This document shows positions 1 through 64,000 of a stretch of DNA of 64,000 nucleotides, one piece after another. Within the stretch, counting starts at the first letter, position 1. The number at the start of each line of letters is the position of its first letter. Source of the DNA: a phage. The translations under genes and the position numbers were made by a program. The notes below the pieces were generated by a model. That model was not told the DNA's origin and did not search any database. It saw only the letters and a list, made by a program, of their open reading frames with translations. The DNA lies in the NCBI GenBank assembly GCA_036252695.1, contig GCA_036252695.1_4122.1; one strand, written 5' to 3'.

Positions 1-46
1 ACTGTATCATGTACTGTACCTAGCTTTCGTGTACTAAGAGAACAAT

Positions 47-232
47 ATGCATAAAGAATTCTACTTAAGCCATCTGGAACTAAACTCCCAAATGCTTATA
101 CCACTAAAACCAATAGATATCAAGGATAAGAAAAATACCAAACAATTCCACTACCACACACTATGTGCTATCAACCCAGATTATAATACATATAAACTGT
201 ACTACATTCTCGCCCTAATATATAGGTACTGA
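47..232 (+). CDS. small Tyr-rich protein, KE(F/Y)Y...LIYR tandem paralog 1
   Basis: ORF track; N-term MHKEFY, C-term LIYRY; no clear RBS. Confidence 0.3.
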   Translation: MHKEFYLSHLELNSQMLIPLKPIDIKDKKNTKQFHYHTLCAINPDYNTYKLYYILALIYRY

Positions 233-233
233 T

Positions 234-419
234 ATGCATAGAGAATACTATATACAATTTGTTAAAGGGAACTACAAACACGCCGTCCCCGTAAACCCCT
301 TAAATTCTAATGACCCAAGTACTATATTCTTGTTCCATGACGCAATACGTACAGTACTCAATACTAAAGATGAACAGGTGCAGTACGTATTCTTACTATT
401 ACTTATATACAGACACTAA
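234..419 (+). CDS. small Tyr-rich protein, tandem paralog 2
   Basis: MHREYY...LIYRH; paralog of neighbours. Confidence 0.3.
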   Translation: MHREYYIQFVKGNYKHAVPVNPLNSNDPSTIFLFHDAIRTVLNTKDEQVQYVFLLLLIYRH

Positions 420-424
420 CTAAT

Positions 425-634
425 ATGAATAAAGAACATAAAGAATTCTACTCCAAACACCTCAGCCCCTCAGAACAAATGTTTCTAAGGACTACAGCAC
501 CTTTAAGTACTGATACATATTTCGGCAGAGTATGCTACAATAATTGTATTCAAATGACTTTAAACGCAAACGCCAATAATAACAGTACTAATATGTACTC
601 CGGCATCATAGGTATACTATTTCTATATGAATAA
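425..634 (+). CDS. small Tyr-rich protein, tandem paralog 3
   Basis: MNKEHKEFY...; paralog. Confidence 0.3.
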   Translation: MNKEHKEFYSKHLSPSEQMFLRTTAPLSTDTYFGRVCYNNCIQMTLNANANNNSTNMYSGIIGILFLYE

Positions 635-809
635 AGAACATAAAGACTTCTACATAAGAAAACTAACATTCGTCCCCGTAAAAATATATAAAGAATGCGA
701 CCCAAGATTATACCTATGGCACTTCAATGAGTGCATAAAAGATTCTATATACCCTAAGAACTATAAAGAACAATTGTGCTCAGTACTAACACTAGTACTA
801 TCATATTAA
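627..809 (+). CDS. small Tyr-rich protein, tandem paralog 4
   Basis: MNKEHKDFY...LVLSY. Confidence 0.3.
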   Translation: MNKEHKDFYIRKLTFVPVKIYKECDPRLYLWHFNECIKDSIYPKNYKEQLCSVLTLVLSY

Positions 810-822
810 TAGAGATAATACT

Positions 823-1014
823 ATGCATAAAGACTATAAAGAGTACTATATAAGTAAACTAAAAGAAAACGAACAAGCATGGATTAACAATTTAATCCCC
901 CTGGCAATGACTCAATACGAATTTAATATGTGTACAAAGATTGTTTTAACTAGTAATGATATCTCTAATACGTACTACTTCCTATTAAGAGTACTATATG
1001 GTACTTTGAAATAA
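823..1014 (+). CDS. small Tyr-rich protein, tandem paralog 5
   Basis: MHKDYKEYYISKL...; shares EQAWI with paralog 6. Confidence 0.3.
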   Translation: MHKDYKEYYISKLKENEQAWINNLIPLAMTQYEFNMCTKIVLTSNDISNTYYFLLRVLYGTLK

Positions 1015-1025
1015 TAAGGTATACT

Positions 1026-1232
1026 ATGCAGAACATAAAAAACTATAAAGAGTACTATATAAGTAAACTACCACCGACTGACCAAGCATGGATTAGATCT
1101 ATAATAGTACTGGCATTTAATAGATATGCATTTAACAGATGCACAGAGATTGCTATAGACCCTTGTCCTATTAAAGAGAAGGCACAGTACAATCAGTACT
1201 ACTATATGTTAATGCTTATATATAGGAAGTAA
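1026..1232 (+). CDS. small Tyr-rich protein, tandem paralog 6
   Basis: KEYYISKLPPTDQAWI...LIYRK. Confidence 0.3.
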   Translation: MQNIKNYKEYYISKLPPTDQAWIRSIIVLAFNRYAFNRCTEIAIDPCPIKEKAQYNQYYYMLMLIYRK

Positions 1233-1299
1233 TTCAACATATAGACAGGGGAAGCTCCGTAGGGAAAGCATTGGACAGGCTTTAACATATGTTATATAT

Positions 1300-1346
1300 G
1301 TTAAAATTCAGCCTGCTCGACGTCTGAATTGTTAAAATTCAGCCTG
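1300..1346. repeat. direct repeat gttaaaattcagcctg x2
   Basis: Identical 16-mers at 1300-1315 and 1331-1346. Confidence 0.8.
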
Positions 1347-2359
1347 GACAAATGCGATCACTAGGATTCTCCCCAGGCTAAACCCCGTAATCATATGTAG
1401 TCATAAGTAATCATATATAAACATTTATATTAGCACCGTAGAATCACAGAATGATTATATATGATTCAGTACTGATTAGTATAGACAAGATTGCTCAAGA
1501 TTGCTCAAGAATGCTAGGGAAGGATTCAGTACTGCCCCAAAAGTATTCAGTACTGAAGGTGTCGATATCCCACTAAGTAGGCAGAGGAAGTCTGCCGTAC
1601 TTTGTAGTTTCCAAGCTCCTTTTCCATTTTGCAAATTACATCAAATGTAATCAAAAGTAATCACGCAATGATTAGTACTGAATTATTACTTTCACCTTAA
1701 TTACAATTACCCTTTTACCAGTCGGGGTAAAATTCAATTACCCCTTGAGGCTCCAGCAAAAAGTTGGTTAGTACTCCATCCTAAATCTCGATCCTAAAAA
1801 TTTTGGAGTACCTATGAAATAAAAGTTGGATCTTCGAAAGTTGAAATTTACGTTGGGACGTTTATGATTTGTGGGATATAATGATGTTTGTAGTCGGGTA
1901 GTTCTCAAGAATATCAGTACTGAAAGATGAAAGAAAGTTATTGACTTTATGATTCAGTACTGTATAATGTTCTACATAGCTTCAAGGGGTGATGAGTTGC
2001 TGCGAACAATTCATTTACTCTACCTACTGTCGTGAGACAGTACAGAAAAGATAGTTCCTCCTATTGGTGGTACATCTTTTTGAACCTCATATGAAAATCG
2101 TAATAACAGTACTGATATTAACAGAATGGTATCAGTACTGATTTTAATCTAAAGCATTATGCCACCAGCACAAGCTGGTGGATTCCCTCTAACAGTATTC
2201 AGTACTACATGATAGTCTTCATCCTCCTAGGGTAACATAGTGAGGGCTATGATGGCAGTACTGAATACTCCCTTTCAAAAGATAGATCTATGGTATAGTA
2301 CTGACGGATTTTGGGTGTAGTTACCCTGGGTGGATTTTGGACGTAGATATGTCTAGCCC

Positions 2360-2490
2360 TCCAGAAGTCTGGAAGTAAAGATGGCTATCCATCTAGACGG
2401 CTAAACGGCTAGATTTCTGGATGGCTAGACGTTTGGACGGCTAAACGGCTAGATGGTTACACGTCTGGAAGTATAGACGGCTAAATCAAA
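2360..2490. repeat. iteron-like interleaved direct repeats
   Basis: gacggctaaacggctagat at 2396-2414 and 2436-2454; agacggctaaatc 2475-2487; gtctggaagta 2367 and 2463. Confidence 0.7.
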
Positions 2491-3188
2491 ATTTTATTTT
2501 GTTTTTTCCAATAGTTCCCCTACCGCGTGGGGATAGTTTCCCCGCAGTATCTGGAGTTAGATTTTTCTGAATCTGGAATCATTATCTTATAAACTGGGGG
2601 CAATGTCAACGGCCTGGACGGATATTTTTAAAAATTTTTTTCAGTACTGAATTTTGGGCGTAACTATGCACCCGGTGGGCTTGAGTCTTTCTCGACTTGA
2701 TGGAACTATTATACAGTACTGAAAAAAATAAAGCAATACCCTGGAAGCAAAAAAGTTTTAATTAATTTGCTTGCTATCCTGGGCCGGACTATGGTACTAT
2801 ATTTCAGTACTGAGAAAGTGCGTTTACCTGCTAGGGTGCGGGAGTGTATCCTTTTTTTATATCTTGAATTTTGGGCGTAATTCCGCACCCTCTGGGGTTT
2901 CCGCTTTCTCGCGTCTATGTAGTAATTATACGCTTTTTCAGGATCAAGTCAATACCTAAAAACAAAATAATTGAAAATAATTTAACGCGTTTAAACGGCC
3001 CGTAAAGCCCTGGAATGATTGGAATGGTGCAAATGTATAGCTTAGGTGTATTAATGCGTTAGAATGCGTCTGAGGCCGTTTTATGGGGTGTAGTAGTGAT
3101 TTGGTTGATTCAGTACTGAATGATAGTACTGAATAATAGTTCCCCTATATAGAAAGAAAACTATTTTAAAAGTACATGTAGAAAGTAC

Positions 3189-3247
3189 TTGCAAACTATG
3201 TTTAAAGGCGTATAATGTTTTACATCGAGAGCGGGAACACTTCCCGC
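3189..3247 (+). promoter_or_regulatory. sigma70 promoter + 5' stem-loop cassette
   Basis: -35 TTGCAA 3189-3194, -10 TATAAT 3211-3216, hairpin gcgggaacacttcccgc 3231-3247. Confidence 0.75.
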
Positions 3248-3271
3248 TACACTTTAAAAGAGATTAATACG

Positions 3272-3634
3272 ATGGCGACCCAAATCAATAAAATTATTGC
3301 TAACCTGGTCAACTTCCGTGAAGAGATGAAAGGTCTTCCGGCTGAAACGGTAAAAATTCACATTTCAGCTTATCGGGAACTTATTACAATGTTGCCGCTT
3401 AAGCGTGAACAATACGCCGCTACCGTGATGCTTGATGCGATGATCCATAAGATGATCGCCAGTGATTTAACGATGGTTTATCAGTATATGGGCGAAAATT
3501 TCGCGGTGTATAGTAAACCAGTACCAGGAATGGAAAGTACAGAAGTATTACACGGTTTAAATTTAAAACAAGATGCATGGGATAATATGCCTCGTTTCCT
3601 GGTATGGGCTGACAGTGGCAAAATTTACGAATAA
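3272..3634 (+). CDS. hypothetical early protein
   Basis: ATG at 3272 downstream of promoter/hairpin; ORF track frame of 3215..3634. Confidence 0.65.
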   Translation: MATQINKIIANLVNFREEMKGLPAETVKIHISAYRELITMLPLKREQYAATVMLDAMIHKMIASDLTMVYQYMGENFAVYSKPVPGMESTEVLHGLNLKQDAWDNMPRFLVWADSGKIYE

Positions 3635-3648
3635 GTTTAATAAAGTAC

Positions 3649-3707
3649 TTGCAAACTAAGTTTAAAAGCGTATAATGTTTTACATCAGGTGGGGAATAGT
3701 TCCCCAC
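3649..3707 (+). promoter_or_regulatory. sigma70 promoter + 5' stem-loop cassette
   Basis: -35 TTGCAA 3649-3654, -10 TATAAT 3671-3676, hairpin gtggggaatagttccccac 3689-3707. Confidence 0.75.
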
Positions 3708-3727
3708 TATATAAGAGGATTAAAAAA

Positions 3728-3967
3728 ATGGCTAAATCAAAAATGTTCTTAGGTCACAAAAACAAAACTCATTGGAATGTAAGCCTTTGGATTAATAACG
3801 ATGAGGCATTGTATCGGCTGGCCCAGGACTTTATTGCCGCCAATACTAATCGTAATGATGCGGCCCGTCATATGATGCTATTTTTAGAACAGACTGGGCA
3901 AGATAAAACTCCAGACGGCTTTAAGTATAGCACTACTGCGATCCGTGCGGCGATGGTTGGAATGTAA
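3728..3967 (+). CDS. hypothetical early protein (paralog of 5770..6009)
   Basis: RBS aagagga; shares GHKNKTHWNVSLWINN and TPDGFKYSTTAIRAAMVGM with 5770 gene. Confidence 0.7.
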   Translation: MAKSKMFLGHKNKTHWNVSLWINNDEALYRLAQDFIAANTNRNDAARHMMLFLEQTGQDKTPDGFKYSTTAIRAAMVGM

Positions 3968-4055
3968 TAGAATAGAATTTATTTAAAGTACTATTGCACG
4001 GTGATAGTACTTTATAATAGTGTTTTATTCATACACCAACGATAAGGGCAACAGC

Positions 4056-4322
4056 ATGAATATTAAGTATTTTGCGACGCGTGAACAAGCTCGGATCGCC
4101 GCACGCCAGGACGGGGCAACGTTTAAAGATATGGGCGTACAATCGGAACGTGGTAAACGTTGGGCCATTGTAAAGCGTAGTACCGCCAGATCATTACAGT
4201 ACTGGTTAGCGGCCTTAAAAAGTCCCGATAGTGTATCGCGACGAGTGGTAGAAATAAAGCTCGACCGAAAGGGCAACCGCGTGACCGTGTACCGTACTAA
4301 AAAGATTGCAGTACTTGAATAA
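4056..4322 (+). CDS. hypothetical early protein (paralog of 17098..17493)
   Basis: FATREQARI...RKGNRVTVY shared with 17098 gene; upstream promoter has a 13-nt spacer (weak). Confidence 0.6.
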   Translation: MNIKYFATREQARIAARQDGATFKDMGVQSERGKRWAIVKRSTARSLQYWLAALKSPDSVSRRVVEIKLDRKGNRVTVYRTKKIAVLE

Positions 4323-4329
4323 AAAGTAC

Positions 4330-4388
4330 TTGCAAACTATGTTTAATGGCGTATAATGTTTTACATCGAGAGCGGGAACACTTCCCGC
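4330..4388 (+). promoter_or_regulatory. sigma70 promoter + 5' stem-loop cassette
   Basis: -35 TTGCAA 4330-4335, -10 TATAAT 4352-4357, hairpin gcgggaacacttcccgc. Confidence 0.75.
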
Positions 4389-4409
4389 CTATAACCTGGA
4401 GTAATAAAA

Positions 4410-4640
4410 ATGACTAATATGTATATGACTGAAGTTAAAACTGTAAAAGATACTACCACGAATAAAACTACTTACTTACAGCGGATCTGCGGTGTATGGC
4501 AACGTATCAGCAAATCAAAGTACTATAAATTAACATCATATGCAAACCGTTCGGATTCATTCAGTACTGAAATAAAAGGTAATAAAGTACACCAATACGG
4601 CACTTATTATTATTATAGCCTGGACGCGATTGCAGTATAA
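4410..4640 (+). CDS. hypothetical early protein
   Basis: RBS ctggagt; ORF track. Confidence 0.6.
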   Translation: MTNMYMTEVKTVKDTTTNKTTYLQRICGVWQRISKSKYYKLTSYANRSDSFSTEIKGNKVHQYGTYYYYSLDAIAV

Positions 4641-4887
4641 GCAGTTTACAAATCTTTACAATTGCCGGTATTGACTTATTTTGTCAGTACTGGCATAATG
4701 TATTCATTGGCAGATAAGCCGTAGCCCATAGGGTGCGGGAGTGTATCTATAGAAAAAGTAGTTTAGTATAGTTACAATTGTGCACCCGGTGGGTTAGCTG
4801 TTGTCATGGGGTATATTATGCCAGTACTTGATAATGCTGTCAATACTTTTTTAATATTCAGTACTGAAAACTATTTTTAAAAAGTAC

Positions 4888-4915
4888 TTGCAAACTATGT
4901 TTAAAGGCGTATAAT
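4888..4915 (+). promoter_or_regulatory. sigma70 promoter (upstream of conserved 80-nt leader)
   Basis: -35 TTGCAA 4888-4893, -10 TATAAT 4910-4915. Confidence 0.65.
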
Positions 4916-4921
4916 GTTTTA

Positions 4922-5000
4922 CATCAGGACGGGGAACGAAATAAGTAACTTCCCGTTAAGTAGCCCAGGAGTAAGGCACACGAAAAACTCCCCTGATAAA
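4922..5000 (+). ncRNA. candidate small RNA / structured leader, copy 1
   Basis: ~80 nt between two tandem promoters; near-identical copy at 15897-15976; no ORF. Confidence 0.25.
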
Positions 5001-5005
5001 ATAGT

Positions 5006-5035
5006 TTGACAAATGTTTTTTTAAAAGCGTATAAT
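5006..5035 (+). promoter_or_regulatory. sigma70 promoter
   Basis: -35 TTGACA 5006-5011, -10 TATAAT 5030-5035. Confidence 0.65.
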
Positions 5036-5067
5036 ACTTACATCAACTACTGAATGAGGGTTACAAA

Positions 5068-5679
5068 ATGAAAACTATCACTACTACTACTTATGTTATG
5101 GATTTTTCTGAATTGAACGCAGAACAAAAAACGTCAGCTATCGAACTGGTTCGGGATCGTGAGCGTTCATGCGGTGATTATTTCTTTTCTGAGGGCGTAT
5201 ACGAATACTATAAAGAAACAATTTTGCCGGAGTATGGCATTGATGACGCTGATTTGCAATTCAGTGGTTTTTGGTCGCAAGGTGACGGTGCATCAATTAG
5301 TACTGACCACGTTGACGCAGTGAAGTTTTTACGTAAGGTAAGAGCATTAACTAAGTATCGCTCAATCCGGCACCTGCTGAATGAAGATGATTTGGCGATG
5401 AGTGTAAAGCGTTATCACTACCACTACTCGCATGAGAATACTGTAAGCGGGTACATTGAATCGGCTTACACTGATTTAACCGCAAAACAAGAAACGTTAG
5501 TTAATGAGCTTGAGGAACTACTCACTGACACTATTCGTGAATTGTCCCGCAAGTTGTACCGTGATTTAGAGAATGCATATGAGGATCAATTCACTACTGA
5601 AAACATTACGGCACTGATTGAGGGTAACGAATATCAATTCAATGTTATTGATGGCGTAGTAGAATCAATCGAATATTAA
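5068..5679 (+). CDS. hypothetical acidic protein (203 aa)
   Basis: RBS gaggg; ORF track. Confidence 0.7.
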   Translation: MKTITTTTYVMDFSELNAEQKTSAIELVRDRERSCGDYFFSEGVYEYYKETILPEYGIDDADLQFSGFWSQGDGASISTDHVDAVKFLRKVRALTKYRSIRHLLNEDDLAMSVKRYHYHYSHENTVSGYIESAYTDLTAKQETLVNELEELLTDTIRELSRKLYRDLENAYEDQFTTENITALIEGNEYQFNVIDGVVESIEY

Positions 5680-5691
5680 TTTAAAAAGTAC

Positions 5692-5751
5692 TTGCAAACT
5701 AAGTTTAAAAGCGTATAATACTTTATATCGAGGCGGGGAGTGGTTCCCCGC
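5692..5751 (+). promoter_or_regulatory. sigma70 promoter + 5' stem-loop cassette
   Basis: -35 TTGCAA 5692-5697, -10 TATAAT 5714-5719, hairpin gcggggagtggttccccgc 5733-5751. Confidence 0.75.
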
Positions 5752-5769
5752 TCAAACGAGGATTTAAAA

Positions 5770-6009
5770 ATGGCTAGTACTAAAACTTACAACGGACACA
5801 AAAACAAAACTCATTGGAATGTAAGCCTTTGGATTAATAACGGTGAGTCATTGTATCGGCTTGCTCAAAGTTGCATCGCACAAAGTAGAACTAAAGATAT
5901 TGCAGCGGAATGTATGTACCGCAGATTAAAAGCCAACGGTACTACTACAACGCCGGACGGCTTTAAGTATAGCACTACTGCGATCCGTGCTGCAATGGTT
6001 GGAATGTAA
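5770..6009 (+). CDS. hypothetical early protein (paralog of 3728..3967)
   Basis: RBS gagga; identical C-terminal 19 aa to 3728 gene. Confidence 0.7.
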   Translation: MASTKTYNGHKNKTHWNVSLWINNGESLYRLAQSCIAQSRTKDIAAECMYRRLKANGTTTTPDGFKYSTTAIRAAMVGM

Positions 6010-6067
6010 TATTCAGTACTGTAACAATGGCGGGGAATGGTTCCCGCCTTTATTGAGGGTTTATCTA

Positions 6068-6328
6068 ATGAGTAAAGTAATTAACTATACAGTACTAAGC
6101 AAGTCATTATCTATCAGTCATTGCACCGATGGTTATTGGCTATTTGATGAAACGCGTGGCATGAATTTAGCTATGCGTGCAAAAACTGCTGAGGCGGCGT
6201 ATATTCAAGCACTGGAATACTACCAGGAACGTTTAAAGGAAGTAGAAGAAGATTATAAAAGCCTCAAAGCGAAAGTAGATCATTTCGTCGGTCAATTCAT
6301 CGAGGAAGACGACGACAAACAATATTGA
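6068..6328 (+). CDS. hypothetical early protein
   Basis: RBS tgagggt before ATG 6068; hairpin ggcggggaatggttcccgcc 6029-6048 upstream. Confidence 0.55.
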   Translation: MSKVINYTVLSKSLSISHCTDGYWLFDETRGMNLAMRAKTAEAAYIQALEYYQERLKEVEEDYKSLKAKVDHFVGQFIEEDDDKQY

Positions 6329-6336
6329 AAAAGTAC

Positions 6337-6396
6337 TTGCAATTAGTTTCAAGTACTGTATAATGGTTTACATCAAAGGGGGAAATGGTTCTCCCT
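6337..6396 (+). promoter_or_regulatory. sigma70 promoter + 5' stem-loop cassette
   Basis: -35 TTGCAA 6337-6342, -10 TATAAT 6359-6364, hairpin agggggaaatggttctccct. Confidence 0.75.
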
Positions 6397-6414
6397 GGTA
6401 ATGAGGAAAATAAA

Positions 6415-6636
6415 ATGGCTAATATCACTACTCTTTCCCAACTGGAAGCACTGGTTAAATCTATGCGGGAACATGCCGACAAAATCGGCGTACAAGATCC
6501 AGCCGTTTGCTTCTGCGACGAATTGAATGATGATACACTGGTAATAGCAGAAGTCCAGGACGTTTCTAACTATTCCTCGCGTTACACTGGCGGCGTAGCA
6601 AATAAAGGTGACTTCTGTTTATACCTTACAAAATAA
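6415..6636 (+). CDS. hypothetical early protein
   Basis: RBS gagga; ORF track frame. Confidence 0.65.
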   Translation: MANITTLSQLEALVKSMREHADKIGVQDPAVCFCDELNDDTLVIAEVQDVSNYSSRYTGGVANKGDFCLYLTK

Positions 6637-6640
6637 CAAC

Positions 6641-6671
6641 GCGGGGAGATAATAACTCCCCGTTACTTTTT
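6641..6671 (+). terminator. intrinsic terminator
   Basis: cggggag...ctccccg stem followed by ttacttttt. Confidence 0.55.
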
Positions 6672-6804
6672 CAGTACTGAATCATTTAATAGACGGATCT
6701 ATGCACCCGGTGGGTTAGTGACTGTTTCGTCTTGATGTAGTAATTATGCCAGTACTGGATGCACTTGTCAACAATTATTTTTCAAATACTTTTTATTAAA
6801 ATAC

Positions 6805-6859
6805 TTGCAATTAGTTTTTAAACGCGTATAATGTTTTGCATAGGGGGAGCGGTTCCCCT
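6805..6859 (+). promoter_or_regulatory. sigma70 promoter + 5' stem-loop cassette
   Basis: -35 TTGCAA 6805-6810, -10 TATAAT 6827-6832, hairpin gggggagcggttcccc. Confidence 0.75.
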
Positions 6860-6879
6860 GGTAACTAAGGAATAATAAA

Positions 6880-7137
6880 ATGCTTGAACAAATCAAATCA
6901 ACGTCTGCGAATGTAACGGGAACGGTAGCACACTTTACTAGTGATGAATCGCGGGGCGTTCCCTATTGTGCTGTACATGTAAACACTGAGGGTAACTACT
7001 GGTTTACGGTTTACGGATCATATTCATTTGGACGGCCAGGGCATCAAAAAATTCTGGATAAAGTACAACCAACGGGTAAAAATATCACTGCCGAAATGTT
7101 TTATAAAAATCATAAAGTACTTGATAATAGTTTTTAG
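6880..7137 (+). CDS. hypothetical early protein
   Basis: RBS aaggaa; ORF track. Confidence 0.65.
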   Translation: MLEQIKSTSANVTGTVAHFTSDESRGVPYCAVHVNTEGNYWFTVYGSYSFGRPGHQKILDKVQPTGKNITAEMFYKNHKVLDNSF

Positions 7138-7180
7138 TACTGTATAATATTTTACATCGCAAGGGGGAGCGGTTCCCCCT
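7121..7180 (+). promoter_or_regulatory. sigma70 promoter + 5' stem-loop cassette
   Basis: -35 TTGATA 7121-7126, -10 TATAAT 7143-7148, hairpin agggggagcggttccccct. Confidence 0.7.
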
Positions 7181-7199
7181 GGTAACTAAGGATAATCAA

Positions 7200-7499
7200 A
7201 TGAAAATTGCAATCATCGCCCTGGCTTTATCTGTTTCCTCTTTCGCTGTTAATGCGTCATTAGATGTAAGTAGTGAAAAATTCATTCAGTGCACTGTTGC
7301 AATGACCGATGAAAGAACTGGCGAGATTGTATTAAAGGATTTAGAGATCCAGCCAGAAGCATTTAAAAACGGGCCGTTCCATGAAGAAGACGAAAAAGGT
7401 AGCACGACAATTTATTACGATGCAAGTACTAAACGCGGTTCGGTCACTGTTATGGATACTGAGAAAGTAACTCATACTGGCGTTATTAATTGCCGTTGA
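7200..7499 (+). CDS. putative secreted/periplasmic protein with N-terminal signal peptide
   Basis: N-term MKIAIIALALSVSSFAVNA is signal-peptide-like (hydrophobic core, AxA-type cleavage site). Confidence 0.65.
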   Translation: MKIAIIALALSVSSFAVNASLDVSSEKFIQCTVAMTDERTGEIVLKDLEIQPEAFKNGPFHEEDEKGSTTIYYDASTKRGSVTVMDTEKVTHTGVINCR

Positions 7500-7520
7500 T
7501 AGATACTACGGGGTAACATC

Positions 7521-7751
7521 ATGACTAAGCGAATTGTTTTACTTAACGAAAGCAGTACTACACAACTACTTAACGCCGTGCATTATGATATTGAAACGAG
7601 CGTTAATCTTATCAGTACTGTAGTACTATTGGACACTGGAAAGGTCGCCAATGATAAAGCGATTGCAGGTATATTAACGGATCTTGAGCCTGGTAGCAGT
7701 GCACCAATAACGTTAAATGGTAAAGTGTTTAATATTTTACTCACTGATTAA
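7521..7751 (+). CDS. hypothetical early protein
   Basis: RBS gggg; ORF track. Confidence 0.55.
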   Translation: MTKRIVLLNESSTTQLLNAVHYDIETSVNLISTVVLLDTGKVANDKAIAGILTDLEPGSSAPITLNGKVFNILLTD

Positions 7752-7757
7752 GTACAT

Positions 7758-7786
7758 AGCCCACCTGGTGGGCTTTTTTGTTTTTG
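7758..7786 (+). terminator. intrinsic terminator
   Basis: agcccacctggtgggc hairpin + ttttttgtttttg. Confidence 0.8.
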
Positions 7787-7833
7787 TAGTATCGTAGTAC
7801 TGAGATACTTTAAAAATAGTTTTAAAAAAGTAG

Positions 7834-7861
7834 TTGACATTACCACAAAAAGGCGTAGAAT
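7834..7861 (+). promoter_or_regulatory. sigma70 promoter with ~120-nt leader
   Basis: -35 TTGACA 7834-7839, -10 TAGAAT 7856-7861; leader resembles the 4922 leader family. Confidence 0.65.
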
Positions 7862-7984
7862 GTATTACATCAAGACGGGGAGCACTAAGTAGACCGCCAG
7901 TAAGTCGAACGAAAAACTGGACACGTCGAGAAAACTTTGATACACTAATAAACGTAAACTAAACTTTAATTGAGGATTTATAAA

Positions 7985-8467
7985 ATGGCTAATGTAAAAT
8001 CATTCATCAAAGCACTGGTAGCAAATGAAACTAACGTAGCGGCAGAGATCCTGGCTGAACTGGATAACGATACCATGAAAGCGGTACGCAATAATTTTAA
8101 CATCGCTTACAGTACTGCGAAAGAACTACAAGCAAATAAAGCGGCAGAAATTGAAGCGGCAAAGGCGGCCCGTGAAGCAGAACTACAAGCAACAATTGAA
8201 AGTATCCAGGCGGCAGTAGTTGGATTGGATCTGGAAGTAGTTACAGAGATGGCACAAAAAGCCCTGGCGGTTAAGTATGGGGAAGACAAGCCAGAAGTAA
8301 AAGCCAAAAAATGGATTCAGGAACGCGTAGCGGTAGTACTGGACAACGGGGAAGAATATCTGATTCCGGTGCGTGGTAACTGCATTGCGGTAGTACTGGA
8401 TGCGATTAACTCCAGTGGTATGACTCGCGAGGAATGGATCGAAGCTCATCGCAAAGTGGAAGCATAA
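7985..8467 (+). CDS. hypothetical Ala/Glu-rich protein (160 aa, coiled-coil-like)
   Basis: RBS gagga; KAAEIEAAKAAREAELQA segment. Confidence 0.7.
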   Translation: MANVKSFIKALVANETNVAAEILAELDNDTMKAVRNNFNIAYSTAKELQANKAAEIEAAKAAREAELQATIESIQAAVVGLDLEVVTEMAQKALAVKYGEDKPEVKAKKWIQERVAVVLDNGEEYLIPVRGNCIAVVLDAINSSGMTREEWIEAHRKVEA

Positions 8468-8488
8468 CAATTAAAGTACTGAATCACT

Positions 8489-8516
8489 AGCCCACTGCAT
8501 AAGTGGGCTTTTTTGT
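8489..8516 (+). terminator. intrinsic terminator
   Basis: gcccact...agtgggc hairpin + tttttt. Confidence 0.8.
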
Positions 8517-8668
8517 GTTTATCGTTTACCAGGCCACCAGCACCGCCTAGAATCGATTCTAACGCATTAAACTGATTATCTGATGCATCGCCCTAGCTGG
8601 TGGCGTTAAGGTCGTTAGAATGCGATTGAGAGCGTTTAAAGTATTTTGCAAAAAGTAATAAAAAGTAC

Positions 8669-8727
8669 TTGCACGATTAAGAGATTAGCGTATAATGTTT
8701 TACATCGAGAGGGGGAAACGGTTCTCC
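8669..8727 (+). promoter_or_regulatory. sigma70 promoter + 5' stem-loop cassette
   Basis: -35 TTGCAC 8669-8674, -10 TATAAT 8691-8696, GC hairpin. Confidence 0.7.
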
Positions 8728-8751
8728 TTCCAAATCAAAGGAATTAAAACA

Positions 8752-8979
8752 ATGGCTATCGTAATCACTCGCGTAACTGGTACTACTGGCAATTCTTCTA
8801 CTGTTGCTGTAATTACTAATAAGAAAGGTGCGGAACTACATTTTGCAATGTATAACTGGTCAGTTGATGAGTTTGGTCAGTACGCTAGTGTAGAATACAT
8901 TGAAACCTATCAAGTGCCGTCGATTAGTTTAACTGATTTGGGCGTTGAGCGTATCCTTTGCCTGGATGAATTAAATTAA
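8752..8979 (+). CDS. hypothetical early protein
   Basis: RBS aaagga; ORF track frame. Confidence 0.65.
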   Translation: MAIVITRVTGTTGNSSTVAVITNKKGAELHFAMYNWSVDEFGQYASVEYIETYQVPSISLTDLGVERILCLDELN

Positions 8980-8987
8980 AAAAGTAC

Positions 8988-9047
8988 TTGCAAAGTAAAT
9001 CGAATAAAGTATAATACATTACATCAAGGGGAGAAATGGTTCTCCCT
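8988..9047 (+). promoter_or_regulatory. sigma70 promoter + 5' stem-loop cassette
   Basis: -35 TTGCAA 8988-8993, -10 TATAAT 9010-9015, hairpin ggggagaaatggttctccc. Confidence 0.75.
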
Positions 9048-9065
9048 GATAATGAGGAAACTAAT

Positions 9066-9209
9066 ATGAAAACTTGTCAATGTGGTAAAAAATCTATTAC
9101 TGGTTTAAAGCGGGGCGTTGCTCTTTGTCAGTACCATTATAATTTACAAGTATGGGGTAAAGAATGGGCCGACCAGGTGGAAGCAGCAAAGAAAGCAAAA
9201 AGTAAGTAA
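9066..9209 (+). CDS. small Cys-rich protein (47 aa; not in ORF track)
   Basis: RBS gagga; MKTCQCGKK...LCQYHYN; own promoter cassette. Confidence 0.5.
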   Translation: MKTCQCGKKSITGLKRGVALCQYHYNLQVWGKEWADQVEAAKKAKSK

Positions 9210-9288
9210 AAATATTATCACAGTACTATTGACATAGTTTGATAGTACTGACATAATAGATTTTATCAAGACAACTGAGGAAAATAAA
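9208..9288 (+). repeat. duplicated ~80-bp promoter module (copies at 9502-9590 and 12580-12662)
   Basis: aaatattatcacagtactattgacatagtttgatagtactg(a/g)cataata in all three copies. Confidence 0.85.
9229..9257 (+). promoter_or_regulatory. sigma70 promoter
   Basis: -35 TTGACA 9229-9234, 17-nt spacer, -10 CATAAT 9252-9257. Confidence 0.7.
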
Positions 9289-9501
9289 ATGGCTATCATC
9301 ACTAAAATCAAAGTAAGTAAAACCCTGGTTAAACTTGAACAAGTGAAAGCAGGTTATAAAGTATCTTGGTGCGGTATGTATCGGATGTTCGCAGATATTG
9401 ATGAAGCAATCAATTATTACAGCGACACGGTTAAAAACTTTGTTCGTGCTGATGTGGTTATGGCAGTGGCAACGCACAAAGCAGCGAAAGAAAGTAAGTA
9501 A
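9289..9501 (+). CDS. hypothetical early protein (MAII family; paralog of 12663..12842)
   Basis: RBS gagga; ORF track. Confidence 0.65.
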   Translation: MAIITKIKVSKTLVKLEQVKAGYKVSWCGMYRMFADIDEAINYYSDTVKNFVRADVVMAVATHKAAKESK

Positions 9502-9520
9502 AAATATTATCACAGTACTA

Positions 9521-9549
9521 TTGACATAGTTTGATAGTACTGGCATAAT
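9521..9549 (+). promoter_or_regulatory. sigma70 promoter
   Basis: -35 TTGACA 9521-9526, -10 CATAAT 9544-9549. Confidence 0.7.
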
Positions 9550-9590
9550 AGATTTTATCAAGACAACATATTAATTTAAGGAATACAAAA

Positions 9591-9914
9591 ATGGCTAAAA
9601 CTATCATTAACACCGTTTCCCTGGCTGCAATCCGTGCAATCAATGTTGACGGTAAACGTTGGACTGATTCATATGGCAATACTTATCATTCTTGTCATGT
9701 AAGCGTCGAACTGGATAACGGTTTGAATGATCTGGCGGTTGAATCATTTACTTATGGCTATGAAGATGCATATCAACAAACGGCGTTAGATCTATTAAAG
9801 GAATCAGTAGACGGGCTTAATACTGATGAAACCTCCCTTACTCGTTTGTGCAATGATCTTAATATCCCGTTGCATTGTACTGTACAGAATGTTAAACGCA
9901 AAAAAGATCTTTAA
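9591..9914 (+). CDS. hypothetical early protein (paralog of 16675..16998)
   Basis: Shares RWTDSxGNTYHSC...ETFTYGY...KRKKD with 16675 gene. Confidence 0.7.
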   Translation: MAKTIINTVSLAAIRAINVDGKRWTDSYGNTYHSCHVSVELDNGLNDLAVESFTYGYEDAYQQTALDLLKESVDGLNTDETSLTRLCNDLNIPLHCTVQNVKRKKDL

Positions 9915-9994
9915 TTAGCTTTACTTTATGCAGATACTTTGATATAGTGTCTGCATAGGGGAAAGAAATTAAATTAACTTAAGAGGAACGTATA

Positions 9995-10264
9995 ATGAAA
10001 AATATCAGTACTTTAATCGATGCAGGTACTCATGTTCGTCGGTCTATGGTTGCAACCAGTACTACAAAACAAGTAGCGAGCGGTTATCTTGTATTTGTGC
10101 ACGATGGTAAACTCCTGGAACGTTCAATCAATTTTGATGTTAAAAACAATTGCCGTTTTATTATCTTTAAGCGTGAACAATATAAAATTGATTTACCAGC
10201 GAAGCCCATAAGCGGGGCGTACAACGTGCAATCATTGTTTGAACGTCAACCATACACCTATTAA
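9995..10264 (+). CDS. hypothetical early protein
   Basis: RBS aagagga; ORF track. Confidence 0.6.
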   Translation: MKNISTLIDAGTHVRRSMVATSTTKQVASGYLVFVHDGKLLERSINFDVKNNCRFIIFKREQYKIDLPAKPISGAYNVQSLFERQPYTY

Positions 10265-10315
10265 TCAAAACATCGTTAGCGGTCGATTTAGGCCGCTTGT
10301 ATTGGGGATTATACC

Positions 10316-10486
10316 ATGAACGTTAATCAAGTACTGAATGAGATCGAAAGCATCATTAAACCAATGAAACGCATTGATGCTATGTTAACACCGGAAGAAT
10401 GCCGCCTTTATGAGCGTTACAGTGTGGAACAAGCCCAGGAAATGGCCCGTATCCGTCCGGTTGCCAGTACTGATAAGGCGGCGTAA
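10316..10486 (+). CDS. small hypothetical protein (56 aa; not in ORF track)
   Basis: RBS tggggatt; stop overlaps next start (TAATATG). Confidence 0.45.
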   Translation: MNVNQVLNEIESIIKPMKRIDAMLTPEECRLYERYSVEQAQEMARIRPVASTDKAA

Positions 10487-10487
10487 T

Positions 10488-10697
10488 ATGCTTACTGTAC
10501 AGGATAAGATCGACATCTTAAAGGTTAATATGTATGTGATTGATGCCGTACCTGGTAAAGTATTTGCATACGATGATTCTAATCGCAGTCCGTTTTATTG
10601 CAGTCATGTAGTTGGATACGTGCCGTTGGCGTATGTTATAGAAAGAGTGGTTGATGCAGCATACAAACATTTTTTAGAAAATAATACTTGCAATTAG
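10488..10697 (+). CDS. hypothetical early protein
   Basis: In-frame ATG at 10488 within ORF 10410..10697; coupled to upstream ORF. Confidence 0.5.
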   Translation: MLTVQDKIDILKVNMYVIDAVPGKVFAYDDSNRSPFYCSHVVGYVPLAYVIERVVDAAYKHFLENNTCN

Positions 10698-10746
10698 TTT
10701 TCAGTACTGTATAATGATTTACATCGAGAGCGGGAATAGTTCCCGC
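10688..10746 (+). promoter_or_regulatory. sigma70 promoter + 5' stem-loop cassette
   Basis: -35 TTGCAA 10688-10693, -10 TATAAT 10710-10715, hairpin gcgggaatagttcccgc. Confidence 0.75.
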
Positions 10747-10767
10747 CTCACTTTTAAGGAATATGAA

Positions 10768-10914
10768 ATGAAAGCATCAAAAAAGAGTAATACTAAGAAA
10801 GCATGTTCACCTTTCGCTGGGGTATTCCCTTTACGTTTTGTTGATGAAGTAGTTTCCTACCCGCCGGGCCTTACTCCTGAGATGGTAGAAAGTTTGCGTA
10901 AATCTAAAAAATAG
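10768..10914 (+). CDS. small hypothetical protein
   Basis: RBS aagga; ATG 10768. Confidence 0.55.
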   Translation: MKASKKSNTKKACSPFAGVFPLRFVDEVVSYPPGLTPEMVESLRKSKK

Positions 10915-10917
10915 TAC

Positions 10918-10974
10918 TTGCAATTAGTTTTTAGTACTGTATAATAGTTTACATGAAGGGGAAAACGTTCCCCT
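10918..10974 (+). promoter_or_regulatory. sigma70 promoter + 5' stem-loop cassette
   Basis: -35 TTGCAA 10918-10923, -10 TATAAT 10940-10945, hairpin aggggaaaacgttcccct. Confidence 0.75.
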
Positions 10975-10996
10975 TACACCTAACGAGGAAAGTATA

Positions 10997-11248
10997 ATGG
11001 AAACAATTTTAATCAAAGACACTGCTACTACTGTAACTTATGATAATGATTGCATTATCCCAGGGACTGAGTACGGCGAACGTGTACCCGTTCAAGTAGA
11101 GATTGATACCACATACATCGACAAGGCTGACCAGTGTATCACTATTGTAATTGGTGAATATCGTTTTCTACCAGAAGAGATCCAAAAATGGCAGAATATG
11201 ATTGACCGTGCGAAATTAGTCGCACAAAGTTTAAAATACAAAGTTTAA
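10997..11248 (+). CDS. hypothetical early protein
   Basis: RBS gaggaa; ORF track. Confidence 0.65.
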   Translation: METILIKDTATTVTYDNDCIIPGTEYGERVPVQVEIDTTYIDKADQCITIVIGEYRFLPEEIQKWQNMIDRAKLVAQSLKYKV

Positions 11249-11256
11249 AATAATAC

Positions 11257-11316
11257 TTGCAATTAGTTTTTAAACGCGTATAATGTTTTACATGAAGGGG
11301 AGAAATGATTCTCCCC
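11257..11316 (+). promoter_or_regulatory. sigma70 promoter + 5' stem-loop cassette
   Basis: -35 TTGCAA 11257-11262, -10 TATAAT 11279-11284, hairpin ggggagaaatgattctcccc. Confidence 0.75.
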
Positions 11317-11334
11317 AATAACAGGAGAAACAAA

Positions 11335-11487
11335 ATGAAACAATACAACGCTCGGTTTGATGTTACTATCGGTAACGGCAAAGGTCAATTCTCTTTCAGT
11401 ACTCGCAAAAGTTATACAGAAAACTTCCTGCGTAATTGTGCACTGACCGCCGCACAAATTAAACATTACTTTCAGGCTAAAAAATGA
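11335..11487 (+). CDS. small hypothetical protein
   Basis: RBS caggag; ATG 11335. Confidence 0.55.
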   Translation: MKQYNARFDVTIGNGKGQFSFSTRKSYTENFLRNCALTAAQIKHYFQAKK

Positions 11488-11573
11488 AATCATTAGCTTA
11501 TTACAGTTCGGCCCTGGTCGGTGCATTGATCGCGGCGTTGTTAGTAACCTATCTATTCTTTATGGTGATTTAA
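11484..11573 (+). CDS. 29-aa hydrophobic micropeptide (putative single transmembrane helix)
   Basis: ATGA overlap with upstream stop; MKSLAYYSSALVGALIAALLVTYLFFMVI. Confidence 0.35.
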   Translation: MKSLAYYSSALVGALIAALLVTYLFFMVI

Positions 11574-11717
11574 ATGAATCCAACAGGTTTAAACTATAAA
11601 AGTTGTTCGGCGTTTACGAAAGCAAATAAAGCGAATGCACGTAAAGCGAAAGTAAAGGAGTACATCAAGCAAGGCATGACGCGAAAGGCGGCGATTCTAA
11701 AAGCTAAAAATAAATGA
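11574..11717 (+). CDS. 47-aa basic micropeptide
   Basis: Starts immediately after stop of preceding micropeptide; Lys-rich. Confidence 0.3.
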   Translation: MNPTGLNYKSCSAFTKANKANARKAKVKEYIKQGMTRKAAILKAKNK

Positions 11718-11910
11718 AAAAAGTGGTTGACTCCGGTCAGCCATTTTGCTATTATATATTCATTGAGAGATAGCTCACTAGCCCACAGGGTGCATAAGTG
11801 TATCTATTATATAAGTATTGAGTACTGAAAACTATTTTAAAAAAGTACTTGCAAACTATCTCAATAAGCGTATAATGTTTTACATCGAAAGGGGAAACGG
11901 TTTCCCCTGG
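11717..11910 (+). repeat. dispersed ~190-bp intergenic module (hairpin/promoter + AGCCCAC box + promoter cassette)
   Basis: Near-identical to 19012-19205; contains TTGACT 11727-11732 / TATTAT 11750-11755 inside a hairpin, and agcccacagggtgc. Confidence 0.85.
11849..11908 (+). promoter_or_regulatory. sigma70 promoter + 5' stem-loop cassette
   Basis: -35 TTGCAA 11849-11854, -10 TATAAT 11871-11876, hairpin aggggaaacggtttcccct. Confidence 0.75.
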
Positions 11911-11927
11911 TAATAAGGAAACAAATC

Positions 11928-12269
11928 ATGACTATCTCAATTGCTCAATCTAACTTTGAAAACGAAATCATCGCCCAGGCACTGCGTTTAAATGATGGTC
12001 GGGCCGAAATTAATTACGGTTTCAATTCAGGCGGTTGTGAAAAATATCAGTACTTTGTAACGGCTGATGGCGGTGTCCTGGGTATCAATACAGTTATTGT
12101 AAACATCCAAAAAATTAATTTCAATGATCCAGACGATAGCCAGTTTTACATCACTGGCGTAGACGTGAACTATGAGGATGACTCACTAACTGATGATCAC
12201 ACTGGCGAGCGGTTAGAAAGTGCATACGGTGAAGATGATTATCAGTCCGGTCCAGAAGATTTCGAATAA
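11928..12269 (+). CDS. hypothetical acidic protein
   Basis: RBS aaggaa; ORF track. Confidence 0.65.
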   Translation: MTISIAQSNFENEIIAQALRLNDGRAEINYGFNSGGCEKYQYFVTADGGVLGINTVIVNIQKINFNDPDDSQFYITGVDVNYEDDSLTDDHTGERLESAYGEDDYQSGPEDFE

Positions 12270-12284
12270 TATAAAAAAAATAGT

Positions 12285-12344
12285 TTGACAATAGATTATA
12301 GTACTGTATAATAGTTTACATCAAGGGGAGAAAAACTTCTCCCC
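12285..12344 (+). promoter_or_regulatory. sigma70 promoter + 5' stem-loop cassette
   Basis: -35 TTGACA 12285-12290, -10 TATAAT 12307-12312, hairpin ggggagaaaaacttctcccc. Confidence 0.75.
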
Positions 12345-12366
12345 ACTAACAGAGAGAGAAAACAAA

Positions 12367-12579
12367 ATGGCTAATATCCGGTCGAAATTAAAAAATGCAA
12401 AACAAGTTTTATTTTCAGATCATGAATACTTTAATAAAGATATTACAGGAGTTACAAGTATCAAGGAAGTAAAAGAAAAAACCGGCGTTTTGTGTGATGT
12501 GCGATTAGTTGGGACATTTGGGAATAACGTGCTATATCGCTGCGGTGATTACAATTTTACACTGACTATCATTAACTAA
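12367..12579 (+). CDS. hypothetical early protein
   Basis: RBS agagaga; ORF track. Confidence 0.6.
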   Translation: MANIRSKLKNAKQVLFSDHEYFNKDITGVTSIKEVKEKTGVLCDVRLVGTFGNNVLYRCGDYNFTLTIIN

Positions 12580-12598
12580 AAATATTATCACAGTACTA

Positions 12599-12627
12599 TT
12601 GACATAGTTTGATAGTACTGACATAAT
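12599..12627 (+). promoter_or_regulatory. sigma70 promoter
   Basis: -35 TTGACA 12599-12604, -10 CATAAT 12622-12627 (third copy of the 9208 module). Confidence 0.7.
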
Positions 12628-12662
12628 AACTTTTATCAACTACACTACTAAGGAATTAAAAA

Positions 12663-12842
12663 ATGGCTATCATCGCAAAAACTGAAATCGTTGGTCTGGA
12701 TTCTATCATCATGACGTTTGAAGATCAAAAAGGTATGTATGTAGTTTCCTATGGTGATTATGTTCGGGAGTATGAAACGGTAGACGAAGCCTTTGAAAGT
12801 TATATTCGCCAGGTGAATAAAGCATACGACGACTACCGCTAA
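12663..12842 (+). CDS. small protein (59 aa; MAII family; not in ORF track)
   Basis: RBS aaggaa; MAIIAKTEIV... resembles 9289 gene N-terminus. Confidence 0.5.
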   Translation: MAIIAKTEIVGLDSIIMTFEDQKGMYVVSYGDYVREYETVDEAFESYIRQVNKAYDDYR

Positions 12843-12869
12843 AATATATTACCAGTACTATTAAATCTA

Positions 12870-12897
12870 TTGACAACGTTTGATAGTACTGTATAAT
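12870..12897 (+). promoter_or_regulatory. sigma70 promoter
   Basis: -35 TTGACA 12870-12875, -10 TATAAT 12892-12897. Confidence 0.7.
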
Positions 12898-12941
12898 AAG
12901 TTTTATAAACAGTAGTTAACTTAACCTAAGAGAGAAATAAA

Positions 12942-13085
12942 ATGATCGCACTGGATTCATTCATCGACGCAGTACTGGCAAAAACTGGCGAGGATCTGAC
13001 CGCAGAACAATACGCGATGATCGAGCAATGTCAGCAAAACGGTAAATCGGTGAAAGATACTGTTAAGATTATCCGCAAGATGTAA
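12942..13085 (+). CDS. small hypothetical protein (47 aa; not in ORF track)
   Basis: RBS aagagaga; terminator-like hairpin follows. Confidence 0.45.
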   Translation: MIALDSFIDAVLAKTGEDLTAEQYAMIEQCQQNGKSVKDTVKIIRKM

Positions 13086-13091
13086 GATTAT

Positions 13092-13125
13092 AGCCCACTG
13101 GTTAACGCTGGTGGGCTTTAATCAT
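13092..13125 (+). terminator. possible intrinsic terminator
   Basis: agcccactgg...ctggtgggct hairpin; weak T tract. Confidence 0.4.
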
Positions 13126-13190
13126 TTACCCTATACAATGCCAGTACTAAACCGTTTATCTCGTTAGAATGCGTTACAGGACGTTTAACA

Positions 13191-13388
13191 ATGATTAGCA
13201 TGAAATCAGTACAAAAACAAATAGAAACATTATCAAAAATTAAACGTAAACAATACTCCTTAGAATATACAATCAATGGTAACTATCATCTAATGAAAGA
13301 AAATAATTTTATAGTCATTGATGAATCATTGCAAATTATTAGTATAGTACTGAAAGCATTAATCAATGACAGAAAAAAATTAAAATAA
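13191..13388 (+). CDS. hypothetical AT-rich small protein
   Basis: ORF track; weak RBS; composition differs from neighbours. Confidence 0.35.
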   Translation: MISMKSVQKQIETLSKIKRKQYSLEYTINGNYHLMKENNFIVIDESLQIISIVLKALINDRKKLK

Positions 13389-13392
13389 TCTA

Positions 13393-13421
13393 TTGACAAT
13401 ATCCTCCAGTACTGGCATAAT
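13393..13421 (+). promoter_or_regulatory. sigma70 promoter with ~300-nt leader
   Basis: -35 TTGACA 13393-13398, -10 CATAAT 13416-13421. Confidence 0.6.
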
Positions 13422-13481
13422 ACTTACATCAAGACGAGAACGTCACTAACCCATAGGGTGCACAAATGTAACTATATAATA

Positions 13482-13558
13482 TCGATCAATAAATGATCAA
13501 AAAAGTACTGGATCAATTTAGCATAAGGAGTATAATTCTGATCAATTCTTGATCAAAG
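13482..13558. repeat. cluster of five GATCAA motifs (Dam-site cluster)
   Basis: GATCAA at 13484, 13495, 13511, 13540, 13551. Confidence 0.7.
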
Positions 13559-13717
13559 GCAATAAACGCAGTTGAATTTATATAGACAATACGAAGGCGT
13601 TACTATCCGTGGTAATGCTGGTGGATATGTAGTATCATGTGGTTTGAATAAGATTAGCACTAGTAGTATTATTGTAGCATTACAGTACTATAGTATTTTT
13701 ATAATGAGGTTAAAATA

Positions 13718-13975
13718 ATGGCTGTAGGATTTGCGAAGGACGGGGCCGAACAAGACGAGATTAACGCAGTGATTCAGGCCGCCGTAAACCACGCTAGAAA
13801 GCAAATTAACGCACAAATAGAATCACTGATACATTGCCTCGACTGTGGCGATAAAATCCCTGAGAATCGCCGCCAGGCTGTTAAGGGATGTAAGTACTGC
13901 ATAACTTGCCAGGAGGATCATGATAGTACTTTTAAAAGAGATCCGCGTAATTGTTGGCATAGATCTATGAGATAA
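13718..13975 (+). CDS. DksA/TraR-family C4 zinc-finger protein
   Basis: CLDCGDKIPENRRQAVKGCKYCITCQ fits the C-x2-C-x17-C-x2-C TraR/DksA zinc-finger pattern. Confidence 0.6.
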   Translation: MAVGFAKDGAEQDEINAVIQAAVNHARKQINAQIESLIHCLDCGDKIPENRRQAVKGCKYCITCQEDHDSTFKRDPRNCWHRSMR

Positions 13976-13981
13976 AAAGTA

Positions 13982-14009
13982 TTGACAGTACTGAAAGATA
14001 GTGTATAAT
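13982..14009 (+). promoter_or_regulatory. sigma70 promoter
   Basis: -35 TTGACA 13982-13987, -10 TATAAT 14004-14009. Confidence 0.7.
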
Positions 14010-14038
14010 ATTTTATATCTTAACTGAGGATAGTAATC

Positions 14039-14395
14039 ATGGGAATACAACATATCACGCGTACTACTGACAATGGTGAGATCACTGGCTATCAAGTACA
14101 GGGCAAAGTAGCACAATTGCAGTACTGGTTTGAAAAACGTGGAATCATTGCACCGGATCTTGATTATGACCGTGTAGCGTTTATTGATTCTCTTTATGTT
14201 GATCCTGATAGTCGGGGCAATGGTGAAGGTAACGAATTAATGAATGCCTTTATCGATGCCGCCGATGATTCAGATTGTATCATCTTAGAATGCGATACGG
14301 GAGAAGATAACGCCTTTAATCTTAAAGAATGGTACGAAGGTTTTGGATTCGAGGTACTGATCGATAGTGAATATCCTATCATGATTTTATCATAG
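14039..14395 (+). CDS. putative small GNAT-family acetyltransferase
   Basis: RGNGEGNELM (motif A-like R-G-x-G-x-G) and NAFNLKEWYEGFGF (motif B-like); 118 aa. Confidence 0.45.
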   Translation: MGIQHITRTTDNGEITGYQVQGKVAQLQYWFEKRGIIAPDLDYDRVAFIDSLYVDPDSRGNGEGNELMNAFIDAADDSDCIILECDTGEDNAFNLKEWYEGFGFEVLIDSEYPIMILS

Positions 14396-14398
14396 TAC

Positions 14399-14466
14399 TT
14401 GCATTTAGTTTTCAGTACTGTTATAGTACTTACATCAAGGGGAAACGTCTTCCCCTACTAAGAGGA
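14399..14466 (+). promoter_or_regulatory. sigma70 promoter + 5' stem-loop cassette
   Basis: -35 TTGCAT 14399-14404, -10 TTATAG 14421-14426, hairpin aggggaaacgtcttcccct. Confidence 0.6.
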
Positions 14467-14473
14467 AATGAAA

Positions 14474-14662
14474 ATGGAAAACTTATCAAGTATTTTAGTA
14501 CAAGATGATTTCGGTAATCCTGGAAGTGCTATCATAGTTCGGGGCAATAAAGCAACGTTTGTTCTTGCTGGTGGGCCAGTACAGCGTAGCATTAAAAATA
14601 ATGCTGTTACCATTAATAATGTACGCTATCGCTTAGATAAAGAATTAATTAAAAATATGTAA
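14474..14662 (+). CDS. small hypothetical protein
   Basis: RBS aagagga 8 nt upstream of ATG 14474. Confidence 0.55.
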   Translation: MENLSSILVQDDFGNPGSAIIVRGNKATFVLAGGPVQRSIKNNAVTINNVRYRLDKELIKNM

Positions 14663-14687
14663 TATTAACTCAATAGGAAAACGATAA

Positions 14688-15011
14688 ATGTATATTCACA
14701 CTACTATCACAAAAGAAGTCCGTTGTCAATTCGAAAGTATCCCAGGTGTATGTTTCATTACAGGCACTTTCTCACCTGGTGACCGTGATAATCCAGTACT
14801 GTTACAATTACGCCATCCATCATGGGATAAAGCATTTGATCTACCGTTGAATGAATTCGCAACTACTGCTGAAAAGTACATTAAAAATATTCGCGAGAAT
14901 GATCGACTATTCATTAATGCTTTCAGTGATTCCGCGTTAAGCGAGATTCATGCGGTACTAGTTGCAATCATGGAATCAATGCAGAAAACTAAATTCAAAC
15001 AAGGTGAATAA
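14688..15011 (+). CDS. hypothetical early protein
   Basis: RBS aggaaaa; ORF track. Confidence 0.6.
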   Translation: MYIHTTITKEVRCQFESIPGVCFITGTFSPGDRDNPVLLQLRHPSWDKAFDLPLNEFATTAEKYIKNIRENDRLFINAFSDSALSEIHAVLVAIMESMQKTKFKQGE

Positions 15012-15017
15012 AAACTA

Positions 15018-15076
15018 TTGACAATGCAATCCAGTACTGTATAATAAGTTACATGAAGGGGAGAAATGATTCTCCC
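15018..15076 (+). promoter_or_regulatory. sigma70 promoter + 5' stem-loop cassette
   Basis: -35 TTGACA 15018-15023, -10 TATAAT 15040-15045, hairpin ggggagaaatgattctcccc. Confidence 0.75.
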
Positions 15077-15095
15077 CAGTACTGAGGAAAGAAAA

Positions 15096-15308
15096 ATGCA
15101 AGGTCAACTAATCGTTCGTAAATGGTCTGATACTAACGCTAAACCGTGGGATGTACAATACATCGCCCCCAATGGTGAATCCAGATATCAACCAGGTGTA
15201 ACGCATAGTACTGAGCAATTTGCCGCCGCTCACCGTGAACGACTGTTACAATCCATGCAGCAAGGCTTCGGTGAAAAATTCATTCAGGATCATTGGCTGA
15301 AAGATTAA
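15096..15308 (+). CDS. hypothetical early protein
   Basis: RBS gaggaaa; ATG 15096. Confidence 0.6.
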   Translation: MQGQLIVRKWSDTNAKPWDVQYIAPNGESRYQPGVTHSTEQFAAAHRERLLQSMQQGFGEKFIQDHWLKD

Positions 15309-15315
15309 AAAGTAC

Positions 15316-15374
15316 TTGCACAGTACTGAATAAAGTGTATAATGTTTTATATCGAGAGGGGAACTATTCCCCTC
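15316..15374 (+). promoter_or_regulatory. sigma70 promoter + 5' stem-loop cassette
   Basis: -35 TTGCAC 15316-15321, -10 TATAAT 15338-15343, hairpin gaggggaactattcccctc. Confidence 0.7.
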
Positions 15375-15394
15375 CTAACAAAAAGGAAAGTATA

Positions 15395-15568
15395 ATGATC
15401 CAAGTAGAATTATCAGTACTGAAAGATCTATTTTATCGGTTAGGTACTAATGGCGAGTATCCTAAAAGTGATACCGCAAAACTTTTTGTATCACTCGACT
15501 TATGGCAACGCGAACAATTAGTAATGTCGTGGCGTAAAGGTAAAGCAGATCGCGAGGTGAAAGCATGA
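15395..15568 (+). CDS. small hypothetical protein
   Basis: RBS aaggaaa; ATG 15395. Confidence 0.55.
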   Translation: MIQVELSVLKDLFYRLGTNGEYPKSDTAKLFVSLDLWQREQLVMSWRKGKADREVKA

Positions 15569-15714
15569 AAGAATTCTTATTCGAAGTAGTGTTTCAAGGT
15601 GTCGGTAGTAACCAACTGATTCGCTCAAGTGGTTATAATGTTAACCAGGCATGGAATAACATTAAACAAATGTACCCGAACGCTATCACATATCGCAACC
15701 CGAAAGAAGTTTAA
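15565..15714 (+). CDS. small hypothetical protein (49 aa; not in ORF track)
   Basis: ATGA overlap with upstream stop; MKEFLFEVVFQGV... Confidence 0.35.
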   Translation: MKEFLFEVVFQGVGSNQLIRSSGYNVNQAWNNIKQMYPNAITYRNPKEV

Positions 15715-15724
15715 AAATAATTGA

Positions 15725-15900
15725 AAAAGGGATTGACTCCGGTCAATCCCTTTGCTATTATATACGCATAGAAACAAATTAGCCCACCGGGTGCATAAAT
15801 GTATCTATTGTTTGCTGGTGGCTAGTACTATCAAGTACTGAAAACTATTTTTAAAAAAGTACTTGCATTGTACTTAGAATCAAGTATAATGTTTTACATC
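15725..15900 (+). repeat. dispersed ~175-bp intergenic module (copy similar to 20941-21105)
   Basis: Perfect hairpin gggattgactccggtcaatccc with embedded TTGACT/TATTAT; agcccaccgggtgc box. Confidence 0.85.
15864..15890 (+). promoter_or_regulatory. sigma70 promoter (upstream of conserved leader copy 2)
   Basis: -35 TTGCAT 15864-15869, -10 TATAAT 15885-15890. Confidence 0.65.
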
Positions 15901-15976
15901 AGGACGGGGAACGAAATAAGTAACTTCCCGTTAAGTAGTCCAGGAGTAAGACATACGAAAAACTCCCCTGATAAAA
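15897..15976 (+). ncRNA. candidate small RNA / structured leader, copy 2
   Basis: Near-identical to 4922-5000 with a few substitutions; between tandem promoters. Confidence 0.25.
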
Positions 15977-15980
15977 TAGT

Positions 15981-16008
15981 TTGACAATAGAAATTAAACG
16001 AGTATAAT
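15981..16008 (+). promoter_or_regulatory. sigma70 promoter
   Basis: -35 TTGACA 15981-15986, -10 TATAAT 16003-16008. Confidence 0.7.
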
Positions 16009-16040
16009 ACTTACATCAACCACTGATAAGGAAACATAAA

Positions 16041-16316
16041 ATGCGGATTCTACTGACAGCTAACGAAATCGAACAAGTACTGACTACTAACCTGGAAGAC
16101 TGGAAACGTGAAGCAGATATCCAGTCGGTTCAATGGCTTAACGATAAGTTAACGCCGGATGACTTAAGCAAGATTGTAGATCCTCAATTCTACGAAGATA
16201 TCCACGACACCGCGTTAAGCGTCGAGGATGTACTAGATAAGCACTTTATTGATACAGATTTGCAGGTTTACGGTCGTAAAAACTTTATCACTATTCACGA
16301 CATTTACAATACTTAA
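16041..16316 (+). CDS. hypothetical acidic protein
   Basis: RBS aaggaaa; ORF track. Confidence 0.65.
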   Translation: MRILLTANEIEQVLTTNLEDWKREADIQSVQWLNDKLTPDDLSKIVDPQFYEDIHDTALSVEDVLDKHFIDTDLQVYGRKNFITIHDIYNT

Positions 16317-16319
16317 GTA

Positions 16320-16382
16320 TTGACAAAGTATCTTAGTACTGTATAATAGTTTACATCAAGTGAGGGGAAACGGTTCCCCTCC
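16320..16382 (+). promoter_or_regulatory. sigma70 promoter + 5' stem-loop cassette
   Basis: -35 TTGACA 16320-16325, -10 TATAAT 16342-16347, hairpin gaggggaaacggttcccctc; duplicated at 16591. Confidence 0.75.
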
Positions 16383-16404
16383 TAACAAAGAGAGAGAAAT
16401 AAAA

Positions 16405-16587
16405 ATGGCTAAGTGCACTATCTGCAAGAAAGAAATAGTATTAGTTCCAAGTGCCCGTGAACGTGCCGCTCGGTTTGGTGGCAAAGCGTCAGACTATACA
16501 AAAATGTTTACTGCCCATACAGCTTGCCAGGTAGCAAAACGTTCACAAGAAAGCGTAGAATTAATGCGTAAACTTTCCAAAAAATAA
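16405..16587 (+). CDS. small Cys-containing protein (possible zinc ribbon)
   Basis: MAKCTICKKE...HTACQ; RBS agagagaga. Confidence 0.55.
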   Translation: MAKCTICKKEIVLVPSARERAARFGGKASDYTKMFTAHTACQVAKRSQESVELMRKLSKK

Positions 16588-16590
16588 GTA

Positions 16591-16652
16591 TTGACAAAGT
16601 ATCTTAGTACTGTATAATAGTTTACATCAAGTGAGGGGAATGGTTCCCCTCC
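16591..16652 (+). promoter_or_regulatory. sigma70 promoter + 5' stem-loop cassette
   Basis: -35 TTGACA 16591-16596, -10 TATAAT 16613-16618, hairpin gaggggaatggttcccctc. Confidence 0.75.
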
Positions 16653-16674
16653 TAACAAAAAGAGAGAAATTAAA

Positions 16675-16998
16675 ATGACTATGATCCTTACCCAGAAAGT
16701 AGAAATGAAAATTGTAACTTCCTTTGACATTAAAGTTAATCGGTGGACTGATAGCCACGGCAATACTTACCACTCATGCTACGTGTCTGCATTGATTGGT
16801 GACCGCTGGGAAGACCTGGGACATGAAACCTTTACTTACGGTTACGGTACACAAGGCGAATACACGGGCTTGGAGATCATTAAAGAAACCGTTATAGGTT
16901 TCAACCCGAAAGAAAAAGTTATTCACCGCATCGAGGAAGAGATCAACAAAGAAATTACAGTTCGTTACTACGATGTAAAACGTAAGAAAGACATGTAA
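16675..16998 (+). CDS. hypothetical early protein (paralog of 9591..9914)
   Basis: NRWTDSHGNTYHSC...ETFTYGYG...VKRKKDM. Confidence 0.7.
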   Translation: MTMILTQKVEMKIVTSFDIKVNRWTDSHGNTYHSCYVSALIGDRWEDLGHETFTYGYGTQGEYTGLEIIKETVIGFNPKEKVIHRIEEEINKEITVRYYDVKRKKDM

Positions 16999-17020
16999 TA
17001 GAATCCATTTAAAGTACTAT

Positions 17021-17049
17021 TTGACATTGCCCAGATAGTACTTTATAAT
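17021..17049 (+). promoter_or_regulatory. sigma70 promoter
   Basis: -35 TTGACA 17021-17026, 17-nt spacer, -10 TATAAT 17044-17049. Confidence 0.7.
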
Positions 17050-17097
17050 AGACTCTAACTTGTAGTACTAATTAACTTAACTAATAGGATGTACACC

Positions 17098-17493
17098 ATG
17101 ATTACTAAATTCTTCGCTACCCGTGAACAAGCTCGCATCGTTGCCCGTGAAGAAGGTGAAACATTTAAAGACATGGGCAAAGATGCACCGAAAGGACAAC
17201 GCTGGGCGGTACAGTTCAAAGAGATCTCTGATATTGTGAATTCACCTGAACCAGTACTTACTGAAGCAGAACTGAAGAAAGCTCAAGAACTGGCTGAAGT
17301 ACTGAACGCTCAAGATGACTTCTTGAAAGGTTCTGATATTCAAGTACAAGTGAATAGTAATGCATGGACTCACGCGGATCACCTGGCAAACCTTAAGCGT
17401 CCAAGTGAACTGATTCGTAACCAGAAAGAGATTCGTCATGACCGTAAAGGAAACCGTGTAACAGTATACAGTAAACGCCGCCAGGTTATCTAA
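17098..17493 (+). CDS. hypothetical early protein (paralog of 4056..4322)
   Basis: FATREQARIVAREEGETFKDMG...RKGNRVTVY. Confidence 0.65.
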   Translation: MITKFFATREQARIVAREEGETFKDMGKDAPKGQRWAVQFKEISDIVNSPEPVLTEAELKKAQELAEVLNAQDDFLKGSDIQVQVNSNAWTHADHLANLKRPSELIRNQKEIRHDRKGNRVTVYSKRRQVI

Positions 17494-17516
17494 TAACTTT
17501 GCAGTACTAACAACAC

Positions 17517-17542
17517 GGCGGGAACTATTCCCGCCTTTTTTA
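17517..17542 (+). terminator. intrinsic terminator
   Basis: ggcgggaactattcccgcc + ttttttat. Confidence 0.7.
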
Positions 17543-17555
17543 TAGGATAAACAAA

Positions 17556-17810
17556 ATGATTAAGGTTCAACTATCAAACGATAATGTATTACGGGTACAC
17601 TATAAAGCCCCACAGAGAATCATCACAAAGGCCGTACAGCTTGCTAATGAGTTTATTAATGGTAGTCTATTGCCTAGGAAGTTAAGCAACGGGAAACTAC
17701 GTGTTATCGATGTAGACACTAACAATAGAATAGTGATCGAGAGTACTGGAAAAATTAATCTATATGAACACCAACAATACAATAAAAAAATAAAACTAAT
17801 ATCACGTTGA
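17556..17810 (+). CDS. hypothetical protein
   Basis: RBS aggataa; ORF track. Confidence 0.55.
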   Translation: MIKVQLSNDNVLRVHYKAPQRIITKAVQLANEFINGSLLPRKLSNGKLRVIDVDTNNRIVIESTGKINLYEHQQYNKKIKLISR

Positions 17811-17835
17811 CAGTACTCAAATGTTTTAGTATTAT
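17807..17835 (+). promoter_or_regulatory. sigma70 promoter
   Basis: -35 TTGACA 17807-17812, -10 TATTAT 17830-17835; module duplicated at 18088. Confidence 0.65.
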
Positions 17836-17868
17836 GTATCTATACCAACACAGAGAGAGAGAAACAAA

Positions 17869-18087
17869 ATGAAATTATCTAAAATCGAAAAGAAAACTAT
17901 TGATGAAGCAGTGAAGCACGGTTATACCTTTCGTAATGATTCACACTTCACTAGTTTTCAACAGGGAAACCGTACCATCAAAAAACTCATTGATAAAGGT
18001 TTACTCACTAAGGTTGATAACGGGAACGGTGTAGAATATCAACCGACAGAAGACGCATTATCACTAAAGAAATATTCTATTATCTAA
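17869..18087 (+). CDS. hypothetical protein
   Basis: RBS agagagaga; ORF track. Confidence 0.6.
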   Translation: MKLSKIEKKTIDEAVKHGYTFRNDSHFTSFQQGNRTIKKLIDKGLLTKVDNGNGVEYQPTEDALSLKKYSII

Positions 18088-18116
18088 TTGACAGTACTCA
18101 AATGTTTTAGTACTAT
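18088..18116 (+). promoter_or_regulatory. sigma70 promoter
   Basis: -35 TTGACA 18088-18093, -10 TACTAT 18111-18116. Confidence 0.6.
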
Positions 18117-18144
18117 GTACGCATACCAACACGGGGAAAACAAA

Positions 18145-18387
18145 ATGATTACTTTAGAAAAACGTATCAAAGAGACTACAACGCTGGTGGAACTGTTAAC
18201 CGTTCTTAAATGCCGGGTAACTCCATTCAGTACACCGGACTTTATCAACATGGTGGACGTTAACGGTCGATATCGTATTGCGGTCGAACAAGGTACGGCA
18301 AAAGTATTCAGTACTAAAAATACGCGTGAAGTATTCCACGCAGTTCAAGTAAAAAAAGTAGTTGCCATTGATAGTAAAGTACTGTAA
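18145..18387 (+). CDS. hypothetical protein
   Basis: ATG 18145 after acggggaaaacaaa RBS region. Confidence 0.55.
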   Translation: MITLEKRIKETTTLVELLTVLKCRVTPFSTPDFINMVDVNGRYRIAVEQGTAKVFSTKNTREVFHAVQVKKVVAIDSKVL

Positions 18388-18418
18388 TATAGTTTCATTA
18401 ACTCAAGGAGTCAACACA

Positions 18419-19003
18419 ATGCGTAACTATACTAAATTCATCCGTTCACTTCATGCAATGGAAACCAACAAAGAGATCCTTTCAGCTTGTCGGTTAGCTG
18501 GACTGGAGATCGTCGGTGCGGGTTCTTCCCGTATTGTATTCGCTTTAAATGATCGGTTAGTGATTAAGGTCGCGAATTGTGATGCGGGTGTAGAACAAAA
18601 TGAAACTGAATGTAAGGTATGGAATTTTTTAGATTATGACCGTCCGCACCTTAAACAGTACTTTGCTAAAGTGCATATGCATTTATGCGATCCTGATAAT
18701 CTGTTTATTGTTATGGATCGTTTGAGTACTGCAAGCAAAGGCAGTGTAAAGCATGTAAACGCGTGCAATGAGTTAAAGTACAATATTAAACGTAATACGG
18801 TAGAACGCCATCACCATTTCGCTGATGCTCTCAATCACGTTGATGATACATTATCCACACTAACGATAAGAGATATCAGAAAACAGAATATCGGCCAGGA
18901 TCGCAACGGCTTGATTAAAGTACTTGATTACGGTTTAACCCGCAATATCTGGAATCAGTACTATAAAAAACGTGATGTTAACGCGATAACTATAACACGA
19001 TAA
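18419..19003 (+). CDS. putative minimal Ser/Thr protein-kinase-like protein
   Basis: Gly-rich loop GAGSSRIVF, VIKV lysine, catalytic-loop-like IRDIRKQNI, DFG-like LDYG; RBS aaggag. Confidence 0.45.
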   Translation: MRNYTKFIRSLHAMETNKEILSACRLAGLEIVGAGSSRIVFALNDRLVIKVANCDAGVEQNETECKVWNFLDYDRPHLKQYFAKVHMHLCDPDNLFIVMDRLSTASKGSVKHVNACNELKYNIKRNTVERHHHFADALNHVDDTLSTLTIRDIRKQNIGQDRNGLIKVLDYGLTRNIWNQYYKKRDVNAITITR

Positions 19004-19011
19004 AAAAGATT

Positions 19012-19205
19012 AAAAAAGGGATTGACTCCAGTCAGTCCCTTTGCTATTATATATTCATTGAGAGATAACTCACTGACCCATAGGGTGCGGAAGTGTATCT
19101 ATTATATAAGTATTCAGTACTGAAAACTATTTTATAAAAAGTACTTGCAAACTATCTCAATGAGCGTATAATGTTTTATATCGAGAGGGGGAAATGGTTC
19201 TCCCT
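19012..19205 (+). repeat. dispersed ~190-bp intergenic module (near-identical to 11717-11910)
   Basis: Same hairpin/promoter, acccatagggtgcgg box and promoter cassette. Confidence 0.85.
19145..19205 (+). promoter_or_regulatory. sigma70 promoter + 5' stem-loop cassette
   Basis: -35 TTGCAA 19145-19150, -10 TATAAT 19167-19172, hairpin agggggaaatggttctccct. Confidence 0.75.
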
Positions 19206-19227
19206 GGTACTAAAAGGAATCAAGACG

Positions 19228-19449
19228 ATGACTACTATGACATGCGTTCACGCTTCAAATCTTCTGAATGATGCAGCATTTAAAGCAGGTGAAGAATATC
19301 AATGCTATCGGGATGAAAATAAAAAAGTTTTCGTCGTTGATGCTAACGGTTTCCATATTGAATTACAATCCGGCTTCACTGGTGTTGATGGTAAATCAGT
19401 ATGGGGCGTACAGGATGATAACGGTACATATCATTTTAAACGTAATTAA
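19228..19449 (+). CDS. hypothetical early protein
   Basis: RBS aaaagga; ATG 19228. Confidence 0.6.
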   Translation: MTTMTCVHASNLLNDAAFKAGEEYQCYRDENKKVFVVDANGFHIELQSGFTGVDGKSVWGVQDDNGTYHFKRN

Positions 19450-19452
19450 GTA

Positions 19453-19511
19453 TTGACAAAGTATATCAGTACTGTATAATAGTTTACATCAAGGGGAGAA
19501 TAGCTCTCCCC
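19453..19511 (+). promoter_or_regulatory. sigma70 promoter + 5' stem-loop cassette
   Basis: -35 TTGACA 19453-19458, -10 TATAAT 19475-19480, hairpin ggggagaatagctctcccc. Confidence 0.75.
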
Positions 19512-19533
19512 ACCAATAAAAGGAAACAAAATT

Positions 19534-19806
19534 ATGTCCAGCTACTCCGCTACTATGATTATTAAAGATATGAACGGTAATCCTACTTCTGCTGGTGGAT
19601 CATTTGGTAACATTAATTTAGATGGGCGGTTATCAATTGAATCAGCCATCAATGCAGCGAAAGAAGTTTTTAAGAATGAATGTACTGTAAGCAAACTGGA
19701 TTATATGGGCTTCGCTATCGAGAAAACTAATCGTTTTGTGGACTACAAAAAACCACTGATGATTGATACTAACCTGAAAGCAAACGAAGTGGAATACTTA
19801 TTATGA
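19534..19806 (+). CDS. hypothetical early protein
   Basis: RBS aaaggaaa; ORF track. Confidence 0.65.
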   Translation: MSSYSATMIIKDMNGNPTSAGGSFGNINLDGRLSIESAINAAKEVFKNECTVSKLDYMGFAIEKTNRFVDYKKPLMIDTNLKANEVEYLL

Positions 19807-19994
19807 CAGTAGAAGAAGTTAAAAAAGTACTGGCAGTACTACGCTATCATAATCATTGTAAGGTGAAGAATGATCCTGATTATCTTGATTCATCGCTGGA
19901 AGAGGATACACTACAAGCAATAAGCCATATGCAAAAAATGCTTAAGCGTATGACCGAAAAGAACAGGCCGGACTATATCGGAAATAAAATTTAA
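19803..19994 (+). CDS. hypothetical protein
   Basis: ATGA start/stop overlap with upstream gene. Confidence 0.5.
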   Translation: MTVEEVKKVLAVLRYHNHCKVKNDPDYLDSSLEEDTLQAISHMQKMLKRMTEKNRPDYIGNKI

Positions 19995-20001
19995 AAAGTA
20001 C

Positions 20002-20058
20002 TTGCATTGTAAGTAAAACAAAGTATAATGTTTTACATAGGGGGAGATATCCTCCCCC
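20002..20058 (+). promoter_or_regulatory. sigma70 promoter + 5' stem-loop cassette
   Basis: -35 TTGCAT 20002-20007, -10 TATAAT 20024-20029, hairpin gggggagatatcctccccc. Confidence 0.75.
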
Positions 20059-20077
20059 ACTAATAAGGAGTACTAAA

Positions 20078-20302
20078 ATGGCTAACTTTGATGAACTGAT
20101 GCGGGAAGTAGCTACCCTGGCAGAAGAGAAGAAATCATTTGATTCTATCTATAACACCGCTTACAGTGATTCAGTACTGGCATGTACTCAGGATCAAAAA
20201 GATGAACTGATCGCCACCTATCATGAAGCATGGAAGTATTACCGCCAATGGGAGAAAGAAGAAAGCGAGTCTACCATCAACGGCATCAATAATCTAATCT
20301 AA
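20078..20302 (+). CDS. hypothetical acidic protein
   Basis: RBS aaggag; ORF track. Confidence 0.65.
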   Translation: MANFDELMREVATLAEEKKSFDSIYNTAYSDSVLACTQDQKDELIATYHEAWKYYRQWEKEESESTINGINNLI

Positions 20303-20320
20303 AGTTTTATTTCAGTACTA

Positions 20321-20349
20321 TTGACAATGCGTGATAGTACTGATGTAAT
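20321..20349 (+). promoter_or_regulatory. sigma70 promoter
   Basis: -35 TTGACA 20321-20326, -10 TGTAAT 20344-20349. Confidence 0.55.
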
Positions 20350-20377
20350 AACTTTACTAACTACAAGGGGAAACATA

Positions 20378-20635
20378 ATGGAACAGTTCACACAATATCG
20401 GGTAAATCCTCAAGCTATGGCCTACGTAGAAGACCATAAAACATTACCAGTACAGACACCAATCAAAGGCCGTATCTATCGTGCTATGCAGTGGAATAAC
20501 GCCTATAATGGCTATAAAGCGGTAGCGGCTGCAATGTACTTAGGGGATGGCGAATGGTTTGATCCAAATAATCCTGGTGCACTAGATAGTACTGAACAAA
20601 TGACATGGGCCGACTATATCGAAGATATTTCATAA
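20378..20635 (+). CDS. hypothetical protein
   Basis: RBS aagggga; ATG 20378. Confidence 0.6.
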   Translation: MEQFTQYRVNPQAMAYVEDHKTLPVQTPIKGRIYRAMQWNNAYNGYKAVAAAMYLGDGEWFDPNNPGALDSTEQMTWADYIEDIS

Positions 20636-20642
20636 AAACTAT

Positions 20643-20703
20643 TTGACAGTACTACAAGATAATGTATAATGTTTTACATAGAGCGGGGGAATAGTTCTCC
20701 CGC
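20643..20703 (+). promoter_or_regulatory. sigma70 promoter + 5' stem-loop cassette
   Basis: -35 TTGACA 20643-20648, -10 TATAAT 20665-20670, hairpin gcgggggaatagttctcccgc. Confidence 0.75.
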
Positions 20704-20723
20704 ACCTTTAGGAGTAAAACATT

Positions 20724-20924
20724 ATGTCAATCGCTAACGAATTGGTTGCAGTACTGAATGAAGCAAAAGCCAACTGCATCGATGTACAGATCAAAGAGCT
20801 TGGCAATGGCTTGATCGGCTGTACTTGTACAGTGCAAACGGCTACCGATTATCGGGAAGTGGAATCACTCGAATCACTGGTACGGTATATTAAAATCCTG
20901 GTAGAAGATTGGAGAATCATCTAA
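20724..20924 (+). CDS. hypothetical protein
   Basis: RBS taggagt; ORF track. Confidence 0.6.
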   Translation: MSIANELVAVLNEAKANCIDVQIKELGNGLIGCTCTVQTATDYREVESLESLVRYIKILVEDWRII

Positions 20925-20940
20925 CAAAAAAGAATAAAAA

Positions 20941-21105
20941 AAAGGGATTGACTCCGGTCAGTCCCTTTGCTATTATATACGCATAGACAAAAACTAGCCC
21001 ACAGGGTGCAGAGAAGTATCTATAAGATAGTTAATAACGGTGAGTAACTATCTGCTGGTGGATGTAATGCCAGTACTCAAAACTATTTCAAAAAAAGTAT
21101 TGACA
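20941..21105 (+). repeat. dispersed intergenic module (copy similar to 15725-15900)
   Basis: aaagggattgactccggtcagtccctttgctattatatacgcatag + agcccacagggtgc. Confidence 0.85.
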
Positions 21106-21127
21106 AAGTATATCAGTACTGAGATAA
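21100..21127 (+). promoter_or_regulatory. sigma70 promoter
   Basis: -35 TTGACA 21100-21105, -10 GATAAT 21122-21127; module duplicated at 21417. Confidence 0.65.
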
Positions 21128-21182
21128 TGTATCTCGTAGGGCGGCAATAGTGCAGCCCACCTCCAAAAGAGCGAGATATAAA

Positions 21183-21398
21183 ATGGCGTTAACCAAACAA
21201 GAAATTATCGACCGTATCAAAGAGTCAACTGGCTGGTATGTTGGGGACCGTTTAATTGTTAAAGTTCTCGATTATTCAAATAATCCTCTTGCACCGGAAC
21301 CAGTGGCATACAAATTATCCTGGATATCTGCGTTTAGCGGTAAGCGTGAAAGATGTGTGTACTATCCGAACACAGTCGGGCTACAGTTCTGTAAATAA
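21183..21398 (+). CDS. hypothetical protein
   Basis: ATG 21183; ORF track frame. Confidence 0.55.
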   Translation: MALTKQEIIDRIKESTGWYVGDRLIVKVLDYSNNPLAPEPVAYKLSWISAFSGKRERCVYYPNTVGLQFCK

Positions 21399-21416
21399 AT
21401 TTTAATAGAAAAAGTA

Positions 21417-21445
21417 TTGACAAAGTATATCAGTACTGCAATAAT
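21417..21445 (+). promoter_or_regulatory. sigma70 promoter
   Basis: -35 TTGACA 21417-21422, -10 AATAAT 21440-21445. Confidence 0.6.
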
Positions 21446-21498
21446 GTATCTCGTAGGGCGGCAATGGTGCGACGGCCCACAAAGTTAGGAGATTCACC

Positions 21499-21825
21499 AT
21501 GAGTACTTCAATCGCTATCGTTAAAGCTTTCATCCGTACCAATTTCGACCGCATTACTGTTGATGGTAATGATCGGGAAGTAGAATACTCTTTCATTGTT
21601 GCACAAACCGCAAACGGTGCACGCTATATCTTAAACGATAGTGAAGCTAACCACTACTTCTATAATAAAGGATTACACTACATCCCTAGCGAAGTAGTCT
21701 ACAGTAAGATGAATAAGCTGGTAGACAAGATTAACGCTAAAGGTACTATCGATTTACAGTACTGGACCGAAACCGATCCAGAATACGGATCACATCGTTA
21801 CCTGAATCCAGGAATTAAAATGTAA
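21499..21825 (+). CDS. hypothetical protein
   Basis: RBS taggaga; ORF track. Confidence 0.65.
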   Translation: MSTSIAIVKAFIRTNFDRITVDGNDREVEYSFIVAQTANGARYILNDSEANHYFYNKGLHYIPSEVVYSKMNKLVDKINAKGTIDLQYWTETDPEYGSHRYLNPGIKM

Positions 21826-21833
21826 AAAGTACT

Positions 21834-21894
21834 TGCATTGTACTTAGAATCAAGTATAATGTTTTACATAGAGAGGGGGAAATGGTTCTCCCTC
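21834..21894 (+). promoter_or_regulatory. sigma70 promoter + 5' stem-loop cassette
   Basis: -35 TTGCAT 21834-21839, -10 TATAAT 21855-21860, hairpin gagggggaaatggttctccctc; same promoter sequence as 15864. Confidence 0.75.
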
Positions 21895-21914
21895 CTAAAT
21901 TAAGGAGTTTTATC

Positions 21915-22316
21915 ATGACCTTCTCAATCACTTCCTTCGCTGACGTTTTAGTACTGGCTCGGACTTTTGGTAAAGATGCACTGGAGTACGCTGTAAGTAA
22001 TGGCACTCTCCAACCGGAACAATGCCGCATCATTGGAAACTGCAAACGTTGGGCGGTATCCAATACTATTGCACTAGAAAACTTCAACGATGGTAACAAT
22101 GAGTATTCAGTTGATGCAGTATTCGAAGCCGTTGATCTTGGCGGTATCTATAACACTAACCTAAATGATGTGCGTATCGTTCGCACGGGGTTCGGTGCTT
22201 ATGATGTATCTATCCGTGAAGCTATGAACACCGGATACATTAGTAAGGACTTACTTGCTCACATCATGCAGCTATGGACGGAACGTAACGAAGCACGCAC
22301 TATCTTAGGGCTGTAA
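21915..22316 (+). CDS. hypothetical protein (133 aa)
   Basis: RBS taaggag; ATG 21915. Confidence 0.65.
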   Translation: MTFSITSFADVLVLARTFGKDALEYAVSNGTLQPEQCRIIGNCKRWAVSNTIALENFNDGNNEYSVDAVFEAVDLGGIYNTNLNDVRIVRTGFGAYDVSIREAMNTGYISKDLLAHIMQLWTERNEARTILGL

Positions 22317-22340
22317 GCATTACACATCACCAAACATCAT

Positions 22341-22360
22341 AGGCCGCTCTCTAGCGGCCT
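22341..22360 (+). terminator. hairpin, possible weak terminator
   Basis: aggccgctctctagcggcct; no T tract. Confidence 0.3.
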
Positions 22361-22384
22361 TAACTATATCAGGAGGGCATACAT

Positions 22385-22594
22385 ATGTTCTATACAGTAT
22401 ACAGCGTTCTAGGTACTATTGCTGGCGTACATGATAACGTCAGTGATGCTATGCGTACAGTACTGCAACAGGTTCCACTAAAGCCTAAGACTGTTAAGCA
22501 GATGACAGCACGACTAACCAGGGCGACGGATGGCGTGGAAGTATGGCAGGACTACGGGGATACACAGATAATCGTTAGCGTAACGAAGGATTAA
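22385..22594 (+). CDS. hypothetical protein
   Basis: RBS aggaggg; ORF track. Confidence 0.6.
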   Translation: MFYTVYSVLGTIAGVHDNVSDAMRTVLQQVPLKPKTVKQMTARLTRATDGVEVWQDYGDTQIIVSVTKD

Positions 22595-22625
22595 TGCGTA
22601 AAGGGATCTAGTACTGATTCAGAAA

Positions 22626-22690
22626 AAAGTCAAGGCGTTTTTAAAATAATGCGTTAAAAAAATGCATAGGTAATCCCTTGACTTTTTTAA
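22626..22690. repeat. inverted repeat at the compositional boundary
   Basis: aaaaagtcaagg 22626.. and reverse complement ccttgacttttt ..22690, ~35-nt loop. Confidence 0.6.
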
Positions 22691-22785
22691 AATAAAAGGG
22701 ATTGGACTATGGCAAAATGCGTAGGGGGCTAAAGGGCGGGTAACCTTAGCGACTTCGATAAAGGGGTATTACGAATAAAATGTTA

Positions 22786-22813
22786 TTGACTTTTTATACA
22801 ATTCATATATTAT
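22786..22813 (+). promoter_or_regulatory. sigma70 promoter at head of the LGTNYQ-family array
   Basis: -35 TTGACT 22786-22791, -10 TATTAT 22808-22813. Confidence 0.55.
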
Positions 22814-22843
22814 ATGATTGATATTATTTTCAAGGGAGTCCCT

Positions 22844-23041
22844 ATGCGTATTTTAACTCAAGCAGAACACCACGAAAGACTTATCAATAACATGGCTATG
22901 ATAATGTATAAGTCACATGACCGTGGTATTGCCTATAAGCGTGAATTAATTATGGCACTATTCATTGGGACTAACTATCAGGAAAGGTATGTCAAGGATT
23001 GGATTTGGTATTTAATTGAAGATGTAACGAGTAAACTATGA
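22844..23041 (+). CDS. LGTNYQ-family small protein (A1)
   Basis: RBS caaggga; motif FIGTNYQERYV. Confidence 0.6.
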   Translation: MRILTQAEHHERLINNMAMIMYKSHDRGIAYKRELIMALFIGTNYQERYVKDWIWYLIEDVTSKL

Positions 23042-23238
23042 AAATGCGTAAATTAACCGAAAAAGAATATCAAGCACTGTTACGTAAAAACTTCACAAAG
23101 ATTTATAATACAGACTCACACGTAGAACGAATGGAGTTATACCTTTTGATTACATTGGGAACTAACTATCAGGATGCATGGGTAACGAAATATGTGGATA
23201 CATTGAAAAATGAAATTTTGTCCACGAGGAAACAATGA
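23038..23238 (+). CDS. LGTNYQ-family small protein (A2)
   Basis: ATGA coupling; TLGTNYQDAWV. Confidence 0.6.
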   Translation: MKMRKLTEKEYQALLRKNFTKIYNTDSHVERMELYLLITLGTNYQDAWVTKYVDTLKNEILSTRKQ

Positions 23239-23444
23239 AAACTATAACACGAACCCAATCATACGGTCTTATCTTGAAATACATGGACTTAATGGTGGAT
23301 ATCAGCAAAGACCTTCCTAAAACTGAAATTGAAGTTGCAAGAGCAGAGATCCGTATGTTGGCTGTACTGAACACAAACCATCAGGAAGAGTATGTTCAAG
23401 ATTGGATTCGATTTTTAATAGAAGATATTAAGAGTAAACTATGA
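23235..23444 (+). CDS. LGTNYQ-family small protein (A3)
   Basis: ATGA coupling; VLNTNHQEEYV. Confidence 0.6.
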   Translation: MKTITRTQSYGLILKYMDLMVDISKDLPKTEIEVARAEIRMLAVLNTNHQEEYVQDWIRFLIEDIKSKL

Positions 23445-23653
23445 TTATATTAACACCTGAAGAATATAAGAAACGTTTTAAATCTGTCCAGGCTGAAATA
23501 TTACTTATATACCTTTCAAATGCAGATCTTAACTTATCAAGGGTAATGGAGAAGGATTTACTTATGGGTGCATTTTTGGATACAGACTTTCAGGAGTATT
23601 ATGTAGGAGAATACTTTATTGCACTTCAGAACCACATTAAGAGTAAACTATGA
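23441..23653 (+). CDS. LGTNYQ-family small protein (A4)
   Basis: ATGA coupling; FLDTDFQEYYV. Confidence 0.6.
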   Translation: MIILTPEEYKKRFKSVQAEILLIYLSNADLNLSRVMEKDLLMGAFLDTDFQEYYVGEYFIALQNHIKSKL

Positions 23654-23865
23654 TTATTCTAGAAAAATCATATCAATATACTGAACGCATCGCTGCCAGA
23701 CAACTTGAAATCCTCATAATATACGAAGAGACTTCTGATTTAAACTTAGCCGAGGTATTGGAAAATGAAATACTTTTGGGTGCATTCTTGGGAACAGACT
23801 ATCAGGAGTATTATGAGGAAAAGTATTTGTCATCTCTTGAGAAATACGTCAGGAGCAAACTATGA
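23650..23865 (+). CDS. LGTNYQ-family small protein (A5)
   Basis: ATGA coupling; FLGTDYQEYYE. Confidence 0.6.
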   Translation: MIILEKSYQYTERIAARQLEILIIYEETSDLNLAEVLENEILLGAFLGTDYQEYYEEKYLSSLEKYVRSKL

Positions 23866-24089
23866 AACATTTAAGTAATATAGAGAAGAATAAAATTATC
23901 ATTGCTGTAATAAACAAATATTTTACACTTCCACAAAAAGAATGTTTATCTATAAGGGAACACAGGATAAACACCACCGAGATTCGCATGTTGGCTGTAC
24001 TGGGGACTAACTTCCAAGAAGGCTATGTTCATGAGCACATCGTTGCACTCACTAATTACATAATGGACAAATGTAATGAACATCATTAA
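23862..24089 (+). CDS. LGTNYQ-family small protein (A6)
   Basis: ATGA coupling; VLGTNFQEGYV. Confidence 0.6.
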   Translation: MKHLSNIEKNKIIIAVINKYFTLPQKECLSIREHRINTTEIRMLAVLGTNFQEGYVHEHIVALTNYIMDKCNEHH

Positions 24090-24300
24090 TAACTTTGAAT
24101 ACGAGGCCCGTGCTAAGAGTGCCAGAAAAAAAGAGAACACCATTTACTTCACTATGATGTACTTACAATGGACTGAAATTGAAGAAAAGGTTGCTGAAGT
24201 ATGGATGTTGGAATTCATGGGGACGCAGTATCAGAATAGGTTTGCGGGTGAGTATATCAATGTTCTTATGAAACAAATAGAAAGAAAGGAAAAGAACTAA
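24076..24300 (+). CDS. LGTNYQ-family small protein (A7)
   Basis: FMGTQYQNRFA. Confidence 0.55.
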   Translation: MNIINNFEYEARAKSARKKENTIYFTMMYLQWTEIEEKVAEVWMLEFMGTQYQNRFAGEYINVLMKQIERKEKN

Positions 24301-24458
24301 TGGTTTTCATTAACATATCTGACCAACTCGATACTAAACTAAAAGTCGAGCAGAGTGAGGGATGGATGCTGTACTTTCTTGGAACTTCTCATCAGAATTT
24401 TTATGTCCATGAACACATAGTTGCACTCACAAATCTAATAAGGGATAAATGTAAATGA
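24300..24458 (+). CDS. LGTNYQ-family small protein (A8, 52 aa; not in ORF track)
   Basis: TAATG overlap; FLGTSHQNFYVHEHIVALTNLI. Confidence 0.5.
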   Translation: MVFINISDQLDTKLKVEQSEGWMLYFLGTSHQNFYVHEHIVALTNLIRDKCK

Positions 24459-24712
24459 AACACTTGACGAACGATGAATATTCACTTAGAATTCGAAAGC
24501 TCACCCCAGAAGCAAGACTAATCTACGATGACGGTGAACTTTCATGGAACGAGATGAAAGTTAAAGTTCATGAGCTATGGTTGCTGTACTTTGTGGGAAC
24601 CCAATATCAAGAGAAATATTGTACCGATTATCTTGAACAACTAATGGATCTTATACAGATAAAACTAAATGAACGAATTGTGGAAAAATATGAAGACTTT
24701 ATCAAGCACTGA
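24455..24712 (+). CDS. LGTNYQ-family small protein (A9)
   Basis: ATGA coupling; FVGTQYQEKYC. Confidence 0.55.
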   Translation: MKHLTNDEYSLRIRKLTPEARLIYDDGELSWNEMKVKVHELWLLYFVGTQYQEKYCTDYLEQLMDLIQIKLNERIVEKYEDFIKH

Positions 24713-24941
24713 GTATCAGACTGCCCTCTTCTCTCTTCTTAACACCCTTAGAAAAAACTATGCATTACATGGTGCACCTGAATTGGATGTTATCAACGGT
24801 GATGTTTATCTTATGAAATTCATTGGAACAAACTATCAAGAACTGTTCACTCAACGATATATCTCTGCACTGAGAAACGAAATATCAGATAAAACCCGCC
24901 AAGCCCAAAGAGAATGGAAGAGACAATGCAACAAAGACTAA
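24690..24941 (+). CDS. LGTNYQ-family small protein (A10)
   Basis: FIGTNYQELFT; start uncertain (24669 or 24690). Confidence 0.5.
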   Translation: MKTLSSTEYQTALFSLLNTLRKNYALHGAPELDVINGDVYLMKFIGTNYQELFTQRYISALRNEISDKTRQAQREWKRQCNKD

Positions 24942-25177
24942 ATCACAAAATGTATTTTAAACTATTACAGAATCTAGGACAAAAACACTATGATACAGTA
25001 TCTGAAATATTACCCTATGATATCATGCGTTTAATTCATAGTGAGGCAGAGATGCTTGTACTGATGACAGGCACTGATAAAACAGCAATTACCAAATCTA
25101 TAGATATGTTCATCGATGCACACTGCCAACACATTAGAACCGAGATATGGAGACGTGAGAATGAAAATCCTGACTGA
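24926..25177 (+). CDS. divergent member of the small-protein array (A11)
   Basis: LMTGTDKTAIT degenerate motif; start uncertain. Confidence 0.4.
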   Translation: MQQRLNHKMYFKLLQNLGQKHYDTVSEILPYDIMRLIHSEAEMLVLMTGTDKTAITKSIDMFIDAHCQHIRTEIWRRENENPD

Positions 25178-25376
25178 GCATGAGTATTACAATAGGTTAA
25201 GAACTATACAAGGAAAAGTCTCGTGGACTTTTTTAGATAATTCTATTGCAGAAGCGGACCGATGTGTTATAATAGCTGAAATGAAGCTATTACTCTTCAT
25301 TGGGACAAACTATCAAAGTATCTACATAGACGCATGGTTAAGCAGCTTACGTCTGAAGTCGGTGAGTTTAAAATGA
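25161..25376 (+). CDS. LGTNYQ-family small protein (A12)
   Basis: RBS ggagacg; FIGTNYQSIYI. Confidence 0.55.
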   Translation: MKILTEHEYYNRLRTIQGKVSWTFLDNSIAEADRCVIIAEMKLLLFIGTNYQSIYIDAWLSSLRLKSVSLK

Positions 25377-25591
25377 GAAAATTAATAGGTTTCGAATATG
25401 TTAAGCTTCTACAAACCTGTGGAATCAGAAGGAGAATGATTCAAAAGGATAAAAGAATTGCCGAAGAACGAAAGTATATAATGATAACTGAACTTTATGT
25501 CTTAACACTCTTAGGCACAAACTATCAACACACTTATGTAGACCTATGGATCGATGCACTACAGAAAGAGGTTAAAAGTAAATGCAAATGA
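25373..25591 (+). CDS. LGTNYQ-family small protein (A13)
   Basis: ATGA coupling; LLGTNYQHTYV. Confidence 0.6.
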   Translation: MRKLIGFEYVKLLQTCGIRRRMIQKDKRIAEERKYIMITELYVLTLLGTNYQHTYVDLWIDALQKEVKSKCK

Positions 25592-25800
25592 TTAATTTAA
25601 GTAAAGACGAATTTTATGTTATACTGGCGAAAACTTATCCAGCACGTAAGGCCGTTTATGATAGTCACATTATTGAACCCTCAAAGAAGTTGATTTTAGT
25701 AAATGAGATAAAGATGCTTTCAGTCTTAGGAACAAACTATCAAGAGAATGCTGTACTGTTGTTAATTGATGCCCTCAAGAGAGAGATACAAAGTAAATGA
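25582..25800 (+). CDS. LGTNYQ-family small protein (A14)
   Basis: VLGTNYQENAV. Confidence 0.6.
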   Translation: MQMINLSKDEFYVILAKTYPARKAVYDSHIIEPSKKLILVNEIKMLSVLGTNYQENAVLLLIDALKREIQSK

Positions 25801-26021
25801 TTAATTTAACTTACCATGAATATCAAAAACGTTTAAATGCATCCAGAGATATAAGGATTCAAATATTCAATAACAAAAGATTGAAGCCTGATATCAGGAA
25901 AATCAAAATCATAGAAGCAGAGTTGTGCAACTTTCTAGGGACGAACTATCAGGCAGGTAAGGTAAAAAACTATCTTAAAGAACTCATGAATAGTATTGAA
26001 AATAAATGTAAGGGTAATTAA
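25797..26021 (+). CDS. LGTNYQ-family small protein (A15)
   Basis: ATGA coupling; FLGTNYQAGKV. Confidence 0.6.
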   Translation: MINLTYHEYQKRLNASRDIRIQIFNNKRLKPDIRKIKIIEAELCNFLGTNYQAGKVKNYLKELMNSIENKCKGN

Positions 26022-26022
26022 C

Positions 26023-26289
26023 ATGAAAATGATCAATTTAAGTAAAGATGAATATAACGAGCGACGTGCAAAAATCTCAACTAAACGCACCGAAATCTAT
26101 TACAGCGAAGAAATCAAACACGACAAGAAGATGATTATGATACGTGAGTTGATAATGGGTGCTATGCTAGGAACTAACTATCAAGAACAAGAGGTACAAC
26201 TCGTATTAAATGAATTACTAATGGAAATCAGAGGTAAGCTGTACTTTCATCAAATGACCCGCCCACTAAGGTGTACTAGGAATGATTAA
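26023..26289 (+). CDS. LGTNYQ-family small protein (A16)
   Basis: MLGTNYQEQEV. Confidence 0.55.
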   Translation: MKMINLSKDEYNERRAKISTKRTEIYYSEEIKHDKKMIMIRELIMGAMLGTNYQEQEVQLVLNELLMEIRGKLYFHQMTRPLRCTRND

Positions 26290-26497
26290 CATCACATTAC
26301 AAGAAAGGTTCATACGCATCAACTATGCAATTTCCAAATTAGATGCTACAATAGGATTTCAAAGTCTACCATACAAAACCAGATTGTTATTAGAGTGTGA
26401 AGCTAAGTTGGGTGTACTGTTAGGGACGCAACACCAACAACGATATGTGGAAATCTGGATTGACCTTTTAACCCAAAATATATATGAGAGAATGTAA
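26282..26497 (+). CDS. LGTNYQ-family small protein (A17)
   Basis: LLGTQHQQRYV. Confidence 0.55.
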   Translation: MINITLQERFIRINYAISKLDATIGFQSLPYKTRLLLECEAKLGVLLGTQHQQRYVEIWIDLLTQNIYERM

Positions 26498-26728
26498 ATG
26501 CAAAATGAAATGATATACATAACGAATGAAGAATTTCAAGAGAAGATGTTAAAAACAAAAAACATTAATCTTAAGTTCGTTCCAAATCAATCAATATATG
26601 AAGTATCTGCAAATGTATTGTTTCAGAAGTTACCATACGTTCTTGGAACTGATAAACAAGAATTTATGGTTCAAAATATGATTGAACATCTTATGATGAG
26701 TATTAAGGAAAAAGTAAATGCAAAATGA
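26498..26728 (+). CDS. LGT..Q-family small protein (A18)
   Basis: YVLGTDKQEFMV; N-term MQNEMIY shared with A19. Confidence 0.55.
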   Translation: MQNEMIYITNEEFQEKMLKTKNINLKFVPNQSIYEVSANVLFQKLPYVLGTDKQEFMVQNMIEHLMMSIKEKVNAK

Positions 26729-26963
26729 AATGATATACTTAACATATAATGAATACGTCGAGAGATTAGTTAGTGCCAAGAGATATACAAATCAACTTCC
26801 TCACAACCCAAACCAAACCCCAGAGGAAAAGAATGCGGAAGCTCTATTCCAAGCACTACCATACCTTCTTGGAACTGATAGGCAGGAGTATCACGTTGAA
26901 CGTATAATTAAATCTCTTAAAATCACTATTAAGGAAAAGATACATGAAACACTTGACAGATGA
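26718..26963 (+). CDS. LGT..Q-family small protein (A19)
   Basis: YLLGTDRQEYHV. Confidence 0.55.
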   Translation: MQNEMIYLTYNEYVERLVSAKRYTNQLPHNPNQTPEEKNAEALFQALPYLLGTDRQEYHVERIIKSLKITIKEKIHETLDR

Positions 26964-27174
26964 TGAACATGGGCTTATAGTAATGGATGTAATCAACATC
27001 GAATACAAAAAGTTGATACGCTATCGTTGTTATGAAGATAAGCAACTAGTTCTAGCAGAACAGAAGTTGTTTCGACTCTTAAACACAAACTACCAAGCAC
27101 AATACGAAGAATCGTATATGTACCTTTTGGCGAGGAAAGCAAAAAGAGATTATGAAAATTTTAAGCAAAGGTGA
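26944..27174 (+). CDS. LGTNYQ-family small protein (A20)
   Basis: LLNTNYQAQYE. Confidence 0.55.
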   Translation: MKHLTDDEHGLIVMDVINIEYKKLIRYRCYEDKQLVLAEQKLFRLLNTNYQAQYEESYMYLLARKAKRDYENFKQR

Positions 27175-27373
27175 TTCAGTAATATTACTTATAGAGAGTT
27201 CAAGTAAATTCTTAAACATAACACTGTCTGATATAGATGAAGATGATAAAGAAGTACTGAGAGCAGATTTAAGAGTACTGTTACATCTCGGAACAAACCT
27301 ACAAGAAGAATATGTAGAGTACTACATTGATGAACTTAAAGAATCAGTACTGAGAAGATGCAAATGCGAATGA
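27152..27373 (+). CDS. LGTNYQ-family small protein (A21)
   Basis: HLGTNLQEEYV. Confidence 0.55.
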   Translation: MKILSKGDSVILLIESSSKFLNITLSDIDEDDKEVLRADLRVLLHLGTNLQEEYVEYYIDELKESVLRRCKCE

Positions 27374-27585
27374 TTACCGACGAAGAATACCTAACAATTA
27401 TAAATGGATTGTTTTTGAAGTTGTTTGTTATTAACACATCAGATATACCAGATATGGATAAAATTATTAAGAGAAATGAAATCTATGTTCAAGCTACACT
27501 AGGGACTAACTATCAAGAATGCAATATTAATGATTATATTAATACACTTAAACGAGCGATTGAACTAAAATGCCAAAACCACTAG
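27358..27585 (+). CDS. LGTNYQ-family small protein (A22)
   Basis: TLGTNYQECNI. Confidence 0.55.
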   Translation: MQMRMITDEEYLTIINGLFLKLFVINTSDIPDMDKIIKRNEIYVQATLGTNYQECNINDYINTLKRAIELKCQNH

Positions 27586-27785
27586 GAACAGCAGAATACA
27601 TTGAACTCATGGGATTACACTTCTCATCCTTTCAGAAACTTATGCGAGAATCAAAGAATGATTTAGAATATACCATCAGAGGTTCAGAATTAAGAATGCT
27701 TCTCACCCTAGACACAGATTCCCAAGAGAGATTTGTCAATGAGCATATTAGAGCACTTTTAATGGAAATTCAAAGTAAACTATGA
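27570..27785 (+). CDS. LGTNYQ-family small protein (A23)
   Basis: TLDTDSQERFV. Confidence 0.55.
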   Translation: MPKPLGTAEYIELMGLHFSSFQKLMRESKNDLEYTIRGSELRMLLTLDTDSQERFVNEHIRALLMEIQSKL

Positions 27786-27997
27786 AGATAATATCAAATC
27801 AAGAGTACTTGGCACTATTCAGGAAGAATAATCACAAATATATGGCACTTGATTCAAGAACTGATATAAGTGAACTTGAAAAAAATCTTTTGCGTTCAGA
27901 GATGATAGTACTGACACTCTTAGGAACACAGCATCAAGAAAGAACTGTTAATTCACACATAGAAATACTTAAGAAGCTTATACAGGAAAAGTTATGA
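27782..27997 (+). CDS. LGTNYQ-family small protein (A24)
   Basis: ATGA coupling; LLGTQHQERTV. Confidence 0.6.
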   Translation: MKIISNQEYLALFRKNNHKYMALDSRTDISELEKNLLRSEMIVLTLLGTQHQERTVNSHIEILKKLIQEKL

Positions 27998-28215
27998 GAA
28001 TCATAACACAACAAGATATGTTTAAGTTCACAAGGGATTATGCATCTGAATTTGATGCTATATTATCAAAAAGTTACAACAACCCTTATACAGAAGATGT
28101 ACACTACAATGAATTATGGGTGTATATACTTTTAGGTACAGATCATCAAGAGCAAGCCGTACAGAGGTATTTGAGTGCTTTAAGTACTGCTACTGCTAAT
28201 GGAGTATGTGTTTAA
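27994..28215 (+). CDS. LGTNYQ-family small protein (A25)
   Basis: ATGA coupling; LLGTDHQEQAV. Confidence 0.6.
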   Translation: MRIITQQDMFKFTRDYASEFDAILSKSYNNPYTEDVHYNELWVYILLGTDHQEQAVQRYLSALSTATANGVCV

Positions 28216-28216
28216 T

Positions 28217-28459
28217 ATGAAAGTACTGACAGAATTAGAAATGTATCATAGATTTAATAAGTACTATCATTTACTTAAACCTATACAGAGGATTAAGTGT
28301 CCCTTTGTAGTGAAACAGGTATTAATTTATGAGCATAAGTTATTTGTATCATTAGGTACGAATGAACAAGATTATTATTTGAAGTTGTACTTAATTACTT
28401 TAATTGAATTGATTAATTCCAAAACTCAGAAAGCGAAGAAATATAAAAATGAAAACTAA
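28217..28459 (+). CDS. LGTNYQ-family small protein (A26)
   Basis: RBS ggag; SLGTNEQDYYL. Confidence 0.55.
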   Translation: MKVLTELEMYHRFNKYYHLLKPIQRIKCPFVVKQVLIYEHKLFVSLGTNEQDYYLKLYLITLIELINSKTQKAKKYKNEN

Positions 28460-28790
28460 AATTCAACTCAGGGTATACATATCGTATGAAAATATATACG
28501 TTAAAAGTAGTCTATGTAAAGATGTAATGGACTACAAAGGTAAACCATTCACAGTTACTTACAGTTTAACAGGAGGTTTATATATCTCTTTTGCTAATTA
28601 CGAAAATAATATGTACGAACACATTGACATTGAAGATTTAAGTACTTTATCACCAGAGGAATACTTCCAGGAATCATTAGTATGGGATTTAGAGTTCCCT
28701 ATGCCATTAGTACATAAGATGATAGTACTAATGAAAGAATCTAAACAGGAGCCTAATGGTGATTATGAAGAACACATTATTGAGTATTAA
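28449..28790 (+). CDS. FQ-motif family protein (B)
   Basis: motif PEEYFQESLVWD. Confidence 0.55.
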   Translation: MKTKIQLRVYISYENIYVKSSLCKDVMDYKGKPFTVTYSLTGGLYISFANYENNMYEHIDIEDLSTLSPEEYFQESLVWDLEFPMPLVHKMIVLMKESKQEPNGDYEEHIIEY

Positions 28791-28880
28791 GAGTTCTGAT
28801 AGTACTGAGAGTACAAATGTTCTTGACAGTACTTTTCATTACTGATATAGTGCACCAACGTTAATCATAGGGTACAGATT

Positions 28881-29126
28881 ATGTTGAATTTTTTAAATTT
28901 CCTTATCGTCTTGTGTATTGTTCTTGGGATTGCACCATTTGTATTGTATTTCATGGATTCAGATGAAATGCAGAAGATGAATTGCACAAGGACAGGACAG
29001 AGTAGAGTAGAGACGATTCTTATGCCTGTTACGGTTATTGTTAACAACATGCCAATTACGAACATGGTCCCTACCCTAACGACAACGTACCAGTACTCTT
29101 GTACAGACGGAGTGAGGTGGAGATAA
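28881..29126 (+). CDS. hypothetical hydrophobic protein (possible membrane protein)
   Basis: N-term MLNFLNFLIVLCIVLGIAPFVLYF; promoter-like TTGACA at ~28825. Confidence 0.4.
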   Translation: MLNFLNFLIVLCIVLGIAPFVLYFMDSDEMQKMNCTRTGQSRVETILMPVTVIVNNMPITNMVPTLTTTYQYSCTDGVRWR

Positions 29127-29449
29127 TGCGTAAATTCAATTGTATTGTACGTAAGAATTCATGTTACATTGTAGTAGCTGATTTTAATACGGGTTCTGGG
29201 TTGAAGATATTTGAGTACAGAAAATGTAATAATTCTTTTCATTGGAAATTAGGTGCAAGAAAAACAAATACAATTTCAGTACCGAATTTATGTTCTATCT
29301 CTGAAGAAGAAGAGTTTCAGTACATGTTAGTACACGATGATTCTTTAGGTTTTACATTAGAAGATATGAAGAAAGTGCAACAGCAGATGATTGCACATTG
29401 TCATCTTCCAAAGAATTTTGTTCAACACGTATGTGAATTCCACATATAA
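29126..29449 (+). CDS. FQ-motif family protein (B)
   Basis: RBS ggaggtggag; motif EEEEFQYMLVHD. Confidence 0.55.
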   Translation: MRKFNCIVRKNSCYIVVADFNTGSGLKIFEYRKCNNSFHWKLGARKTNTISVPNLCSISEEEEFQYMLVHDDSLGFTLEDMKKVQQQMIAHCHLPKNFVQHVCEFHI

Positions 29450-29557
29450 GAGAAGAATATGAAATTTAATATTCACAGAATGAAGATCAATGTTGACACT
29501 CCATTTGAATAGTGTTAACATGTTTACCTATTCAATTTTAAGATAAGGTACAATGAT

Positions 29558-30367
29558 ATGAAATTTTTAACAGAATCTGAAGCAACCAATTTGATTATGA
29601 AAAAATTTAGTTCTGGTGATTTAAAGAAATCAGCATCTTACAAAGGTTCAGTTGCCTTGAGTTTATATCTTGGTACAAATTATCAGGAAGCAGCACAAGA
29701 GCAATATATTAATGCATTAAAGGAAGAGATTCGAGAAAAAATTAAAATTAATAAAGATTGCAGTACTGATTTTTCAATTGAAAAGTTATTGAATATGTTT
29801 GTCAATACAACAGAGACACCAAGAAAAGAAGATGTTGGTTTAGGTCATGTAAGTGATTTTATGTACGCAGCATATGAATCTTTAGTACAGACTGGGATTG
29901 CTAAATCTGTAATTGAAGTGCATCGTAAATTTGAAGAAGGTGATGAAATTAGACAATTAGTTAAAGATAAAGAAAATAAGATTGGTCGTTTATTTGTTAT
30001 TAAGGACAATGATAGTTCTTCATATATTTTGATTAATACAGATAAGACATTCAATTATTACAAGGATTTACATTATTATATGATTACCAATTACGGAATA
30101 TCCTATTTAAGAAGTAATTGGGAAGTTGAATATGTATTTTATTTTAACAAACATTCGCATGGTTCAACAAGAACAAAAGATTTATATGAGCAAGCATTAA
30201 TGATTGCTACGCCTAATGAAAATGGCATTTTCAGTAAAGATTACGATAAGGTATTGGAACGTTTAAAACACAGAGCTTCGTGCGGGACAATGCCGTGTGA
30301 TTATAGTATTACACAATACAATAAAAATTATCATTGTGGTGTTTTTAAGGAACAATATAAATCATGA
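29558..30367 (+). CDS. two-domain protein: N-terminal LGTNYQ module + ~200-aa C-terminal domain
   Basis: SLYLGTNYQEAAQEQYINALKEEIREKIK at residues ~35-65; 269 aa. Confidence 0.65.
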   Translation: MKFLTESEATNLIMKKFSSGDLKKSASYKGSVALSLYLGTNYQEAAQEQYINALKEEIREKIKINKDCSTDFSIEKLLNMFVNTTETPRKEDVGLGHVSDFMYAAYESLVQTGIAKSVIEVHRKFEEGDEIRQLVKDKENKIGRLFVIKDNDSSSYILINTDKTFNYYKDLHYYMITNYGISYLRSNWEVEYVFYFNKHSHGSTRTKDLYEQALMIATPNENGIFSKDYDKVLERLKHRASCGTMPCDYSITQYNKNYHCGVFKEQYKS

Positions 30368-30684
30368 AATTTAATATAGCAAAAACATCTAATGTATGTA
30401 TATTTGGTTATGCTGATGAGTTAGGTGATCTTGACATTCTATTGTACAAAAAGGATGGTGTTATGCATTTCAAGTACCAGGATGAAGAGGCAGACAATTA
30501 TCCTTTACCTAATTTAGTACAAATGCAGGAAGATGAATTATTCCAGTACAGCTTAGTATATGACATTGATATTTGCACGATGCCAGTACTAATTAATATT
30601 CAAAAAGTGATGCTCGATGTGTTTGATAGGCTAATACAAGGCACACAAGGAAGAACCATATATGTCAATGTACAAGACAATTAA
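30364..30684 (+). CDS. FQ-motif family protein (B)
   Basis: ATGA coupling; EDELFQYSLVYD. Confidence 0.55.
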   Translation: MKFNIAKTSNVCIFGYADELGDLDILLYKKDGVMHFKYQDEEADNYPLPNLVQMQEDELFQYSLVYDIDICTMPVLINIQKVMLDVFDRLIQGTQGRTIYVNVQDN

Positions 30685-30877
30685 TCAAGAATGGAAGACC
30701 CAAAAGTACAGGGAATTCAGTACTAGTTTAACAAAAGATGCATTGAATTTAAAAAGAACAGAGTTTGATATGTTTATTTTTCTTGGAACACGTTCACAGG
30801 AACAATACATTCATTATTATATAAGTTCATTGCGAACGGAGATCGTATGCAAAACACAGGGTATTATAAAAAAGTAA
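30662..30877 (+). CDS. LGT..Q-family small protein (A-like)
   Basis: FLGTRSQEQYI. Confidence 0.5.
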   Translation: MSMYKTINQEWKTQKYREFSTSLTKDALNLKRTEFDMFIFLGTRSQEQYIHYYISSLRTEIVCKTQGIIKK

Positions 30878-31113
30878 ACCAATATTTGTACGCTACAAAG
30901 TACAGGGATTTTTGTTTAAAGGGTGGTGATGAAGATTTTTCTTTGCGATTATCAGAATTTAATCTGTTATTTTATCTTGGTACATCGGAACAAGAAGAAA
31001 TGGCACAGAAATTTATCAAGCACCTTGAACAAAAAATTCATATGCAAATTTTGATGCTTAAGGTACATAATGAGATAAACAAATATGAACCCAACAATAG
31101 TACAGGATCTTAA
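30847..31113 (+). CDS. LGT..Q-family small protein (A-like)
   Basis: YLGTSEQEEMA. Confidence 0.5.
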   Translation: MQNTGYYKKVNQYLYATKYRDFCLKGGDEDFSLRLSEFNLLFYLGTSEQEEMAQKFIKHLEQKIHMQILMLKVHNEINKYEPNNSTGS

Positions 31114-31471
31114 ACAAGTAATATTCCTTTTGAATACAAGAAGTGAAATGTATACAGAGTTTAAAGAGATTAATGCATTTTATCAGAATTTTGTAATTCA
31201 AGAGTTCAGTGATTTAATTACAGATGCATTATTTGAATTATCGGAAAAATACAAAGGATCAGAGTTCAGTGTTAAGAATGTTATTCGTCCAATTACAAGG
31301 AAAATTATATTATCACATTTTACATTTGACAATAAAGATTTATTCAGTCATAATCCAAGTACAGCTTTATATTTTATTCCTGATTCAGACAAAAATCATC
31401 CTATTCATTACGGATGGATTTTGTCGTACATAGTACAAGGAAAGGAGTATCCTATTAAATGGAACGATTAG
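31085..31471 (+). CDS. hypothetical protein
   Basis: ORF track; no family motif. Confidence 0.45.
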   Translation: MNPTIVQDLKQVIFLLNTRSEMYTEFKEINAFYQNFVIQEFSDLITDALFELSEKYKGSEFSVKNVIRPITRKIILSHFTFDNKDLFSHNPSTALYFIPDSDKNHPIHYGWILSYIVQGKEYPIKWND

Positions 31472-31819
31472 GGCGATTAGATTATTACACAATTAATACA
31501 AATTATTTGTTGCGTAATATAAAATCCGATTACAAAATATGGATAAAGAACAGAGATAGTATGTGTTATGAATTTTATTTAGATTATGCCATCAAACGCT
31601 TTTTAAGAGAAGAACATTAATGCACACACCGCACAAAGAGCACAAAAATACAAAAACGATAAATGTTTTAAATGATTCTTTATTGGTGAGTATAAATTTA
31701 TATTATAAAATTCATTTAAATGGTGGTATTGAAAATTTTAGTTATTATTTGAGTACAATATCGCAAGAGCATTTAATATACCAAGATCATTTATTGCACC
31801 CGAATCCATAAGGCGAATT

Positions 31820-32365
31820 ATGAATGAGATAGAATTATTAGCACACAAGATTAGTACAATAATGCTTATCCTAAATAACAACCATCCTATATCGCAGATA
31901 GATGGAATCCTGAGTCAGAGGACAGGTGGTAGTTTATATTTGACATTAACAGAGGTTATCGCAAGGAATTACATTGATATTGAAATCGAGAACAGTGATG
32001 CATCAGGAAAGGTTGATGTAGGTGCATTAATCAGTTCAAATCCAGTATCAGCATCCCCATTGACCAAAGGTGTTAGTACAGGATTCGAAGGGTATTTGTG
32101 GTACAATACCAATGATGATTATTTTATATATCAGCATTCCAATACAAATTATGATGAAGACAAATTTCAGTTCATAGACCCTTATGATGAAGCTGAAGTA
32201 TTTCAAAAATCATTAATCACAAAACCGCATGAGATGATGTATCTAATGTTATTCAGTACAATGCATTTGAATCCATTAATTAAAGGTTTAAAATTTTATA
32301 TTCAATTGAATTTAGTCCATGTAGTTTATGATTTATTAATGCAAGGATATAGTTATGAAGTATAA
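31820..32365 (+). CDS. FQ-motif family protein (B-like)
   Basis: EAEVFQKSLITK. Confidence 0.5.
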   Translation: MNEIELLAHKISTIMLILNNNHPISQIDGILSQRTGGSLYLTLTEVIARNYIDIEIENSDASGKVDVGALISSNPVSASPLTKGVSTGFEGYLWYNTNDDYFIYQHSNTNYDEDKFQFIDPYDEAEVFQKSLITKPHEMMYLMLFSTMHLNPLIKGLKFYIQLNLVHVVYDLLMQGYSYEV

Positions 32366-32672
32366 AATGCTTAATACAGTATCAGGGGTATATGTAGAAT
32401 TAGAATCCGATTATTCAGATGGATGGAATTTTATTAAACGACACGATAGAAATACATGGTACATGGCACATTTGGATAATGACGTAATAATAGATAATTT
32501 TGTCGATTTTAATACATTATCAGAAGAAGAATTTTTCCAAATGCAATTTGTGCTTGATACAAATGGATTTGATTTGCTATTATTAAGGAATATTCAGAAA
32601 GCGGTTAATGAATTCATAATCCAAAATAATTCAGGTAAAATGGGGATGTTCCATGATCTGGAAGTACAATGA
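32355..32672 (+). CDS. FQ-motif family protein (B)
   Basis: EEEFFQMQFVLD. Confidence 0.55.
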   Translation: MKYKMLNTVSGVYVELESDYSDGWNFIKRHDRNTWYMAHLDNDVIIDNFVDFNTLSEEEFFQMQFVLDTNGFDLLLLRNIQKAVNEFIIQNNSGKMGMFHDLEVQ

Positions 32673-33210
32673 AATTCAGTACACCTACGCTAATGCAATC
32701 CTTATGGGACAAAAGTTAGCTTGTATTGTTGCAGCCTTATATAATGCACAGAAAGATTACAAGCGTCATATTCACAAATATATTGGTATTATTCCATCGA
32801 AGTACAATACATATATTGCGTGCACGAGTCATTTTGATAAACGATTCAATACACCTGATACCCCAAATGCCAGTAGTGTTATTGGTCTTTTGGATTTCGC
32901 ACCTGGTGCTGTTATTGGAAAGAATGATTTAGAGTACACATGGTATAATAAAAATGCCCCGTTAGTAATGGTAAAATATGATACAGAAACGAATAAAACA
33001 ATAGAGTACAATACATATAAATCAGAGGAAGAATTTTTCCAAGGTTCATTGCTTGTGCCAGTGCGTTTGTTGTTTTATAATGTCCTTATTAGTACAGTAC
33101 ACAATAGTCCATTACACAAGAATCACAAAATTAATTTCAATTTTTGTGCTTATGCGATTGATGGTGTGTATGAGTGTTTAATGGAGGTATTGAGTTATGA
33201 AGCTGAATAA
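32653..33210 (+). CDS. FQ-motif family protein (B)
   Basis: EEEFFQGSLLVP. Confidence 0.55.
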   Translation: MIWKYNEIQYTYANAILMGQKLACIVAALYNAQKDYKRHIHKYIGIIPSKYNTYIACTSHFDKRFNTPDTPNASSVIGLLDFAPGAVIGKNDLEYTWYNKNAPLVMVKYDTETNKTIEYNTYKSEEEFFQGSLLVPVRLLFYNVLISTVHNSPLHKNHKINFNFCAYAIDGVYECLMEVLSYEAE

Positions 33211-33538
33211 TACATTTGATATTAATAAGTTAAGAGAATGGTTTTATAGTATTGAAATTGAAGCCATCCCATATCATAGATATGAACAATATAATTTAAC
33301 CAGTATTGATATCAGTGAGTTGTACGCGTATTATCAAAGTGCATTAGAGATGCATAAGTTATTTTTGAGTACAGATTTTGTTCTAAATTACAATTTTGAG
33401 GAATTTAATAATTATAATTTAGTACAGAAATATGTAGTAGCAAAGTATATGTACCTTCAAGGAATTACAAGTAATTTGGAATTCAATACAGTCCTTGCTT
33501 TAGTTGAGGTAATTTTATGCAGTACATGTATGATTTAG
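33197..33538 (+). CDS. hypothetical protein
   Basis: ORF track; no family motif. Confidence 0.45.
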   Translation: MKLNNTFDINKLREWFYSIEIEAIPYHRYEQYNLTSIDISELYAYYQSALEMHKLFLSTDFVLNYNFEEFNNYNLVQKYVVAKYMYLQGITSNLEFNTVLALVEVILCSTCMI

Positions 33539-34023
33539 AGTTCAGCTTAGATGCTGCCTTTAAATTTGTTCACAAGATAGAAACAATATACAGTACATTA
33601 TGTGCAATAAAATCAGTAACAGAAGAGCTTGATGTTGGTGAAAAATATCAGGTATGGAATAATACATTTCTAAACAAAGAACGTTGCTCTACGGGGTTTA
33701 ATATTTTAACATTTAATCCCAGCAATTGTTACCCAGAGAAGCATGAACGTTATCCGAATGACGACATGTGGTTTGATTACACAAAAGATGGTGATATGTC
33801 ATCCCTTGTAGTTCCTGATGATTTTAATGCCGAAGATTTAACGGAAGAGTGGTGGTTTCAACAGAATTTAGTCCATGATGATATTGATTTATTTTTTTAT
33901 GTAGTATTTAAAATGCTTTATCACAACAATATATTAAAAGATAGTGTGTTTTTTTCATGTCTATATATTGATGATTTGTACAATGAAATCCAAATCAACA
34001 TTCCCAGCACGCCTGTATCGTAA
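33517..34023 (+). CDS. FQ-motif family protein (B)
   Basis: EEWWFQQNLVHD. Confidence 0.55.
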   Translation: MQYMYDLEFSLDAAFKFVHKIETIYSTLCAIKSVTEELDVGEKYQVWNNTFLNKERCSTGFNILTFNPSNCYPEKHERYPNDDMWFDYTKDGDMSSLVVPDDFNAEDLTEEWWFQQNLVHDDIDLFFYVVFKMLYHNNILKDSVFFSCLYIDDLYNEIQINIPSTPVS

Positions 34024-34048
34024 GATATGGGCTTTTTTCGTTTTGGTA

Positions 34049-34077
34049 TTGACAAAGAAGTGCAAAGCTGTTATCAT
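34049..34077 (+). promoter_or_regulatory. sigma70 promoter internal to the array
   Basis: -35 TTGACA 34049-34054, 17-nt spacer, -10 TATCAT 34072-34077. Confidence 0.55.
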
Positions 34078-34105
34078 GTGTAATCATTTTAAAGGAGAAC
34101 ATATA

Positions 34106-34618
34106 GTGAGTTTCATAATCCCAAGTACATACGAAGATGCATCAAGTGCAGTTCATAAGATTCATTATATTTTTAATTTAATTATTAGATCTGCAAAAAA
34201 TAAAATGTATGCACCTCTTGTGGAATACGATAAAAATGAGGAAATTTTTGTTAGCACAGACCAAATTATTTTTCCATATTTCAATGAAGATAGATTGTGG
34301 TTCATGCATTTAGCTGCATTACAAAAATATAAAATGTCAATTCGTAATAATTTGGATATACCGTTATATCATCCTGATATTGGAGAGGATGAATATTTTC
34401 AGTACAGTACAGTACACCGCCATGAAGATATCTTTGTTGCTATGCTTATTGCTAAATTGAATACCGTTGATTTGGAGCAGTACAAATACAATAATAAATC
34501 ATGTAAGATCATAATCCCTGCATTCATAGCTCTTTATGATTATGTGGTGCATAACAAAAAAGATGATACATATGCTTTCAATGAAGAGTATTTGAATTTT
34601 TTTAAGGAGAACATATGA
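34106..34618 (+). CDS. FQ-motif family protein (B), GTG start
   Basis: RBS aaaggag 8 nt before GTG 34106; ORF-track ATG 33944 lies upstream of the promoter; EDEYFQYSTVHR. Confidence 0.5.
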   Translation: MSFIIPSTYEDASSAVHKIHYIFNLIIRSAKNKMYAPLVEYDKNEEIFVSTDQIIFPYFNEDRLWFMHLAALQKYKMSIRNNLDIPLYHPDIGEDEYFQYSTVHRHEDIFVAMLIAKLNTVDLEQYKYNNKSCKIIIPAFIALYDYVVHNKKDDTYAFNEEYLNFFKENI

Positions 34619-35142
34619 GCAGTGACGTGCAGAAATCAATGACATTCAATGAAATTGGTGCATTTAAAGATAAGATCATTGATTGTCTTGAATACATGAT
34701 TTGTAGTAATATCGAAAGTATCGAGATATTTAACAAGACAAATCGCTCTTACCATATGATGTACATTGCAAACAATAATGGTATCATTCCATTTATTTCG
34801 GATAGTACAATATGGTACGCATGTGATACGAAAAAAACCACAATAGGTTTACATTTATTTGAGACACATTATGATCTAATTATTCCTGAACATTGTATGC
34901 AAGAAGAAGAATATTTTCAAATGCAATGTATACATTCACCATTAGTGTTGTTTAGTTTATATATTATACCTTATATCACCAAATGTGTTCATGAGAATAA
35001 AGCTCCGTGGAATCATGAATTTGTATCGTTGAAGTTATTGTATAATGTATTAGTAGAATATTATGATTACAGGCACAATGGTACAATCAGTGATGTATGG
35101 GATTTTGAATCGCTAAGGGTGAAAACATACACAGGTGAATGA
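34615..35142 (+). CDS. FQ-motif family protein (B)
   Basis: ATGA coupling; EEEYFQMQCIHS. Confidence 0.55.
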   Translation: MSSDVQKSMTFNEIGAFKDKIIDCLEYMICSNIESIEIFNKTNRSYHMMYIANNNGIIPFISDSTIWYACDTKKTTIGLHLFETHYDLIIPEHCMQEEEYFQMQCIHSPLVLFSLYIIPYITKCVHENKAPWNHEFVSLKLLYNVLVEYYDYRHNGTISDVWDFESLRVKTYTGE

Positions 35143-35758
35143 TATGACCAGAATTAAAATGTATGATTTGATGCAGTACAGTAAAATTGCCATTCCGGTG
35201 CTTAATAAAGTGCTGGATGCATTCATTGCCAAATACCCTGAGAATTCAGTGTTATGTATTCCATTTAGTGTTCCAGATAAAGATGATATATTTCAAGTGA
35301 ATGTCAGTACACGTGGTATTACATTGCAGCAGAAATACATGGATACGGAATATTATGGAATAAAGTTGGATTCAGTACAGGGTTCTAAATCAGCCTATGA
35401 TTTTTTTGTTCCTAATAACATCGAGTCATGGGAAACAAACATTTCAAAGAAAGATGAAAATGATGTTCCTATTAGTGGTGTGTTCAACAATAAAGTTTTT
35501 TATTATTACGAAACCGACAAATTCCCTGAAGAGTTATATTACAATTCAGAAATGAATGAAGATGTAGATGCATTCATGTTTCAATTATCTTTAGTACATG
35601 ATATCATTGATGTTCAAGAGTTAAGAGCAGAAATCAATTTAGCTAAAGAGTTATCGGACATGCTCCCACCGTTTAGTATGCTTTTTTGTGAAGGAGGTTA
35701 TTTTTCAAAAGAAGTGTTTGAACATTTCGTAGATGTTGTAAAAGGGTTGGATATATAG
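35135..35758 (+). CDS. FQ-motif family protein (B)
   Basis: DAFMFQLSLVHD. Confidence 0.55.
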   Translation: MNDMTRIKMYDLMQYSKIAIPVLNKVLDAFIAKYPENSVLCIPFSVPDKDDIFQVNVSTRGITLQQKYMDTEYYGIKLDSVQGSKSAYDFFVPNNIESWETNISKKDENDVPISGVFNNKVFYYYETDKFPEELYYNSEMNEDVDAFMFQLSLVHDIIDVQELRAEINLAKELSDMLPPFSMLFCEGGYFSKEVFEHFVDVVKGLDI

Positions 35759-35759
35759 T

Positions 35760-35954
35760 ATGCTTATAATTGATATTAAACAAAAATACCGTAAGTTTGA
35801 TTGGTTCACCGATAGTTTCCAGCTTGAATTATTACATATGAATATCAGTGAAACATTATGTGCAGAAACACAAGATGAATTTGATGATAGAGTGATGAAC
35901 ATAGTAATGCTTTCTTGCTTTAAACATTTTGGTTATTTTTTCGGACAGAATTGA
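35760..35954 (+). CDS. hypothetical small protein
   Basis: ORF track. Confidence 0.4.
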   Translation: MLIIDIKQKYRKFDWFTDSFQLELLHMNISETLCAETQDEFDDRVMNIVMLSCFKHFGYFFGQN

Positions 35955-35962
35955 GGTAAAAA

Positions 35963-36478
35963 ATGCATCAACACAAGCATCATTCATATGATTTTGCAAT
36001 TAACATTATGAAGTTTATTCGAGCGTTGGAGGATGGGAAGCTTAGTCATAAGTACAGGAAAGAGGGTAACAATTGGTTCAGAAATGATTCCGAGTTCAGT
36101 TGTCATAAAATCGTGTATAGTAATCAGTACAGTGCCAATTACCTACAAGATGTAGTGATGTGTTTTGAATACGTGTTGCAGTTCAGGGGTTCAATCCAAG
36201 ATGAGTTGATGGAGAACATGTACATCCGATACCTTCCAATGCTCAAAGATGAAAATGTATTATTAAATTCAATATACCAACGAGTTCGTGAAATTGAGTG
36301 CAGGGATATATTAGATACAGAAGAATCGTATTTCCAGCAATCCCTGATTTATTCACCTGATTTATTACAGGTACATAATTTGTTTAATACATTACGTCAG
36401 AACATCAGTACAGACATATTTTTGTCATTATCGGATTATGATACATTTGTCAAAGATTTAGAGGAAATAGGTTTATGA
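35963..36478 (+). CDS. FQ-motif family protein (B)
   Basis: RBS gaggtaaaaa; EESYFQQSLIYS. Confidence 0.55.
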   Translation: MHQHKHHSYDFAINIMKFIRALEDGKLSHKYRKEGNNWFRNDSEFSCHKIVYSNQYSANYLQDVVMCFEYVLQFRGSIQDELMENMYIRYLPMLKDENVLLNSIYQRVREIECRDILDTEESYFQQSLIYSPDLLQVHNLFNTLRQNISTDIFLSLSDYDTFVKDLEEIGL

Positions 36479-36816
36479 GTCGATTTTCGGTTTGTGTGGT
36501 AAACATAAAAAGTGATGGTAGTTTAATTGAATTAGATGTATATGATGATGATAATGCATATGGTATTAAAGTACAGGACAATGATGTGCAGTTCAGTTCA
36601 AGAACAAATTTTGAAAATCCAGTCCAAGTTCCTAATTTCATAGAAGATGAAGCAGCACGTTTCCAATACGAAACGGCATATGACAATGTACATATGCATA
36701 TTATTATGCAACAAAGTTTAGTTCAATTAGTTCCTTTGTTCAGACAAAATATATATGTACATGAATTGTCGATCAATGACGTTCGCAGTTCCGTATTGTT
36801 CGATACAAATATGTAA
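36475..36816 (+). CDS. FQ-motif family protein (B-like)
   Basis: ATGA coupling; EAARFQYETAYD. Confidence 0.5.
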   Translation: MSRFSVCVVNIKSDGSLIELDVYDDDNAYGIKVQDNDVQFSSRTNFENPVQVPNFIEDEAARFQYETAYDNVHMHIIMQQSLVQLVPLFRQNIYVHELSINDVRSSVLFDTNM

Positions 36817-36826
36817 GGAAAGTACA

Positions 36827-37378
36827 ATGAGTTCAATGAGTTTATTAGATACATTAGAAAAAGACAGAAGTGCAATTAAGCGTTTAAAAGAGCAAGTACA
36901 AAAGATTGTATACAACGTTGATAAGTTTGAGGTTCCCGGAAGATTTGGTGATATTTCCCATACGGAGATCAAATCCCTTAAGTCAGATTTGTTGATTAAA
37001 AATAAAAATGGGTTGATTTTAGTTTTGAGTTCAGATATGATGGGGGCAACACATAGTTATAATGCAGTATCGGTGCGTTCCGAGTGTGAAGGTATATATC
37101 TATCACAGGGTTTCAATAGCGAGACACAGGTTTGTTTTTGTGATGCAGTACATGACCCTATGAAGTTCACGAGAAGTGAAGCCCAAGCGTTATTAGAGCT
37201 ATCAGACGAGAGTTTGTTTCAGTACAGTACAATGTATGACAATGATAAGCTTCGTTGTATGTACGCTGTAAAGCATTATACACAGGAGTTCTCTGGATTT
37301 GCATACCTTTTAGTTAGAACCAATACCAGATATATTGATATGTTAGAAGATTACATCGATAAAGTTGTTAATGTATGA
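36827..37378 (+). CDS. FQ-motif family protein (B)
   Basis: RBS aaggaaag; DESLFQYSTMYD. Confidence 0.55.
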   Translation: MSSMSLLDTLEKDRSAIKRLKEQVQKIVYNVDKFEVPGRFGDISHTEIKSLKSDLLIKNKNGLILVLSSDMMGATHSYNAVSVRSECEGIYLSQGFNSETQVCFCDAVHDPMKFTRSEAQALLELSDESLFQYSTMYDNDKLRCMYAVKHYTQEFSGFAYLLVRTNTRYIDMLEDYIDKVVNV

Positions 37379-37553
37379 TTTTGTGATGGGATGATGCTAA
37401 TGAAAGAGTTATTTGAAGATCAGTTCAATACATATGTGGATAATATTCTTTATTCCAGTCGTGCCAGTCAACGAGGAAATCGTGCTTACAATATTGATTA
37501 CCTATTGGTGGTGCTGAGTTCACAGTACACCAATGCGGTACAAAGGGTTTATT

Positions 37554-37763
37554 ATGAAAAGTGCAAGTAATAGTGATATTGCAAAGGAGAAGTTTAAGTG
37601 CAGTTTAGATTACGGTTTAAATGATTTTCTTACATGCACAATGTACAGGAATGATGATTATGAACAATCCGTAATTTCGTTGCATCGATATTTCGAAATA
37701 ATTTACGCAAGATATCTTAGAAGGTTAGAGGGAATAGGGGATTGGTATTATGATTACGTTTGA
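37554..37763 (+). CDS. hypothetical small protein
   Basis: ORF track frame; start uncertain. Confidence 0.3.
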   Translation: MKSASNSDIAKEKFKCSLDYGLNDFLTCTMYRNDDYEQSVISLHRYFEIIYARYLRRLEGIGDWYYDYV

Positions 37764-37986
37764 AGAACCAGAAACAATGAGTCCATATACGATGAAAGGT
37801 TTTGAATTCATGATGGATTCGATTTTGAAGAGTTCGTGTTTAGTACACAATCCTGAGCGTGCAACAGTGAGGGAATATCAGGACAATGCATTACAGCGTG
37901 TAATGAATATGTACAGGAATACGAGTCGCAAGCTTTGTGCGTTGAAAAGGATTGAAGAAATCAAGGTTTCTAGGCTGAATAAATAG
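37750..37986 (+). CDS. hypothetical small protein
   Basis: ORF track. Confidence 0.4.
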   Translation: MITFEEPETMSPYTMKGFEFMMDSILKSSCLVHNPERATVREYQDNALQRVMNMYRNTSRKLCALKRIEEIKVSRLNK

Positions 37987-38191
37987 AGACGTTTCATTTT
38001 GACAGGCCGCTGGAGGGGGTCAAAAAAATTTCCGCTGAAAAACATGCTAAGGTATATGTTTAATATAAAGTTTTATATTGTGTTTTTCAGAGTACAGTTC
38101 ATGTTTCCTTAAACAAAAAAATACCCCGCCACCGAACGTGCTCCTTATATTGGAGTTTACCTTATTAATTATAGTAGAGACTACAATTGAA

Positions 38192-38575
38192 ATGAAGATG
38201 CAAATAAAATATAATGAATTTTGTGCAAGGACATGGATGTACACTGGTGAGTTAGTTACGCACTCTAACTTATACAAGGGTGATTTAAACTACGCTAGGG
38301 ACAAGATTTTAAAGTACTGGAATGCTGACTTTTATTTGATGGATTTTAGTACTGGGTTTAGGGGTAAAGCAACCGAGATGTTGGACTATACAGTACTTGA
38401 TGATGCTGCACTGTTTCAGGAGGCATTAGTATTTGATAAGAAGTACATCTGTACATTAGAAGAGATGATTGAATTACAGCGTAGAATTAAATGTATTCAC
38501 AGGGAATGTATAGATATCTGGTGCAGTACTGGTGAAGATGATTTTTGTAATCATTTCAATCTAGGGGAAGTGTGA
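38192..38575 (+). CDS. FQ-motif family protein (subtype C, LFQEALVFDKKY)
   Basis: DYTVLDDAALFQEALVFDKKYICT. Confidence 0.55.
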   Translation: MKMQIKYNEFCARTWMYTGELVTHSNLYKGDLNYARDKILKYWNADFYLMDFSTGFRGKATEMLDYTVLDDAALFQEALVFDKKYICTLEEMIELQRRIKCIHRECIDIWCSTGEDDFCNHFNLGEV

Positions 38576-38799
38576 TGGAATTTGATTTTTTAATATCAGT
38601 ACATACGGTCAAGGGTGCACCTCAGTACCTTTGTAATTTAAACAAAGGTGATTTGATTATGGATACAGATACAGAAGTTGTATACAGTTCTAATGTTCTG
38701 TGCAAGGAATTTCAGAATTCGAAAATGCTTGAGTTATTGTGCATTGCTGATTGTAATATTCTGTACAAATTCAGTACTAATCTGAAGGAGATTTTATGA
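38572..38799 (+). CDS. truncated subtype-C paralog (N-terminal part only)
   Basis: MMEFDFLISVHTVKG...CNLNKGDL matches N-terminus of 39164 gene; no FQ motif. Confidence 0.45.
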   Translation: MMEFDFLISVHTVKGAPQYLCNLNKGDLIMDTDTEVVYSSNVLCKEFQNSKMLELLCIADCNILYKFSTNLKEIL

Positions 38800-39164
38800 A
38801 AAAAGAAATTAGAATCCAATTCGGTATGAGGAAAAAAGAGGTCATCTGTACACTGAATCATGCGGACGTGGAAATGGGTGGTGCATTACAAAAATTCTCA
38901 CATTTTGTTCTTGTACTATATGAAAATGGGTCTTTTAAAATCTTCACATATGATGATTCAAAAAATTACCGTAATGATTTTGTAAATCTTACAGTACTGT
39001 CAGAAGAGGAATTCTTTCAGGAAAGTACTGTCTGGAATTTACAAGGAGCACCAATTGAATACGTCCGTGCTACACAGGTAGAGATGATCAAAACAATGCA
39101 GAACTATCCAGAAGATTATATGACTAAGTTTCCTGAATCTTTTAATGTAGAGGTTGAGTACTGA
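38796..39164 (+). CDS. FQ-motif family protein (B)
   Basis: EEEFFQESTVWN. Confidence 0.55.
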   Translation: MKKEIRIQFGMRKKEVICTLNHADVEMGGALQKFSHFVLVLYENGSFKIFTYDDSKNYRNDFVNLTVLSEEEFFQESTVWNLQGAPIEYVRATQVEMIKTMQNYPEDYMTKFPESFNVEVEY

Positions 39165-39520
39165 TGGAATTTGATTTTTTAATATCAGTACATTCTTTTA
39201 AGCACAGTTTTCAGTACTTTTGTAATTTAAACAAAGGTGATTTAATGCACAGTGCGAATGAGTATATTCATTTTACTGATGGTAAATTCTCATTTATTGA
39301 TTACAGTTCATTAGATTTTCCATACACTGATATGCCGGACTATACATTGATGGATGCTGGTGAACTATTTCAAGCTGCATTAGTATTTGACAAGAAGTAC
39401 ATCTGTACATTTGAAGAAGTAATTACTATACAAAATGAAATGAAGGTGTATGCATCGTTGAATAAACCTAATGAATGTATTAATCAAGAATACAAATTCA
39501 ATATAGGAATTCCAAAATGA
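39164..39520 (+). CDS. FQ-motif family protein (subtype C)
   Basis: DYTLMDAGELFQAALVFDKKYICT. Confidence 0.55.
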   Translation: MEFDFLISVHSFKHSFQYFCNLNKGDLMHSANEYIHFTDGKFSFIDYSSLDFPYTDMPDYTLMDAGELFQAALVFDKKYICTFEEVITIQNEMKVYASLNKPNECINQEYKFNIGIPK

Positions 39521-39876
39521 CATATGATTATTCTATGTATTATTATAAGTTACCTAAAGGATGGGACTTGTGCTGTAATCTTATTAAGGGAGACTCGGAA
39601 CATGAGTTGAGTTTATATATGCACTACAAAGATTCTTGTTTTAAATTTATTCATGTATTACATGATGGCTATGACTATGAATCTGAGAGTCTTATAGATT
39701 ATACAGTACTGGACGATGGTGAACTATTTCAGGAAGCATTAGTGTTTGATAAGAATAAGTACTCCTGTACATTTGAAGAAATGGTTTCTTTGCAAAATGA
39801 AATGAAGAGATTTGAAAAAGAAAACGTATTTAATCCATCCCCATCAAGAACGAATAATTATTATTTCAATATATGA
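39517..39876 (+). CDS. FQ-motif family protein (subtype C)
   Basis: DYTVLDDGELFQEALVFDKNKYSCT. Confidence 0.55.
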   Translation: MTYDYSMYYYKLPKGWDLCCNLIKGDSEHELSLYMHYKDSCFKFIHVLHDGYDYESESLIDYTVLDDGELFQEALVFDKNKYSCTFEEMVSLQNEMKRFEKENVFNPSPSRTNNYYFNI

Positions 39877-39885
39877 GATTATAAA

Positions 39886-40356
39886 ATGACATTACAGAGT
39901 TCATTGGAAAAAGCAAAGAAGATTCATGAGTACATGAATATGGCAAAAGAAGGTTCAGTTTACGGTGTTTTCAAAGACACAAGTACTCAATATTATGTGC
40001 CGGATAACCTCCTTTATAATGACTGCTCAGATACAGAAACGTGCGTACTGGATACCGACCCTAATGATTATGAATGCTTCATTAATATGCATAATGAGTA
40101 CATGGTCTATATTAATGATACAGATACCATCTACAGTACTGATAGCGATTCCGATGACATTATAATTCCGAGTGAAGTACTGGAAGGTCCGTGGGATAGT
40201 GAAGAGTATTACTTCCAACAAAGTACTGTATACGATAATGAAGTACTTGATGTTATTATAATTATGTGGTACTTTAAAAGTATTGGTTCTGGGAACTTCT
40301 ATTTCGATTACAAATACGTAAAGAAAACTGTAGATAACGGTATTAACAGGGGTTAA
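39886..40356 (+). CDS. FQ-motif family protein (subtype D, EEYYFQ...WYFK)
   Basis: VLEGPWDSEEYYFQQSTVYD...IMWYFKS...FYFD. Confidence 0.6.
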   Translation: MTLQSSLEKAKKIHEYMNMAKEGSVYGVFKDTSTQYYVPDNLLYNDCSDTETCVLDTDPNDYECFINMHNEYMVYINDTDTIYSTDSDSDDIIIPSEVLEGPWDSEEYYFQQSTVYDNEVLDVIIIMWYFKSIGSGNFYFDYKYVKKTVDNGINRG

Positions 40357-40357
40357 A

Positions 40358-40828
40358 ATGAGTTTAGAAAGAGCATTAGAGATTGCGAAGTTAATTGATT
40401 TATGCAGCAAAGAAATTGTAGCAAATTGTCTCAATGGATATCTATTCAAGGAAGGTAAATCTTATTGTCGAATGAGATACGATGACAGTAGTGAGTACAT
40501 TCACATGTATGAAGAAAACTTAGATTCTTCTGAAACAACACTCAATGGGTGTGATGTTAATTTGGAAGATAATTACATGTACTTCTGTCGTGATGCTGAT
40601 ATTTTAATACAAGATTCTGACATTATATCTGGTGCAGCAGAGAAACATCTTCCGTATTCAGTACTGGATAATGACTGGGGAAGTGAAGAGTACTACTTCC
40701 AGCAGAATACGATCTACGCAGAAGATGTACTTGACAAGCTTGTCATTCTGTGGTACTTTAATAATACAGATTGTCCTAGCTTCTATTTGGACTTGGATCT
40801 ACTACGAGTTATTAAAGAGGATATATGA
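40358..40828 (+). CDS. FQ-motif family protein (subtype D)
   Basis: VLDNDWGSEEYYFQQNTIYA...LWYFNN. Confidence 0.6.
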   Translation: MSLERALEIAKLIDLCSKEIVANCLNGYLFKEGKSYCRMRYDDSSEYIHMYEENLDSSETTLNGCDVNLEDNYMYFCRDADILIQDSDIISGAAEKHLPYSVLDNDWGSEEYYFQQNTIYAEDVLDKLVILWYFNNTDCPSFYLDLDLLRVIKEDI

Positions 40829-41268
40829 GTTTAGCAAGTGCACTTGAACTAGCACACAGAATACATCACTTCCACGATAACATAAAAAGTGGGTTCTATG
40901 GTGATAAAGTAAGTGCATTTGGTGATGAGTATTATCTATCAGGTATAAAGACATACTCTGATGATATTTTACTTATGGGACAGGATAAAGACAATACTAT
41001 ACAGTACTCTTCATGTAGTCAATATACTAATTTTTTTGTATATATTCCAGGTACTAAGATTACTTTTGACACAACAAATACACCTGTTGACTTCGGGGTA
41101 CTTGATGGCCCGTGGGGTACTGAAGAGTATTACTTCCAACAGAGTCTCATTTTTAACCAAGAAATTCTTGATTCCTTGGTTGTGTTGTGGTACTTTAAGG
41201 AATTGAATTTTGAACCATTCTTTCTTGACTGGGGAGCATGTGAATATTTAAGTACAGGGGATTTGTAA
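40825..41268 (+). CDS. FQ-motif family protein (subtype D)
   Basis: VLDGPWGTEEYYFQQSLIFN...LWYFKE. Confidence 0.6.
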   Translation: MSLASALELAHRIHHFHDNIKSGFYGDKVSAFGDEYYLSGIKTYSDDILLMGQDKDNTIQYSSCSQYTNFFVYIPGTKITFDTTNTPVDFGVLDGPWGTEEYYFQQSLIFNQEILDSLVVLWYFKELNFEPFFLDWGACEYLSTGDL

Positions 41269-41756
41269 TGTCATTACAAAGTGCATTGAAAGAAGCAAAG
41301 AAGATTCATGAGTACATGATTATGGTACAGGAAGGTTCAGTACCAGGTGTATATAAAACATCTGATACTGAATTTTTTGTAAAAGACCGTGACGATTATG
41401 ACGAGTCCGAGATATGTGCAGAAACATTAGTACTGCACACTGATACTGGTGACAGTGATAACTGTGAATATCATATGTACAATCAGTACATTAGTTATTG
41501 TCGTAATGAAGATATTACCATCTACAACACAGATAGTGATGCTGATGACACTATCATTCCTTATTCAGTACTGGAAGGACCGTGGGATAGTGAAGAATAT
41601 TACTTCCAGAATAGTACGTTGTACAATGAAGAAGAATTAGATGTTATTGTAATTATGTGGTATTTCAAAAGTATTGACTCCAGTAGTTTCTATTTTGATT
41701 ATGAATATGTAGAGAATACTGTAGGAGAAGGTAATGTCATTACAAAGTGCTCTTGA
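41268..41756 (+). CDS. FQ-motif family protein (subtype D)
   Basis: VLEGPWDSEEYYFQNSTLYN...IMWYFKS. Confidence 0.6.
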   Translation: MSLQSALKEAKKIHEYMIMVQEGSVPGVYKTSDTEFFVKDRDDYDESEICAETLVLHTDTGDSDNCEYHMYNQYISYCRNEDITIYNTDSDADDTIIPYSVLEGPWDSEEYYFQNSTLYNEEELDVIVIMWYFKSIDSSSFYFDYEYVENTVGEGNVITKCS

Positions 41757-42186
41757 AAAAGCAAAAGAACTACATGGATACTTTGACGATATAAAGGCAG
41801 GAAAGTTCAAAGAAGTGTACAAAGCCGAGAACGGCAACTACTACAAGGATGAAATGTATAATAACTCCGTTGGTGTAAGGGTTATTCTTGGGTTGAATTC
41901 CAATAGTCCTATATCGTTTTCTGAATACAATAGAGATGCAGAATTTATTAGTTATGTTGAAAATGGTAGCATTCGTTTTATTAATCGCAAAAAACCATTA
42001 ATTTTGAATTATGAAGTACTGGAAGGTCCGTGGGATAGTGAAGAGTATTACTTCCAAAACAGTACTGTATACGATGATGAAGTACTTGAAGCATTAGTTA
42101 TTATGTGGTACTTCAAGAGTGTTAGCTGCCCTCGATTTTATTTGGATTTCGAAGAACTTCGTAAAGATCCAGAAGGTATAGAATGA
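41734..42186 (+). CDS. FQ-motif family protein (subtype D)
   Basis: VLEGPWDSEEYYFQNSTVYD...IMWYFKS. Confidence 0.6.
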   Translation: MSLQSALEKAKELHGYFDDIKAGKFKEVYKAENGNYYKDEMYNNSVGVRVILGLNSNSPISFSEYNRDAEFISYVENGSIRFINRKKPLILNYEVLEGPWDSEEYYFQNSTVYDDEVLEALVIMWYFKSVSCPRFYLDFEELRKDPEGIE

Positions 42187-42497
42187 AAAACTTATTCAGT
42201 GTTCAGTACGTTCCTGGTGAAATTGGTTTATTGTATCTATTTGACCATGATAATTCATTATTACTAGTAGTGAAGAAATGCCAAGCTAGTTCGTTTGTTG
42301 AATACATTCACGATAGTGAATACATTCCTGATTTCCTAGAGTGTGATTATCACGATGAACATGAATCATTTATTTTTCAGGAATCACTCGTATGGGATAA
42401 ATCGATCAACTTCTTTACGTTAATTGAATTACAAAAGCAGGTGAAGTATCATTGGGATTACTTAATTACACAGGATTACATTGAGATTGAAACATAA
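42183..42497 (+). CDS. FQ-motif family protein (B)
   Basis: HESFIFQESLVWD. Confidence 0.55.
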   Translation: MKNLFSVQYVPGEIGLLYLFDHDNSLLLVVKKCQASSFVEYIHDSEYIPDFLECDYHDEHESFIFQESLVWDKSINFFTLIELQKQVKYHWDYLITQDYIEIET

Positions 42498-42805
42498 TGA
42501 CAAAAAATGAATTTGATTCACTTTGTACGGTTTATAATTCATTGACAGAAATACCTGACTTTATTAATTACATTTCAGCTTTAAATCAAATTATGCATAG
42601 TTTTGAACAATCGTTTGAAGAGAAATATGCAGGTAGAAAAGTTCTATGTCATATGTCAATGTACTTAGGAGATGGTGAGCCTTACACTACCAGTACTACA
42701 TGTGAAATAAAAAAATATAATATATTATTGGGGACAATAGAATTCAAGGTATCCAATGGTGGTAGTTATATGTACTTTAGAGATGGAGTGGTTGAATTAT
42801 TATGA
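42497..42805 (+). CDS. hypothetical protein
   Basis: ORF track; no family motif. Confidence 0.45.
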   Translation: MTKNEFDSLCTVYNSLTEIPDFINYISALNQIMHSFEQSFEEKYAGRKVLCHMSMYLGDGEPYTTSTTCEIKKYNILLGTIEFKVSNGGSYMYFRDGVVELL

Positions 42806-43251
42806 GTTACGAAAGTGCAATCAAGAAAGCAAATGATATTCTAAAAGTTGTTCAGTTCTTCAAAGAAAATCCTGAATACCTAGATGATGAAAACCATGAT
42901 CACGATGAGAGATTGAGACGAAAAATTGTCGCTTTATTTGACACTAATGCGGATAATTATAGTCTAATTGAGTTAGCATACGATTATATTTCATTGAACC
43001 GAAACGGACATTTAGTTAATATAGAAAGACATGCGACTGAAGAATCTTTTAAAATTTCAGACATTTTATCCCTGAGTACTGAAGAAGGGTACTTCCAGGG
43101 TAGTACTGTTTATGAACAAGGAACGCTTGACAATCTATGCACATTTAGTGTAATATATCAGAAATCAGTACTGGATGTATTTTATCTTGACACTGCTGAA
43201 CTGGATACACTAATCAATTTTGTTACTACTGAAGAGGCCACATTTGAGTGA
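42802..43251 (+). CDS. FQ-motif family protein (D-like)
   Basis: TEEGYFQGSTVYE. Confidence 0.55.
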   Translation: MSYESAIKKANDILKVVQFFKENPEYLDDENHDHDERLRRKIVALFDTNADNYSLIELAYDYISLNRNGHLVNIERHATEESFKISDILSLSTEEGYFQGSTVYEQGTLDNLCTFSVIYQKSVLDVFYLDTAELDTLINFVTTEEATFE

Positions 43252-43784
43252 TGAAAGTTAACATCAATGACTTTGATGCATTACAAGATTTATCAAAAAA
43301 GATTCGTATCATCGTACCAGTACTCAAAAAATGCAGTACTGGTTTAATTGATCCTAGTACTGTTGTTAATGAGAAGTACAATTTTCATCGTGTATTACAG
43401 GGTACAGGTGCATTTCAGAAGTGTGATGTACGTGAGAAACACGTAATTGATACATCATTGTTTTCTATTGGTGCACCTGTGTCGAATAATTCTATTTTCC
43501 TGGATAACGCAGGAAATATTCAACAATTAACATTTAAGAAAAGGAAAAAGAACAATAACATTGGTGTGTACGCGATGAAGTGGGGGCAACCTGATTTGAA
43601 GCGTGAAATTCACATCCCTAAGTACAATTACAATGCATTCGACGAACAGTGTTTTCAACTATCGTGTACTGACCCTGACTATGCAATCATTCAGTTCTAT
43701 ATGGAATTGCAGATAGCATTTAACAGTAATTTGTATATTAACTTATTGGCAATGAACATCGATGAAGTATTCAAAAACATTTAA
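43248..43784 (+). CDS. FQ-motif family protein (B-like)
   Basis: DEQCFQLSCTDP. Confidence 0.45.
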   Translation: MMKVNINDFDALQDLSKKIRIIVPVLKKCSTGLIDPSTVVNEKYNFHRVLQGTGAFQKCDVREKHVIDTSLFSIGAPVSNNSIFLDNAGNIQQLTFKKRKKNNNIGVYAMKWGQPDLKREIHIPKYNYNAFDEQCFQLSCTDPDYAIIQFYMELQIAFNSNLYINLLAMNIDEVFKNI

Positions 43785-43980
43785 TCGAATTGAATACATG
43801 AGAACTGTGAGTGCAGTGTGGGACATATGGTTCACTACTAAACCAAAAATGGATTACCATGACTTTAAGCTCTTGTTCTTCGTTGGCTCTAACAAACAGG
43901 ATGTTGCAATGAAGGGTTATATTCAGCACTTACAGGAACTAATACAGAAGAGGGTTAATGAAAATAATAGACCAAGATGA
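43762..43980 (+). CDS. LGT..Q-family small protein (A-like)
   Basis: FVGSNKQDVAMKGYIQHLQELI. Confidence 0.45.
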   Translation: MKYSKTFNRIEYMRTVSAVWDIWFTTKPKMDYHDFKLLFFVGSNKQDVAMKGYIQHLQELIQKRVNENNRPR

Positions 43981-44149
43981 TATTGCTAAACTATTCAATA
44001 TATATTCTACTAGAATGATGCAAACAGACTCATATAGTACTGAATTCAAAGAGTTGAAAGTACTGATGTACTTGGGAACCCAATATCAGGAACAAGTTAT
44101 TTTGGAATATATTAATTCGTTGAAGAAGGATATCCGTTATGTACGATGA
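43958..44149 (+). CDS. LGTNYQ-family small protein (A)
   Basis: YLGTQYQEQVI. Confidence 0.5.
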   Translation: MKIIDQDDIAKLFNIYSTRMMQTDSYSTEFKELKVLMYLGTQYQEQVILEYINSLKKDIRYVR

Positions 44150-44699
44150 TTTAGATCTTGCGTTTGAACGTATGGTAATTTTAATGCAATGTGCAGAAAT
44201 GCATGAAACAATCCGTCGCACCAAAGGGATTGAATATACAAGTAAACTATTCTCATACGAAAGTCGTCGAGGGATGGATCATTTTTACTGCACTGATTGT
44301 TCAAAGTTTTCAGTACTGAAATATTATCATCCTACTGTTTCCAATAATAGTTTAATATCCACATATGACGGTGATCTGTTTAGTGTAATGTATGACACAT
44401 TACATCCATCAATTTCAATCTATAAAGATTGCGATAGTAGTTTATCGTATATAATTGAAGATTACTTATCTCCTAATACTGAAGAGAATATTTTTCAGAA
44501 CAGTGTGTTGCATGATGAATTAAGTATAAAATGCATCTATATGTTCAATAAGTTAAAACAGTACGCCGATAATAATTACTTAATTGATAAGTTAGCAGTA
44601 TTGTCTGTTTCCGTTTTTAATACAAATGACATTGATATGAAATACTATAATGAGATTTGTAAAGTACATCATATGTATAAGGAACTATTATGTCAATAA
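44139..44699 (+). CDS. FQ-motif family protein (B)
   Basis: EENIFQNSVLHD. Confidence 0.55.
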   Translation: MYDDLDLAFERMVILMQCAEMHETIRRTKGIEYTSKLFSYESRRGMDHFYCTDCSKFSVLKYYHPTVSNNSLISTYDGDLFSVMYDTLHPSISIYKDCDSSLSYIIEDYLSPNTEENIFQNSVLHDELSIKCIYMFNKLKQYADNNYLIDKLAVLSVSVFNTNDIDMKYYNEICKVHHMYKELLCQ

Positions 44700-45292
44700 A
44701 TGCAAATAAATGTTGTAGTGCAGATGTGCATTTGTTTTTTAAGAAATTAGCAAATGATATTATATATATGCAGGAAATGATTTATCACAAACGAGCGGAT
44801 TTAGAAAAAGCATTAGTACAGTTCTCATTTATGCTTGATGGTGATATATTTCTAGAGAGTGATGCATTGCGAATAGTATTAGACAAAAATGCTAAAAGAT
44901 TTTTATTTCATATAGATAATAAATTATGTTCCTCCGTATGTCGTACTTTTTATAATCGTGATTCGGACTTATATCAATTCCTTTATTCCAAAGGTGCAGT
45001 AGAAGCATCATATGGTGATGGTTATGCCCTAGGAAAGAGTATTCCATTTATGAAATCATTTAAAATAGAACACATCAGTACTGATGAAGATGCAATGTTC
45101 ACAAATGATATAACTATGGGACGTGAAGATGCAATGCGATATATTACAAATTCTATGCATACATTCTTTCAACGAACAGAATTTGATAATGTATATATAT
45201 CAAATGTAAATATTTTCAATGACCTGTGTCAGTACTTGAGAAGTGTTTGTGACTTCGATGAAAGTTATTGTAAGCTATACACTGAGGTATAA
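44690..45292 (+). CDS. hypothetical protein (200 aa)
   Basis: ORF track; no clear family motif. Confidence 0.45.
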   Translation: MSINANKCCSADVHLFFKKLANDIIYMQEMIYHKRADLEKALVQFSFMLDGDIFLESDALRIVLDKNAKRFLFHIDNKLCSSVCRTFYNRDSDLYQFLYSKGAVEASYGDGYALGKSIPFMKSFKIEHISTDEDAMFTNDITMGREDAMRYITNSMHTFFQRTEFDNVYISNVNIFNDLCQYLRSVCDFDESYCKLYTEV

Positions 45293-45297
45293 AACAA

Positions 45298-45660
45298 ATG
45301 AACACATTAAGTATTACATACTATACAACTAAAAAATTAGTTACTTGTTTAATATCTTTGAAGACAAACCATGATGATATGTTTGATATGGCTGCATATG
45401 AATTAGAATTATCAGAAGATGGCTTCAAGAGCTATGAAGTATATAGCTATGTCCGTGAAGATGTAATTGACACTACACTAATGCAAGAGGATGAGTTATT
45501 CCAAGAAAGTTTAGTATGGGATAATAAGTACGATTGTAACTTTGATTTCTTATGTTTAATCCAGAAAGAAATGAAAAGAATCTTTGATAATTATCCAATC
45601 AAACGTTTCAGTACTGCACCTGAGCAATATAAAAGGATTATATTCACCTATGAAGATTGA
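45298..45660 (+). CDS. FQ-motif family protein (B)
   Basis: EDELFQESLVWD. Confidence 0.55.
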   Translation: MNTLSITYYTTKKLVTCLISLKTNHDDMFDMAAYELELSEDGFKSYEVYSYVREDVIDTTLMQEDELFQESLVWDNKYDCNFDFLCLIQKEMKRIFDNYPIKRFSTAPEQYKRIIFTYED

Positions 45661-46027
45661 ATTTGAAGTTATTACATATAGTATAGGTGATGGTATCCGT
45701 TGCTATGTACAAGCAAGGCATATGGTTCCTGATGATAAACTGTCACCCAAAAGCTTCTGTATCACACAAGATCTCTTAGATATCAACGGAGAGTACAAGT
45801 ACATATATTATCTTACTAAGGGTTATTGTAGTACACGTGGTTTTAATATTGTAGCTGTTTCTAGAGATGAAATTGATGATTTAACTGAGTACGGGGAAGA
45901 AGAGATGTTCCAGTACAGTACTGTTTTTAATGAACTGGATGTGTTTCTGTTACGAAAAATACAACACATTATGCAAGAATGTTTGCATCATAAGAGAGGT
46001 ATTGTATGCGACGTGAATCTGAATTAG
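45650..46027 (+). CDS. FQ-motif family protein (B)
   Basis: EEEMFQYSTVFN; ATG 45650. Confidence 0.5.
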   Translation: MKIEFEVITYSIGDGIRCYVQARHMVPDDKLSPKSFCITQDLLDINGEYKYIYYLTKGYCSTRGFNIVAVSRDEIDDLTEYGEEEMFQYSTVFNELDVFLLRKIQHIMQECLHHKRGIVCDVNLN

Positions 46028-46347
46028 TTAAAGTAATGTACGCTACTCATATTAAACTACTACTTGTTAAATTTGATTATAATAAAAAACATAATGATTT
46101 CTATACTTTAATTCGTGATGAAAATACATTCTCCTTGCGATGCAACAATATACCCTTGAAGATAAATGATTTTACTTCACTTGACGAGGGGGAATTATTT
46201 CAAGAATCATTAGTTTTTAATAGTAATATAAAAATTGATATAGAAGTTATTAAAAAATACCAGATTCTATTGAACAAAATTATGAATTGTTATCCATGTG
46301 AAATAGGTGGTCATATGCAGTTCAAATCAAAAATGTATGAATTATGA
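46006..46347 (+). CDS. FQ-motif family protein (B)
   Basis: EGELFQESLVFN. Confidence 0.55.
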   Translation: MRRESELVKVMYATHIKLLLVKFDYNKKHNDFYTLIRDENTFSLRCNNIPLKINDFTSLDEGELFQESLVFNSNIKIDIEVIKKYQILLNKIMNCYPCEIGGHMQFKSKMYEL

Positions 46348-46354
46348 GGTTTAT

Positions 46355-46891
46355 ATGTTAGATAAAAAAATGAACTCTGGAACCCAATATAATCATCTTA
46401 AGTTGGATACATTCGAATCAGCTATCAGTACAGCACAAGATATAATTGATATTATCAAGTTCATTAAAGAAGATAAGTTCAAATGTGTGAAAATACTAAA
46501 TCGTTCAATGTACCGTGATAAAAATATTCATGTATCAGTACGTAGACCGAAAGATCAAGAAAGTGGGAGAGATTTCTATAACAACAGTGAGCAGTTCGAA
46601 TGTGAATATGATCCAGAATTTAGAGGTGGTTTCATGTGTTACAGTATGAAGGATACCTCACACATTGAGATACGTTCATCGAAAGGTGGCATACGTACAT
46701 TAGAGTTTATTGATATAGTTTTAAATCAGGAATACTACTTTCAACTATCATTATTGTTTCCTGCATACGATTTAGGAGTTCTATTCATGTATAAGTACTT
46801 TCATGAGCACTGGAATGAAGACTTCTATCTGGACTTAGAAGATTACCAATTAGTTTGGGAAGAAATGGTAGAACTTCGCAACCACTCTTGA
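46355..46891 (+). CDS. FQ-motif family protein (D-like)
   Basis: RBS tgaggt; NQEYYFQLSLLFP...FYLDLEDY. Confidence 0.55.
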   Translation: MLDKKMNSGTQYNHLKLDTFESAISTAQDIIDIIKFIKEDKFKCVKILNRSMYRDKNIHVSVRRPKDQESGRDFYNNSEQFECEYDPEFRGGFMCYSMKDTSHIEIRSSKGGIRTLEFIDIVLNQEYYFQLSLLFPAYDLGVLFMYKYFHEHWNEDFYLDLEDYQLVWEEMVELRNHS

Positions 46892-46917
46892 CACCCACCG
46901 ATTTTTTGTGATATAAT
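46888..46917 (+). promoter_or_regulatory. sigma70 promoter internal to the array
   Basis: -35 TTGACA 46888-46893, 18-nt spacer, -10 TATAAT 46912-46917. Confidence 0.6.
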
Positions 46918-46950
46918 CCCTTTATATTAATTGTAAAGGGTTATAACACA

Positions 46951-47427
46951 ATGTCCAAAGACCTATCATTTAGCAATGCACAAAAAATAGCAAAAGACAT
47001 TATCAGGGTTTATAAATTCCTTGCGAATGTTACTGAAGATTTTTTAATTGATAAAAATAAAGTTATTAAACGAAATGGATATCTTTCCTTTATGGATGGG
47101 TTACTCTATAGCTCAGATGAATCAACTTGTAGTATTAGAGTGCTTGATGAAGTACCAAGTGGTGATTTTATTTCATACCATTTCCCAAGTTCAGATAATT
47201 TCAAATACTACAATCATCTTCTTATAAATGAAGCATTTGATACGATTGTAATTAACACTGAAGAAGAGTTCTTCCAGTACAGTACTGTGTATCCAGAGAG
47301 GATTGTTTTCAGTTCAGTGATTTTAACAGCCCTTAAAAATGAACTAAATTCCGATAGTGATCATTTCTACTTGGACCTGAACAATGTCGATTGTATTATT
47401 GAGTACCTGGAGAAAAATGGTTTATGA
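46951..47427 (+). CDS. FQ-motif family protein (D-like)
   Basis: EEEFFQYSTVYP...FYLDLNNV. Confidence 0.55.
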   Translation: MSKDLSFSNAQKIAKDIIRVYKFLANVTEDFLIDKNKVIKRNGYLSFMDGLLYSSDESTCSIRVLDEVPSGDFISYHFPSSDNFKYYNHLLINEAFDTIVINTEEEFFQYSTVYPERIVFSSVILTALKNELNSDSDHFYLDLNNVDCIIEYLEKNGL

Positions 47428-47909
47428 TTACTACAGAATATGATTACTATGGTGTTTTAGAATTTACAGAAAATATCTATCGCATTGCAAAGGAGTTCAG
47501 AAGTCCTAAGCCTTTTGGTGGAATGCCTTTTGGTGGTATGTTTCAATACGATGAGTTCAGTTCATCTAAAGGAAGACTAGCATTTACTAATGGTAGAGGT
47601 AATCAAATCTACGCGGAGTACTTTGATGATAATGACTTTCATTACAAAGCCGAATACATTTCATATTGCCCTGGGTCTGATTTGAAGATTAATATTGATA
47701 CATTTAGAGAAGCAGTATTTGTTCCGTATAATGATTTAGTCTTCATGTCAGAGGAAATGTACTTTCAGGGTTCTTGTATTCATGATGTAAAAGTACTTAA
47801 TGCTATGTTATTTTATGGTGCACTACTTAATCATTACAAATACAATCAACGATTCTTTTTAGATTTAGCAGTCTACTATAAATGCGTGGATTATTTGAAT
47901 GCAAAATAA
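47424..47909 (+). CDS. FQ-motif family protein (D-like)
   Basis: ATGA coupling; EEMYFQGSCIHD. Confidence 0.55.
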   Translation: MITTEYDYYGVLEFTENIYRIAKEFRSPKPFGGMPFGGMFQYDEFSSSKGRLAFTNGRGNQIYAEYFDDNDFHYKAEYISYCPGSDLKINIDTFREAVFVPYNDLVFMSEEMYFQGSCIHDVKVLNAMLFYGALLNHYKYNQRFFLDLAVYYKCVDYLNAK

Positions 47910-48261
47910 GAAAACAATTCAGTACATGACTGATGGTTCTGAATACTTTGTTTCAAGATATGTAATCAACTACAACCATTATGTAACCTATATTCCAGAG
48001 TACAATCAATTTTATATTCAGATTTATCAAAATAATGGAAAGATAAATGATATATATTCAGAAATAAAAATCCCTGATTATAGTACTTTATCAGAAGAGG
48101 AATTGTTTCAGGAGAACACTATAAGTACTGAAGATGTGTACGAAATAATGGAATACCAAAAGGTACTTAAACATTTTCATGAAGCAAATGATATACAAAT
48201 AGATATTGTTAAACCGTGGTGTTACAATACATATGAGGTAAATTATGTTAGAAATGATTAA
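47899..48261 (+). CDS. FQ-motif family protein (B)
   Basis: EEELFQENTIST. Confidence 0.55.
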   Translation: MQNKKTIQYMTDGSEYFVSRYVINYNHYVTYIPEYNQFYIQIYQNNGKINDIYSEIKIPDYSTLSEEELFQENTISTEDVYEIMEYQKVLKHFHEANDIQIDIVKPWCYNTYEVNYVRND

Positions 48262-48658
48262 AATTATGCAACGCTGTCTTGTTGATCAACACGGGGTATA
48301 TGGATATCGTTTAAGTGCTCCTATTGACAAAAATAAAACAACCTATGTAAGCTATAATGCTGTACATGGATTTGATATATTCATTGATGCCAACAATAAA
48401 ATCAAACAAGCTAAGGATGTGTCTATAATGACCCCTGATGAGTTATTCCAGTACAGCTTAGTTCTTCCTACATGTATCGATTTACAACGTCTAGGAGCGA
48501 TACAGAAGGTTTTACGCGAACATAAAGTACAACCCAATAAAGTCACACACATTCCAGAAACAATCTTCAAAACCATAGAAGTAGAAACTCCTGATTATAT
48601 GTTAAGTGATGATGAGTACTACGAAAAACACTTCCCTGGTAAAGTTTGGAGAGACTAA
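48245..48658 (+). CDS. FQ-motif family protein (B)
   Basis: PDELFQYSLVLP. Confidence 0.55.
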   Translation: MLEMIKIMQRCLVDQHGVYGYRLSAPIDKNKTTYVSYNAVHGFDIFIDANNKIKQAKDVSIMTPDELFQYSLVLPTCIDLQRLGAIQKVLREHKVQPNKVTHIPETIFKTIEVETPDYMLSDDEYYEKHFPGKVWRD

Positions 48659-49149
48659 TGAACCGAAAGTACAGAGAAACTATGAAGTTCGCTAAGGAGT
48701 GTTTAGAAGTGTTTGAGTTCATCAATGCTCATAAAGATTTACTCCATAGATACATTGCAATCAGTGAGACAGATGACCATAGGTACATATGTTCTCGAAT
48801 TCAAGATAAGATATATAAGATTGTGTTCTCGGAAACATACACAGATACATCTAATTCACTATATGATTTTGCACGTACTGATTACGTTTCATACAAATCT
48901 TGGTCTGATAGTATTAAAATTGTGCACAAGCAAAATACATTTTATTCTTTTCTTACGGACATTTCCGAAGAAAGTTACTTTCAAAACAGTTTAATTTATA
49001 CAGAAAAAGAACTCAAAATGTTATATATTATGTCGTACTTTAAAAAGTACTGCAAATTTAATACATTATCTTTTGAGATTTCTGCAATGAAAGTATTCAT
49101 TAAAAATGTAAAAGAATTAAAGAGGGCTTTTAATGTACATAGAAAATGA
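48646..49149 (+). CDS. FQ-motif family protein (D-like)
   Basis: EESYFQNSLIYT. Confidence 0.55.
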   Translation: MERLMNRKYRETMKFAKECLEVFEFINAHKDLLHRYIAISETDDHRYICSRIQDKIYKIVFSETYTDTSNSLYDFARTDYVSYKSWSDSIKIVHKQNTFYSFLTDISEESYFQNSLIYTEKELKMLYIMSYFKKYCKFNTLSFEISAMKVFIKNVKELKRAFNVHRK

Positions 49150-49675
49150 GAATGTAAAATGCATTACTGAAATTTGTATAAAATTAATGAAAATTTTCAT
49201 TAACCCAAAATACAAAAAACGTTCATTACATCATAATATTGATGAGCATTGTACCATTAATATACTAGGTAGTATTCTTGATGTAAAATATGATGGTAGA
49301 ATGTTATTTGGCATAAGAGAAGAGAAAATAGATGATGCATTCTTTTCCTGTAAAGATAAATTTGAACCTTCTGATTATAAAGTAATTATTCGTGATGATA
49401 GCATCTACATTAGTAGTGATTATTCAAATTACTTCGATAAAATATACAATGAAAACGTTGACTACCATTATGAAATGATAGATTTACCAGTAACAGACAT
49501 TGATATGGAGAGAATCAAATTTTCATTATCAGATAATGAGTACTTAGGTATACAAACATATTATTCACTACAAGGAAAGATTCCACCTGCTATGTATATA
49601 AGGATTGAGATTGGTAATGTATTCAATGATAAGGTTATATCTATTGCTGATAAAATATTGAGGGTTGAATTATGA
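49133..49675 (+). CDS. hypothetical protein (180 aa)
   Basis: ORF track; no clear family motif. Confidence 0.45.
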   Translation: MYIENENVKCITEICIKLMKIFINPKYKKRSLHHNIDEHCTINILGSILDVKYDGRMLFGIREEKIDDAFFSCKDKFEPSDYKVIIRDDSIYISSDYSNYFDKIYNENVDYHYEMIDLPVTDIDMERIKFSLSDNEYLGIQTYYSLQGKIPPAMYIRIEIGNVFNDKVISIADKILRVEL

Positions 49676-50235
49676 ATATCAATGATTACCAATTTCATAG
49701 GCTTGAATTTCGTCATTGTGTTGCATTTGCAAAAACATTGATGTGCATCATTGACACTCTTTCATCCAAACAATTTCGTAAGGATAATGATTTATTTCTG
49801 AAAAAAGGTCGTGTAACATCAACCGATATCGGTATTGAACTATTTGTTGATATCAGTGTTGATACCGGAGACAGTACAAGGGTTGGTTGTATAGGTCATA
49901 TTGGTACACATTGCTTCACATGGAATCCAAATACAAGTCAAGTACGAATTGATTATAGAAATTCACGTTGGGTTGATCTTAGTACTGAATCAGATTTAGA
50001 ATCAGCTATGTTCCAGCTAAGTTTAATTCACAATCCTAATGAACTTCTTTACATTATTACTTTCAGTTATCTGTTACAAAACTACGATAATCCATCAGGA
50101 TTTTTCATAGAATCAGATATAGATGAAATTATGGAAGAGATTCCAAGTTTAAAGAATATTCTCGAAGAAAAAGATTTCTATGAAGACTTCAGAGATTTAT
50201 ACGACATGCACTTGGAGTTATTTAAGAATGGATAA
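49672..50235 (+). CDS. FQ-motif family protein
   Basis: ATGA coupling; ESAMFQLSLIHN. Confidence 0.55.
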   Translation: MNINDYQFHRLEFRHCVAFAKTLMCIIDTLSSKQFRKDNDLFLKKGRVTSTDIGIELFVDISVDTGDSTRVGCIGHIGTHCFTWNPNTSQVRIDYRNSRWVDLSTESDLESAMFQLSLIHNPNELLYIITFSYLLQNYDNPSGFFIESDIDEIMEEIPSLKNILEEKDFYEDFRDLYDMHLELFKNG

Positions 50236-50746
50236 AGATGATATTCTAATTAGACTAATTAATAGTTTAATAAAGTTCTCAAATAATGATGTCGATACAT
50301 ACAAAGTGGGGGATATTGAATTTAAATCATTTGGTATGTACGGTGAGGATAAAACATATTATGCGTCAATGAAATTTCAAGATTTTCACGAGATGTTAAT
50401 ATCGTTATCATATGAAGATGTTGATCCAAGATGGAGTTCCAGTATTTCACTATCGAGAATGGTAATTCGTAGTAAGCATCGTTATATTTCGTCAAAGAAT
50501 ACTCCTAACTTGATTAATATTGTGTTGAATGAAAATACAAATCCCCTATCTAAACATGATATCGTACCGTTAACCGATGAAGTTATTTTTCAATTGAGTA
50601 CCATTTGTGATGAAGATGTGATATCATGTATGAAAATTTATGAGAAGGTTGGGAGTGATATTCCCATGAACTATTACCTAACTATAGATGGAACGTACCT
50701 TCGAGATGAGGTTCTAGCGTACATCGACAGTGTTTTACCAAAATAA
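50228..50746 (+). CDS. FQ-motif family protein
   Basis: DEVIFQLSTICD; ATG 50228. Confidence 0.5.
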   Translation: MDKDDILIRLINSLIKFSNNDVDTYKVGDIEFKSFGMYGEDKTYYASMKFQDFHEMLISLSYEDVDPRWSSSISLSRMVIRSKHRYISSKNTPNLINIVLNENTNPLSKHDIVPLTDEVIFQLSTICDEDVISCMKIYEKVGSDIPMNYYLTIDGTYLRDEVLAYIDSVLPK

Positions 50747-50772
50747 AGACCCGTATGGGTCTTTTTGTGTTT
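50747..50772 (+). terminator. intrinsic terminator
   Basis: agacccgtatgggtct hairpin + ttttgtgttt. Confidence 0.8.
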
Positions 50773-50833
50773 ATGGCTTTACAAGAGCATTCAGGTGTGT
50801 TATACTTGATTTTAACTAGAGTTGGAGGAATCT

Positions 50834-51400
50834 ATGAGTACTGAATTAATTAAAGAAGTCACATTACTTCTGAAGCATTGTTTTAAGTTCATTCCTGATA
50901 CTGGCTCACGCCAGTACATTAAAGTTAATGAGAAATATAACATCAATATCCTTGTATCTGAAACTGCGAGCAGTTATGCAAACATTGAGTTGGATTCTGA
51001 AGAAAAATATACAGTATTACAAATCATAGCAGATGTACAACGTAAACAAGATTATCGTTCTTCATTTTACAACGATCATCTGTGTGTTTGCTCAAACTTC
51101 AGTGAGAATAAAATTGTGTATAAGAATTTATACACACATGAAGTGATTGATACATATAATTATAAAATTTCATCTGATGAATACAATGTTCTAATGTTCA
51201 ACGCAAACCTTTTGTATGATGCCAGTACTGTACGCTGTTTAGAGTTAGCATATAAAATTCCAAAGATCATGGAAAGAAAAGATTTGATTCACTTTAAAAC
51301 TATTTTAAAATACAGTACAAAAGAATTAGAGGATTTAGTACAGGCTCTTAAGAATTTCATTAATGAACATGTACCTGTTAAATTCGAGGATGCACAATGA
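50834..51400 (+). CDS. hypothetical protein (189 aa)
   Basis: RBS ggagga before ATG 50834. Confidence 0.55.
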   Translation: MSTELIKEVTLLLKHCFKFIPDTGSRQYIKVNEKYNINILVSETASSYANIELDSEEKYTVLQIIADVQRKQDYRSSFYNDHLCVCSNFSENKIVYKNLYTHEVIDTYNYKISSDEYNVLMFNANLLYDASTVRCLELAYKIPKIMERKDLIHFKTILKYSTKELEDLVQALKNFINEHVPVKFEDAQ

Positions 51401-51981
51401 ACCATATCAGAACTAAAATTTTGAGACTCATGCATGACATTGCAGAACTTTCAGAGATTCATGACATTACAGAAATTGTTGAATTTGATGATTATCGACT
51501 GAAAATTGAAAACAAATCCAAACATCGTTTTGGATCAGTTCAGTTGGATGTATATAAAACTTATGAATTTTCTAAAAAAATTAAAAGTTCATGGGATACG
51601 ATTACTATGTACATTCGCACATCCAGAAATCGTGAACGTATTGGTTCTATTTCTTCTAATATGGTATTTGCGAATGCATTACATGAAAAAATGAATAAAA
51701 TTGTAGAATCTAATTTCAGTGAAGATGATGGATTTATTGGGTTGGATGTTCCACCAGAATTAGACCAAAGTGAAGATATTCGAGATGCATTCATTTTCCA
51801 GAAATCCTTGTTGGACAATTACAAAGAATTCGAGTACTTAATGCTTTGTTACGATACTGCAAAAATTCTTGATTGTGGTGAACTAGTTATGTACAATGAT
51901 TTTATCAATTGCAAGACTGATGTTCTGAATACACTACTTCAAAATATAGAATCTGTTAAGGAAAAATATGAACGCTTATAG
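51397..51981 (+). CDS. FQ-motif family protein (B-like)
   Basis: ATGA coupling; RDAFIFQKSLLD. Confidence 0.5.
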   Translation: MNHIRTKILRLMHDIAELSEIHDITEIVEFDDYRLKIENKSKHRFGSVQLDVYKTYEFSKKIKSSWDTITMYIRTSRNRERIGSISSNMVFANALHEKMNKIVESNFSEDDGFIGLDVPPELDQSEDIRDAFIFQKSLLDNYKEFEYLMLCYDTAKILDCGELVMYNDFINCKTDVLNTLLQNIESVKEKYERL

Positions 51982-52546
51982 TTATATGACAGAACGCCAT
52001 CAGTTATTATATGATATCAGTAAAAAAATGCTATCAATTGTTGGTAGTGCGAAAGAAATTGAAAAACAATATCTCATCCGTGATGTATCAATTTCATCCA
52101 AATGTTGGTCAAATGAATATTACGACCACGGTATTCTTACTATTTCTGGGGCCAGAAATATTTGTATTGTAAAAAATAAAAGTAAAAGTAATGAAGAGTG
52201 TGAGATTAGAACCGATATACAAATTAAGGATGATGGAAGTTTTTCACACCACCCATTCCATATTAGTACTGTTGGTGTTTTATATAATATTAAAGTACTA
52301 TTCGGTGATGAAGAGTATGTGTTAAAATCTATCAATCCAGATTCAAGTACAGTTGAAGAAGAACTGTTCCAGATGAGCACTGTTATACCTGAAGAGGTTC
52401 TTAGTACTATTATTTTTTGTAGTTTAATTTATCATGAATACAAAAAGAACCAGTTCGATTTCCACATGTTAGGAACGTACATCTTCAATAATTTGAATGT
52501 AGATCGTTTAAAAGCATTAAATGCAGCAATGGATAAGGTTATATAA
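51968..52546 (+). CDS. FQ-motif family protein
   Basis: EEELFQMSTVIP. Confidence 0.55.
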   Translation: MNAYSYMTERHQLLYDISKKMLSIVGSAKEIEKQYLIRDVSISSKCWSNEYYDHGILTISGARNICIVKNKSKSNEECEIRTDIQIKDDGSFSHHPFHISTVGVLYNIKVLFGDEEYVLKSINPDSSTVEEELFQMSTVIPEEVLSTIIFCSLIYHEYKKNQFDFHMLGTYIFNNLNVDRLKALNAAMDKVI

Positions 52547-52974
52547 TGACAAGAGATGATTGTTTGTACATATGGGATATAATTGAAACTACACTTTCAA
52601 ATCCAGAAAATTATAAAACAAAAAAAAGACAACGACACAAAATATGGATAGATTTGTTCGTTGAGGGCATACACGCAGTGACTATTTGGGATTCACCGAG
52701 GGCATCAGCATCTACTCTATTGGACAATGAATGCATTGATTGTATTAATTCCACTTTTCATCTCTACGGTACTACATTTTTCGGTACATTTCTGGATATT
52801 GAAAGTAAAGATGATATTGATTCACTTGCGTTACAATACCAAGTACTGTATAATACTAAATTAATTTACGATTTAGTACTAGCTTCTTATGTGTATAAAT
52901 TAATGATGAAATATAATCATATTTCAGTTTCAGTTTATACTAAGGATATTCTTTCATTAAGAGACAAAACATGA
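52546..52974 (+). CDS. hypothetical protein
   Basis: ORF track; TAATG coupling. Confidence 0.45.
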   Translation: MTRDDCLYIWDIIETTLSNPENYKTKKRQRHKIWIDLFVEGIHAVTIWDSPRASASTLLDNECIDCINSTFHLYGTTFFGTFLDIESKDDIDSLALQYQVLYNTKLIYDLVLASYVYKLMMKYNHISVSVYTKDILSLRDKT

Positions 52975-53480
52975 GTTTATTAAATGCACGCGAATTAGTT
53001 GAGATGTATGAGATTTTGTCTTCATATAAAAATTCTCATGGAGATGTGATTCTCGACAAAAAGTTCCATGTCAGTGTTGAACATATATCAAATATAGATA
53101 TGATTTCTTTGGTGGAAAGTAATAAGTCAGGTCTTGAACGCGATATCATGCGTTTGATTTATATTCCCAAACCATCATATACTAATGATAGTTCAATTAG
53201 TAATGAGACATTCATGTATAGTCCTGGTACGGATTCTACTATAGTATCGCTGTCCAATAAATCAATGGGTACTTTCCAATTCATCTATACCAGTACTGAT
53301 AACATTGAAGAAATTGAATTTCAAAACAATACATTAAGTCCATGTAGTAGTGTTATAACCTTTATGTCATATCTATGGTCAACTAAAACAAGTGCTGTTG
53401 TATATAGTTCAAATTATACACAAGATAGTATTGTTGAATCATATAAAGTTCTAAAGGAATACTATGAAAATAACAAATGA
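52971..53480 (+). CDS. FQ-motif family protein (divergent)
   Basis: ATGA coupling; EEIEFQNNTLSP. Confidence 0.5.
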   Translation: MSLLNARELVEMYEILSSYKNSHGDVILDKKFHVSVEHISNIDMISLVESNKSGLERDIMRLIYIPKPSYTNDSSISNETFMYSPGTDSTIVSLSNKSMGTFQFIYTSTDNIEEIEFQNNTLSPCSSVITFMSYLWSTKTSAVVYSSNYTQDSIVESYKVLKEYYENNK

Positions 53481-54045
53481 TTTTATTAAAAGTGTAGTAC
53501 ACCCTATGCTTAGTATTATGAAAAAAATACAGAATCTACCGGAAGATAACGATTACAAGTTTAATCGTTTTGATTCAGATGTGTTTTGTATTGAAATTGA
53601 AATTAATAACAATCGCAATTTACATTTAAAATTCAAAGAATCGTCAAGTCCGTACTACAACTTTGATATGAATTTTAAAATAGATACTGACATTGAAGAA
53701 AACGTAATATCAAATCATACTAGCAAAAATGGTTTTATGCATAGAACTACTATGTACAATAATAAAAATAGTATTATATCTAAATGGAATCATCAATTCA
53801 CTAAAATTTGTGAAATTGAATATAGTGATTTTGGTGAAGAGCATTACTTTCAGTTAAGTACAATTCATGAACTTCCACCGTATGATTATGTTAAAACATG
53901 GTTTGATATTCATAATATAATTGATGATGCAATCAAACTTCCATTTGGTGTGTCAATATCATATACTGCTCCTAAAACATTTGTTTTTACTGAAGATATG
54001 ATTATGAAAAAGATATGGGCAATTATCCCACTTATGACGGATTAA
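53464..54045 (+). CDS. FQ-motif family protein
   Basis: EEHYFQLSTIHE. Confidence 0.55.
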   Translation: MKITNDFIKSVVHPMLSIMKKIQNLPEDNDYKFNRFDSDVFCIEIEINNNRNLHLKFKESSSPYYNFDMNFKIDTDIEENVISNHTSKNGFMHRTTMYNNKNSIISKWNHQFTKICEIEYSDFGEEHYFQLSTIHELPPYDYVKTWFDIHNIIDDAIKLPFGVSISYTAPKTFVFTEDMIMKKIWAIIPLMTD

Positions 54046-54050
54046 ATTCG

Positions 54051-54077
54051 TACCAGGGGTTGACTCTGGTATTTTTG
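54051..54077 (+). terminator. intrinsic terminator
   Basis: taccag...ctggta hairpin + tttttgt. Confidence 0.55.
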
Positions 54078-54106
54078 TATGATACATTGTCCTAAAGGAG
54101 AATTTT

Positions 54107-54658
54107 ATGAACTACAATCATGATCTTTTTACATTATGTGCATCCAAATGTGTTGATGGATGGACAGATAAAATCAATACCATAATTCATCGATATCTGG
54201 TCTTTAGTTCTCGTGCACGAAGTGAGGGGGCTATGGATTTCAAATATACACTATCTATTGATGGTGTAACTATCCATGCAGACGAAGAACGTCTGAGCAT
54301 TAATTTGTATGATTCCTGTGTATTTGCTATTCACCAAAAGATGGGGAAAGGATGGGGTTGTAATAACATTAACTCAAAAGCTATCTTTTGGGTTGGTCAC
54401 CACCAGACAGTACTTGATCCTTCAATCAAATCTAATCTTTTATCCGATAATATGGTTTATGATTTATTGTACTCCGAAGAACAACATTTTCAGTTAAGTA
54501 CATTACATGATCTGGCACAGTACGAGGATTGTTACAAAACATTAGAACTATGCCATTCCCTTGAACTTAAAGATAAATTGATACAAGTTTACCCTTCATT
54601 CTTTCATGAAGAAGTACAAAGTACACTAGATCATATTTTATATGGATACGATAAATGA
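54107..54658 (+). CDS. FQ-motif family protein
   Basis: RBS aaggagaa; EEQHFQLSTLHD. Confidence 0.55.
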   Translation: MNYNHDLFTLCASKCVDGWTDKINTIIHRYLVFSSRARSEGAMDFKYTLSIDGVTIHADEERLSINLYDSCVFAIHQKMGKGWGCNNINSKAIFWVGHHQTVLDPSIKSNLLSDNMVYDLLYSEEQHFQLSTLHDLAQYEDCYKTLELCHSLELKDKLIQVYPSFFHEEVQSTLDHILYGYDK

Positions 54659-55257
54659 GAAAAAGTTATCAAGAAGCTATTGACTTAATTCGTGAAGTTA
54701 TCAAGGTGGCTCCTGCTGCTATTGAGTTCAAGAAGTCCATATACAAGAAGTATGGTTCAATGTCGAGTATGTGCTTTCAAAAGAAACGTAGAGCATTCAC
54801 TACCCAGTACTGGAATGATTCTATCATCCTGAGCAATGAGACTCAGCGTATTTTAACACTAGAATCTGAACCTAATGAGTACGGGGAAGGGAACATTTGT
54901 GTACCTGATTATGATGAAATTAACTTCAACTGCGGTGATTTTGAAACAACATTATTACTTCATGAGGGTTATCCAGAAGGTGATGTATTAGCTGAGTACA
55001 ATCCAAAAACTAAAATTCTCAAAAGAGGAATCCAGTTCACTATTAATAACAAAGATGATGTTCAAGCAGCACTGATGCAACTGAGTACAAGTGAACCTAT
55101 CACTATTAGTGTAGAAGAGTTATGGGGAATTATTTCAGTACTCAATGAGTGCTACAAAGTAAAATCATTGCGTAAACACAGCATTATATTACATACCAAT
55201 ATGGCAAATATAAAATGTAAGCACATTCAAGAAATGGTGGTTCCAGATGGACTTTAA
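54655..55257 (+). CDS. FQ-motif family protein (divergent, MQ variant)
   Basis: ATGA coupling; QAALMQLSTSEP. Confidence 0.45.
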   Translation: MRKSYQEAIDLIREVIKVAPAAIEFKKSIYKKYGSMSSMCFQKKRRAFTTQYWNDSIILSNETQRILTLESEPNEYGEGNICVPDYDEINFNCGDFETTLLLHEGYPEGDVLAEYNPKTKILKRGIQFTINNKDDVQAALMQLSTSEPITISVEELWGIISVLNECYKVKSLRKHSIILHTNMANIKCKHIQEMVVPDGL

Positions 55258-55831
55258 AGAAATTGAAAGTAAATTAAAGTACTTCAAAGATATCAAACTT
55301 CTTTGGAAAAAGTATAAAGTTGATTACAATTTCAGTGATGATGAGACAATAAAATACATTGAGATTAATATCAAAATCAAGTTCAAGAATAATAATTATG
55401 GTGAAGTAAGCTTAAATCATACTGGTATATCACTCAAGGACTATGATGGTACAACACTCGCATATTTCGACTTCACACCAGAACCAGGTGAAACACTACT
55501 TAGTGAGATAAATTCCTATGACATGGAAGTGTTCGGCGGGAATCCGTTACTGTTCCGACTTTCTGAAGAGTGGAGTGAAGAGTACTACACTTACAAAGAT
55601 GGTGTAGTACTTGACATTCATGGAGAAGTTGTGAATGACTTGGAAGAACGTTTGTTCCAAGAATTGTGTGTTTCAAATACTTCATATGCATACAATCATA
55701 TCCTTGACATGTTTGATTTATATAATAAAATAGATGCTGAAATGAATGCACATGGTATTCATTACCTTACAATTAACGACTATGCTCAACTCGAAACCGC
55801 TGTGAAAGCATTGACTAAAGTACTGAAATAG
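55247..55831 (+). CDS. FQ-motif family protein (divergent)
   Basis: EERLFQELCVSN. Confidence 0.45.
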   Translation: MDFKEIESKLKYFKDIKLLWKKYKVDYNFSDDETIKYIEINIKIKFKNNNYGEVSLNHTGISLKDYDGTTLAYFDFTPEPGETLLSEINSYDMEVFGGNPLLFRLSEEWSEEYYTYKDGVVLDIHGEVVNDLEERLFQELCVSNTSYAYNHILDMFDLYNKIDAEMNAHGIHYLTINDYAQLETAVKALTKVLK

Positions 55832-55840
55832 GAATGAAAT

Positions 55841-56254
55841 ATGAAACTGTATCATGCGAGTACTGTAAAAATTGATAACTTTTATATCCCGTATGGTGGT
55901 CTTCATATGGGAGGTAAACACAGTGCTTTGGAAGCTGCATTACGCAAGCTGAGAAGCCCACTGAACGTAGTAGACGCATGTACAGTATACTTGCATACCT
56001 TAGAAGTTGATGTTGATAACGTGCTTCTGTGTGAAGATTTAGGTAGTGATGATGAGTGGCGTGCACTAATTGAACATTGTATTTCGAAAGGTTACGATGC
56101 TGTTCAGTACAAAAATGACTACGAGCCTGATAATGTTCCTAGTTATATGATTTGGGATGCATCTAAAGTTCGCATCATTGAAGTTGATGCTATGCATATG
56201 GATGAAGCTGAAATGATTATCGAAGATTTTCTTGATGAATATGAAGGTGTATAA
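55841..56254 (+). CDS. hypothetical protein (137 aa)
   Basis: RBS aggaatgaaat; ORF track. Confidence 0.5.
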   Translation: MKLYHASTVKIDNFYIPYGGLHMGGKHSALEAALRKLRSPLNVVDACTVYLHTLEVDVDNVLLCEDLGSDDEWRALIEHCISKGYDAVQYKNDYEPDNVPSYMIWDASKVRIIEVDAMHMDEAEMIIEDFLDEYEGV

Positions 56255-56790
56255 TGACTGACCCGATGGTAGCACTGGCACGTACAAAATTACTATTAAA
56301 GATTGGTGAGATTTTTACGGTTCTTCTGTCCAATAATATTGATATCACTGAGCTAGATATTAGGCAACCGTGGGAAGTGACTATGTTCTCGGCGTTCCAC
56401 CGATTGTCATATAAAGGTGAAAGTGTTCTTGATTTTAACCCTAAAGCAAAATTCATAGATTATGCTGCGTTGTACAGAGAGTTGCACCGAAATATTTATT
56501 CCGGTTGTATAACCAATAACTTTGACCGAATTCAAGTTCAAACTGCATCACATGAGTTCAATGATTTACTTTATCCAGAATTTAATCTAACTGAAGAATT
56601 ACTCTTTCAGTACTCGTTAATTCTCACAAATCTCGAAACGCTAGAGTACTACAAAGAGTTAGTAGATATTTTTATGAATACACGACTTTCAAAAGATATT
56701 GTGATATTCTGGTATACAGAGCATGTTACGGAGGAATTGCTTACTGAATTTCTTCTAAATATGACAGCTATAAAGGAGAAGTTATGTTAG
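56254..56790 (+). CDS. FQ-motif family protein
   Basis: TAATG coupling; EELLFQYSLILT. Confidence 0.55.
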   Translation: MTDPMVALARTKLLLKIGEIFTVLLSNNIDITELDIRQPWEVTMFSAFHRLSYKGESVLDFNPKAKFIDYAALYRELHRNIYSGCITNNFDRIQVQTASHEFNDLLYPEFNLTEELLFQYSLILTNLETLEYYKELVDIFMNTRLSKDIVIFWYTEHVTEELLTEFLLNMTAIKEKLC

Positions 56791-57257
56791 ATATTTTAGG
56801 AAACATCGATACTGCAAATTATTTTATCCAGGACGCACTGTTCAATACAGTTCAACAAGGATTAGAAGTTCGTCATAACGTTTACCAAGGTGATGGTTAT
56901 TTCGTTGATATTGTTGAGGCACGAAAGAATACGTTTAATGTTAACATTACAACACTGGGTAGACAGAACATTGCACGAATTTTAGTAAGTAAAGATGAAA
57001 TTGTATTGAGATACAGTGCTAAGTTTATGTTGACTTATAAGAAAAAAACTGATATGTTCAGTACTAATTTATTTGATGAACCATTTGACCTTGATGATAT
57101 TGAAGCTACTTTCTTTACTCAAAGTACTATGGTAAAATACACTGATGTTCAATTTTCTGCTGATGTAATGTCAGAAACATTACAAATGATCAAGGTATTA
57201 TTTTATGCATTTGAGCAATTTAGAGAAGAAAGAAACAAGGTTAACAACCACAGATGA
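56784..57257 (+). CDS. FQ-motif family protein (divergent)
   Basis: EATFFTQSTMVK. Confidence 0.45.
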   Translation: MLDILGNIDTANYFIQDALFNTVQQGLEVRHNVYQGDGYFVDIVEARKNTFNVNITTLGRQNIARILVSKDEIVLRYSAKFMLTYKKKTDMFSTNLFDEPFDLDDIEATFFTQSTMVKYTDVQFSADVMSETLQMIKVLFYAFEQFREERNKVNNHR

Positions 57258-57618
57258 ACTAATAGAGGCGATCACTAAGGAGTCAAAATACCACAAAGGG
57301 ATTCGTCTATATTTTATAGATATTGGTTCAATGGAAGGCATATACATTTATGGTTCACAATCTTTATCTTATGATGTAATGCCAAAAAAACACGTAAAAA
57401 TCTTTTTAGGTTCAGATAAAAAAACTTTCTTGACAATTAATGATAAAAACGTTATTATGAATTCGTTGGGTCATGATAAGGTGGAAATTGATCTAAACAC
57501 GCTTGAGGATATTGATTTTTTTCAATACGAGTGTTTAGGTGTTGACTTACATGGCATTAGTAGCGATAAGATAAAATCATTAATCAAATATTTCGAAGGT
57601 GTTCATAAATGTATCTAA
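57205..57618 (+). CDS. FQ-motif family protein (divergent)
   Basis: DIDFFQYECLGV; start uncertain. Confidence 0.4.
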   Translation: MHLSNLEKKETRLTTTDELIEAITKESKYHKGIRLYFIDIGSMEGIYIYGSQSLSYDVMPKKHVKIFLGSDKKTFLTINDKNVIMNSLGHDKVEIDLNTLEDIDFFQYECLGVDLHGISSDKIKSLIKYFEGVHKCI

Positions 57619-58106
57619 CTAAATCAATGAAAAATTCATTTGATAAAATCAAGAGTTGTCTTGATGGGGAAAATATTACAAGTGTTACACAAACTGCTGA
57701 CCAAATTCAAAGCAGTTCAAGTGATTGTACTGTTATTTTAGGTTTACATAGTCTACGTTTATCAATAGTAAATAATATTGACAACACTGCTATTGTAATC
57801 ACACCATGCAATATTCAAAATGAGAATGGTGTATATCTTCATCACATGGGAACAGTATTTCATATTTTCAATACAAACGAAAACATTGTTAAGGAATACA
57901 AATCTCTTAATATTGATTCAGGTGAATTATTTCAAATGAGTACTTTGTACTCATGTAATTTCACAGATACTTCATGCATTTTGCCATTTTTCTTGGAAAT
58001 TATTAAGAAAATGGAAAATTTAAAACGTGAATACAATAAAGAAATGGTTCCTGAAGCTATATTAAATATTACTAATGCTATAGAGAAGTATAATGCAGTG
58101 ACTTAA
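57609..58106 (+). CDS. FQ-motif family protein
   Basis: SGELFQMSTLYS. Confidence 0.55.
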   Translation: MYLTKSMKNSFDKIKSCLDGENITSVTQTADQIQSSSSDCTVILGLHSLRLSIVNNIDNTAIVITPCNIQNENGVYLHHMGTVFHIFNTNENIVKEYKSLNIDSGELFQMSTLYSCNFTDTSCILPFFLEIIKKMENLKREYNKEMVPEAILNITNAIEKYNAVT

Positions 58107-58148
58107 TAAAAACGCACATGGAGTGCATTAGAAGATCAAGGATAGATC

Positions 58149-58622
58149 ATGGAGATTAAAACTGTTGAAAATGGGAAAATTGATGACATTTTAGAGTTGG
58201 ACGCATTCAAAGTTCATGATATAATGTTTAATGTGAAGGACATTATTCAATGTCTATTTTTGTGTAGCAAGACAATGCATGATTTTTTTCACAACCCAAA
58301 TACTAACGTTTTTATACTAACAATCAGTACTGAAAACTCGTTTATCATGGGTATGCCTATGAGTACAAATGAACAATATATTGATTGTGTTATTCGTAAT
58401 AACGATAGTATTACGCCACAATCTGAAGTACGTAAAAAGAAAAACACCTACACAATCAAAGATGATAAAATTATGATGTGCTGTAGTAAAGGGTTTATAT
58501 TAGATAATTTTATCGTCAAAGACAGTTATCACGACTTTAAAGTGTCTGAAAATCAATCCAATGTAGTTCTTTATGCGAGTGACATAGAAAGTCTAACAGT
58601 TAAAGATCCCAGTTTGGAGTAA
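58149..58622 (+). CDS. hypothetical protein (157 aa)
   Basis: ORF track; RBS aaggatagatc. Confidence 0.5.
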   Translation: MEIKTVENGKIDDILELDAFKVHDIMFNVKDIIQCLFLCSKTMHDFFHNPNTNVFILTISTENSFIMGMPMSTNEQYIDCVIRNNDSITPQSEVRKKKNTYTIKDDKIMMCCSKGFILDNFIVKDSYHDFKVSENQSNVVLYASDIESLTVKDPSLE

Positions 58623-58624
58623 GT

Positions 58625-58756
58625 ATGGCTAAGAAAGTAAACAATTTCGTACAGAAACACATGAATGAGTTTAACAAGCCTCAGACACATGTGGATCGTA
58701 AAAAAGAAATGAAAAATGGTAAAGTAAAACACAAGTCGAGATTTATTCTCGACTAA
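58625..58756 (+). CDS. 43-aa basic micropeptide (not in ORF track)
   Basis: RBS ggagtaagt; MAKKVNNFVQKHMNEF... Confidence 0.3.
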   Translation: MAKKVNNFVQKHMNEFNKPQTHVDRKKEMKNGKVKHKSRFILD

Positions 58757-58785
58757 TTTTTTGTCTAAATTTATGAGGATTGTAT

Positions 58786-59634
58786 ATGTTAGATATTTCA
58801 GATTTTCTTAATTTTAAAAAGTATTCAGTACTTGAACATATCAACGAATTTCTGAATTCTACTACACCATTTGGTATCAGTACATCAGATGCATACGATG
58901 GATATACAATCTTCCCATACAATGACTTTCAAATTTCCGTCAAAAAAGGTTTTACAAAAGAAGTTGCAATTCGTGATGTAGTAATGTATAGCGATTCTTC
59001 TATTTCTTACTGTCATGACGTGAACAAGTTTGAATCTCTTTCAACACCTAATTGTTCATACTACAAATCCCATGACACGATGATGTATAAAGAACAACAT
59101 ATTAATGGTGTTTCGTTCTATAAAACTAGCAGTGATAAATCATATACATCTAGAGATGATTTTGGAAAATACACATGTACTATGCACACGGATAATGAAA
59201 AAACAAATTACACTCATTCATTCGAGTCCAAATTCCAAGAGAGTGAAGTTTCAAATATCACTATACAAGAACAGGTTTCAGAAGGCATTGTATATCGTAG
59301 TACTGCATTCTTTCGCATGAAAGATATTGCCACAGGCAGACCAATGATGTACAATATTGACATATACATGAAAGGTGATATATCCGAAGTAGTGATTAGT
59401 ACTGGTTATCGTGAAAAATATACAGTTACAATGGAATCACCAGATGCATCATTAGTTCACCTCTTTAACAATTTATATACATTCCAATTCGAACTTAGTT
59501 TCGATCCAAATGAATATCAAATATTTGATATATTAAAAAGTAATATTATTAATAAGTTAGAATATTACTACAAGTTAGGTGGTAAGATGTGCATAGTTAA
59601 TACTATGTTACATAACATAAAAGAAACATTATAA
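58786..59634 (+). CDS. hypothetical protein (282 aa)
   Basis: RBS gagga before ATG 58786. Confidence 0.6.
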   Translation: MLDISDFLNFKKYSVLEHINEFLNSTTPFGISTSDAYDGYTIFPYNDFQISVKKGFTKEVAIRDVVMYSDSSISYCHDVNKFESLSTPNCSYYKSHDTMMYKEQHINGVSFYKTSSDKSYTSRDDFGKYTCTMHTDNEKTNYTHSFESKFQESEVSNITIQEQVSEGIVYRSTAFFRMKDIATGRPMMYNIDIYMKGDISEVVISTGYREKYTVTMESPDASLVHLFNNLYTFQFELSFDPNEYQIFDILKSNIINKLEYYYKLGGKMCIVNTMLHNIKETL

Positions 59635-59650
59635 ATCTGGAGGATTTGGT

Positions 59651-59944
59651 ATGGATACTAAATTCAAAATTATTTTTAAAACTAAGCCGTATATTCCACA
59701 TACAGCAGAACGTTTTATACCACATGGTGCTGAGGAAATTATTCACCAAGATGGTACTAAGTTATACCTTGTTCCTTGTTCTTATGAACGTGCAGTAGAA
59801 ATGTTACTAATGAATGCTAGACTATGCAAAAACAAGTACATTAGTTACCTATACAATGAACATATTTTAGATTTCAATGATGAAAATATGTTCATTCTAG
59901 CAATTGAGGATTTTGATAACTGGTACAATATTATTAAAATCTAA
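59651..59944 (+). CDS. hypothetical protein
   Basis: RBS tggagga; ORF track. Confidence 0.6.
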   Translation: MDTKFKIIFKTKPYIPHTAERFIPHGAEEIIHQDGTKLYLVPCSYERAVEMLLMNARLCKNKYISYLYNEHILDFNDENMFILAIEDFDNWYNIIKI

Positions 59945-59953
59945 TGAAAATAA

Positions 59954-60000
59954 TGTGAACATATTAGATTCTTGTGATATAATGTTCACATCTTTTTTTT
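59954..60000 (+). terminator. terminator hairpin overlapping a -10-like element
   Basis: tgtgaacat...atgttcaca stem + tctttttttt; loop contains tgtgatataat. Confidence 0.55.
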
Positions 60001-60016
60001 GATAACGGAGATATAG

Positions 60017-60403
60017 ATGAATACAAGTTCAGTCCTAAAAGCAATTGGTGGTGTTTTACTCATTGAAGTAAAAGGTGAGCCAAAGCTATGCTGTTTAGAA
60101 GATATGAAGAATACAAAACACTTCAGTACTGGTCAGATTTTCAATGCCATTCGTATTCTAAATGACAAATCCATTGCTGATTATGGAAAAGTTTGGCCTG
60201 TATATCAAAATGCTGATGGTGATATCAGTACTGATTGGAAAACAATTGAGGCGGTACGACAAAGTTGTGAGAGTGATTGGGACTTCATTGTTGAAGTTTG
60301 TGATCAACTACAAGAAGATGTTCCAGAAATTGTTGAACGAAAAGAAGTTCTAGCACGACTTGAAAAATTCCGTCACGGAACACTACAGTATGACACAATC
60401 TAA
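60017..60403 (+). CDS. hypothetical protein (128 aa)
   Basis: RBS acggaga; ORF track. Confidence 0.6.
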   Translation: MNTSSVLKAIGGVLLIEVKGEPKLCCLEDMKNTKHFSTGQIFNAIRILNDKSIADYGKVWPVYQNADGDISTDWKTIEAVRQSCESDWDFIVEVCDQLQEDVPEIVERKEVLARLEKFRHGTLQYDTI

Positions 60404-60452
60404 TCTGCTTATTAAAAATATCTAATTAACATTATATAAAAGGAATTTAAAA

Positions 60453-60758
60453 ATGGAAGACAATGGAATGAAATTTGATATGTTTGAAGGTGTACCAGAG
60501 TTCGATTTCAACAAACTTGAAGAAGGTGAGGAATCAGAACTAGTTAGTGTTACACTTAAAGCAGATTCTAAAAAGAAATATTCATCATCAGTACGTTCAC
60601 GTTCACAAGAAGAATACGAAACATTTATTGAAAGTATTCATTATGAAACATTCCATCACGCAGATGGAACTCCATATGAAGTACGTGTAACAGTACTGAA
60701 GCCTGAAGTAAATCCAATGGAAAATCTACGTCCTGTTTACTGCTGGGCAAGTCACTAA
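60453..60758 (+). CDS. hypothetical acidic protein
   Basis: RBS aaaaggaa; ORF track. Confidence 0.6.
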   Translation: MEDNGMKFDMFEGVPEFDFNKLEEGEESELVSVTLKADSKKKYSSSVRSRSQEEYETFIESIHYETFHHADGTPYEVRVTVLKPEVNPMENLRPVYCWASH

Positions 60759-60766
60759 TAAACCAA

Positions 60767-60798
60767 AGGACGGGATTTGTTATCTCGTCCTTTTTTTT
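60767..60798 (+). terminator. intrinsic terminator
   Basis: aggacgggat...atctcgtcct hairpin + tttttttt. Confidence 0.8.
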
Positions 60799-60810
60799 GT
60801 CTGGAGATGT

Positions 60811-61665
60811 ATGAAACTTTATCTAATCGTTGACTACAATAAGGATTATGCTGGTAACTTCACCGAAGATTCGGATGGATATTGCACATCGACTAATGTC
60901 AATGTACGTAGCAGTAGTGCTCATGAACATGAATCTTGTAAAAATCTAAAAGATTTTATCGCATACCGAGCATTTGAAAAGAACTTCTGCCGCAGTAGAT
61001 ATTCGAAGTTTGAGTACCCGTTAATTGATGTTCCTGATGATTTAATGTTCCAGTTAATGCTGACTGGAGTTCAAGATTATGATTACATAGCGTATAATCA
61101 TATTACTAAGAAAATTTATATTGGTACATCATCACATGACACTTCTATGTATGCATCATGCCCAGATGATCGAATGAATGATAGAAAATCATACTATAGT
61201 GGGTCAGTTGGTTTAAATGATTCATTAAATAAAAATTCATTCTTTGAGTATGTTTATGATTACCATCATGAGAAAAAAGAACGTGAAGATTACTGTATAG
61301 CAATTGATAGTACTAATGGTTATGAAGACGTGAAAGAAGCACTTATGCCTTACATTATTGAAAAGTACTACAAAGATTTTCAGTACTGTAGTAATTTTCT
61401 AATCAGAAATTCTATTATAATCGGTCGCCAATCTAGTGCATACTCTCAGTACTACAACGATTCACCAGTAGCATCGGCAAATGAAATGTGTGATATTTTA
61501 CAAATTCCACGTGAAGATATGACATTTATTTTTACGTCTTTTATTGAAGATGATGAGTTGTATATTAAAAATAAACATCGTTTCATGCCAAGCAGGATTG
61601 AGGTTATTCGAAGTTTTAGTGTTGATATACTAACAAATTTCACAGAAAAAACCGAATATAACTGA
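60811..61665 (+). CDS. hypothetical protein (284 aa), possible distant FQ-family relative
   Basis: RBS tctggaga; contains PDDLMFQLMLTG. Confidence 0.6.
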   Translation: MKLYLIVDYNKDYAGNFTEDSDGYCTSTNVNVRSSSAHEHESCKNLKDFIAYRAFEKNFCRSRYSKFEYPLIDVPDDLMFQLMLTGVQDYDYIAYNHITKKIYIGTSSHDTSMYASCPDDRMNDRKSYYSGSVGLNDSLNKNSFFEYVYDYHHEKKEREDYCIAIDSTNGYEDVKEALMPYIIEKYYKDFQYCSNFLIRNSIIIGRQSSAYSQYYNDSPVASANEMCDILQIPREDMTFIFTSFIEDDELYIKNKHRFMPSRIEVIRSFSVDILTNFTEKTEYN

Positions 61666-61694
61666 GACAAATGATAAGTTAATGATATAATATA

Positions 61695-61729
61695 AGGTGA
61701 CAACATAATATGTTAGTCACCTTTTTTTA
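61695..61729 (+). terminator. intrinsic terminator
   Basis: aggtgac...gtcacct hairpin + ttttttt. Confidence 0.8.
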
Positions 61730-62270
61730 ATCCTGAAAGGTTCCCATAAGGAAATGATTAAAAGCCTAATCCACTCGAAAATGTAGAGGGTAGATGAGTA
61801 GTCCTTTCAGTACGAACAGCAGATGAAACCCGTTAGATGATGGCATAGTTTGAACCACTCACGGCAATGCGGCTGTATAAAGAACTCCAATAGGATAAAG
61901 AGAGTTCCTCGATAGACATATAAGGATCGCACCTTACCAATTATCTAAGGGAGATTTCATAAGAAATATGCGGTCGGAATTATACAATATAGTTGCGTCC
62001 AAATTTTGTGAAATCAAATACAAGTACTGGTCATATGGTATTTGTATTATGTGTCGGGATGTTTAAGACCGACGACCGTTGCTACAAGAACCGCGATAGA
62101 GAGAAACAGAGCAACCCGCTTTCGTCTCGTAAGAGAATTCGTGATATGAACTATGTGAAGGCCACCAGCGTCAAATTTTTTTGTTCTTTCCCCTGCGGGG
62201 GGATGAAATATGCTCAAGCAAACCCCGTCAATATTAATTAAAAGAAAATAGTACTTGTGTAGAATTAGAC
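61730..62270. other. GC-richer ORF-poor island with multiple hairpins (function unknown)
   Basis: No RBS-supported ORF; hairpins gtcgggatgtttaagaccgac, cccctgcgggggg, ctgaaagg...cctttcag; composition unlike flanks. Confidence 0.4.
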
Positions 62271-62345
62271 ATGCGTAGCATGATAATTCTACTGATGTTG
62301 ATGCAATCAACGTCACGTATATTCATTGATGTTTCCATAGGAATA

Positions 62346-62891
62346 ATGATGGCATTTATTAGAAAAGAAAAAACTGTTACTTATAAAACTTTGAATTTTG
62401 ATGATTGCATTAATCAATCACAAGACGAAGATATCTTTACTGGATATGTGGTTATTAAAGAAAAAGGATGCATTTCTTATATAAAGGAATTACAAAATGG
62501 AATTGAAGTAACTTCAGTTAAATTACTTCCTACTCAAAAACCAACAATATCAAAAGCCCAGTATGGTAATTATTTTGAAGAAAGATATAGTAATAATTCA
62601 ATAAGTGTTAAGGCTCATATTATTAAAGGAGAACTAGAAGGAGAATATAGAAAATACAACCCACAAGGAAAATGTGTTTGGGTTAAATACTTCAATTCAG
62701 GATATGATGTAACATCTGAAATTATAGAGTTCTTGGGTTTAAAATGTACCCCTGAGACTATTCATGATTACAAGTTCAATACTGAAGAAGAGTTTAATCT
62801 GATGATGCGTTACGGTTCACATTTTAAATTTTTATATGAATATAACATTGACAGTAGTACTTTTGATAAGATAGTACACAACTGTCTCTAA
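62346..62891 (+). CDS. hypothetical protein
   Basis: ORF-track ATG at 62271 lacks an RBS; ATG 62346 has agga upstream; start uncertain. Confidence 0.4.
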   Translation: MMAFIRKEKTVTYKTLNFDDCINQSQDEDIFTGYVVIKEKGCISYIKELQNGIEVTSVKLLPTQKPTISKAQYGNYFEERYSNNSISVKAHIIKGELEGEYRKYNPQGKCVWVKYFNSGYDVTSEIIEFLGLKCTPETIHDYKFNTEEEFNLMMRYGSHFKFLYEYNIDSSTFDKIVHNCL

Positions 62892-62907
62892 CAAAAGGAA
62901 TTATATA

Positions 62908-63429
62908 ATGTCGAAGAAGGATGCTTCGAAAAAACATTCAGTACATTTCAGTACTGGAAAAGATAACTGGACAACTCCCAAAGATTTCTTTGAAGATTTG
63001 GATGAGTTATGGGGATTTACACTTGATGCTGCTTGTGTTGATGAGACTGCATTGTGTGATAATTTTTTCACTCCAGAAGATGATTCACTATCACAGGATT
63101 GGGGAAATAATATAGTTTGGTTGAATCCACCATACAGTGACTTGAAAACTTGGTTATCTAAAGCAGTAGATGCATATAATAACGGGGCAACTGTAGTTAT
63201 TCTTGTACCCTCAAGAACCGACACAATTGCTTTTCAGGATTATGCTGCTAAAATATGTGATTGTATTTGTTTTATTAAGGGAAGATTACGATTTGGTATA
63301 CCAGAAGAACCCGATAAGAAAACAGATTCAGCACCATTTCCTTCGTGTCTGATAGTACTGGATAAGTACTTAACCACTGCTAAAATCAATTATCTTAAAT
63401 CTCTTGGGTTGGTGATGAAGAATTTATGA
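62908..63429 (+). CDS. DNA N6-adenine methyltransferase (small phage Dam-like, NPPY motif)
   Basis: WTTPKDFFEDL...WLNPPYS; (D/N)PPY is catalytic motif IV of amino-methyltransferases; 173 aa. Confidence 0.65.
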   Translation: MSKKDASKKHSVHFSTGKDNWTTPKDFFEDLDELWGFTLDAACVDETALCDNFFTPEDDSLSQDWGNNIVWLNPPYSDLKTWLSKAVDAYNNGATVVILVPSRTDTIAFQDYAAKICDCICFIKGRLRFGIPEEPDKKTDSAPFPSCLIVLDKYLTTAKINYLKSLGLVMKNL

Positions 63430-63959
63430 AAGAAACATGTGTATTAACGTTTGGTCGTATTAATCCTGTACATCGTGGACATGGTTTAGTTTTTGAAAAG
63501 GCCAAAACATTACAAGAACAGTACAATGCTGATTTAAAAATATATCTAAGCACCAGTACTGACAATATAAAAAACCCACTCCCACCTGAACTAAAAATGT
63601 ATTATACAGAGGGATTCTATCCTTCAGTGCAAGAGAACATCTACACAGAAGACAATCTATTTGATATAATGAGAGAACTGGATGGAAAGTACTTAGATGT
63701 TCTTTTCATTTGTGGTTCTGACCGTATTGATTCTTTTCAAAAAACTCTTGACATGTACAATGGTAAGTTGTATAATTTTTGTAGTATAAAAGCAATTCAG
63801 GCAGGTATTGACCGTAATGTAAGTCAATATAGCTCAACACAAATGCGTAACTTCGCAAAAAATGAAGATTTTGATAGTTTTCGTGAGTTTTTACCTGGAA
63901 ATGACGAGGACTTAAAAATACAATTATTTGAAGACGTTATAAAATACATGAGGAAATAA
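63426..63959 (+). CDS. HxGH-type nucleotidyltransferase (NMN adenylyltransferase-like)
   Basis: FGRINPVHRGH (GxxxPxHxGH) and YSSTQMR (SxTxxR); ATGA coupling to the methyltransferase. Confidence 0.6.
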   Translation: MKETCVLTFGRINPVHRGHGLVFEKAKTLQEQYNADLKIYLSTSTDNIKNPLPPELKMYYTEGFYPSVQENIYTEDNLFDIMRELDGKYLDVLFICGSDRIDSFQKTLDMYNGKLYNFCSIKAIQAGIDRNVSQYSSTQMRNFAKNEDFDSFREFLPGNDEDLKIQLFEDVIKYMRK

Positions 63960-63961
63960 TT

Positions 63962-64000
63962 ATGTCAGTACTGTTCAAAACCAATCCAGTACTTTGGGAT
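63962..64000 (+). CDS. hypothetical protein, 5' end only (runs off window)
   Basis: ATG 63962 directly after upstream stop; MSVLFKTNPVLWD... Confidence 0.3.
   Translation, partial: MSVLFKTNPVLWD

What the first reader, a model, noticed from the sequence alone, without database searches (positions are those of the whole stretch)
2650..21020. Recurrent AGCCCAC(n)GGGTGC box in both orientations, sometimes as inverted pairs
The box occurs forward at 4745, 11772, 13455, 15783, 19075 and 20997, and in reverse orientation (GCACCCGGTGGG) at about 2680, 4800 and 6710. Forward and reverse copies flank ~40 bp at 4745-4815 and at 2830-2900. The stems of three intrinsic terminators (7758, 8489, 13092) also start with AGCCCAC. 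Conservation beyond what a hairpin needs suggests a protein-binding or recombination site.
Basis: seen in the sequence. Interest (0 to 1): 0.55.

Follow-up and report, generated by a model that had tools for sequence, protein, structure and literature searches.

The report
Promoter-coupled pause-hairpin RNA module, jumbo phage
The repeated "box" is the hairpin core of a roughly 50-nucleotide RNA element sitting just after ten strong early promoters in the terminal repeat of a giant E. coli phage; it most likely makes the host RNA polymerase pause there, and it does not appear to have been described before.

Summary
CCCA-NN-GGGTGC occurs 10 times in the window against 0.00 expected, and all copies lie inside the ~21-kb direct terminal repeat (DTR) of an Asteriusvirus (RaK2-like) jumbo coliphage.

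It is not a free-standing DNA box. Every copy lies 21-28 nt downstream of a near-consensus sigma70 promoter, in the promoter's orientation. A covariance model finds 127 copies (105 distinct) in relatives infecting Escherichia, Klebsiella, Erwinia, Cronobacter and Pectobacterium, plus 9 in a Yersinia phage. It finds none in the non-DTR 41 kb of the window.

The element has three parts:
- **P1:** a 5' hairpin with abundant compensatory changes.
- **H2 (the box):** the hairpin R-CCC/loop/GGG-U. Its loop varies in sequence and length (3-4 nt), and rare copies carry a compensatory U:A pair.
- **A gapless 3' block:** U-G-C-n5-U-G-Y-R-y-C-y, which fits the elemental pause consensus GGnnnnnntgYRccc, with the hairpin's 3' base at -11.

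Best reading: a hairpin-stabilised, promoter-proximal pause module on immediate-early transcripts. That it acts at the RNA level is well supported. The pause, and its purpose, are inferred. The main rival is a trans-acting small-RNA family.

There is no Rfam match, no resemblance to HK022 put, and no mention in the papers searched and read. The DNA-binding or recombination reading is not supported.

The parts
2652..2736 (-). Module 1. Promoter TTGCTT-N17-TATAAT (2736-2708), P1 hairpin AGUC-GAGAAA-GACU, box/H2 at 2668-2679, pause-like block to about 2652.
   Evidence: covariance-model score 49.8 bits, E 2e-10
2869..2952 (-). Module 2. Promoter TTGACT-N16-TATAAT (2952-2925), P1 CGC-GAGAAA-GCG, box 2885-2896 (CCCAGAGGGTGC).
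   Evidence: 49.9 bits
2832..2851 (+). Degenerate remnant convergent with module 2. It keeps GGGUGC-GGGA-GUGUAUCC followed by T7 (terminator-like) and lacks the CCCA half.
   Evidence: terminator-like 2833-2852; 14.2 bits, E 0.13, model positions 27-46 only
4671..4752 (+). Module 3. Promoter TTGACT-N17-CATAAT (4671-4699), P1 UGGC-AGAUAA-GCCG, box 4725-4736. Convergent with module 4.
   Evidence: 41.6 bits
4766..4843 (-). Module 4. Promoter TTGACA-N17-CATAAT (4843-4815), short A-rich 5' segment, box 4782-4793.
   Evidence: 25.8 bits, E 2e-4
6687..6771 (-). Module 5, antisense to the genes. Promoter TTGACA-N17-CATAAT (6771-6743), P1 GAC-GAAACA-GUC, box 6703-6714. It runs into the bidirectional terminator at 6642-6662, giving a unit of roughly 100 nt.
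   Evidence: (58.8 bits)
11727..11809 (+). Module 6. The -35 TTGACT is embedded in a terminator-like hairpin, -10 is TATTAT, P1 UGAG-AGAUAG-CUCA, box 11782-11793. A second promoter (TTGCAA-N16-TATAAT) and the gene at 11928 follow.
   Evidence: (55.4 bits)
13393..13477 (+). Module 7. Promoter TTGACA-N17-CATAAT, P1 GACG-AGAA-CGUC, box 13450-13461. Upstream of the DksA/TraR zinc-finger gene (13718-13975).
   Evidence: (48.8 bits)
15733..15810 (+). Module 8. The -35 lies within hairpin GGGATTGACTCCGGTCAATCCC, -10 is TATTAT, short P1 (UAG-AAACAAA-UUA), box 15783-15794.
   Evidence: 34.3 bits
19022..19104 (+). Module 9. The -35 lies within a hairpin, -10 is TATTAT, P1 UGAG-AGAUAA-CUCA, box 19077-19088.
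   Evidence: 59.3 bits
20948..21025 (+). Module 10. The -35 lies within a hairpin, -10 is TATTAT, short P1 (UAG-ACAAAAA-CUA), box 20998-21009.
   Evidence: 40.1 bits
7758..7774 (+). Intrinsic terminator AGCCCAC-CTG-GTGGGCT + T6. It shares only the 5' half of the box. This type is found only in Asteriusvirus, so it is probably a derivative or a coincidence rather than a member of the family.
8489..8509 (+). Intrinsic terminator AGCCCAC-TGCATAA-GTGGGCT + T6. Its 5' flank, CACTAGCCCAC, is identical to the linker plus half-box of module 6.
13092..13117 (+). Terminator-like hairpin AGCCCAC...GTGGGCT followed only by TTTAAT. It contains a Chi site (13107-13114).

Best explanation
The box is the invariant hairpin (H2: R-CCC / 3-4 nt loop / GGG-U) of a structured element of about 50 nt, encoded immediately downstream of ten near-consensus sigma70 promoters in the phage's direct terminal repeat.

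Host RNA polymerase would start at the conserved CAT about 7 nt after the -10 and transcribe, in order:
1. A small hairpin with an A-rich loop (P1).
2. A CUAA-type linker.
3. The H2 hairpin.
4. Exactly ten further nucleotides, reaching a U-G-Y|R-y-C-y sequence.

The stretch G-C-n5-U-G-Y-R-y-C-y fits the elemental pause consensus. It places the 3' base of H2 at -11 from the predicted pause 3' end (about +35 to +42 of the transcript). I recall this as the geometry of a hairpin-stabilised (his-type, class I) pause.

I therefore read the module as a programmed promoter-proximal pause on immediate-early transcripts.

- **Shown:** the repeat, its coupling to promoters, the P1 and H2 base pairing, the gapless spacing, its restriction to the terminal repeat, and its restriction to RaK2-like jumbo phages.
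- **Inferred:** the transcription start sites, the pause itself, and its purpose.

For the purpose, I favour a checkpoint or loading platform for an elongation regulator, or gating of very strong early promoters. The short terminated transcripts of the antisense-oriented copies would then be a by-product or a second output.
For: **Non-random and restricted in location.**
- 10 copies against 0.00 expected.
- The covariance model finds only these in 64 kb, all within about 1.6-22.7 kb, which is the terminal repeat as mapped from phage vB_Ec-M-J.

**Coupled to promoters.**
- 105 of the 118 distinct box matches (one mismatch allowed) that were scored have a TTGACA-like -35, a 16-18 nt spacer and a TATAAT-like -10, lying 20-29 nt upstream in the same orientation.
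- Of the 13 below the cut-off, about 8 are obvious chance hits in unrelated GC-rich contigs or coding sequence. About 5 are real copies with a slightly weaker -35.

**P1 is a real helix.** All 4 modelled pairs change on both sides: 156 doubly changed cells against 59 +/- 5 in shuffles (0 of 500 reach the observed value). 89.5% of P1 cells are paired; for both modelled helices together the figure is 89.7%, against 32-60% when partners are slid. G.U pairs are present. RNAalifold finds P1 independently.

**H2 is a hairpin, not a linear motif.**
- RNAalifold predicts it.
- The loop is free in sequence (ACA, AUA, ACC, AGA, UUG...) and in length (UAGA, UAUA, UCAA, UUUA).
- The closing pair is A-U or G.U in 121 of 127 copies.
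- Three copies carry a compensatory CCU...AGG change, and they have promoters and P1.

**Spacing constraint.** Box position 7 to 16 nt past the box is gapless in all 127 copies, whereas the P1 loop, the linker and the H2 loop all carry indels.

**Fit to the pause consensus GGnnnnnntgYRccc (PMC9974457).**

| Position | Residue | Frequency |
|---|---|---|
| -10 | G | 100% |
| -3 | U | 88% |
| -2 | G | 51% |
| -1 | Y | 100% |
| +1 | R | 100% |
| +3 | C | 88% |
| +2 | Y | 90% |
| +4 | Y | 95% |

The score is at least 5 of 9 in 96% of elements, against 5.3% of window positions. The predicted site is the best or joint-best scoring position in 80 of 105 elements.
Against: - No transcription data exist. 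Start sites and the pause are predictions.
- The pause match was noticed after the fact and is imperfect: -11 is U rather than G, and +2 and +4 are mostly U rather than C.
- The same block can be read as the 3' strand of an alternative hairpin, P3 (GGGUGC with the 7th-12th nt after the box). It is 89.5% paired against 34-63% when slid, with some compensatory changes at its innermost pair.
- 39 of 105 distinct copies point against the genes and about 15 pairs are convergent. That is awkward for any purely cis-acting role in gene expression.
- Antisense solitary copies are followed by good bidirectional terminators, which looks like small-RNA genes.
- A 4-bp hairpin is short for a pause hairpin.
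- P1 and its conserved A-rich loop have no assigned role in the pause model.
- The -11 hairpin spacing of his-type pauses is recalled from memory, not checked in a paper here.
Confidence: 0.5

Rival explanations
1. A multicopy family of trans-acting immediate-early small RNAs. Each promoter-plus-element unit would exist to make large amounts of the same 5' RNA domain (P1 + H2) within minutes of DNA entry. That domain would bind or titrate a conserved host or phage factor as a decoy, sponge or aptamer. What lies downstream would be irrelevant.
For: - Each copy has its own very strong promoter.
- Orientation is independent of the genes: 66 sense, 39 antisense.
- Antisense solitary copies end about 60-90 nt later at GC-rich hairpins with U-tracts on the small-RNA side, giving units of roughly 100 nt.
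- All six sense copies in the window are followed by a further promoter before the gene, by eye; the automatic scan confirmed four. The unit is therefore not needed as the gene's promoter.
- There are about 10 copies per repeat and two repeats per genome.
Against: - Only 2 of 50 sense solitary copies have a downstream terminator by the same scan, so most copies would be 5' ends of long RNAs.
- The H2 loop, the usual recognition surface, is free in sequence and length.
- The gapless, pause-like 3' block is unexplained by this model.
- No complementary target or host homologue was found, although short targets could not be searched.
Confidence: 0.25
2. A two-state RNA switch. GGG pairs either with the upstream CCC (H2) or with the downstream pyrimidines (P3: GGGUGC with G-Y-R-Y-C-Y). 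A factor binding the CUAA-CCCA strand would select the state and so control termination or RNA fate.
For: - P3 is 89.5% paired, against 34-63% when partners are slid. Two of its pairs are compatible in 105 of 105 rows using only transitions.
- The innermost pair shows G:C, U:A and U.G replacements when the last box base changes.
- H2 (-3.7 kcal/mol) and P3 (-2.5 kcal/mol on average) are similar in energy, and P3 is the more stable in 49 of 105 copies.
- In a few copies, and in the remnant at 2832, P3 is followed by a U-run and looks like a terminator.
Against: - The putative P3 loop never varies in length in 127 copies, unlike the loops of P1 and H2.
- The conserved U at the 6th nt after the box is unexplained by P3.
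- Most copies have no U-tract after P3.
- All variation is one-sided, because the box strand is fixed, so this is not true covariation.
Confidence: 0.1
3. A self-sufficient, put-like antiterminator RNA. The two-hairpin 5' RNA would stay bound to the polymerase that made it and make that polymerase resistant to the many terminators in the terminal repeat. Box-promoter transcripts would read through while transcripts from the second promoters stop.
For: - It sits in the same place as HK022 putL: a two-stem-loop RNA at the extreme 5' end of an early sigma70 transcript (PMC9378689).
- The repeat contains many terminators between operons.
- putL also includes a promoter-proximal pause thought to help it fold.
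Against: - The model scores nothing in the HK022 early region that holds putL and putR (best 6.4 bits, E 2.2).
- The element is about 50 nt, against about 70 nt for put.
- More than a third of copies are antisense or convergent, so read-through would produce only antisense RNA and head-on collisions.
- Well-formed terminators sit right after the antisense copies.
Confidence: 0.08
4. One reading: a double-stranded DNA site for a DNA-binding protein or recombinase. A weaker form is a PeSL-like mobile regulatory cassette, whose conservation reflects homologous recombination and gene conversion between repeats rather than a function of the box itself.
For: - Ten of the 12 box positions are at least 92% conserved, most of them fully, among the regex-collected copies.
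- Copies occur in both orientations and as inverted pairs.
- T4-type phages carry repeated terminator/promoter cassettes (PeSLs) implicated in modular shuffling (PMC4122927). Four modules here have the -35 inside a terminator-like hairpin.
- The repeat is mosaic between relatives.
Against: - The box has no dyad symmetry.
- It is always co-oriented with a promoter, at a distance from the -10 that varies with P1 length.
- Loop indels between the two half-boxes are tolerated.
- Compensatory and G.U pairs make sense only in RNA of one strand.
- The flanks diverge freely while the core stays fixed across six host genera, which argues for selection rather than homogenisation.
- Only about 2 of 18 homology breakpoints against G17 and J fall within 150 nt of a module.
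Confidence: 0.07

Closest known systems
Hairpin-stabilised (class I, his-leader type) pause built on the consensus elemental pause GGnnnnnntgYRccc
   Same: A nascent RNA hairpin whose 3' base lies about 11 nt from the pause 3' end, followed by G at -10, U-G-Y at -3 to -1, a purine at +1 and pyrimidines at +2 to +4. The spacing is fixed, as such a signal requires.
   Different: - It sits about 35-42 nt from a promoter, on non-coding 5' ends of phage early transcripts rather than in an attenuator leader with a leader peptide.
- It is repeated about 10 times per terminal repeat.
- The hairpin is only 4 bp with a 3-4 nt loop.
- Position -11 is U.
- An extra conserved upstream hairpin, P1, is present.
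- Pausing has not been demonstrated.
HK022 putL antiterminator RNA
   Same: A cis-encoded element of two stem-loops at the very 5' end of an early transcript made by host sigma70 polymerase. putL is also associated with a promoter-proximal pause (PMC9378689).
   Different: - No sequence or structure similarity.
- About 50 nt rather than about 70 nt, with no evidence of a triple helix.
- Many copies, a third of them antisense to the genes.
- Antitermination is untested.
Promoter-proximal pause platforms for elongation regulators (lambda PR' with Q and its short 6S transcript; the ops element with RfaH)
   Same: A short, highly conserved element in the initially transcribed region that halts polymerase close to a strong promoter. 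In lambda, a short terminated RNA is made unless a factor is loaded (named from general knowledge).
   Different: - No -10-like sigma-dependent pause hexamer was seen.
- No ops sequence in the window, and no boxA near the modules.
- No Q-, RfaH- or N-like protein was identified in the repeat (searches covered only 20 ORFs).
- The halt here would depend on an RNA hairpin.
PeSL composite terminator/promoter cassettes of T4-type phages
   Same: Repeated intergenic cassettes with a stem-loop just upstream of, or overlapping, a near-consensus sigma70 early promoter, in regions full of small ORFs of unknown function (PMC4122927). Modules 6 and 8-10 have exactly this upstream part.
   Different: - PeSLs run straight into a Shine-Dalgarno sequence and start codon.
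- Here the promoter is followed by a conserved structured RNA element and usually a second promoter.
- The conserved core is transcribed and base-paired.
- Breakpoints are not enriched at the modules.

Membership tests
Any Rfam RNA family | Match to a curated covariance model | tested here: not met
   No match at gathering score over the whole window. At E up to 5 over 2500-7000 there were only three noise hits, none of which is a credible match to the element.
HK022 put RNA | Sequence/structure similarity to putL or putR | tested here: not met
   Model R1 run with filters off on HK022 24000-37000, which holds both put sites: best 6.4 bits, E 2.2.
HK022 put RNA | Two stem-loops encoded just downstream of an early sigma70 promoter | tested here: met
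   P1 and H2 start 3-7 nt after the predicted start site of near-consensus promoters. putL is as described in PMC9378689.
HK022 put RNA | Suppresses termination in cis without protein factors, through the beta' zinc-binding domain | not testable with these tools
   Needs read-through assays and rpoC mutants.
Hairpin-stabilised consensus pause | Match to GGnnnnnntgYRccc at a fixed distance from the hairpin | tested here: met
   Score at least 5 of 9 in 96% of 105 elements against 5.3% of background positions. G at -10, Y at -1 and R at +1 are invariant; -11 is U. The block is gapless in 127 copies.
Hairpin-stabilised consensus pause | RNA hairpin supported as a structure, with its 3' base at about -11 | tested here: met
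   H2 is predicted by RNAalifold, has variable loop length and sequence, and shows a compensatory U:A in 3 copies. The -11 geometry rule is recalled knowledge.
Hairpin-stabilised consensus pause | Polymerase actually dwells there; NusA enhances the pause; it depends on the hairpin | not testable with these tools
   Needs in vitro transcription or NET-seq.
lambda-type nut site / RfaH ops | boxA (CGCUCUUA / GCUCUUUA) next to a boxB hairpin; or the 12-nt ops GGCGGTAGCGTG | tested here: not met
   No GGCGGTAG in the window. The single full boxA-like matches lie outside 1-23 kb, and the four GCTCTT cores inside it lie away from the modules.
PeSL cassette | Stem-loop immediately upstream of a sigma70-like early promoter | tested here: met
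   GGGATTGACTCCGGTCAGTCCC-TTTGCTATTAT in modules 6 and 8-10. The other six modules lack the hairpin.
PeSL cassette | Promoter leads directly to a Shine-Dalgarno sequence and start codon; cassettes mark indel or shuffling junctions | tested here: not met
   The promoter is followed by the structured element and then a second promoter. Only about 2 of 18 homology breakpoints against G17 and J lie near modules.
Intrinsic terminator | GC-rich hairpin followed at once by a U-tract | tested here: not met
   H2 is followed by GC and a purine-rich stretch. Only the separate AGCCCAC...GTGGGCT hairpins (7758, 8489; 13092 has only TTTAAT) and the remnant at 2832 have this form.
dsDNA operator / recombination site | Dyad or direct-repeat symmetry, rigid spacing, function independent of transcription direction | tested here: not met
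   No symmetry. There are 1-nt insertions between the half-boxes. Co-orientation with a promoter is strict.

The most novel reading that the evidence does not exclude
The module is the cis site of a previously unknown elongation-control system of RaK2-like jumbo phages. The P1 + H2 RNA, presented on a polymerase paused about 40 nt from the promoter, would recruit a phage or host factor, or itself ride on the polymerase. This would reprogramme early transcription, for example by terminator read-through, antisense shut-off of immediate-early genes from the reverse-oriented copies, or polymerase parking. Alternatively, the same RNA is an abundant decoy for a conserved enterobacterial factor.
Probability: 0.25. 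Interest if true: 0.8.

Novelty: new variant of a known kind. Interest (0 to 1): 0.6.

Why it matters
RaK2-like jumbo phages (345-385 kb) are being isolated widely, in several cases with phage therapy or biocontrol in mind. Most of their genes have no known function (83% in phAPEC6), and their early transcription programme is unstudied. None of the papers I searched and read mentions this element.

This module gives that programme a concrete, testable handle. It is a conserved RNA and pause signature, repeated about 10 times per terminal repeat, on the first DNA expected to be transcribed by the host polymerase.

If the pause is real, it would be an unusual case of a phage using hairpin-stabilised consensus pauses as a repeated promoter-proximal device. 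It would point to an unknown regulator that reads it. If instead the RNA acts in trans, it is a new abundant phage small-RNA family.

In either case the covariance model can be used to annotate terminal-repeat and early regions in this phage clade, and to add a family to RNA databases.

Tried and rejected
- **Wrong first pattern.** AGCCCAC-NN-GGGTGC found nothing.
- **tRNA or tmRNA.** None found.
- **Rfam.** No family matched.
- **Loose pattern on viral contigs.** A tighter pattern was used instead.
- **Host mimicry or prophage origin.** blastn of a module against 5,426 E. coli genomes found nothing at E up to 10. Matches of 16 nt or less cannot be seen this way.
- **Chi-site relationship.** Only the ACC-loop variants resemble Chi, at 6 of 8 positions by eye, so I rejected it. 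True Chi sites are separately enriched.
- **Closing helix or pseudoknot.** Pairing of the 5' end or the P1 loop (AGAUA / AUAGA) with the UAUCUAU tail is present in some copies but inconsistent.
- **Terminator link.** The AGCCCAC...GTGGGCT hairpins occur only in Asteriusvirus copies, so they are not part of the family's core.
- **Other candidates judged by eye and dropped, because features were missing or present in only some copies:**
  - CsrA-type GGA loops and Shine-Dalgarno-like or RegB-like GGAG in the loop after GGGUGC.
  - A Tus/Ter resemblance of the TGTAACTA variants.
  - Known E. coli transcription-factor sites (NtrC, sigma54, marbox).
  - Hammerhead or pistol ribozymes and small riboswitches.
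- **Pfam scan for a partner.** Of 20 terminal-repeat ORFs, hits above Pfam's cut-off were a DksA/TraR zinc finger, a GNAT acetyltransferase and DUF7247. A kinase-like hit and a Tox-PL-2 hit were weak. No RNA-binding or antiterminator domain was found.
- **Literature.** Searches on Asteriusvirus, phAPEC6, RaK2 and transcriptomes found no description of the element.

Full report
**What the window is.** Megablast of window 1-22000 finds 220 phage records. The best are E. coli jumbo phages of the genus Asteriusvirus (fEgEco12 94%, CRJP21, E9.1, G17, 121Q, PBECO4 relatives).

In phage vB_Ec-M-J a 21,525-bp direct terminal repeat (DTR) is annotated. Its position 1 aligns to window 1576, and its end to about window 22,750. 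A 20,993-bp DTR was confirmed by restriction digests for fEgEco12 (PMC13070987). Similar repeats of 19.7-20 kb are annotated in Klebsiella phages Muenster and fENko-Kae01.

The finding therefore lies in the DTR. This is a region of small plus-strand ORFs of unknown function. The few recognisable products are a DksA/TraR zinc finger, a GNAT acetyltransferase and a weak kinase-like protein. These are typical of early, host-takeover regions.

**Checking the observation.** The core CCCA-NN-GGGTGC occurs 10 times without mismatch, against 0.00 expected in shuffles. There are six copies on the plus strand and four on the minus strand, all between 2668 and 21009.

AGCCCAC occurs 12 times against 1.9 expected. 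Half of these are the arms of three terminator-like hairpins.

A covariance model built later (R1) finds exactly the ten copies, plus a degenerate remnant at 2832-2851. It finds nothing credible in the remaining 41 kb.

**What surrounds each copy.** Printing the flanks showed that every copy lies 21-28 nt downstream of a near-consensus sigma70 promoter reading in the same direction. The promoters are TTGACA/T-N17-CATAAT with an extended TG, TATAAT or TATTAT, and a conserved CAT sits where transcription should start.

The box is therefore at about +16 to +23 of a predicted transcript. The start sites are inferred from the promoter consensus, not measured.

**Range.**
- The same arrangement holds in relatives. 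Of the 118 distinct box matches scored (one mismatch allowed), 105 passed the promoter criterion. Of the 13 that did not, about 8 were chance hits in unrelated contigs or coding sequence, and about 5 were real copies with a slightly weaker -35.
- A pattern scan of 2.9 million viral contigs returned the motif almost only from jumbo contigs of 345-378 kb, and one of 109 kb, with the lengths of RaK2, 121Q, GAP32 and CBB.
- blastn of one module finds it in 52 phage records: Escherichia 33, Klebsiella 10, Salmonella 8, Erwinia 1. In most listed records nothing is annotated over it.
- R1 finds 127 copies (105 distinct) in the fetched loci, and 9 more in the first 12.2 kb of Yersinia phage fHe-Yen9-04.
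- No Rfam family matches, and no E. coli genome carries anything similar.

**Structure: the P1 hairpin.** Upstream of the box is a small hairpin, P1, with a 2-5 bp stem and an A-rich loop such as GAGAAA, GCGAAA, AGAUAA or AGAACAA. Its stem sequence differs from copy to copy (GGC/GCC, AGCA/UGCU, CCAC/GUGG, GCCG/CGGC, GUCA/UGAC, CCUG/CAGG, CAAA/UUUG and others).

On the model-based alignment all four P1 pairs change on both sides. There are 156 doubly changed cells against 59 +/- 5 in shuffles (0 of 500 shuffles reach this), 89.5% of P1 cells are paired (89.7% for both modelled helices together, against 32-60% when partners are slid), and G.U pairs are present. This alignment was fitted to the model. 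However, RNAalifold, which predicts its own structure, also returns P1.

**Structure: the box is a hairpin, H2.** RNAalifold also returns a hairpin formed by the box itself: R-CCC, a loop, GGG-U. Three observations show that the two halves of the box pair with each other rather than forming a linear site:
- The loop is free in sequence (ACA, AUA, ACC, AGA, ACG, AUU, UUG).
- The loop can be 3 or 4 nt long (UAGA, UAUA, UCAA, UUUA).
- Three copies, from two different contigs, carry CCU...AGG. This is a compensatory C:G to U:A change. They have normal promoters and P1.

The base before CCC is A or G, pairing with the U after GGG in 121 of 127 copies.

**The block after the box.** From the first G of GGGUGC to 16 nt beyond the box, the alignment is gapless in all 127 copies. 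By contrast, the P1 loop, the linker and the H2 loop all carry indels.

Conservation in this block is U-G-C-n5-U-G-Y-R-y-C-y, with Y and R invariant as classes. I considered two readings.

*Reading 1: an alternative hairpin, P3.* GGGUGC would pair with G-Y-R-Y-C-Y. This is 89.5% paired against 34-63% when slid. Two pairs are compatible in every row using only transitions, and there are a few compensatory changes at the innermost pair. P3 is mutually exclusive with H2 and similar in energy.

*Reading 2: the elemental pause consensus.* This is given as GGnnnnnntgYRccc, where YR are the pause 3' end and the incoming nucleotide (PMC9974457). Placing Y at the 8th nt after the box gives the frequencies tabulated under the best explanation: G at -10, Y at -1 and R at +1 are invariant, and U at -3 and C at +3 are each 88%. 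Only -11 (U) disagrees.

The score is at least 5 of 9 in 96% of elements, against 5.3% of all window positions. This site is the best or joint-best in 80 of 105 elements.

The pause reading also explains three things P3 does not: the conserved U at -3, the absolute spacing, and the placement of the 3' base of H2 at -11. I recall this last as the geometry of his-type hairpin-stabilised pauses (established knowledge, not checked here).

I therefore prefer the pause reading. It was found post hoc, and P3 may still form after escape.

**Context of the copies.**
- Of 105 distinct copies, 66 point with the genes and 39 against them. About 15 pairs are convergent, with discrete box-to-box offsets of 68, 79 or 86 nt.
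- By eye, all six sense copies in the window are followed by a second promoter, often TTGCAA-N16-TATAAT, before the gene. The automatic scan confirmed four of the six.
- Antisense solitary copies sit just beyond the terminator of the preceding gene and run back into it. These terminators have U-tracts on both sides, so the antisense units would give RNAs of roughly 100 nt.
- A GTAC-core palindrome lies 20-29 nt after the box in 46 of 105 copies.

This orientation independence is the main argument against a purely cis role in gene expression. It is also the main argument for the rival, a multicopy trans-acting small-RNA family.

**Comparison with known systems.**
- HK022 putL is the nearest analogue in position and general form: two stem-loops at the 5' end of an early sigma70 transcript, with an associated promoter-proximal pause (PMC9378689). 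But R1 scores nothing in the HK022 early region.
- There is no ops sequence in the window and no boxA next to the modules.
- PeSL terminator/promoter cassettes of T4-type phages (PMC4122927) resemble the upstream part of four modules, where the -35 is embedded in a terminator-like hairpin. They lack a conserved transcribed structure, however, and homology breakpoints against G17 and J coincide with modules in only about 2 of 18 cases.
- The three AGCCCAC...GTGGGCT hairpins occur only in Asteriusvirus. One shares the flank CACTAGCCCAC with module 6. They may be derivatives of the element but are not part of the conserved family.

**Verdict.** The box is real, strongly non-random and under selection.
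- It functions in the transcript and elongation complex rather than as a DNA-binding or recombination site (confidence about 0.85).
- It is specifically a hairpin-stabilised promoter-proximal pause signal (my best mechanistic reading, about 0.35-0.4).
- The biological purpose of the pause is unknown.
- The element is absent from Rfam and from the papers I could search and read.

Noticed in passing
whole window; dense at 1460-3120 and throughout 1.4-22.5 kb: The 8-bp palindrome CAGTACTG occurs 68 times against 0.85 expected. It sits in the spacer of many sigma70 promoters (CCAGTACTGGCATAAT). A GTAC-core site lies 20-29 nt after the box in 46 of 105 elements. It also occurs about every 0.5-1.5 kb outside the terminal repeat. 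It looks like the operator of an unknown DNA-binding protein.
   Followed up: partly
window 2162-21061 (11 sites) and 62162: Chi (GCTGGTGG) occurs 12 times against 0.38 expected. Eleven sites are inside the terminal repeat and nine are on the plus strand. An inverted Chi pair at 2162/2174 forms a hairpin. This may protect the genome ends from RecBCD.
   Followed up: partly
window 1232-3215: About 2 kb without ORFs spans the left boundary of the terminal repeat (vB_Ec-M-J position 1 = window 1576). It holds short tandem repeats, including a 16/40-nt GGCTAAACGGCTAGAT-like array at 2394-2485, and three leftward sigma70 promoters (2952, about 2736, 2609). It may be a terminus, packaging or origin region.
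   Followed up: partly
window 2513-2540 (+): AGTTCCCCTACCGCGTGGGGATAG resembles the ends of the E. coli type I-E CRISPR repeat (AGTTCCCC...GGGGATA; about 18 of 29 positions by eye). It could be chance, because GGGGA/TCCCC hairpins are common terminators in this phage.
   Followed up: no
L012 8050-8136, L081 1248-1334, L124 19348-19972, L125 1002-1088 and 7278-7357, and others: In relatives, convergent element pairs with offsets of 79 or 86 nt have a central palindrome, AATGATAATCATT, which is the core of the Fur box. Pairs with an offset of 68 nt instead have a CAGTACTG-type palindrome or an A/T-rich spacer at the centre.
   Followed up: no
window 11723-11755, 15729-15761, 19018-19050, 20944-20976: The -35 hexamer of four box promoters is embedded in a terminator-like hairpin (GGGATTGACTCCGGTCAGTCCC followed by TTTGCTATTAT). 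This is a composite terminator/promoter like the PeSLs of T4-type phages.
   Followed up: partly
window 3189, 3649, 4330, 4888, 5692, 6337, 6805 and others: A second promoter family, TTGCAA-N16-TATAAT, precedes many terminal-repeat genes. It is preceded by AGTACT in the copies I examined, and several copies have a GGGGAA...TTCCCC leader hairpin.
   Followed up: no

Follow-up and report, generated by a model that had tools for sequence, protein, structure and literature searches.

The injection stop signal (iss) of phage T5 is a decades-old open problem, with sequence determinants that are unmapped. Iteron plasmids possess accessory sites flanking their origins, such as the gamma-origin enhancer of R6K/IncX and par of pSC101, stable-RNA promoters carry GC-rich discriminators (e.g., rrnB P1, TATAATGCGCC), and the CII-type sites of phage lambda consist of TTGC-N6-TTGC direct repeats with a 10-bp period that straddle a poor -35 region. 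Here we describe a short DNA element which recurs in a 64-kb stretch of DNA ('the window') from an Asteriusvirus jumbo coliphage, in the part belonging to its ~21 kb terminal repeat, as well as within the T5 iss and beside the replication genes of IncX-type plasmids. Its existence, consensus, distribution and sequence contexts are matters of direct observation, and the element is a widespread, previously unannotated and putatively cis-acting non-coding DNA element.

An initial annotation had pointed to a motif recurring three times at intergenic positions and containing a TAGAAT hexamer reminiscent of a -10 region. A sequence scan confirmed three exact copies of the 12-mer CGTTAGAATGCG, all intergenic, on the + strand at positions 3057-3068, 8613-8624 and 13162-13173; copies 1 and 3 had been placed correctly to within a few bases, and copy 2 about 13 bases off. 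In all three copies the 12-mer is directly followed by NNNN-AG-NN-CGTTT, so that AG at +17/18 and CGTTT at +21-25 are common to them (Table 1). Three copies of one 12-mer are weak evidence when considered alone: Markov-1 simulations of the window yielded ~3.9 such 12-mers, and the window itself contains 321, mostly arising from promoter repeats. The probability that AG and CGTTT are also present in the two other copies by chance is ~3e-9, and a pattern of 19 specified bases, with at most three mismatches allowed, matches 3-4 sites per related 13-16 kb locus versus 0.01 expected. The three-fold motif is real and non-random.

Table 1. Copies and relatives of the element in the window, with neighboring features.
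Feature	Position	Strand	Remark
Copy 1, CGTTAGAATGCG-TCTGAGGC-CGTTT	3057..3081	+	1.48 kb inside the terminal repeat
Copy 2, CGTTAGAATGCG-ATTGAGAG-CGTTT	8613..8637	+	
Copy 3, CGTTAGAATGCG-TTACAGGA-CGTTT	13162..13186	+	
Degenerate inverted copy, CGTTAGAATCGATTCTAGGCGGTGC	8540..8564	-	weaker relative; GCGTTAGAAT at 8556-8565
T5 IRB-like relative, CGTTAGCGGTCGATTTAGGCCGCTT	10274..10298	+	resembles T5 IRB' (CGTTAGAAAGCGTTTTAGGCCGCTT), more closely in its 3' half
Box ATGTATAG	3033-3040		upstream of copy 1
Box CCTATACAATG	13130-13140		upstream of copy 3
Intrinsic terminator	8489..8516	+	~100 nt before copy 2
Chi site	8534-8541	-	adjoins the inverted copy
Chi site GCTGGTGG	8596..8603	+	adjoins copy 2
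Hairpin AGCCCAC...GTGGGCT + TTT	13092..13119	+	terminates the transcription unit upstream, 42 nt ahead of copy 3; read from sequence
Chi site	13107-13114	+	inside the hairpin ahead of copy 3
65-aa ORF	13191..13388	+	directly downstream of copy 3

The box upstream of copy 1 precedes TTAGAAT by exactly 18 nt, a ATGTATAG-N18 spacing that recurs in contigs L104 and L113, and the box upstream of copy 3 is found at the same 23-nt spacing in the unrelated contig L103. Copy 2 has a Chi site 9 nt upstream and the -35 region of a sigma-70 early promoter 31 nt downstream. Around copy 3, CGTT is repeated at 13153, 13162, 13172 and 13182, and an AGGA in its spacer lies 9 nt ahead of the ATG of ORF 13191-13388, which in G17 and phAPEC6 abuts a DksA-like zinc-finger gene. 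Copies 2 and 3 follow hairpins or terminators (8489-8516 and 13092-13119), and the site homologous to the latter is an annotated terminator in G17. The inverted copy has TTAATGCGTTAGAAT in common with copy 1, overlaps the palindrome TAGAATCGATTCTA and is kept in contig L020 and in L001; the IRB-like relative is a small hairpin after ORF 9995-10264 (fold -13.1 kcal/mol, z -2.05). Chi sites are ~30-fold enriched in the terminal repeat (12 observed versus 0.38 expected). In 6/6 Asteriusvirus genomes, copies 1 and 3 were recovered without a mismatch. Copy 2 is the least conserved: phAPEC6 (TGTAAGAACGCG) and CMSTMSU have decayed versions of it, and TH47 has none. No DnaA box was detected within 1 kb of any window copy and no LexA-type CTGT-N8-ACAG anywhere in the window. 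Scanning for tDNA gave no hit.

Comparison of 23 diverse sequences revealed the invariant columns TTAnA..GCG....AG..CGT, with a freely varying spacer, usually an A-run ahead of the element and usually TTnA after it. Within the hexamer, the A at -11 is invariant across the family and the window copies all have both -11A and -7T, whereas the T at -7 is replaced in IncX4 plasmids (TAAAAC), L117 (TAGAAC), L115/116 (TACAGA) and T5 IRB/IRB' (TAGAAA). A periodic form is evident in L101 (GCGTTTTAGA-GCGTTTTAGC), and in many family members the first 10-bp unit exhibits weak similarity to the others. Orientation relative to the flanking ORFs is mixed, that is, the same sense in L099, L101, L103, L105 and L112 and antisense in L102, L113 and phage phiTE; the three window copies all have the sense of the downstream genes.

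In T5 (AY543070), the identical 12-mer followed by N8 and CGTTT is located within the annotated iss at 9350-9374. The last pre-early terminator ends 53 nt upstream of it, and a LexA-type box and DnaA boxes follow 36 nt downstream. Moreover, the annotated IRB/IRB' repeats of T5, the coordinates of which we confirmed, represent two diverged copies of the element: of the 19 specified positions, 17 agree in IRB', and 4 differ in IRB. The 12-mer is exact in 25 of 28 T5-like loci that were retrieved independently of the motif. Overall, the element is present in 601 phage records from many families, with many copies 0.3-2.5 kb from the end of the record. Searches with tblastx and blastp identified no proteins shared between the T5 LTR and the window, the sole match (E=5e-4) being the DNA repeat itself, and tblastn detected no homologues of T5 A2 outside T5-like phages. 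An assignment of the phiTE copy to the pseudo-ToxI locus was rejected, since pseudo-ToxI lies at 106.7 kb and the copy at 58.5 kb, and a partial likeness of its upstream flank to ToxI was dropped.

The element furthermore occurs in prophages of E. coli, in 1,246 of 5,426 genomes of that species and in ~1,050 IncX-type plasmids; in the plasmids it resides on that side of the replication gene on which the iterons and DnaA box lie. The order in IncX1 is rep, iterons, DnaA box, element and then the DnaA-like box ATATTCACA, and the stretch between DnaA box and element presumably resembles the primosome assembly site of ColE1. In IncX4 the element is on the same side of pir as in IncX1, and a 6.9 kb plasmid has the order element, DnaA box, iterons, rep. 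When 185,579 bacterial genomes were scanned for the exact pattern, all matches were chance-like and none lay in the core E. coli chromosome, so that there was no sign of a host regulon using the site.

Taken together, these findings lead us to tentatively favor, at somewhat less than even chances, a reading in which the element is a DNA-level site for a host factor, composed of ~10-bp-phased CGTT units and acting on entry or origin regions. A host-encoded protein would bind the element as DNA, the site comprising two to four units of (G)CGTTwnAGrn whose ~10-bp phasing would align the conserved CG/TT steps along the same side of the double helix, the arrangement expected of an oligomeric binder. 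That a protein binds, that it comes from the host and what the site does are what we infer from these patterns. Since no proteins common to the carrier phages and plasmids were found, the factor is probably host-encoded. And since the copies of T5-like phages and of IncX and small iteron plasmids sit in non-coding DnaA-box regions, the role of the element would probably be in the handling of newly entered or replicating DNA, e.g., in the architecture or control of origin or entry regions, rather than in a class of gene promoters. Those regions also hold iterons in the plasmids and LexA-type boxes in T5. The jumbo-phage copies occur after the ends of transcription units, in the terminal repeat and beside Chi sites; because the window copies lack the DnaA and LexA boxes, their role may differ. 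The suggestion of a regulator binding site, made initially as an option beside a promoter, is the one that fits better, considering that GCG, AG and CGT outside the hexamer are invariant in the 23 sequences, a constraint exceeding the needs of a -10 element. On the other side, we found no candidate for the binding protein, and none of the consensuses with which the element was compared fits, neither those of the E. coli factors IHF, Fis, CRP, Lrp, RcsB, PhoP, ArcA, CpxR and PmrA nor those of boxA, Xer and alternative sigma factors. The bacterial genome scan, with its lack of any sign of a host regulon, and the weakly similar first 10-bp unit of many members likewise speak against this reading. 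One may go further and speculate, albeit with appreciable doubt, that this host-dependent cis element (TTAGAATGCG/CGTT-decamer box) marks the entry or origin regions of mobile DNAs as different as T5-like phages, other virulent phages including jumbo phages, prophages and IncX plasmids, and that one host protein reads it and thereby controls replication, transcription or uptake of new DNA.

The main rival, which we regard as rather unlikely, holds that the element is a -35-independent promoter for the host sigma-70 RNA polymerase, with TAGAAT as the -10 region, GCG as a GC-rich discriminator of the kind seen in stringently controlled stable-RNA promoters, and a start near the conserved AG. TAGAAT is a 5/6 match, its -11A is conserved throughout the family, and the co-orientation of the window copies with the downstream genes is as expected. 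Copy 3 makes the strongest case: it would drive ORF 13191 (and the DksA-like gene which that ORF abuts in relatives), and nothing else promoter-like lies between the hairpin and the ATG at 13191, a position that fits a promoter better than a host-factor site. Copies 1 and 2 would supply a second start upstream of early promoters, and the exactness of copies 1 and 3 contrasts with the decay of copy 2, which is backed by such a promoter. However, the consensus scan bore out the initial observation that no copy has a sigma-70 -35 region, and there is no TGn either, the bases being CGT or CGC (CG or GC, not TG, at -15/-14). The loss of the key -7T in independent lineages, the antisense placement in phiTE, L102 and L113, and the T5 copy, which would transcribe into the iss with no gene downstream, are also hard to reconcile with a promoter; it would leave the invariant downstream GCG, AG and CGT unexplained, and the element is not one of the three experimentally characterized pre-early promoters of T5. 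One to three copies per genome are also too few for a promoter class, and the middle or late temporal class considered initially is rejected, as a genome-wide scan located exactly three copies in the complete 348,532-bp Asteriusvirus genome of a relative, all in this region, and none from 13.2 to 64 kb of the window. For Rak2-like phages, other motifs have been predicted, namely TGAAACG for middle and ATAAATA for late promoters (PMC5259590), and neither was seen in the sequences read at the window copies.

By analogy with T5, the element might instead be part of a genome-entry checkpoint, providing pause or handling points for stepwise entry or, together with Chi, protection of the incoming end. 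The location of the T5 copy inside the iss, the long terminal repeats that sigma-70 early genes densely occupy in both phages, the enrichment of Chi and its proximity to copies 2 and 3 and the inverted copy, and the many phage copies close to record ends would all agree with this. We nonetheless deem it improbable, because injection cannot explain the element in circular plasmids or in phiTE, which is circularly permuted (PMC3475682), Asteriusvirus is not known to enter in two steps, and no mapping ties the T5 iss to the element, Davison's analysis beginning 36 nt downstream of it at palD (bioRxiv 10.1101/866236). A priming signal or origin accessory site acting on single-stranded or unwound DNA, like plasmid ssi or G sites, appears similarly improbable. 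It would account for the vicinity of DnaA boxes and iterons in plasmids and for the putative ColE1-like primosome assembly site next to the IncX1 element. A long hairpin predicted around the latter, with TGTGAA pairing TTCACA, is nevertheless not significant (z -1.4) and absent in other members, the helices lack covariation, and reading 1 kb of R100 downstream of repA, a stretch that includes the DnaA box, revealed no copy in the oriR/G-site region of IncFII (R1/R100). Finally, a structured RNA motif or terminator-like hairpin is very improbable and already largely refuted: the upstream A-run can pair with the downstream T-run in some members (AAAACGC/GCGTTTT), but there is no Rfam match at E<1, single-sequence RNA folds are inconsistent (z near 0), those of DNA are likewise without supported structure, RNAalifold yields -0.54 kcal/mol, and of two helices tested, one paired in 67% and the other in 66% of cells, versus 64% and 66% in shuffles.

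The element is unmarked in every sequence record examined, and none of the papers covered by a literature search had its sequence strings; those on T5 and Asteriusvirus are silent about it. Neither T5 record, the annotation of Wang et al. 2005 (AY587007) included, names the 25-nt element as a feature, and the figures of Davison (bioRxiv 10.1101/866236) do not name it either. The element, of ~25-45 bp, is conserved more tightly than the surrounding genes and offers a concrete, mutable target for studies of the T5 iss. Its occurrence in T5-like phages, in jumbo phages and in some thousand IncX plasmids of clinical relevance points to a host partner that all of them have in common. If a host factor binds it, their interaction would matter for the takeover of cells by phages, for the establishment or replication of plasmids and possibly for host range. 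If it is a promoter, it would be one of an unusual -35-less, GC-discriminator type with few copies per genome and not a temporal class. Under either reading the element deserves annotation.

In comparison with known systems, the element resembles extended -10/-35-less sigma-70 and stable-RNA promoters in having TAGAAT followed by GCG without a -35 region, and differs from them in the absence of TGn, the non-conserved -7T, the extra invariant bases from +5 to +15 and the mixed orientation. With the CII-type sites of lambda it shares short direct repeats at a 10-bp period (GCGTT-N5-GCGTT) and, in many members, a TATATT-like hexamer 6-9 nt downstream; yet the sequence is different, the carriers have no common CII-like protein and the window copies lack the downstream TATATT. 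Like the origin-flanking sites of iteron plasmids, it is separated from the DnaA box and iterons by a few hundred bp, opposite to rep (IncX1, IncX4 and the 6.9 kb plasmid), although it was matched to no named site. The T5 iss (Repeat Region 3) is large and untranslated, lies near the end of the DNA transferred in the first step and contains DR arrays, palD (a LexA-type palindrome) and paired DnaA boxes, and in this respect the window copies are unlike it, since palD and the paired DnaA boxes that follow the T5 copy are absent from them. In T5 as in the jumbo coliphage, the element directly follows a terminator and belongs to a long terminal repeat crowded with sigma-70 early genes.

The initial annotation had noted a motif recurring three times at intergenic positions and lacking a -35 hexamer, and both observations hold: CGTTAGAATGCG is present exactly at three sites, all on the plus strand (see table), and a sigma-70 -35 is found with none of them. 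Three copies of a 12-mer are unremarkable on their own. All three are followed, moreover, by NNNN-AG-NN-CGTTT, with a chance probability of ~3e-9 for the two other copies, and the full pattern is encountered at 3-4 sites per related locus vs 0.01 expected. Two weaker relatives are also present, and no copy is located in the window beyond 13.2 kb. Across the six Asteriusvirus genomes examined, copies 1 and 3 are preserved exactly, and copy 2 is decayed or missing in three. It had further been proposed that the motif might represent a middle or late promoter class; this is not borne out by a genome-wide scan of a 348,532-bp Asteriusvirus contig, which contains exactly 3 copies. Other Asteriusvirus genomes carry an extra copy, not found in the window, inside an annotated 273-nt CDS (EcMJ_019/G17_00036), which looks like either a former intergenic junction absorbed into the ORF or a miscalled ORF.

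The window between 2500 and 14500 exhibits 91-97% identity to Asteriusvirus jumbo coliphages (PBECO4, 121Q, G17 and phAPEC6 relatives; megablast), and the corresponding region of the vB_Ec-M-J record is annotated as a direct terminal repeat of 21,525 bp. For fEgEco12, a terminal repeat of 20,993 bp was confirmed by experiment (PMC13070987). Since position 1 of vB_Ec-M-J corresponds to window position 1576, copies 1, 2 and 3 are located within the repeat at 1.48, 7.04 and 11.59 kb from its left end.

An alignment of 23 diverse copies reveals the invariant columns TTA.A..GCG....AG..CGT, along with a near-invariant A in the upstream A-run, third A of TTAGAAT, T after GCG, and TT.A at the 3' end. 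The element reads as units of the form (G)CGTTwnAGrn phased by ~10 bp: in copy 3, CGTT starts at 13153, 13162, 13172 and 13182, and the phased units of the retrieved sequence L101 are GCGTTTTAGA and GCGTTTTAGC. A box ATGTA(T/C)AG is located 17-18 nt 5' of TTAGAAT in copy 1, L101 and three further retrieved sequences (L104, L105, L113), while copy 3 and L103 have CCTATACAATG in common 23 nt upstream. T5-like, IncX and prophage members exhibit a TATATT-like hexamer and a DnaA-type box downstream, both absent downstream of the window copies.

When IMG/VR was scanned with a 17-base pattern, the matches were mainly T5-like genomes of ~105-122 kb, usually with 2 hits each. In T5 itself (AY543070), the element (9350-9374; second copy in the right terminal repeat) is located within the annotated 'injection stop signal (iss)' (9140-10149), 53 nt 3' of the last pre-early terminator and 36 nt 5' of palindrome D (palD) and a DnaA-box cluster, and the annotated inverted repeats IRB and IRB' are two diverged element copies within the T5 repeat. 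Among 28 T5-like loci, picked through the neighbouring protein T5.017 and thus constituting a sample independent of the motif, 25 have an exact 12-mer; the spacer of 8 nt is variable (atctagga, attcagga, tttgagag, tttgaggg, ttacagag), and its AG and the following CGTTT are unchanged throughout. No protein is detectably common to the T5 repeat and the window, and homologues of A2 occur in T5-like phages only.

A relaxed scan (TTAGAATGCG-N4-AG-N2-CGTT) also placed the element on 39-237 kb contigs belonging to neither the T5-like phages nor Asteriusvirus, Pectobacterium phage phiTE among them, and a blastn search with a 50-mer query yielded 601 phage records, which include T5-like phages, Sugarlandvirus, Certrevirus, 85-92 kb Erwinia/Pectobacterium phages, 49 kb Klebsiella phages, and jumbo phages of Erwinia, Xanthomonas, Vibrio and Salmonella. 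It is likewise present in 1,246 of 5,426 complete E. coli genomes (759 chromosomal and 1,263 plasmid places) and in 1,377 PLSDB plasmids; a 71-nt IncX1 query matches 1,051 plasmids, 1,008 of which cover at least 80% of the query. IncX1 plasmids exhibit the order rep, five iterons, AT-rich GATC palindromes, DnaA box, a further stretch (which we take to resemble the ColE1 primosome assembly site), element, 8 nt, and ATATTCACA. In IncX4 the element is on the same side of pir as in IncX1, a 6.9 kb iteron plasmid has a terminator, the element, ~275 nt, and then DnaA box, iterons and rep, and in an E. coli prophage the element is within a non-coding end region of 1.6 kb. Scanned with the exact pattern, one genome for each bacterial species yielded chance-like matches only, and the R100 G-site region contains no copy. 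In phiTE (JQ015307, 58470-58560), the element is preceded by 40 nt that read AGGTGATAAATCACCTT...GTGCA...TTAGAA and presumably have colinear blocks in common with the ToxI antitoxin repeat; this copy is not the published pseudo-ToxI locus, which is at 106.7 kb.

An RNA motif or hairpin was rejected: Rfam gave no match at E<1, folds are unlike between copies with z-scores near 0, RNAalifold yielded -0.54 kcal/mol, and pairing in two explicit helices was no better than in shuffled controls. The element might instead be a promoter with TAGAAT as -10, considering that this hexamer is combined with a GCG discriminator, that the window copies have the same sense as the downstream genes, and that, from the hairpin at 13092-13119 to ORF 13191, copy 3 alone looks like a promoter, the counterpart of that ORF abutting a DksA-like gene in G17 and phAPEC6. 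However, TGn is missing along with the -35, and a different base takes the place of the critical -7 T in IncX4 (TAAAAC), the retrieved sequences L117 (TAGAAC) and L115/116 (TACAGA), and T5 IRB/IRB' (TAGAAA), while GCG, AG and CGT stay invariant. Moreover, the element is antisense to the flanking genes in phiTE, L102 and L113, no gene follows it in T5, and genomes carry 1-3 copies only. A promoter is therefore ranked second, and we consider it unlikely.

We tentatively favor, as a possibility somewhat short of even, that the element is a putative DNA-level site for a host-encoded factor in entry/replication regions. That the element exists, along with its consensus, periodicity, distribution and contexts, is established here; unrelated phages and plasmids carry it, on this view in those non-coding regions which handle DNA entry or replication. 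We infer that it may be bound by a protein, that this protein might be of host origin, and that its role might be linked to these processes. To our knowledge, none of the consensus sequences of IHF, Fis, CRP, Lrp, RcsB, PhoP, ArcA, CpxR, PmrA, boxA or Xer fits the element. The element itself is unannotated in every record examined, only the diverged T5 copies being annotated, as repeats, and its sequence is in no paper of the searchable library; earlier publications dealing with R6K/IncX origins or the T5 iss (Heusterspreute 1987; Davison 2015) were outside this search, so that the element may already have been described under a different name. The detailed iss comparison in Davison's preprint (bioRxiv 10.1101/866236) begins at palD and leaves the element sequence unmentioned.

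Coordinates of element copies and other repeated sequences
Feature	Sequence	Position	Strand	Remark
Element copy 1	window	3057 (start)	+
Element copy 2	window	8613 (start)	+
Element copy 3	window	13162 (start)	+
Weaker relative	window	8540-8564	-
Weaker relative	window	10274-10298		hairpin, T5 IRB-like
Extra copy, CCTGAGAATGCGTTACAGGACGTTA then GGGGATTATA	L001	9339-9363
Extra copy	L002	from 10949		12-mer
Extra copy	L095	9716
Extra copy	L096	8781
Extra copy	L097	10083
~30-nt repeat TAGCCCACAGGGTGCATAAGTGTATCTAT	window	2825-2854, 4722-4751, 11779-11808, 13447-13476, 15780-15809, 19074-19103	both	plus inverted copies
TATCTCGTAGGGCGGCAATG	window	21130-21148, 21447-21466
TATCTCGTAGGGCGGCAATG	T5 (L067)	5020-5039	-	Repeat Region 1
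palD, CTGTATAAATATACAG	T5 (L067)	6213-6228, 9411-9426

Several further sequences recur in these regions. T5 palD has the perfect CTGT-N8-ACAG form of a LexA box, a form for which the T5 papers searched contain no mention; it occurs twice in the T5 terminal repeat (0.04 expected), each time ~40 nt from an element copy and beside DnaA boxes. TATCTCGTAGGGCGGCAATG is a second exact short sequence common to the T5 terminal repeat and the window, where both copies start 1 nt past the -10 of an early promoter and therefore constitute the first 20 nt of the 5' leader. Some TAGCCCACAGGGTGCATAAGTGTATCTAT copies are downstream of minus-strand promoters, and these repeats may be small RNAs or terminators. 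Chi sites (GCTGGTGG) number 12 in the window vs 0.38 expected (span 2162-21061, plus 62162); 11 are within the terminal repeat, several inside terminator hairpins or adjoining motif copies, and 9 are on the plus strand, the active orientation with respect to RecBCD entering the right-end repeat copy. The palindrome CAGTACTG occurs 68 times vs 0.85 expected (e.g., 1467, 1527, 3111, 13407, 21114), often in the early-promoter spacer just 5' of the -10 (TTGACA...CAGTACTGTATAAT), which suggests, as far as sequence can tell, that a regulator of phage or host origin may use it as an operator.

Sigma-70 early promoters crowd the terminal-repeat region, every one with a 5' hairpin after it: more than 30 near-identical promoters are located between 3178 and 19512, with ACATCGAGAG and a GC hairpin after each, before the ribosome-binding site, and their initial transcribed sequence ATCGAGAGGG is, we assume, that of T7 A1. 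These units are like the promoter-early stem-loop cassettes of T4-type phages. Across the left end of the repeat (about 1576), ~1.8 kb (1232-3057, most notably 2390-2480) are devoid of convincing ORFs and comprise leftward promoters at 2952-2925 and 2609-2581, many CAGTACTG copies and iteron-like direct repeats (GACGGCTAAACGGCTAGAT); in character, this ORF-poor stretch is similar to the non-coding repeat regions of T5.
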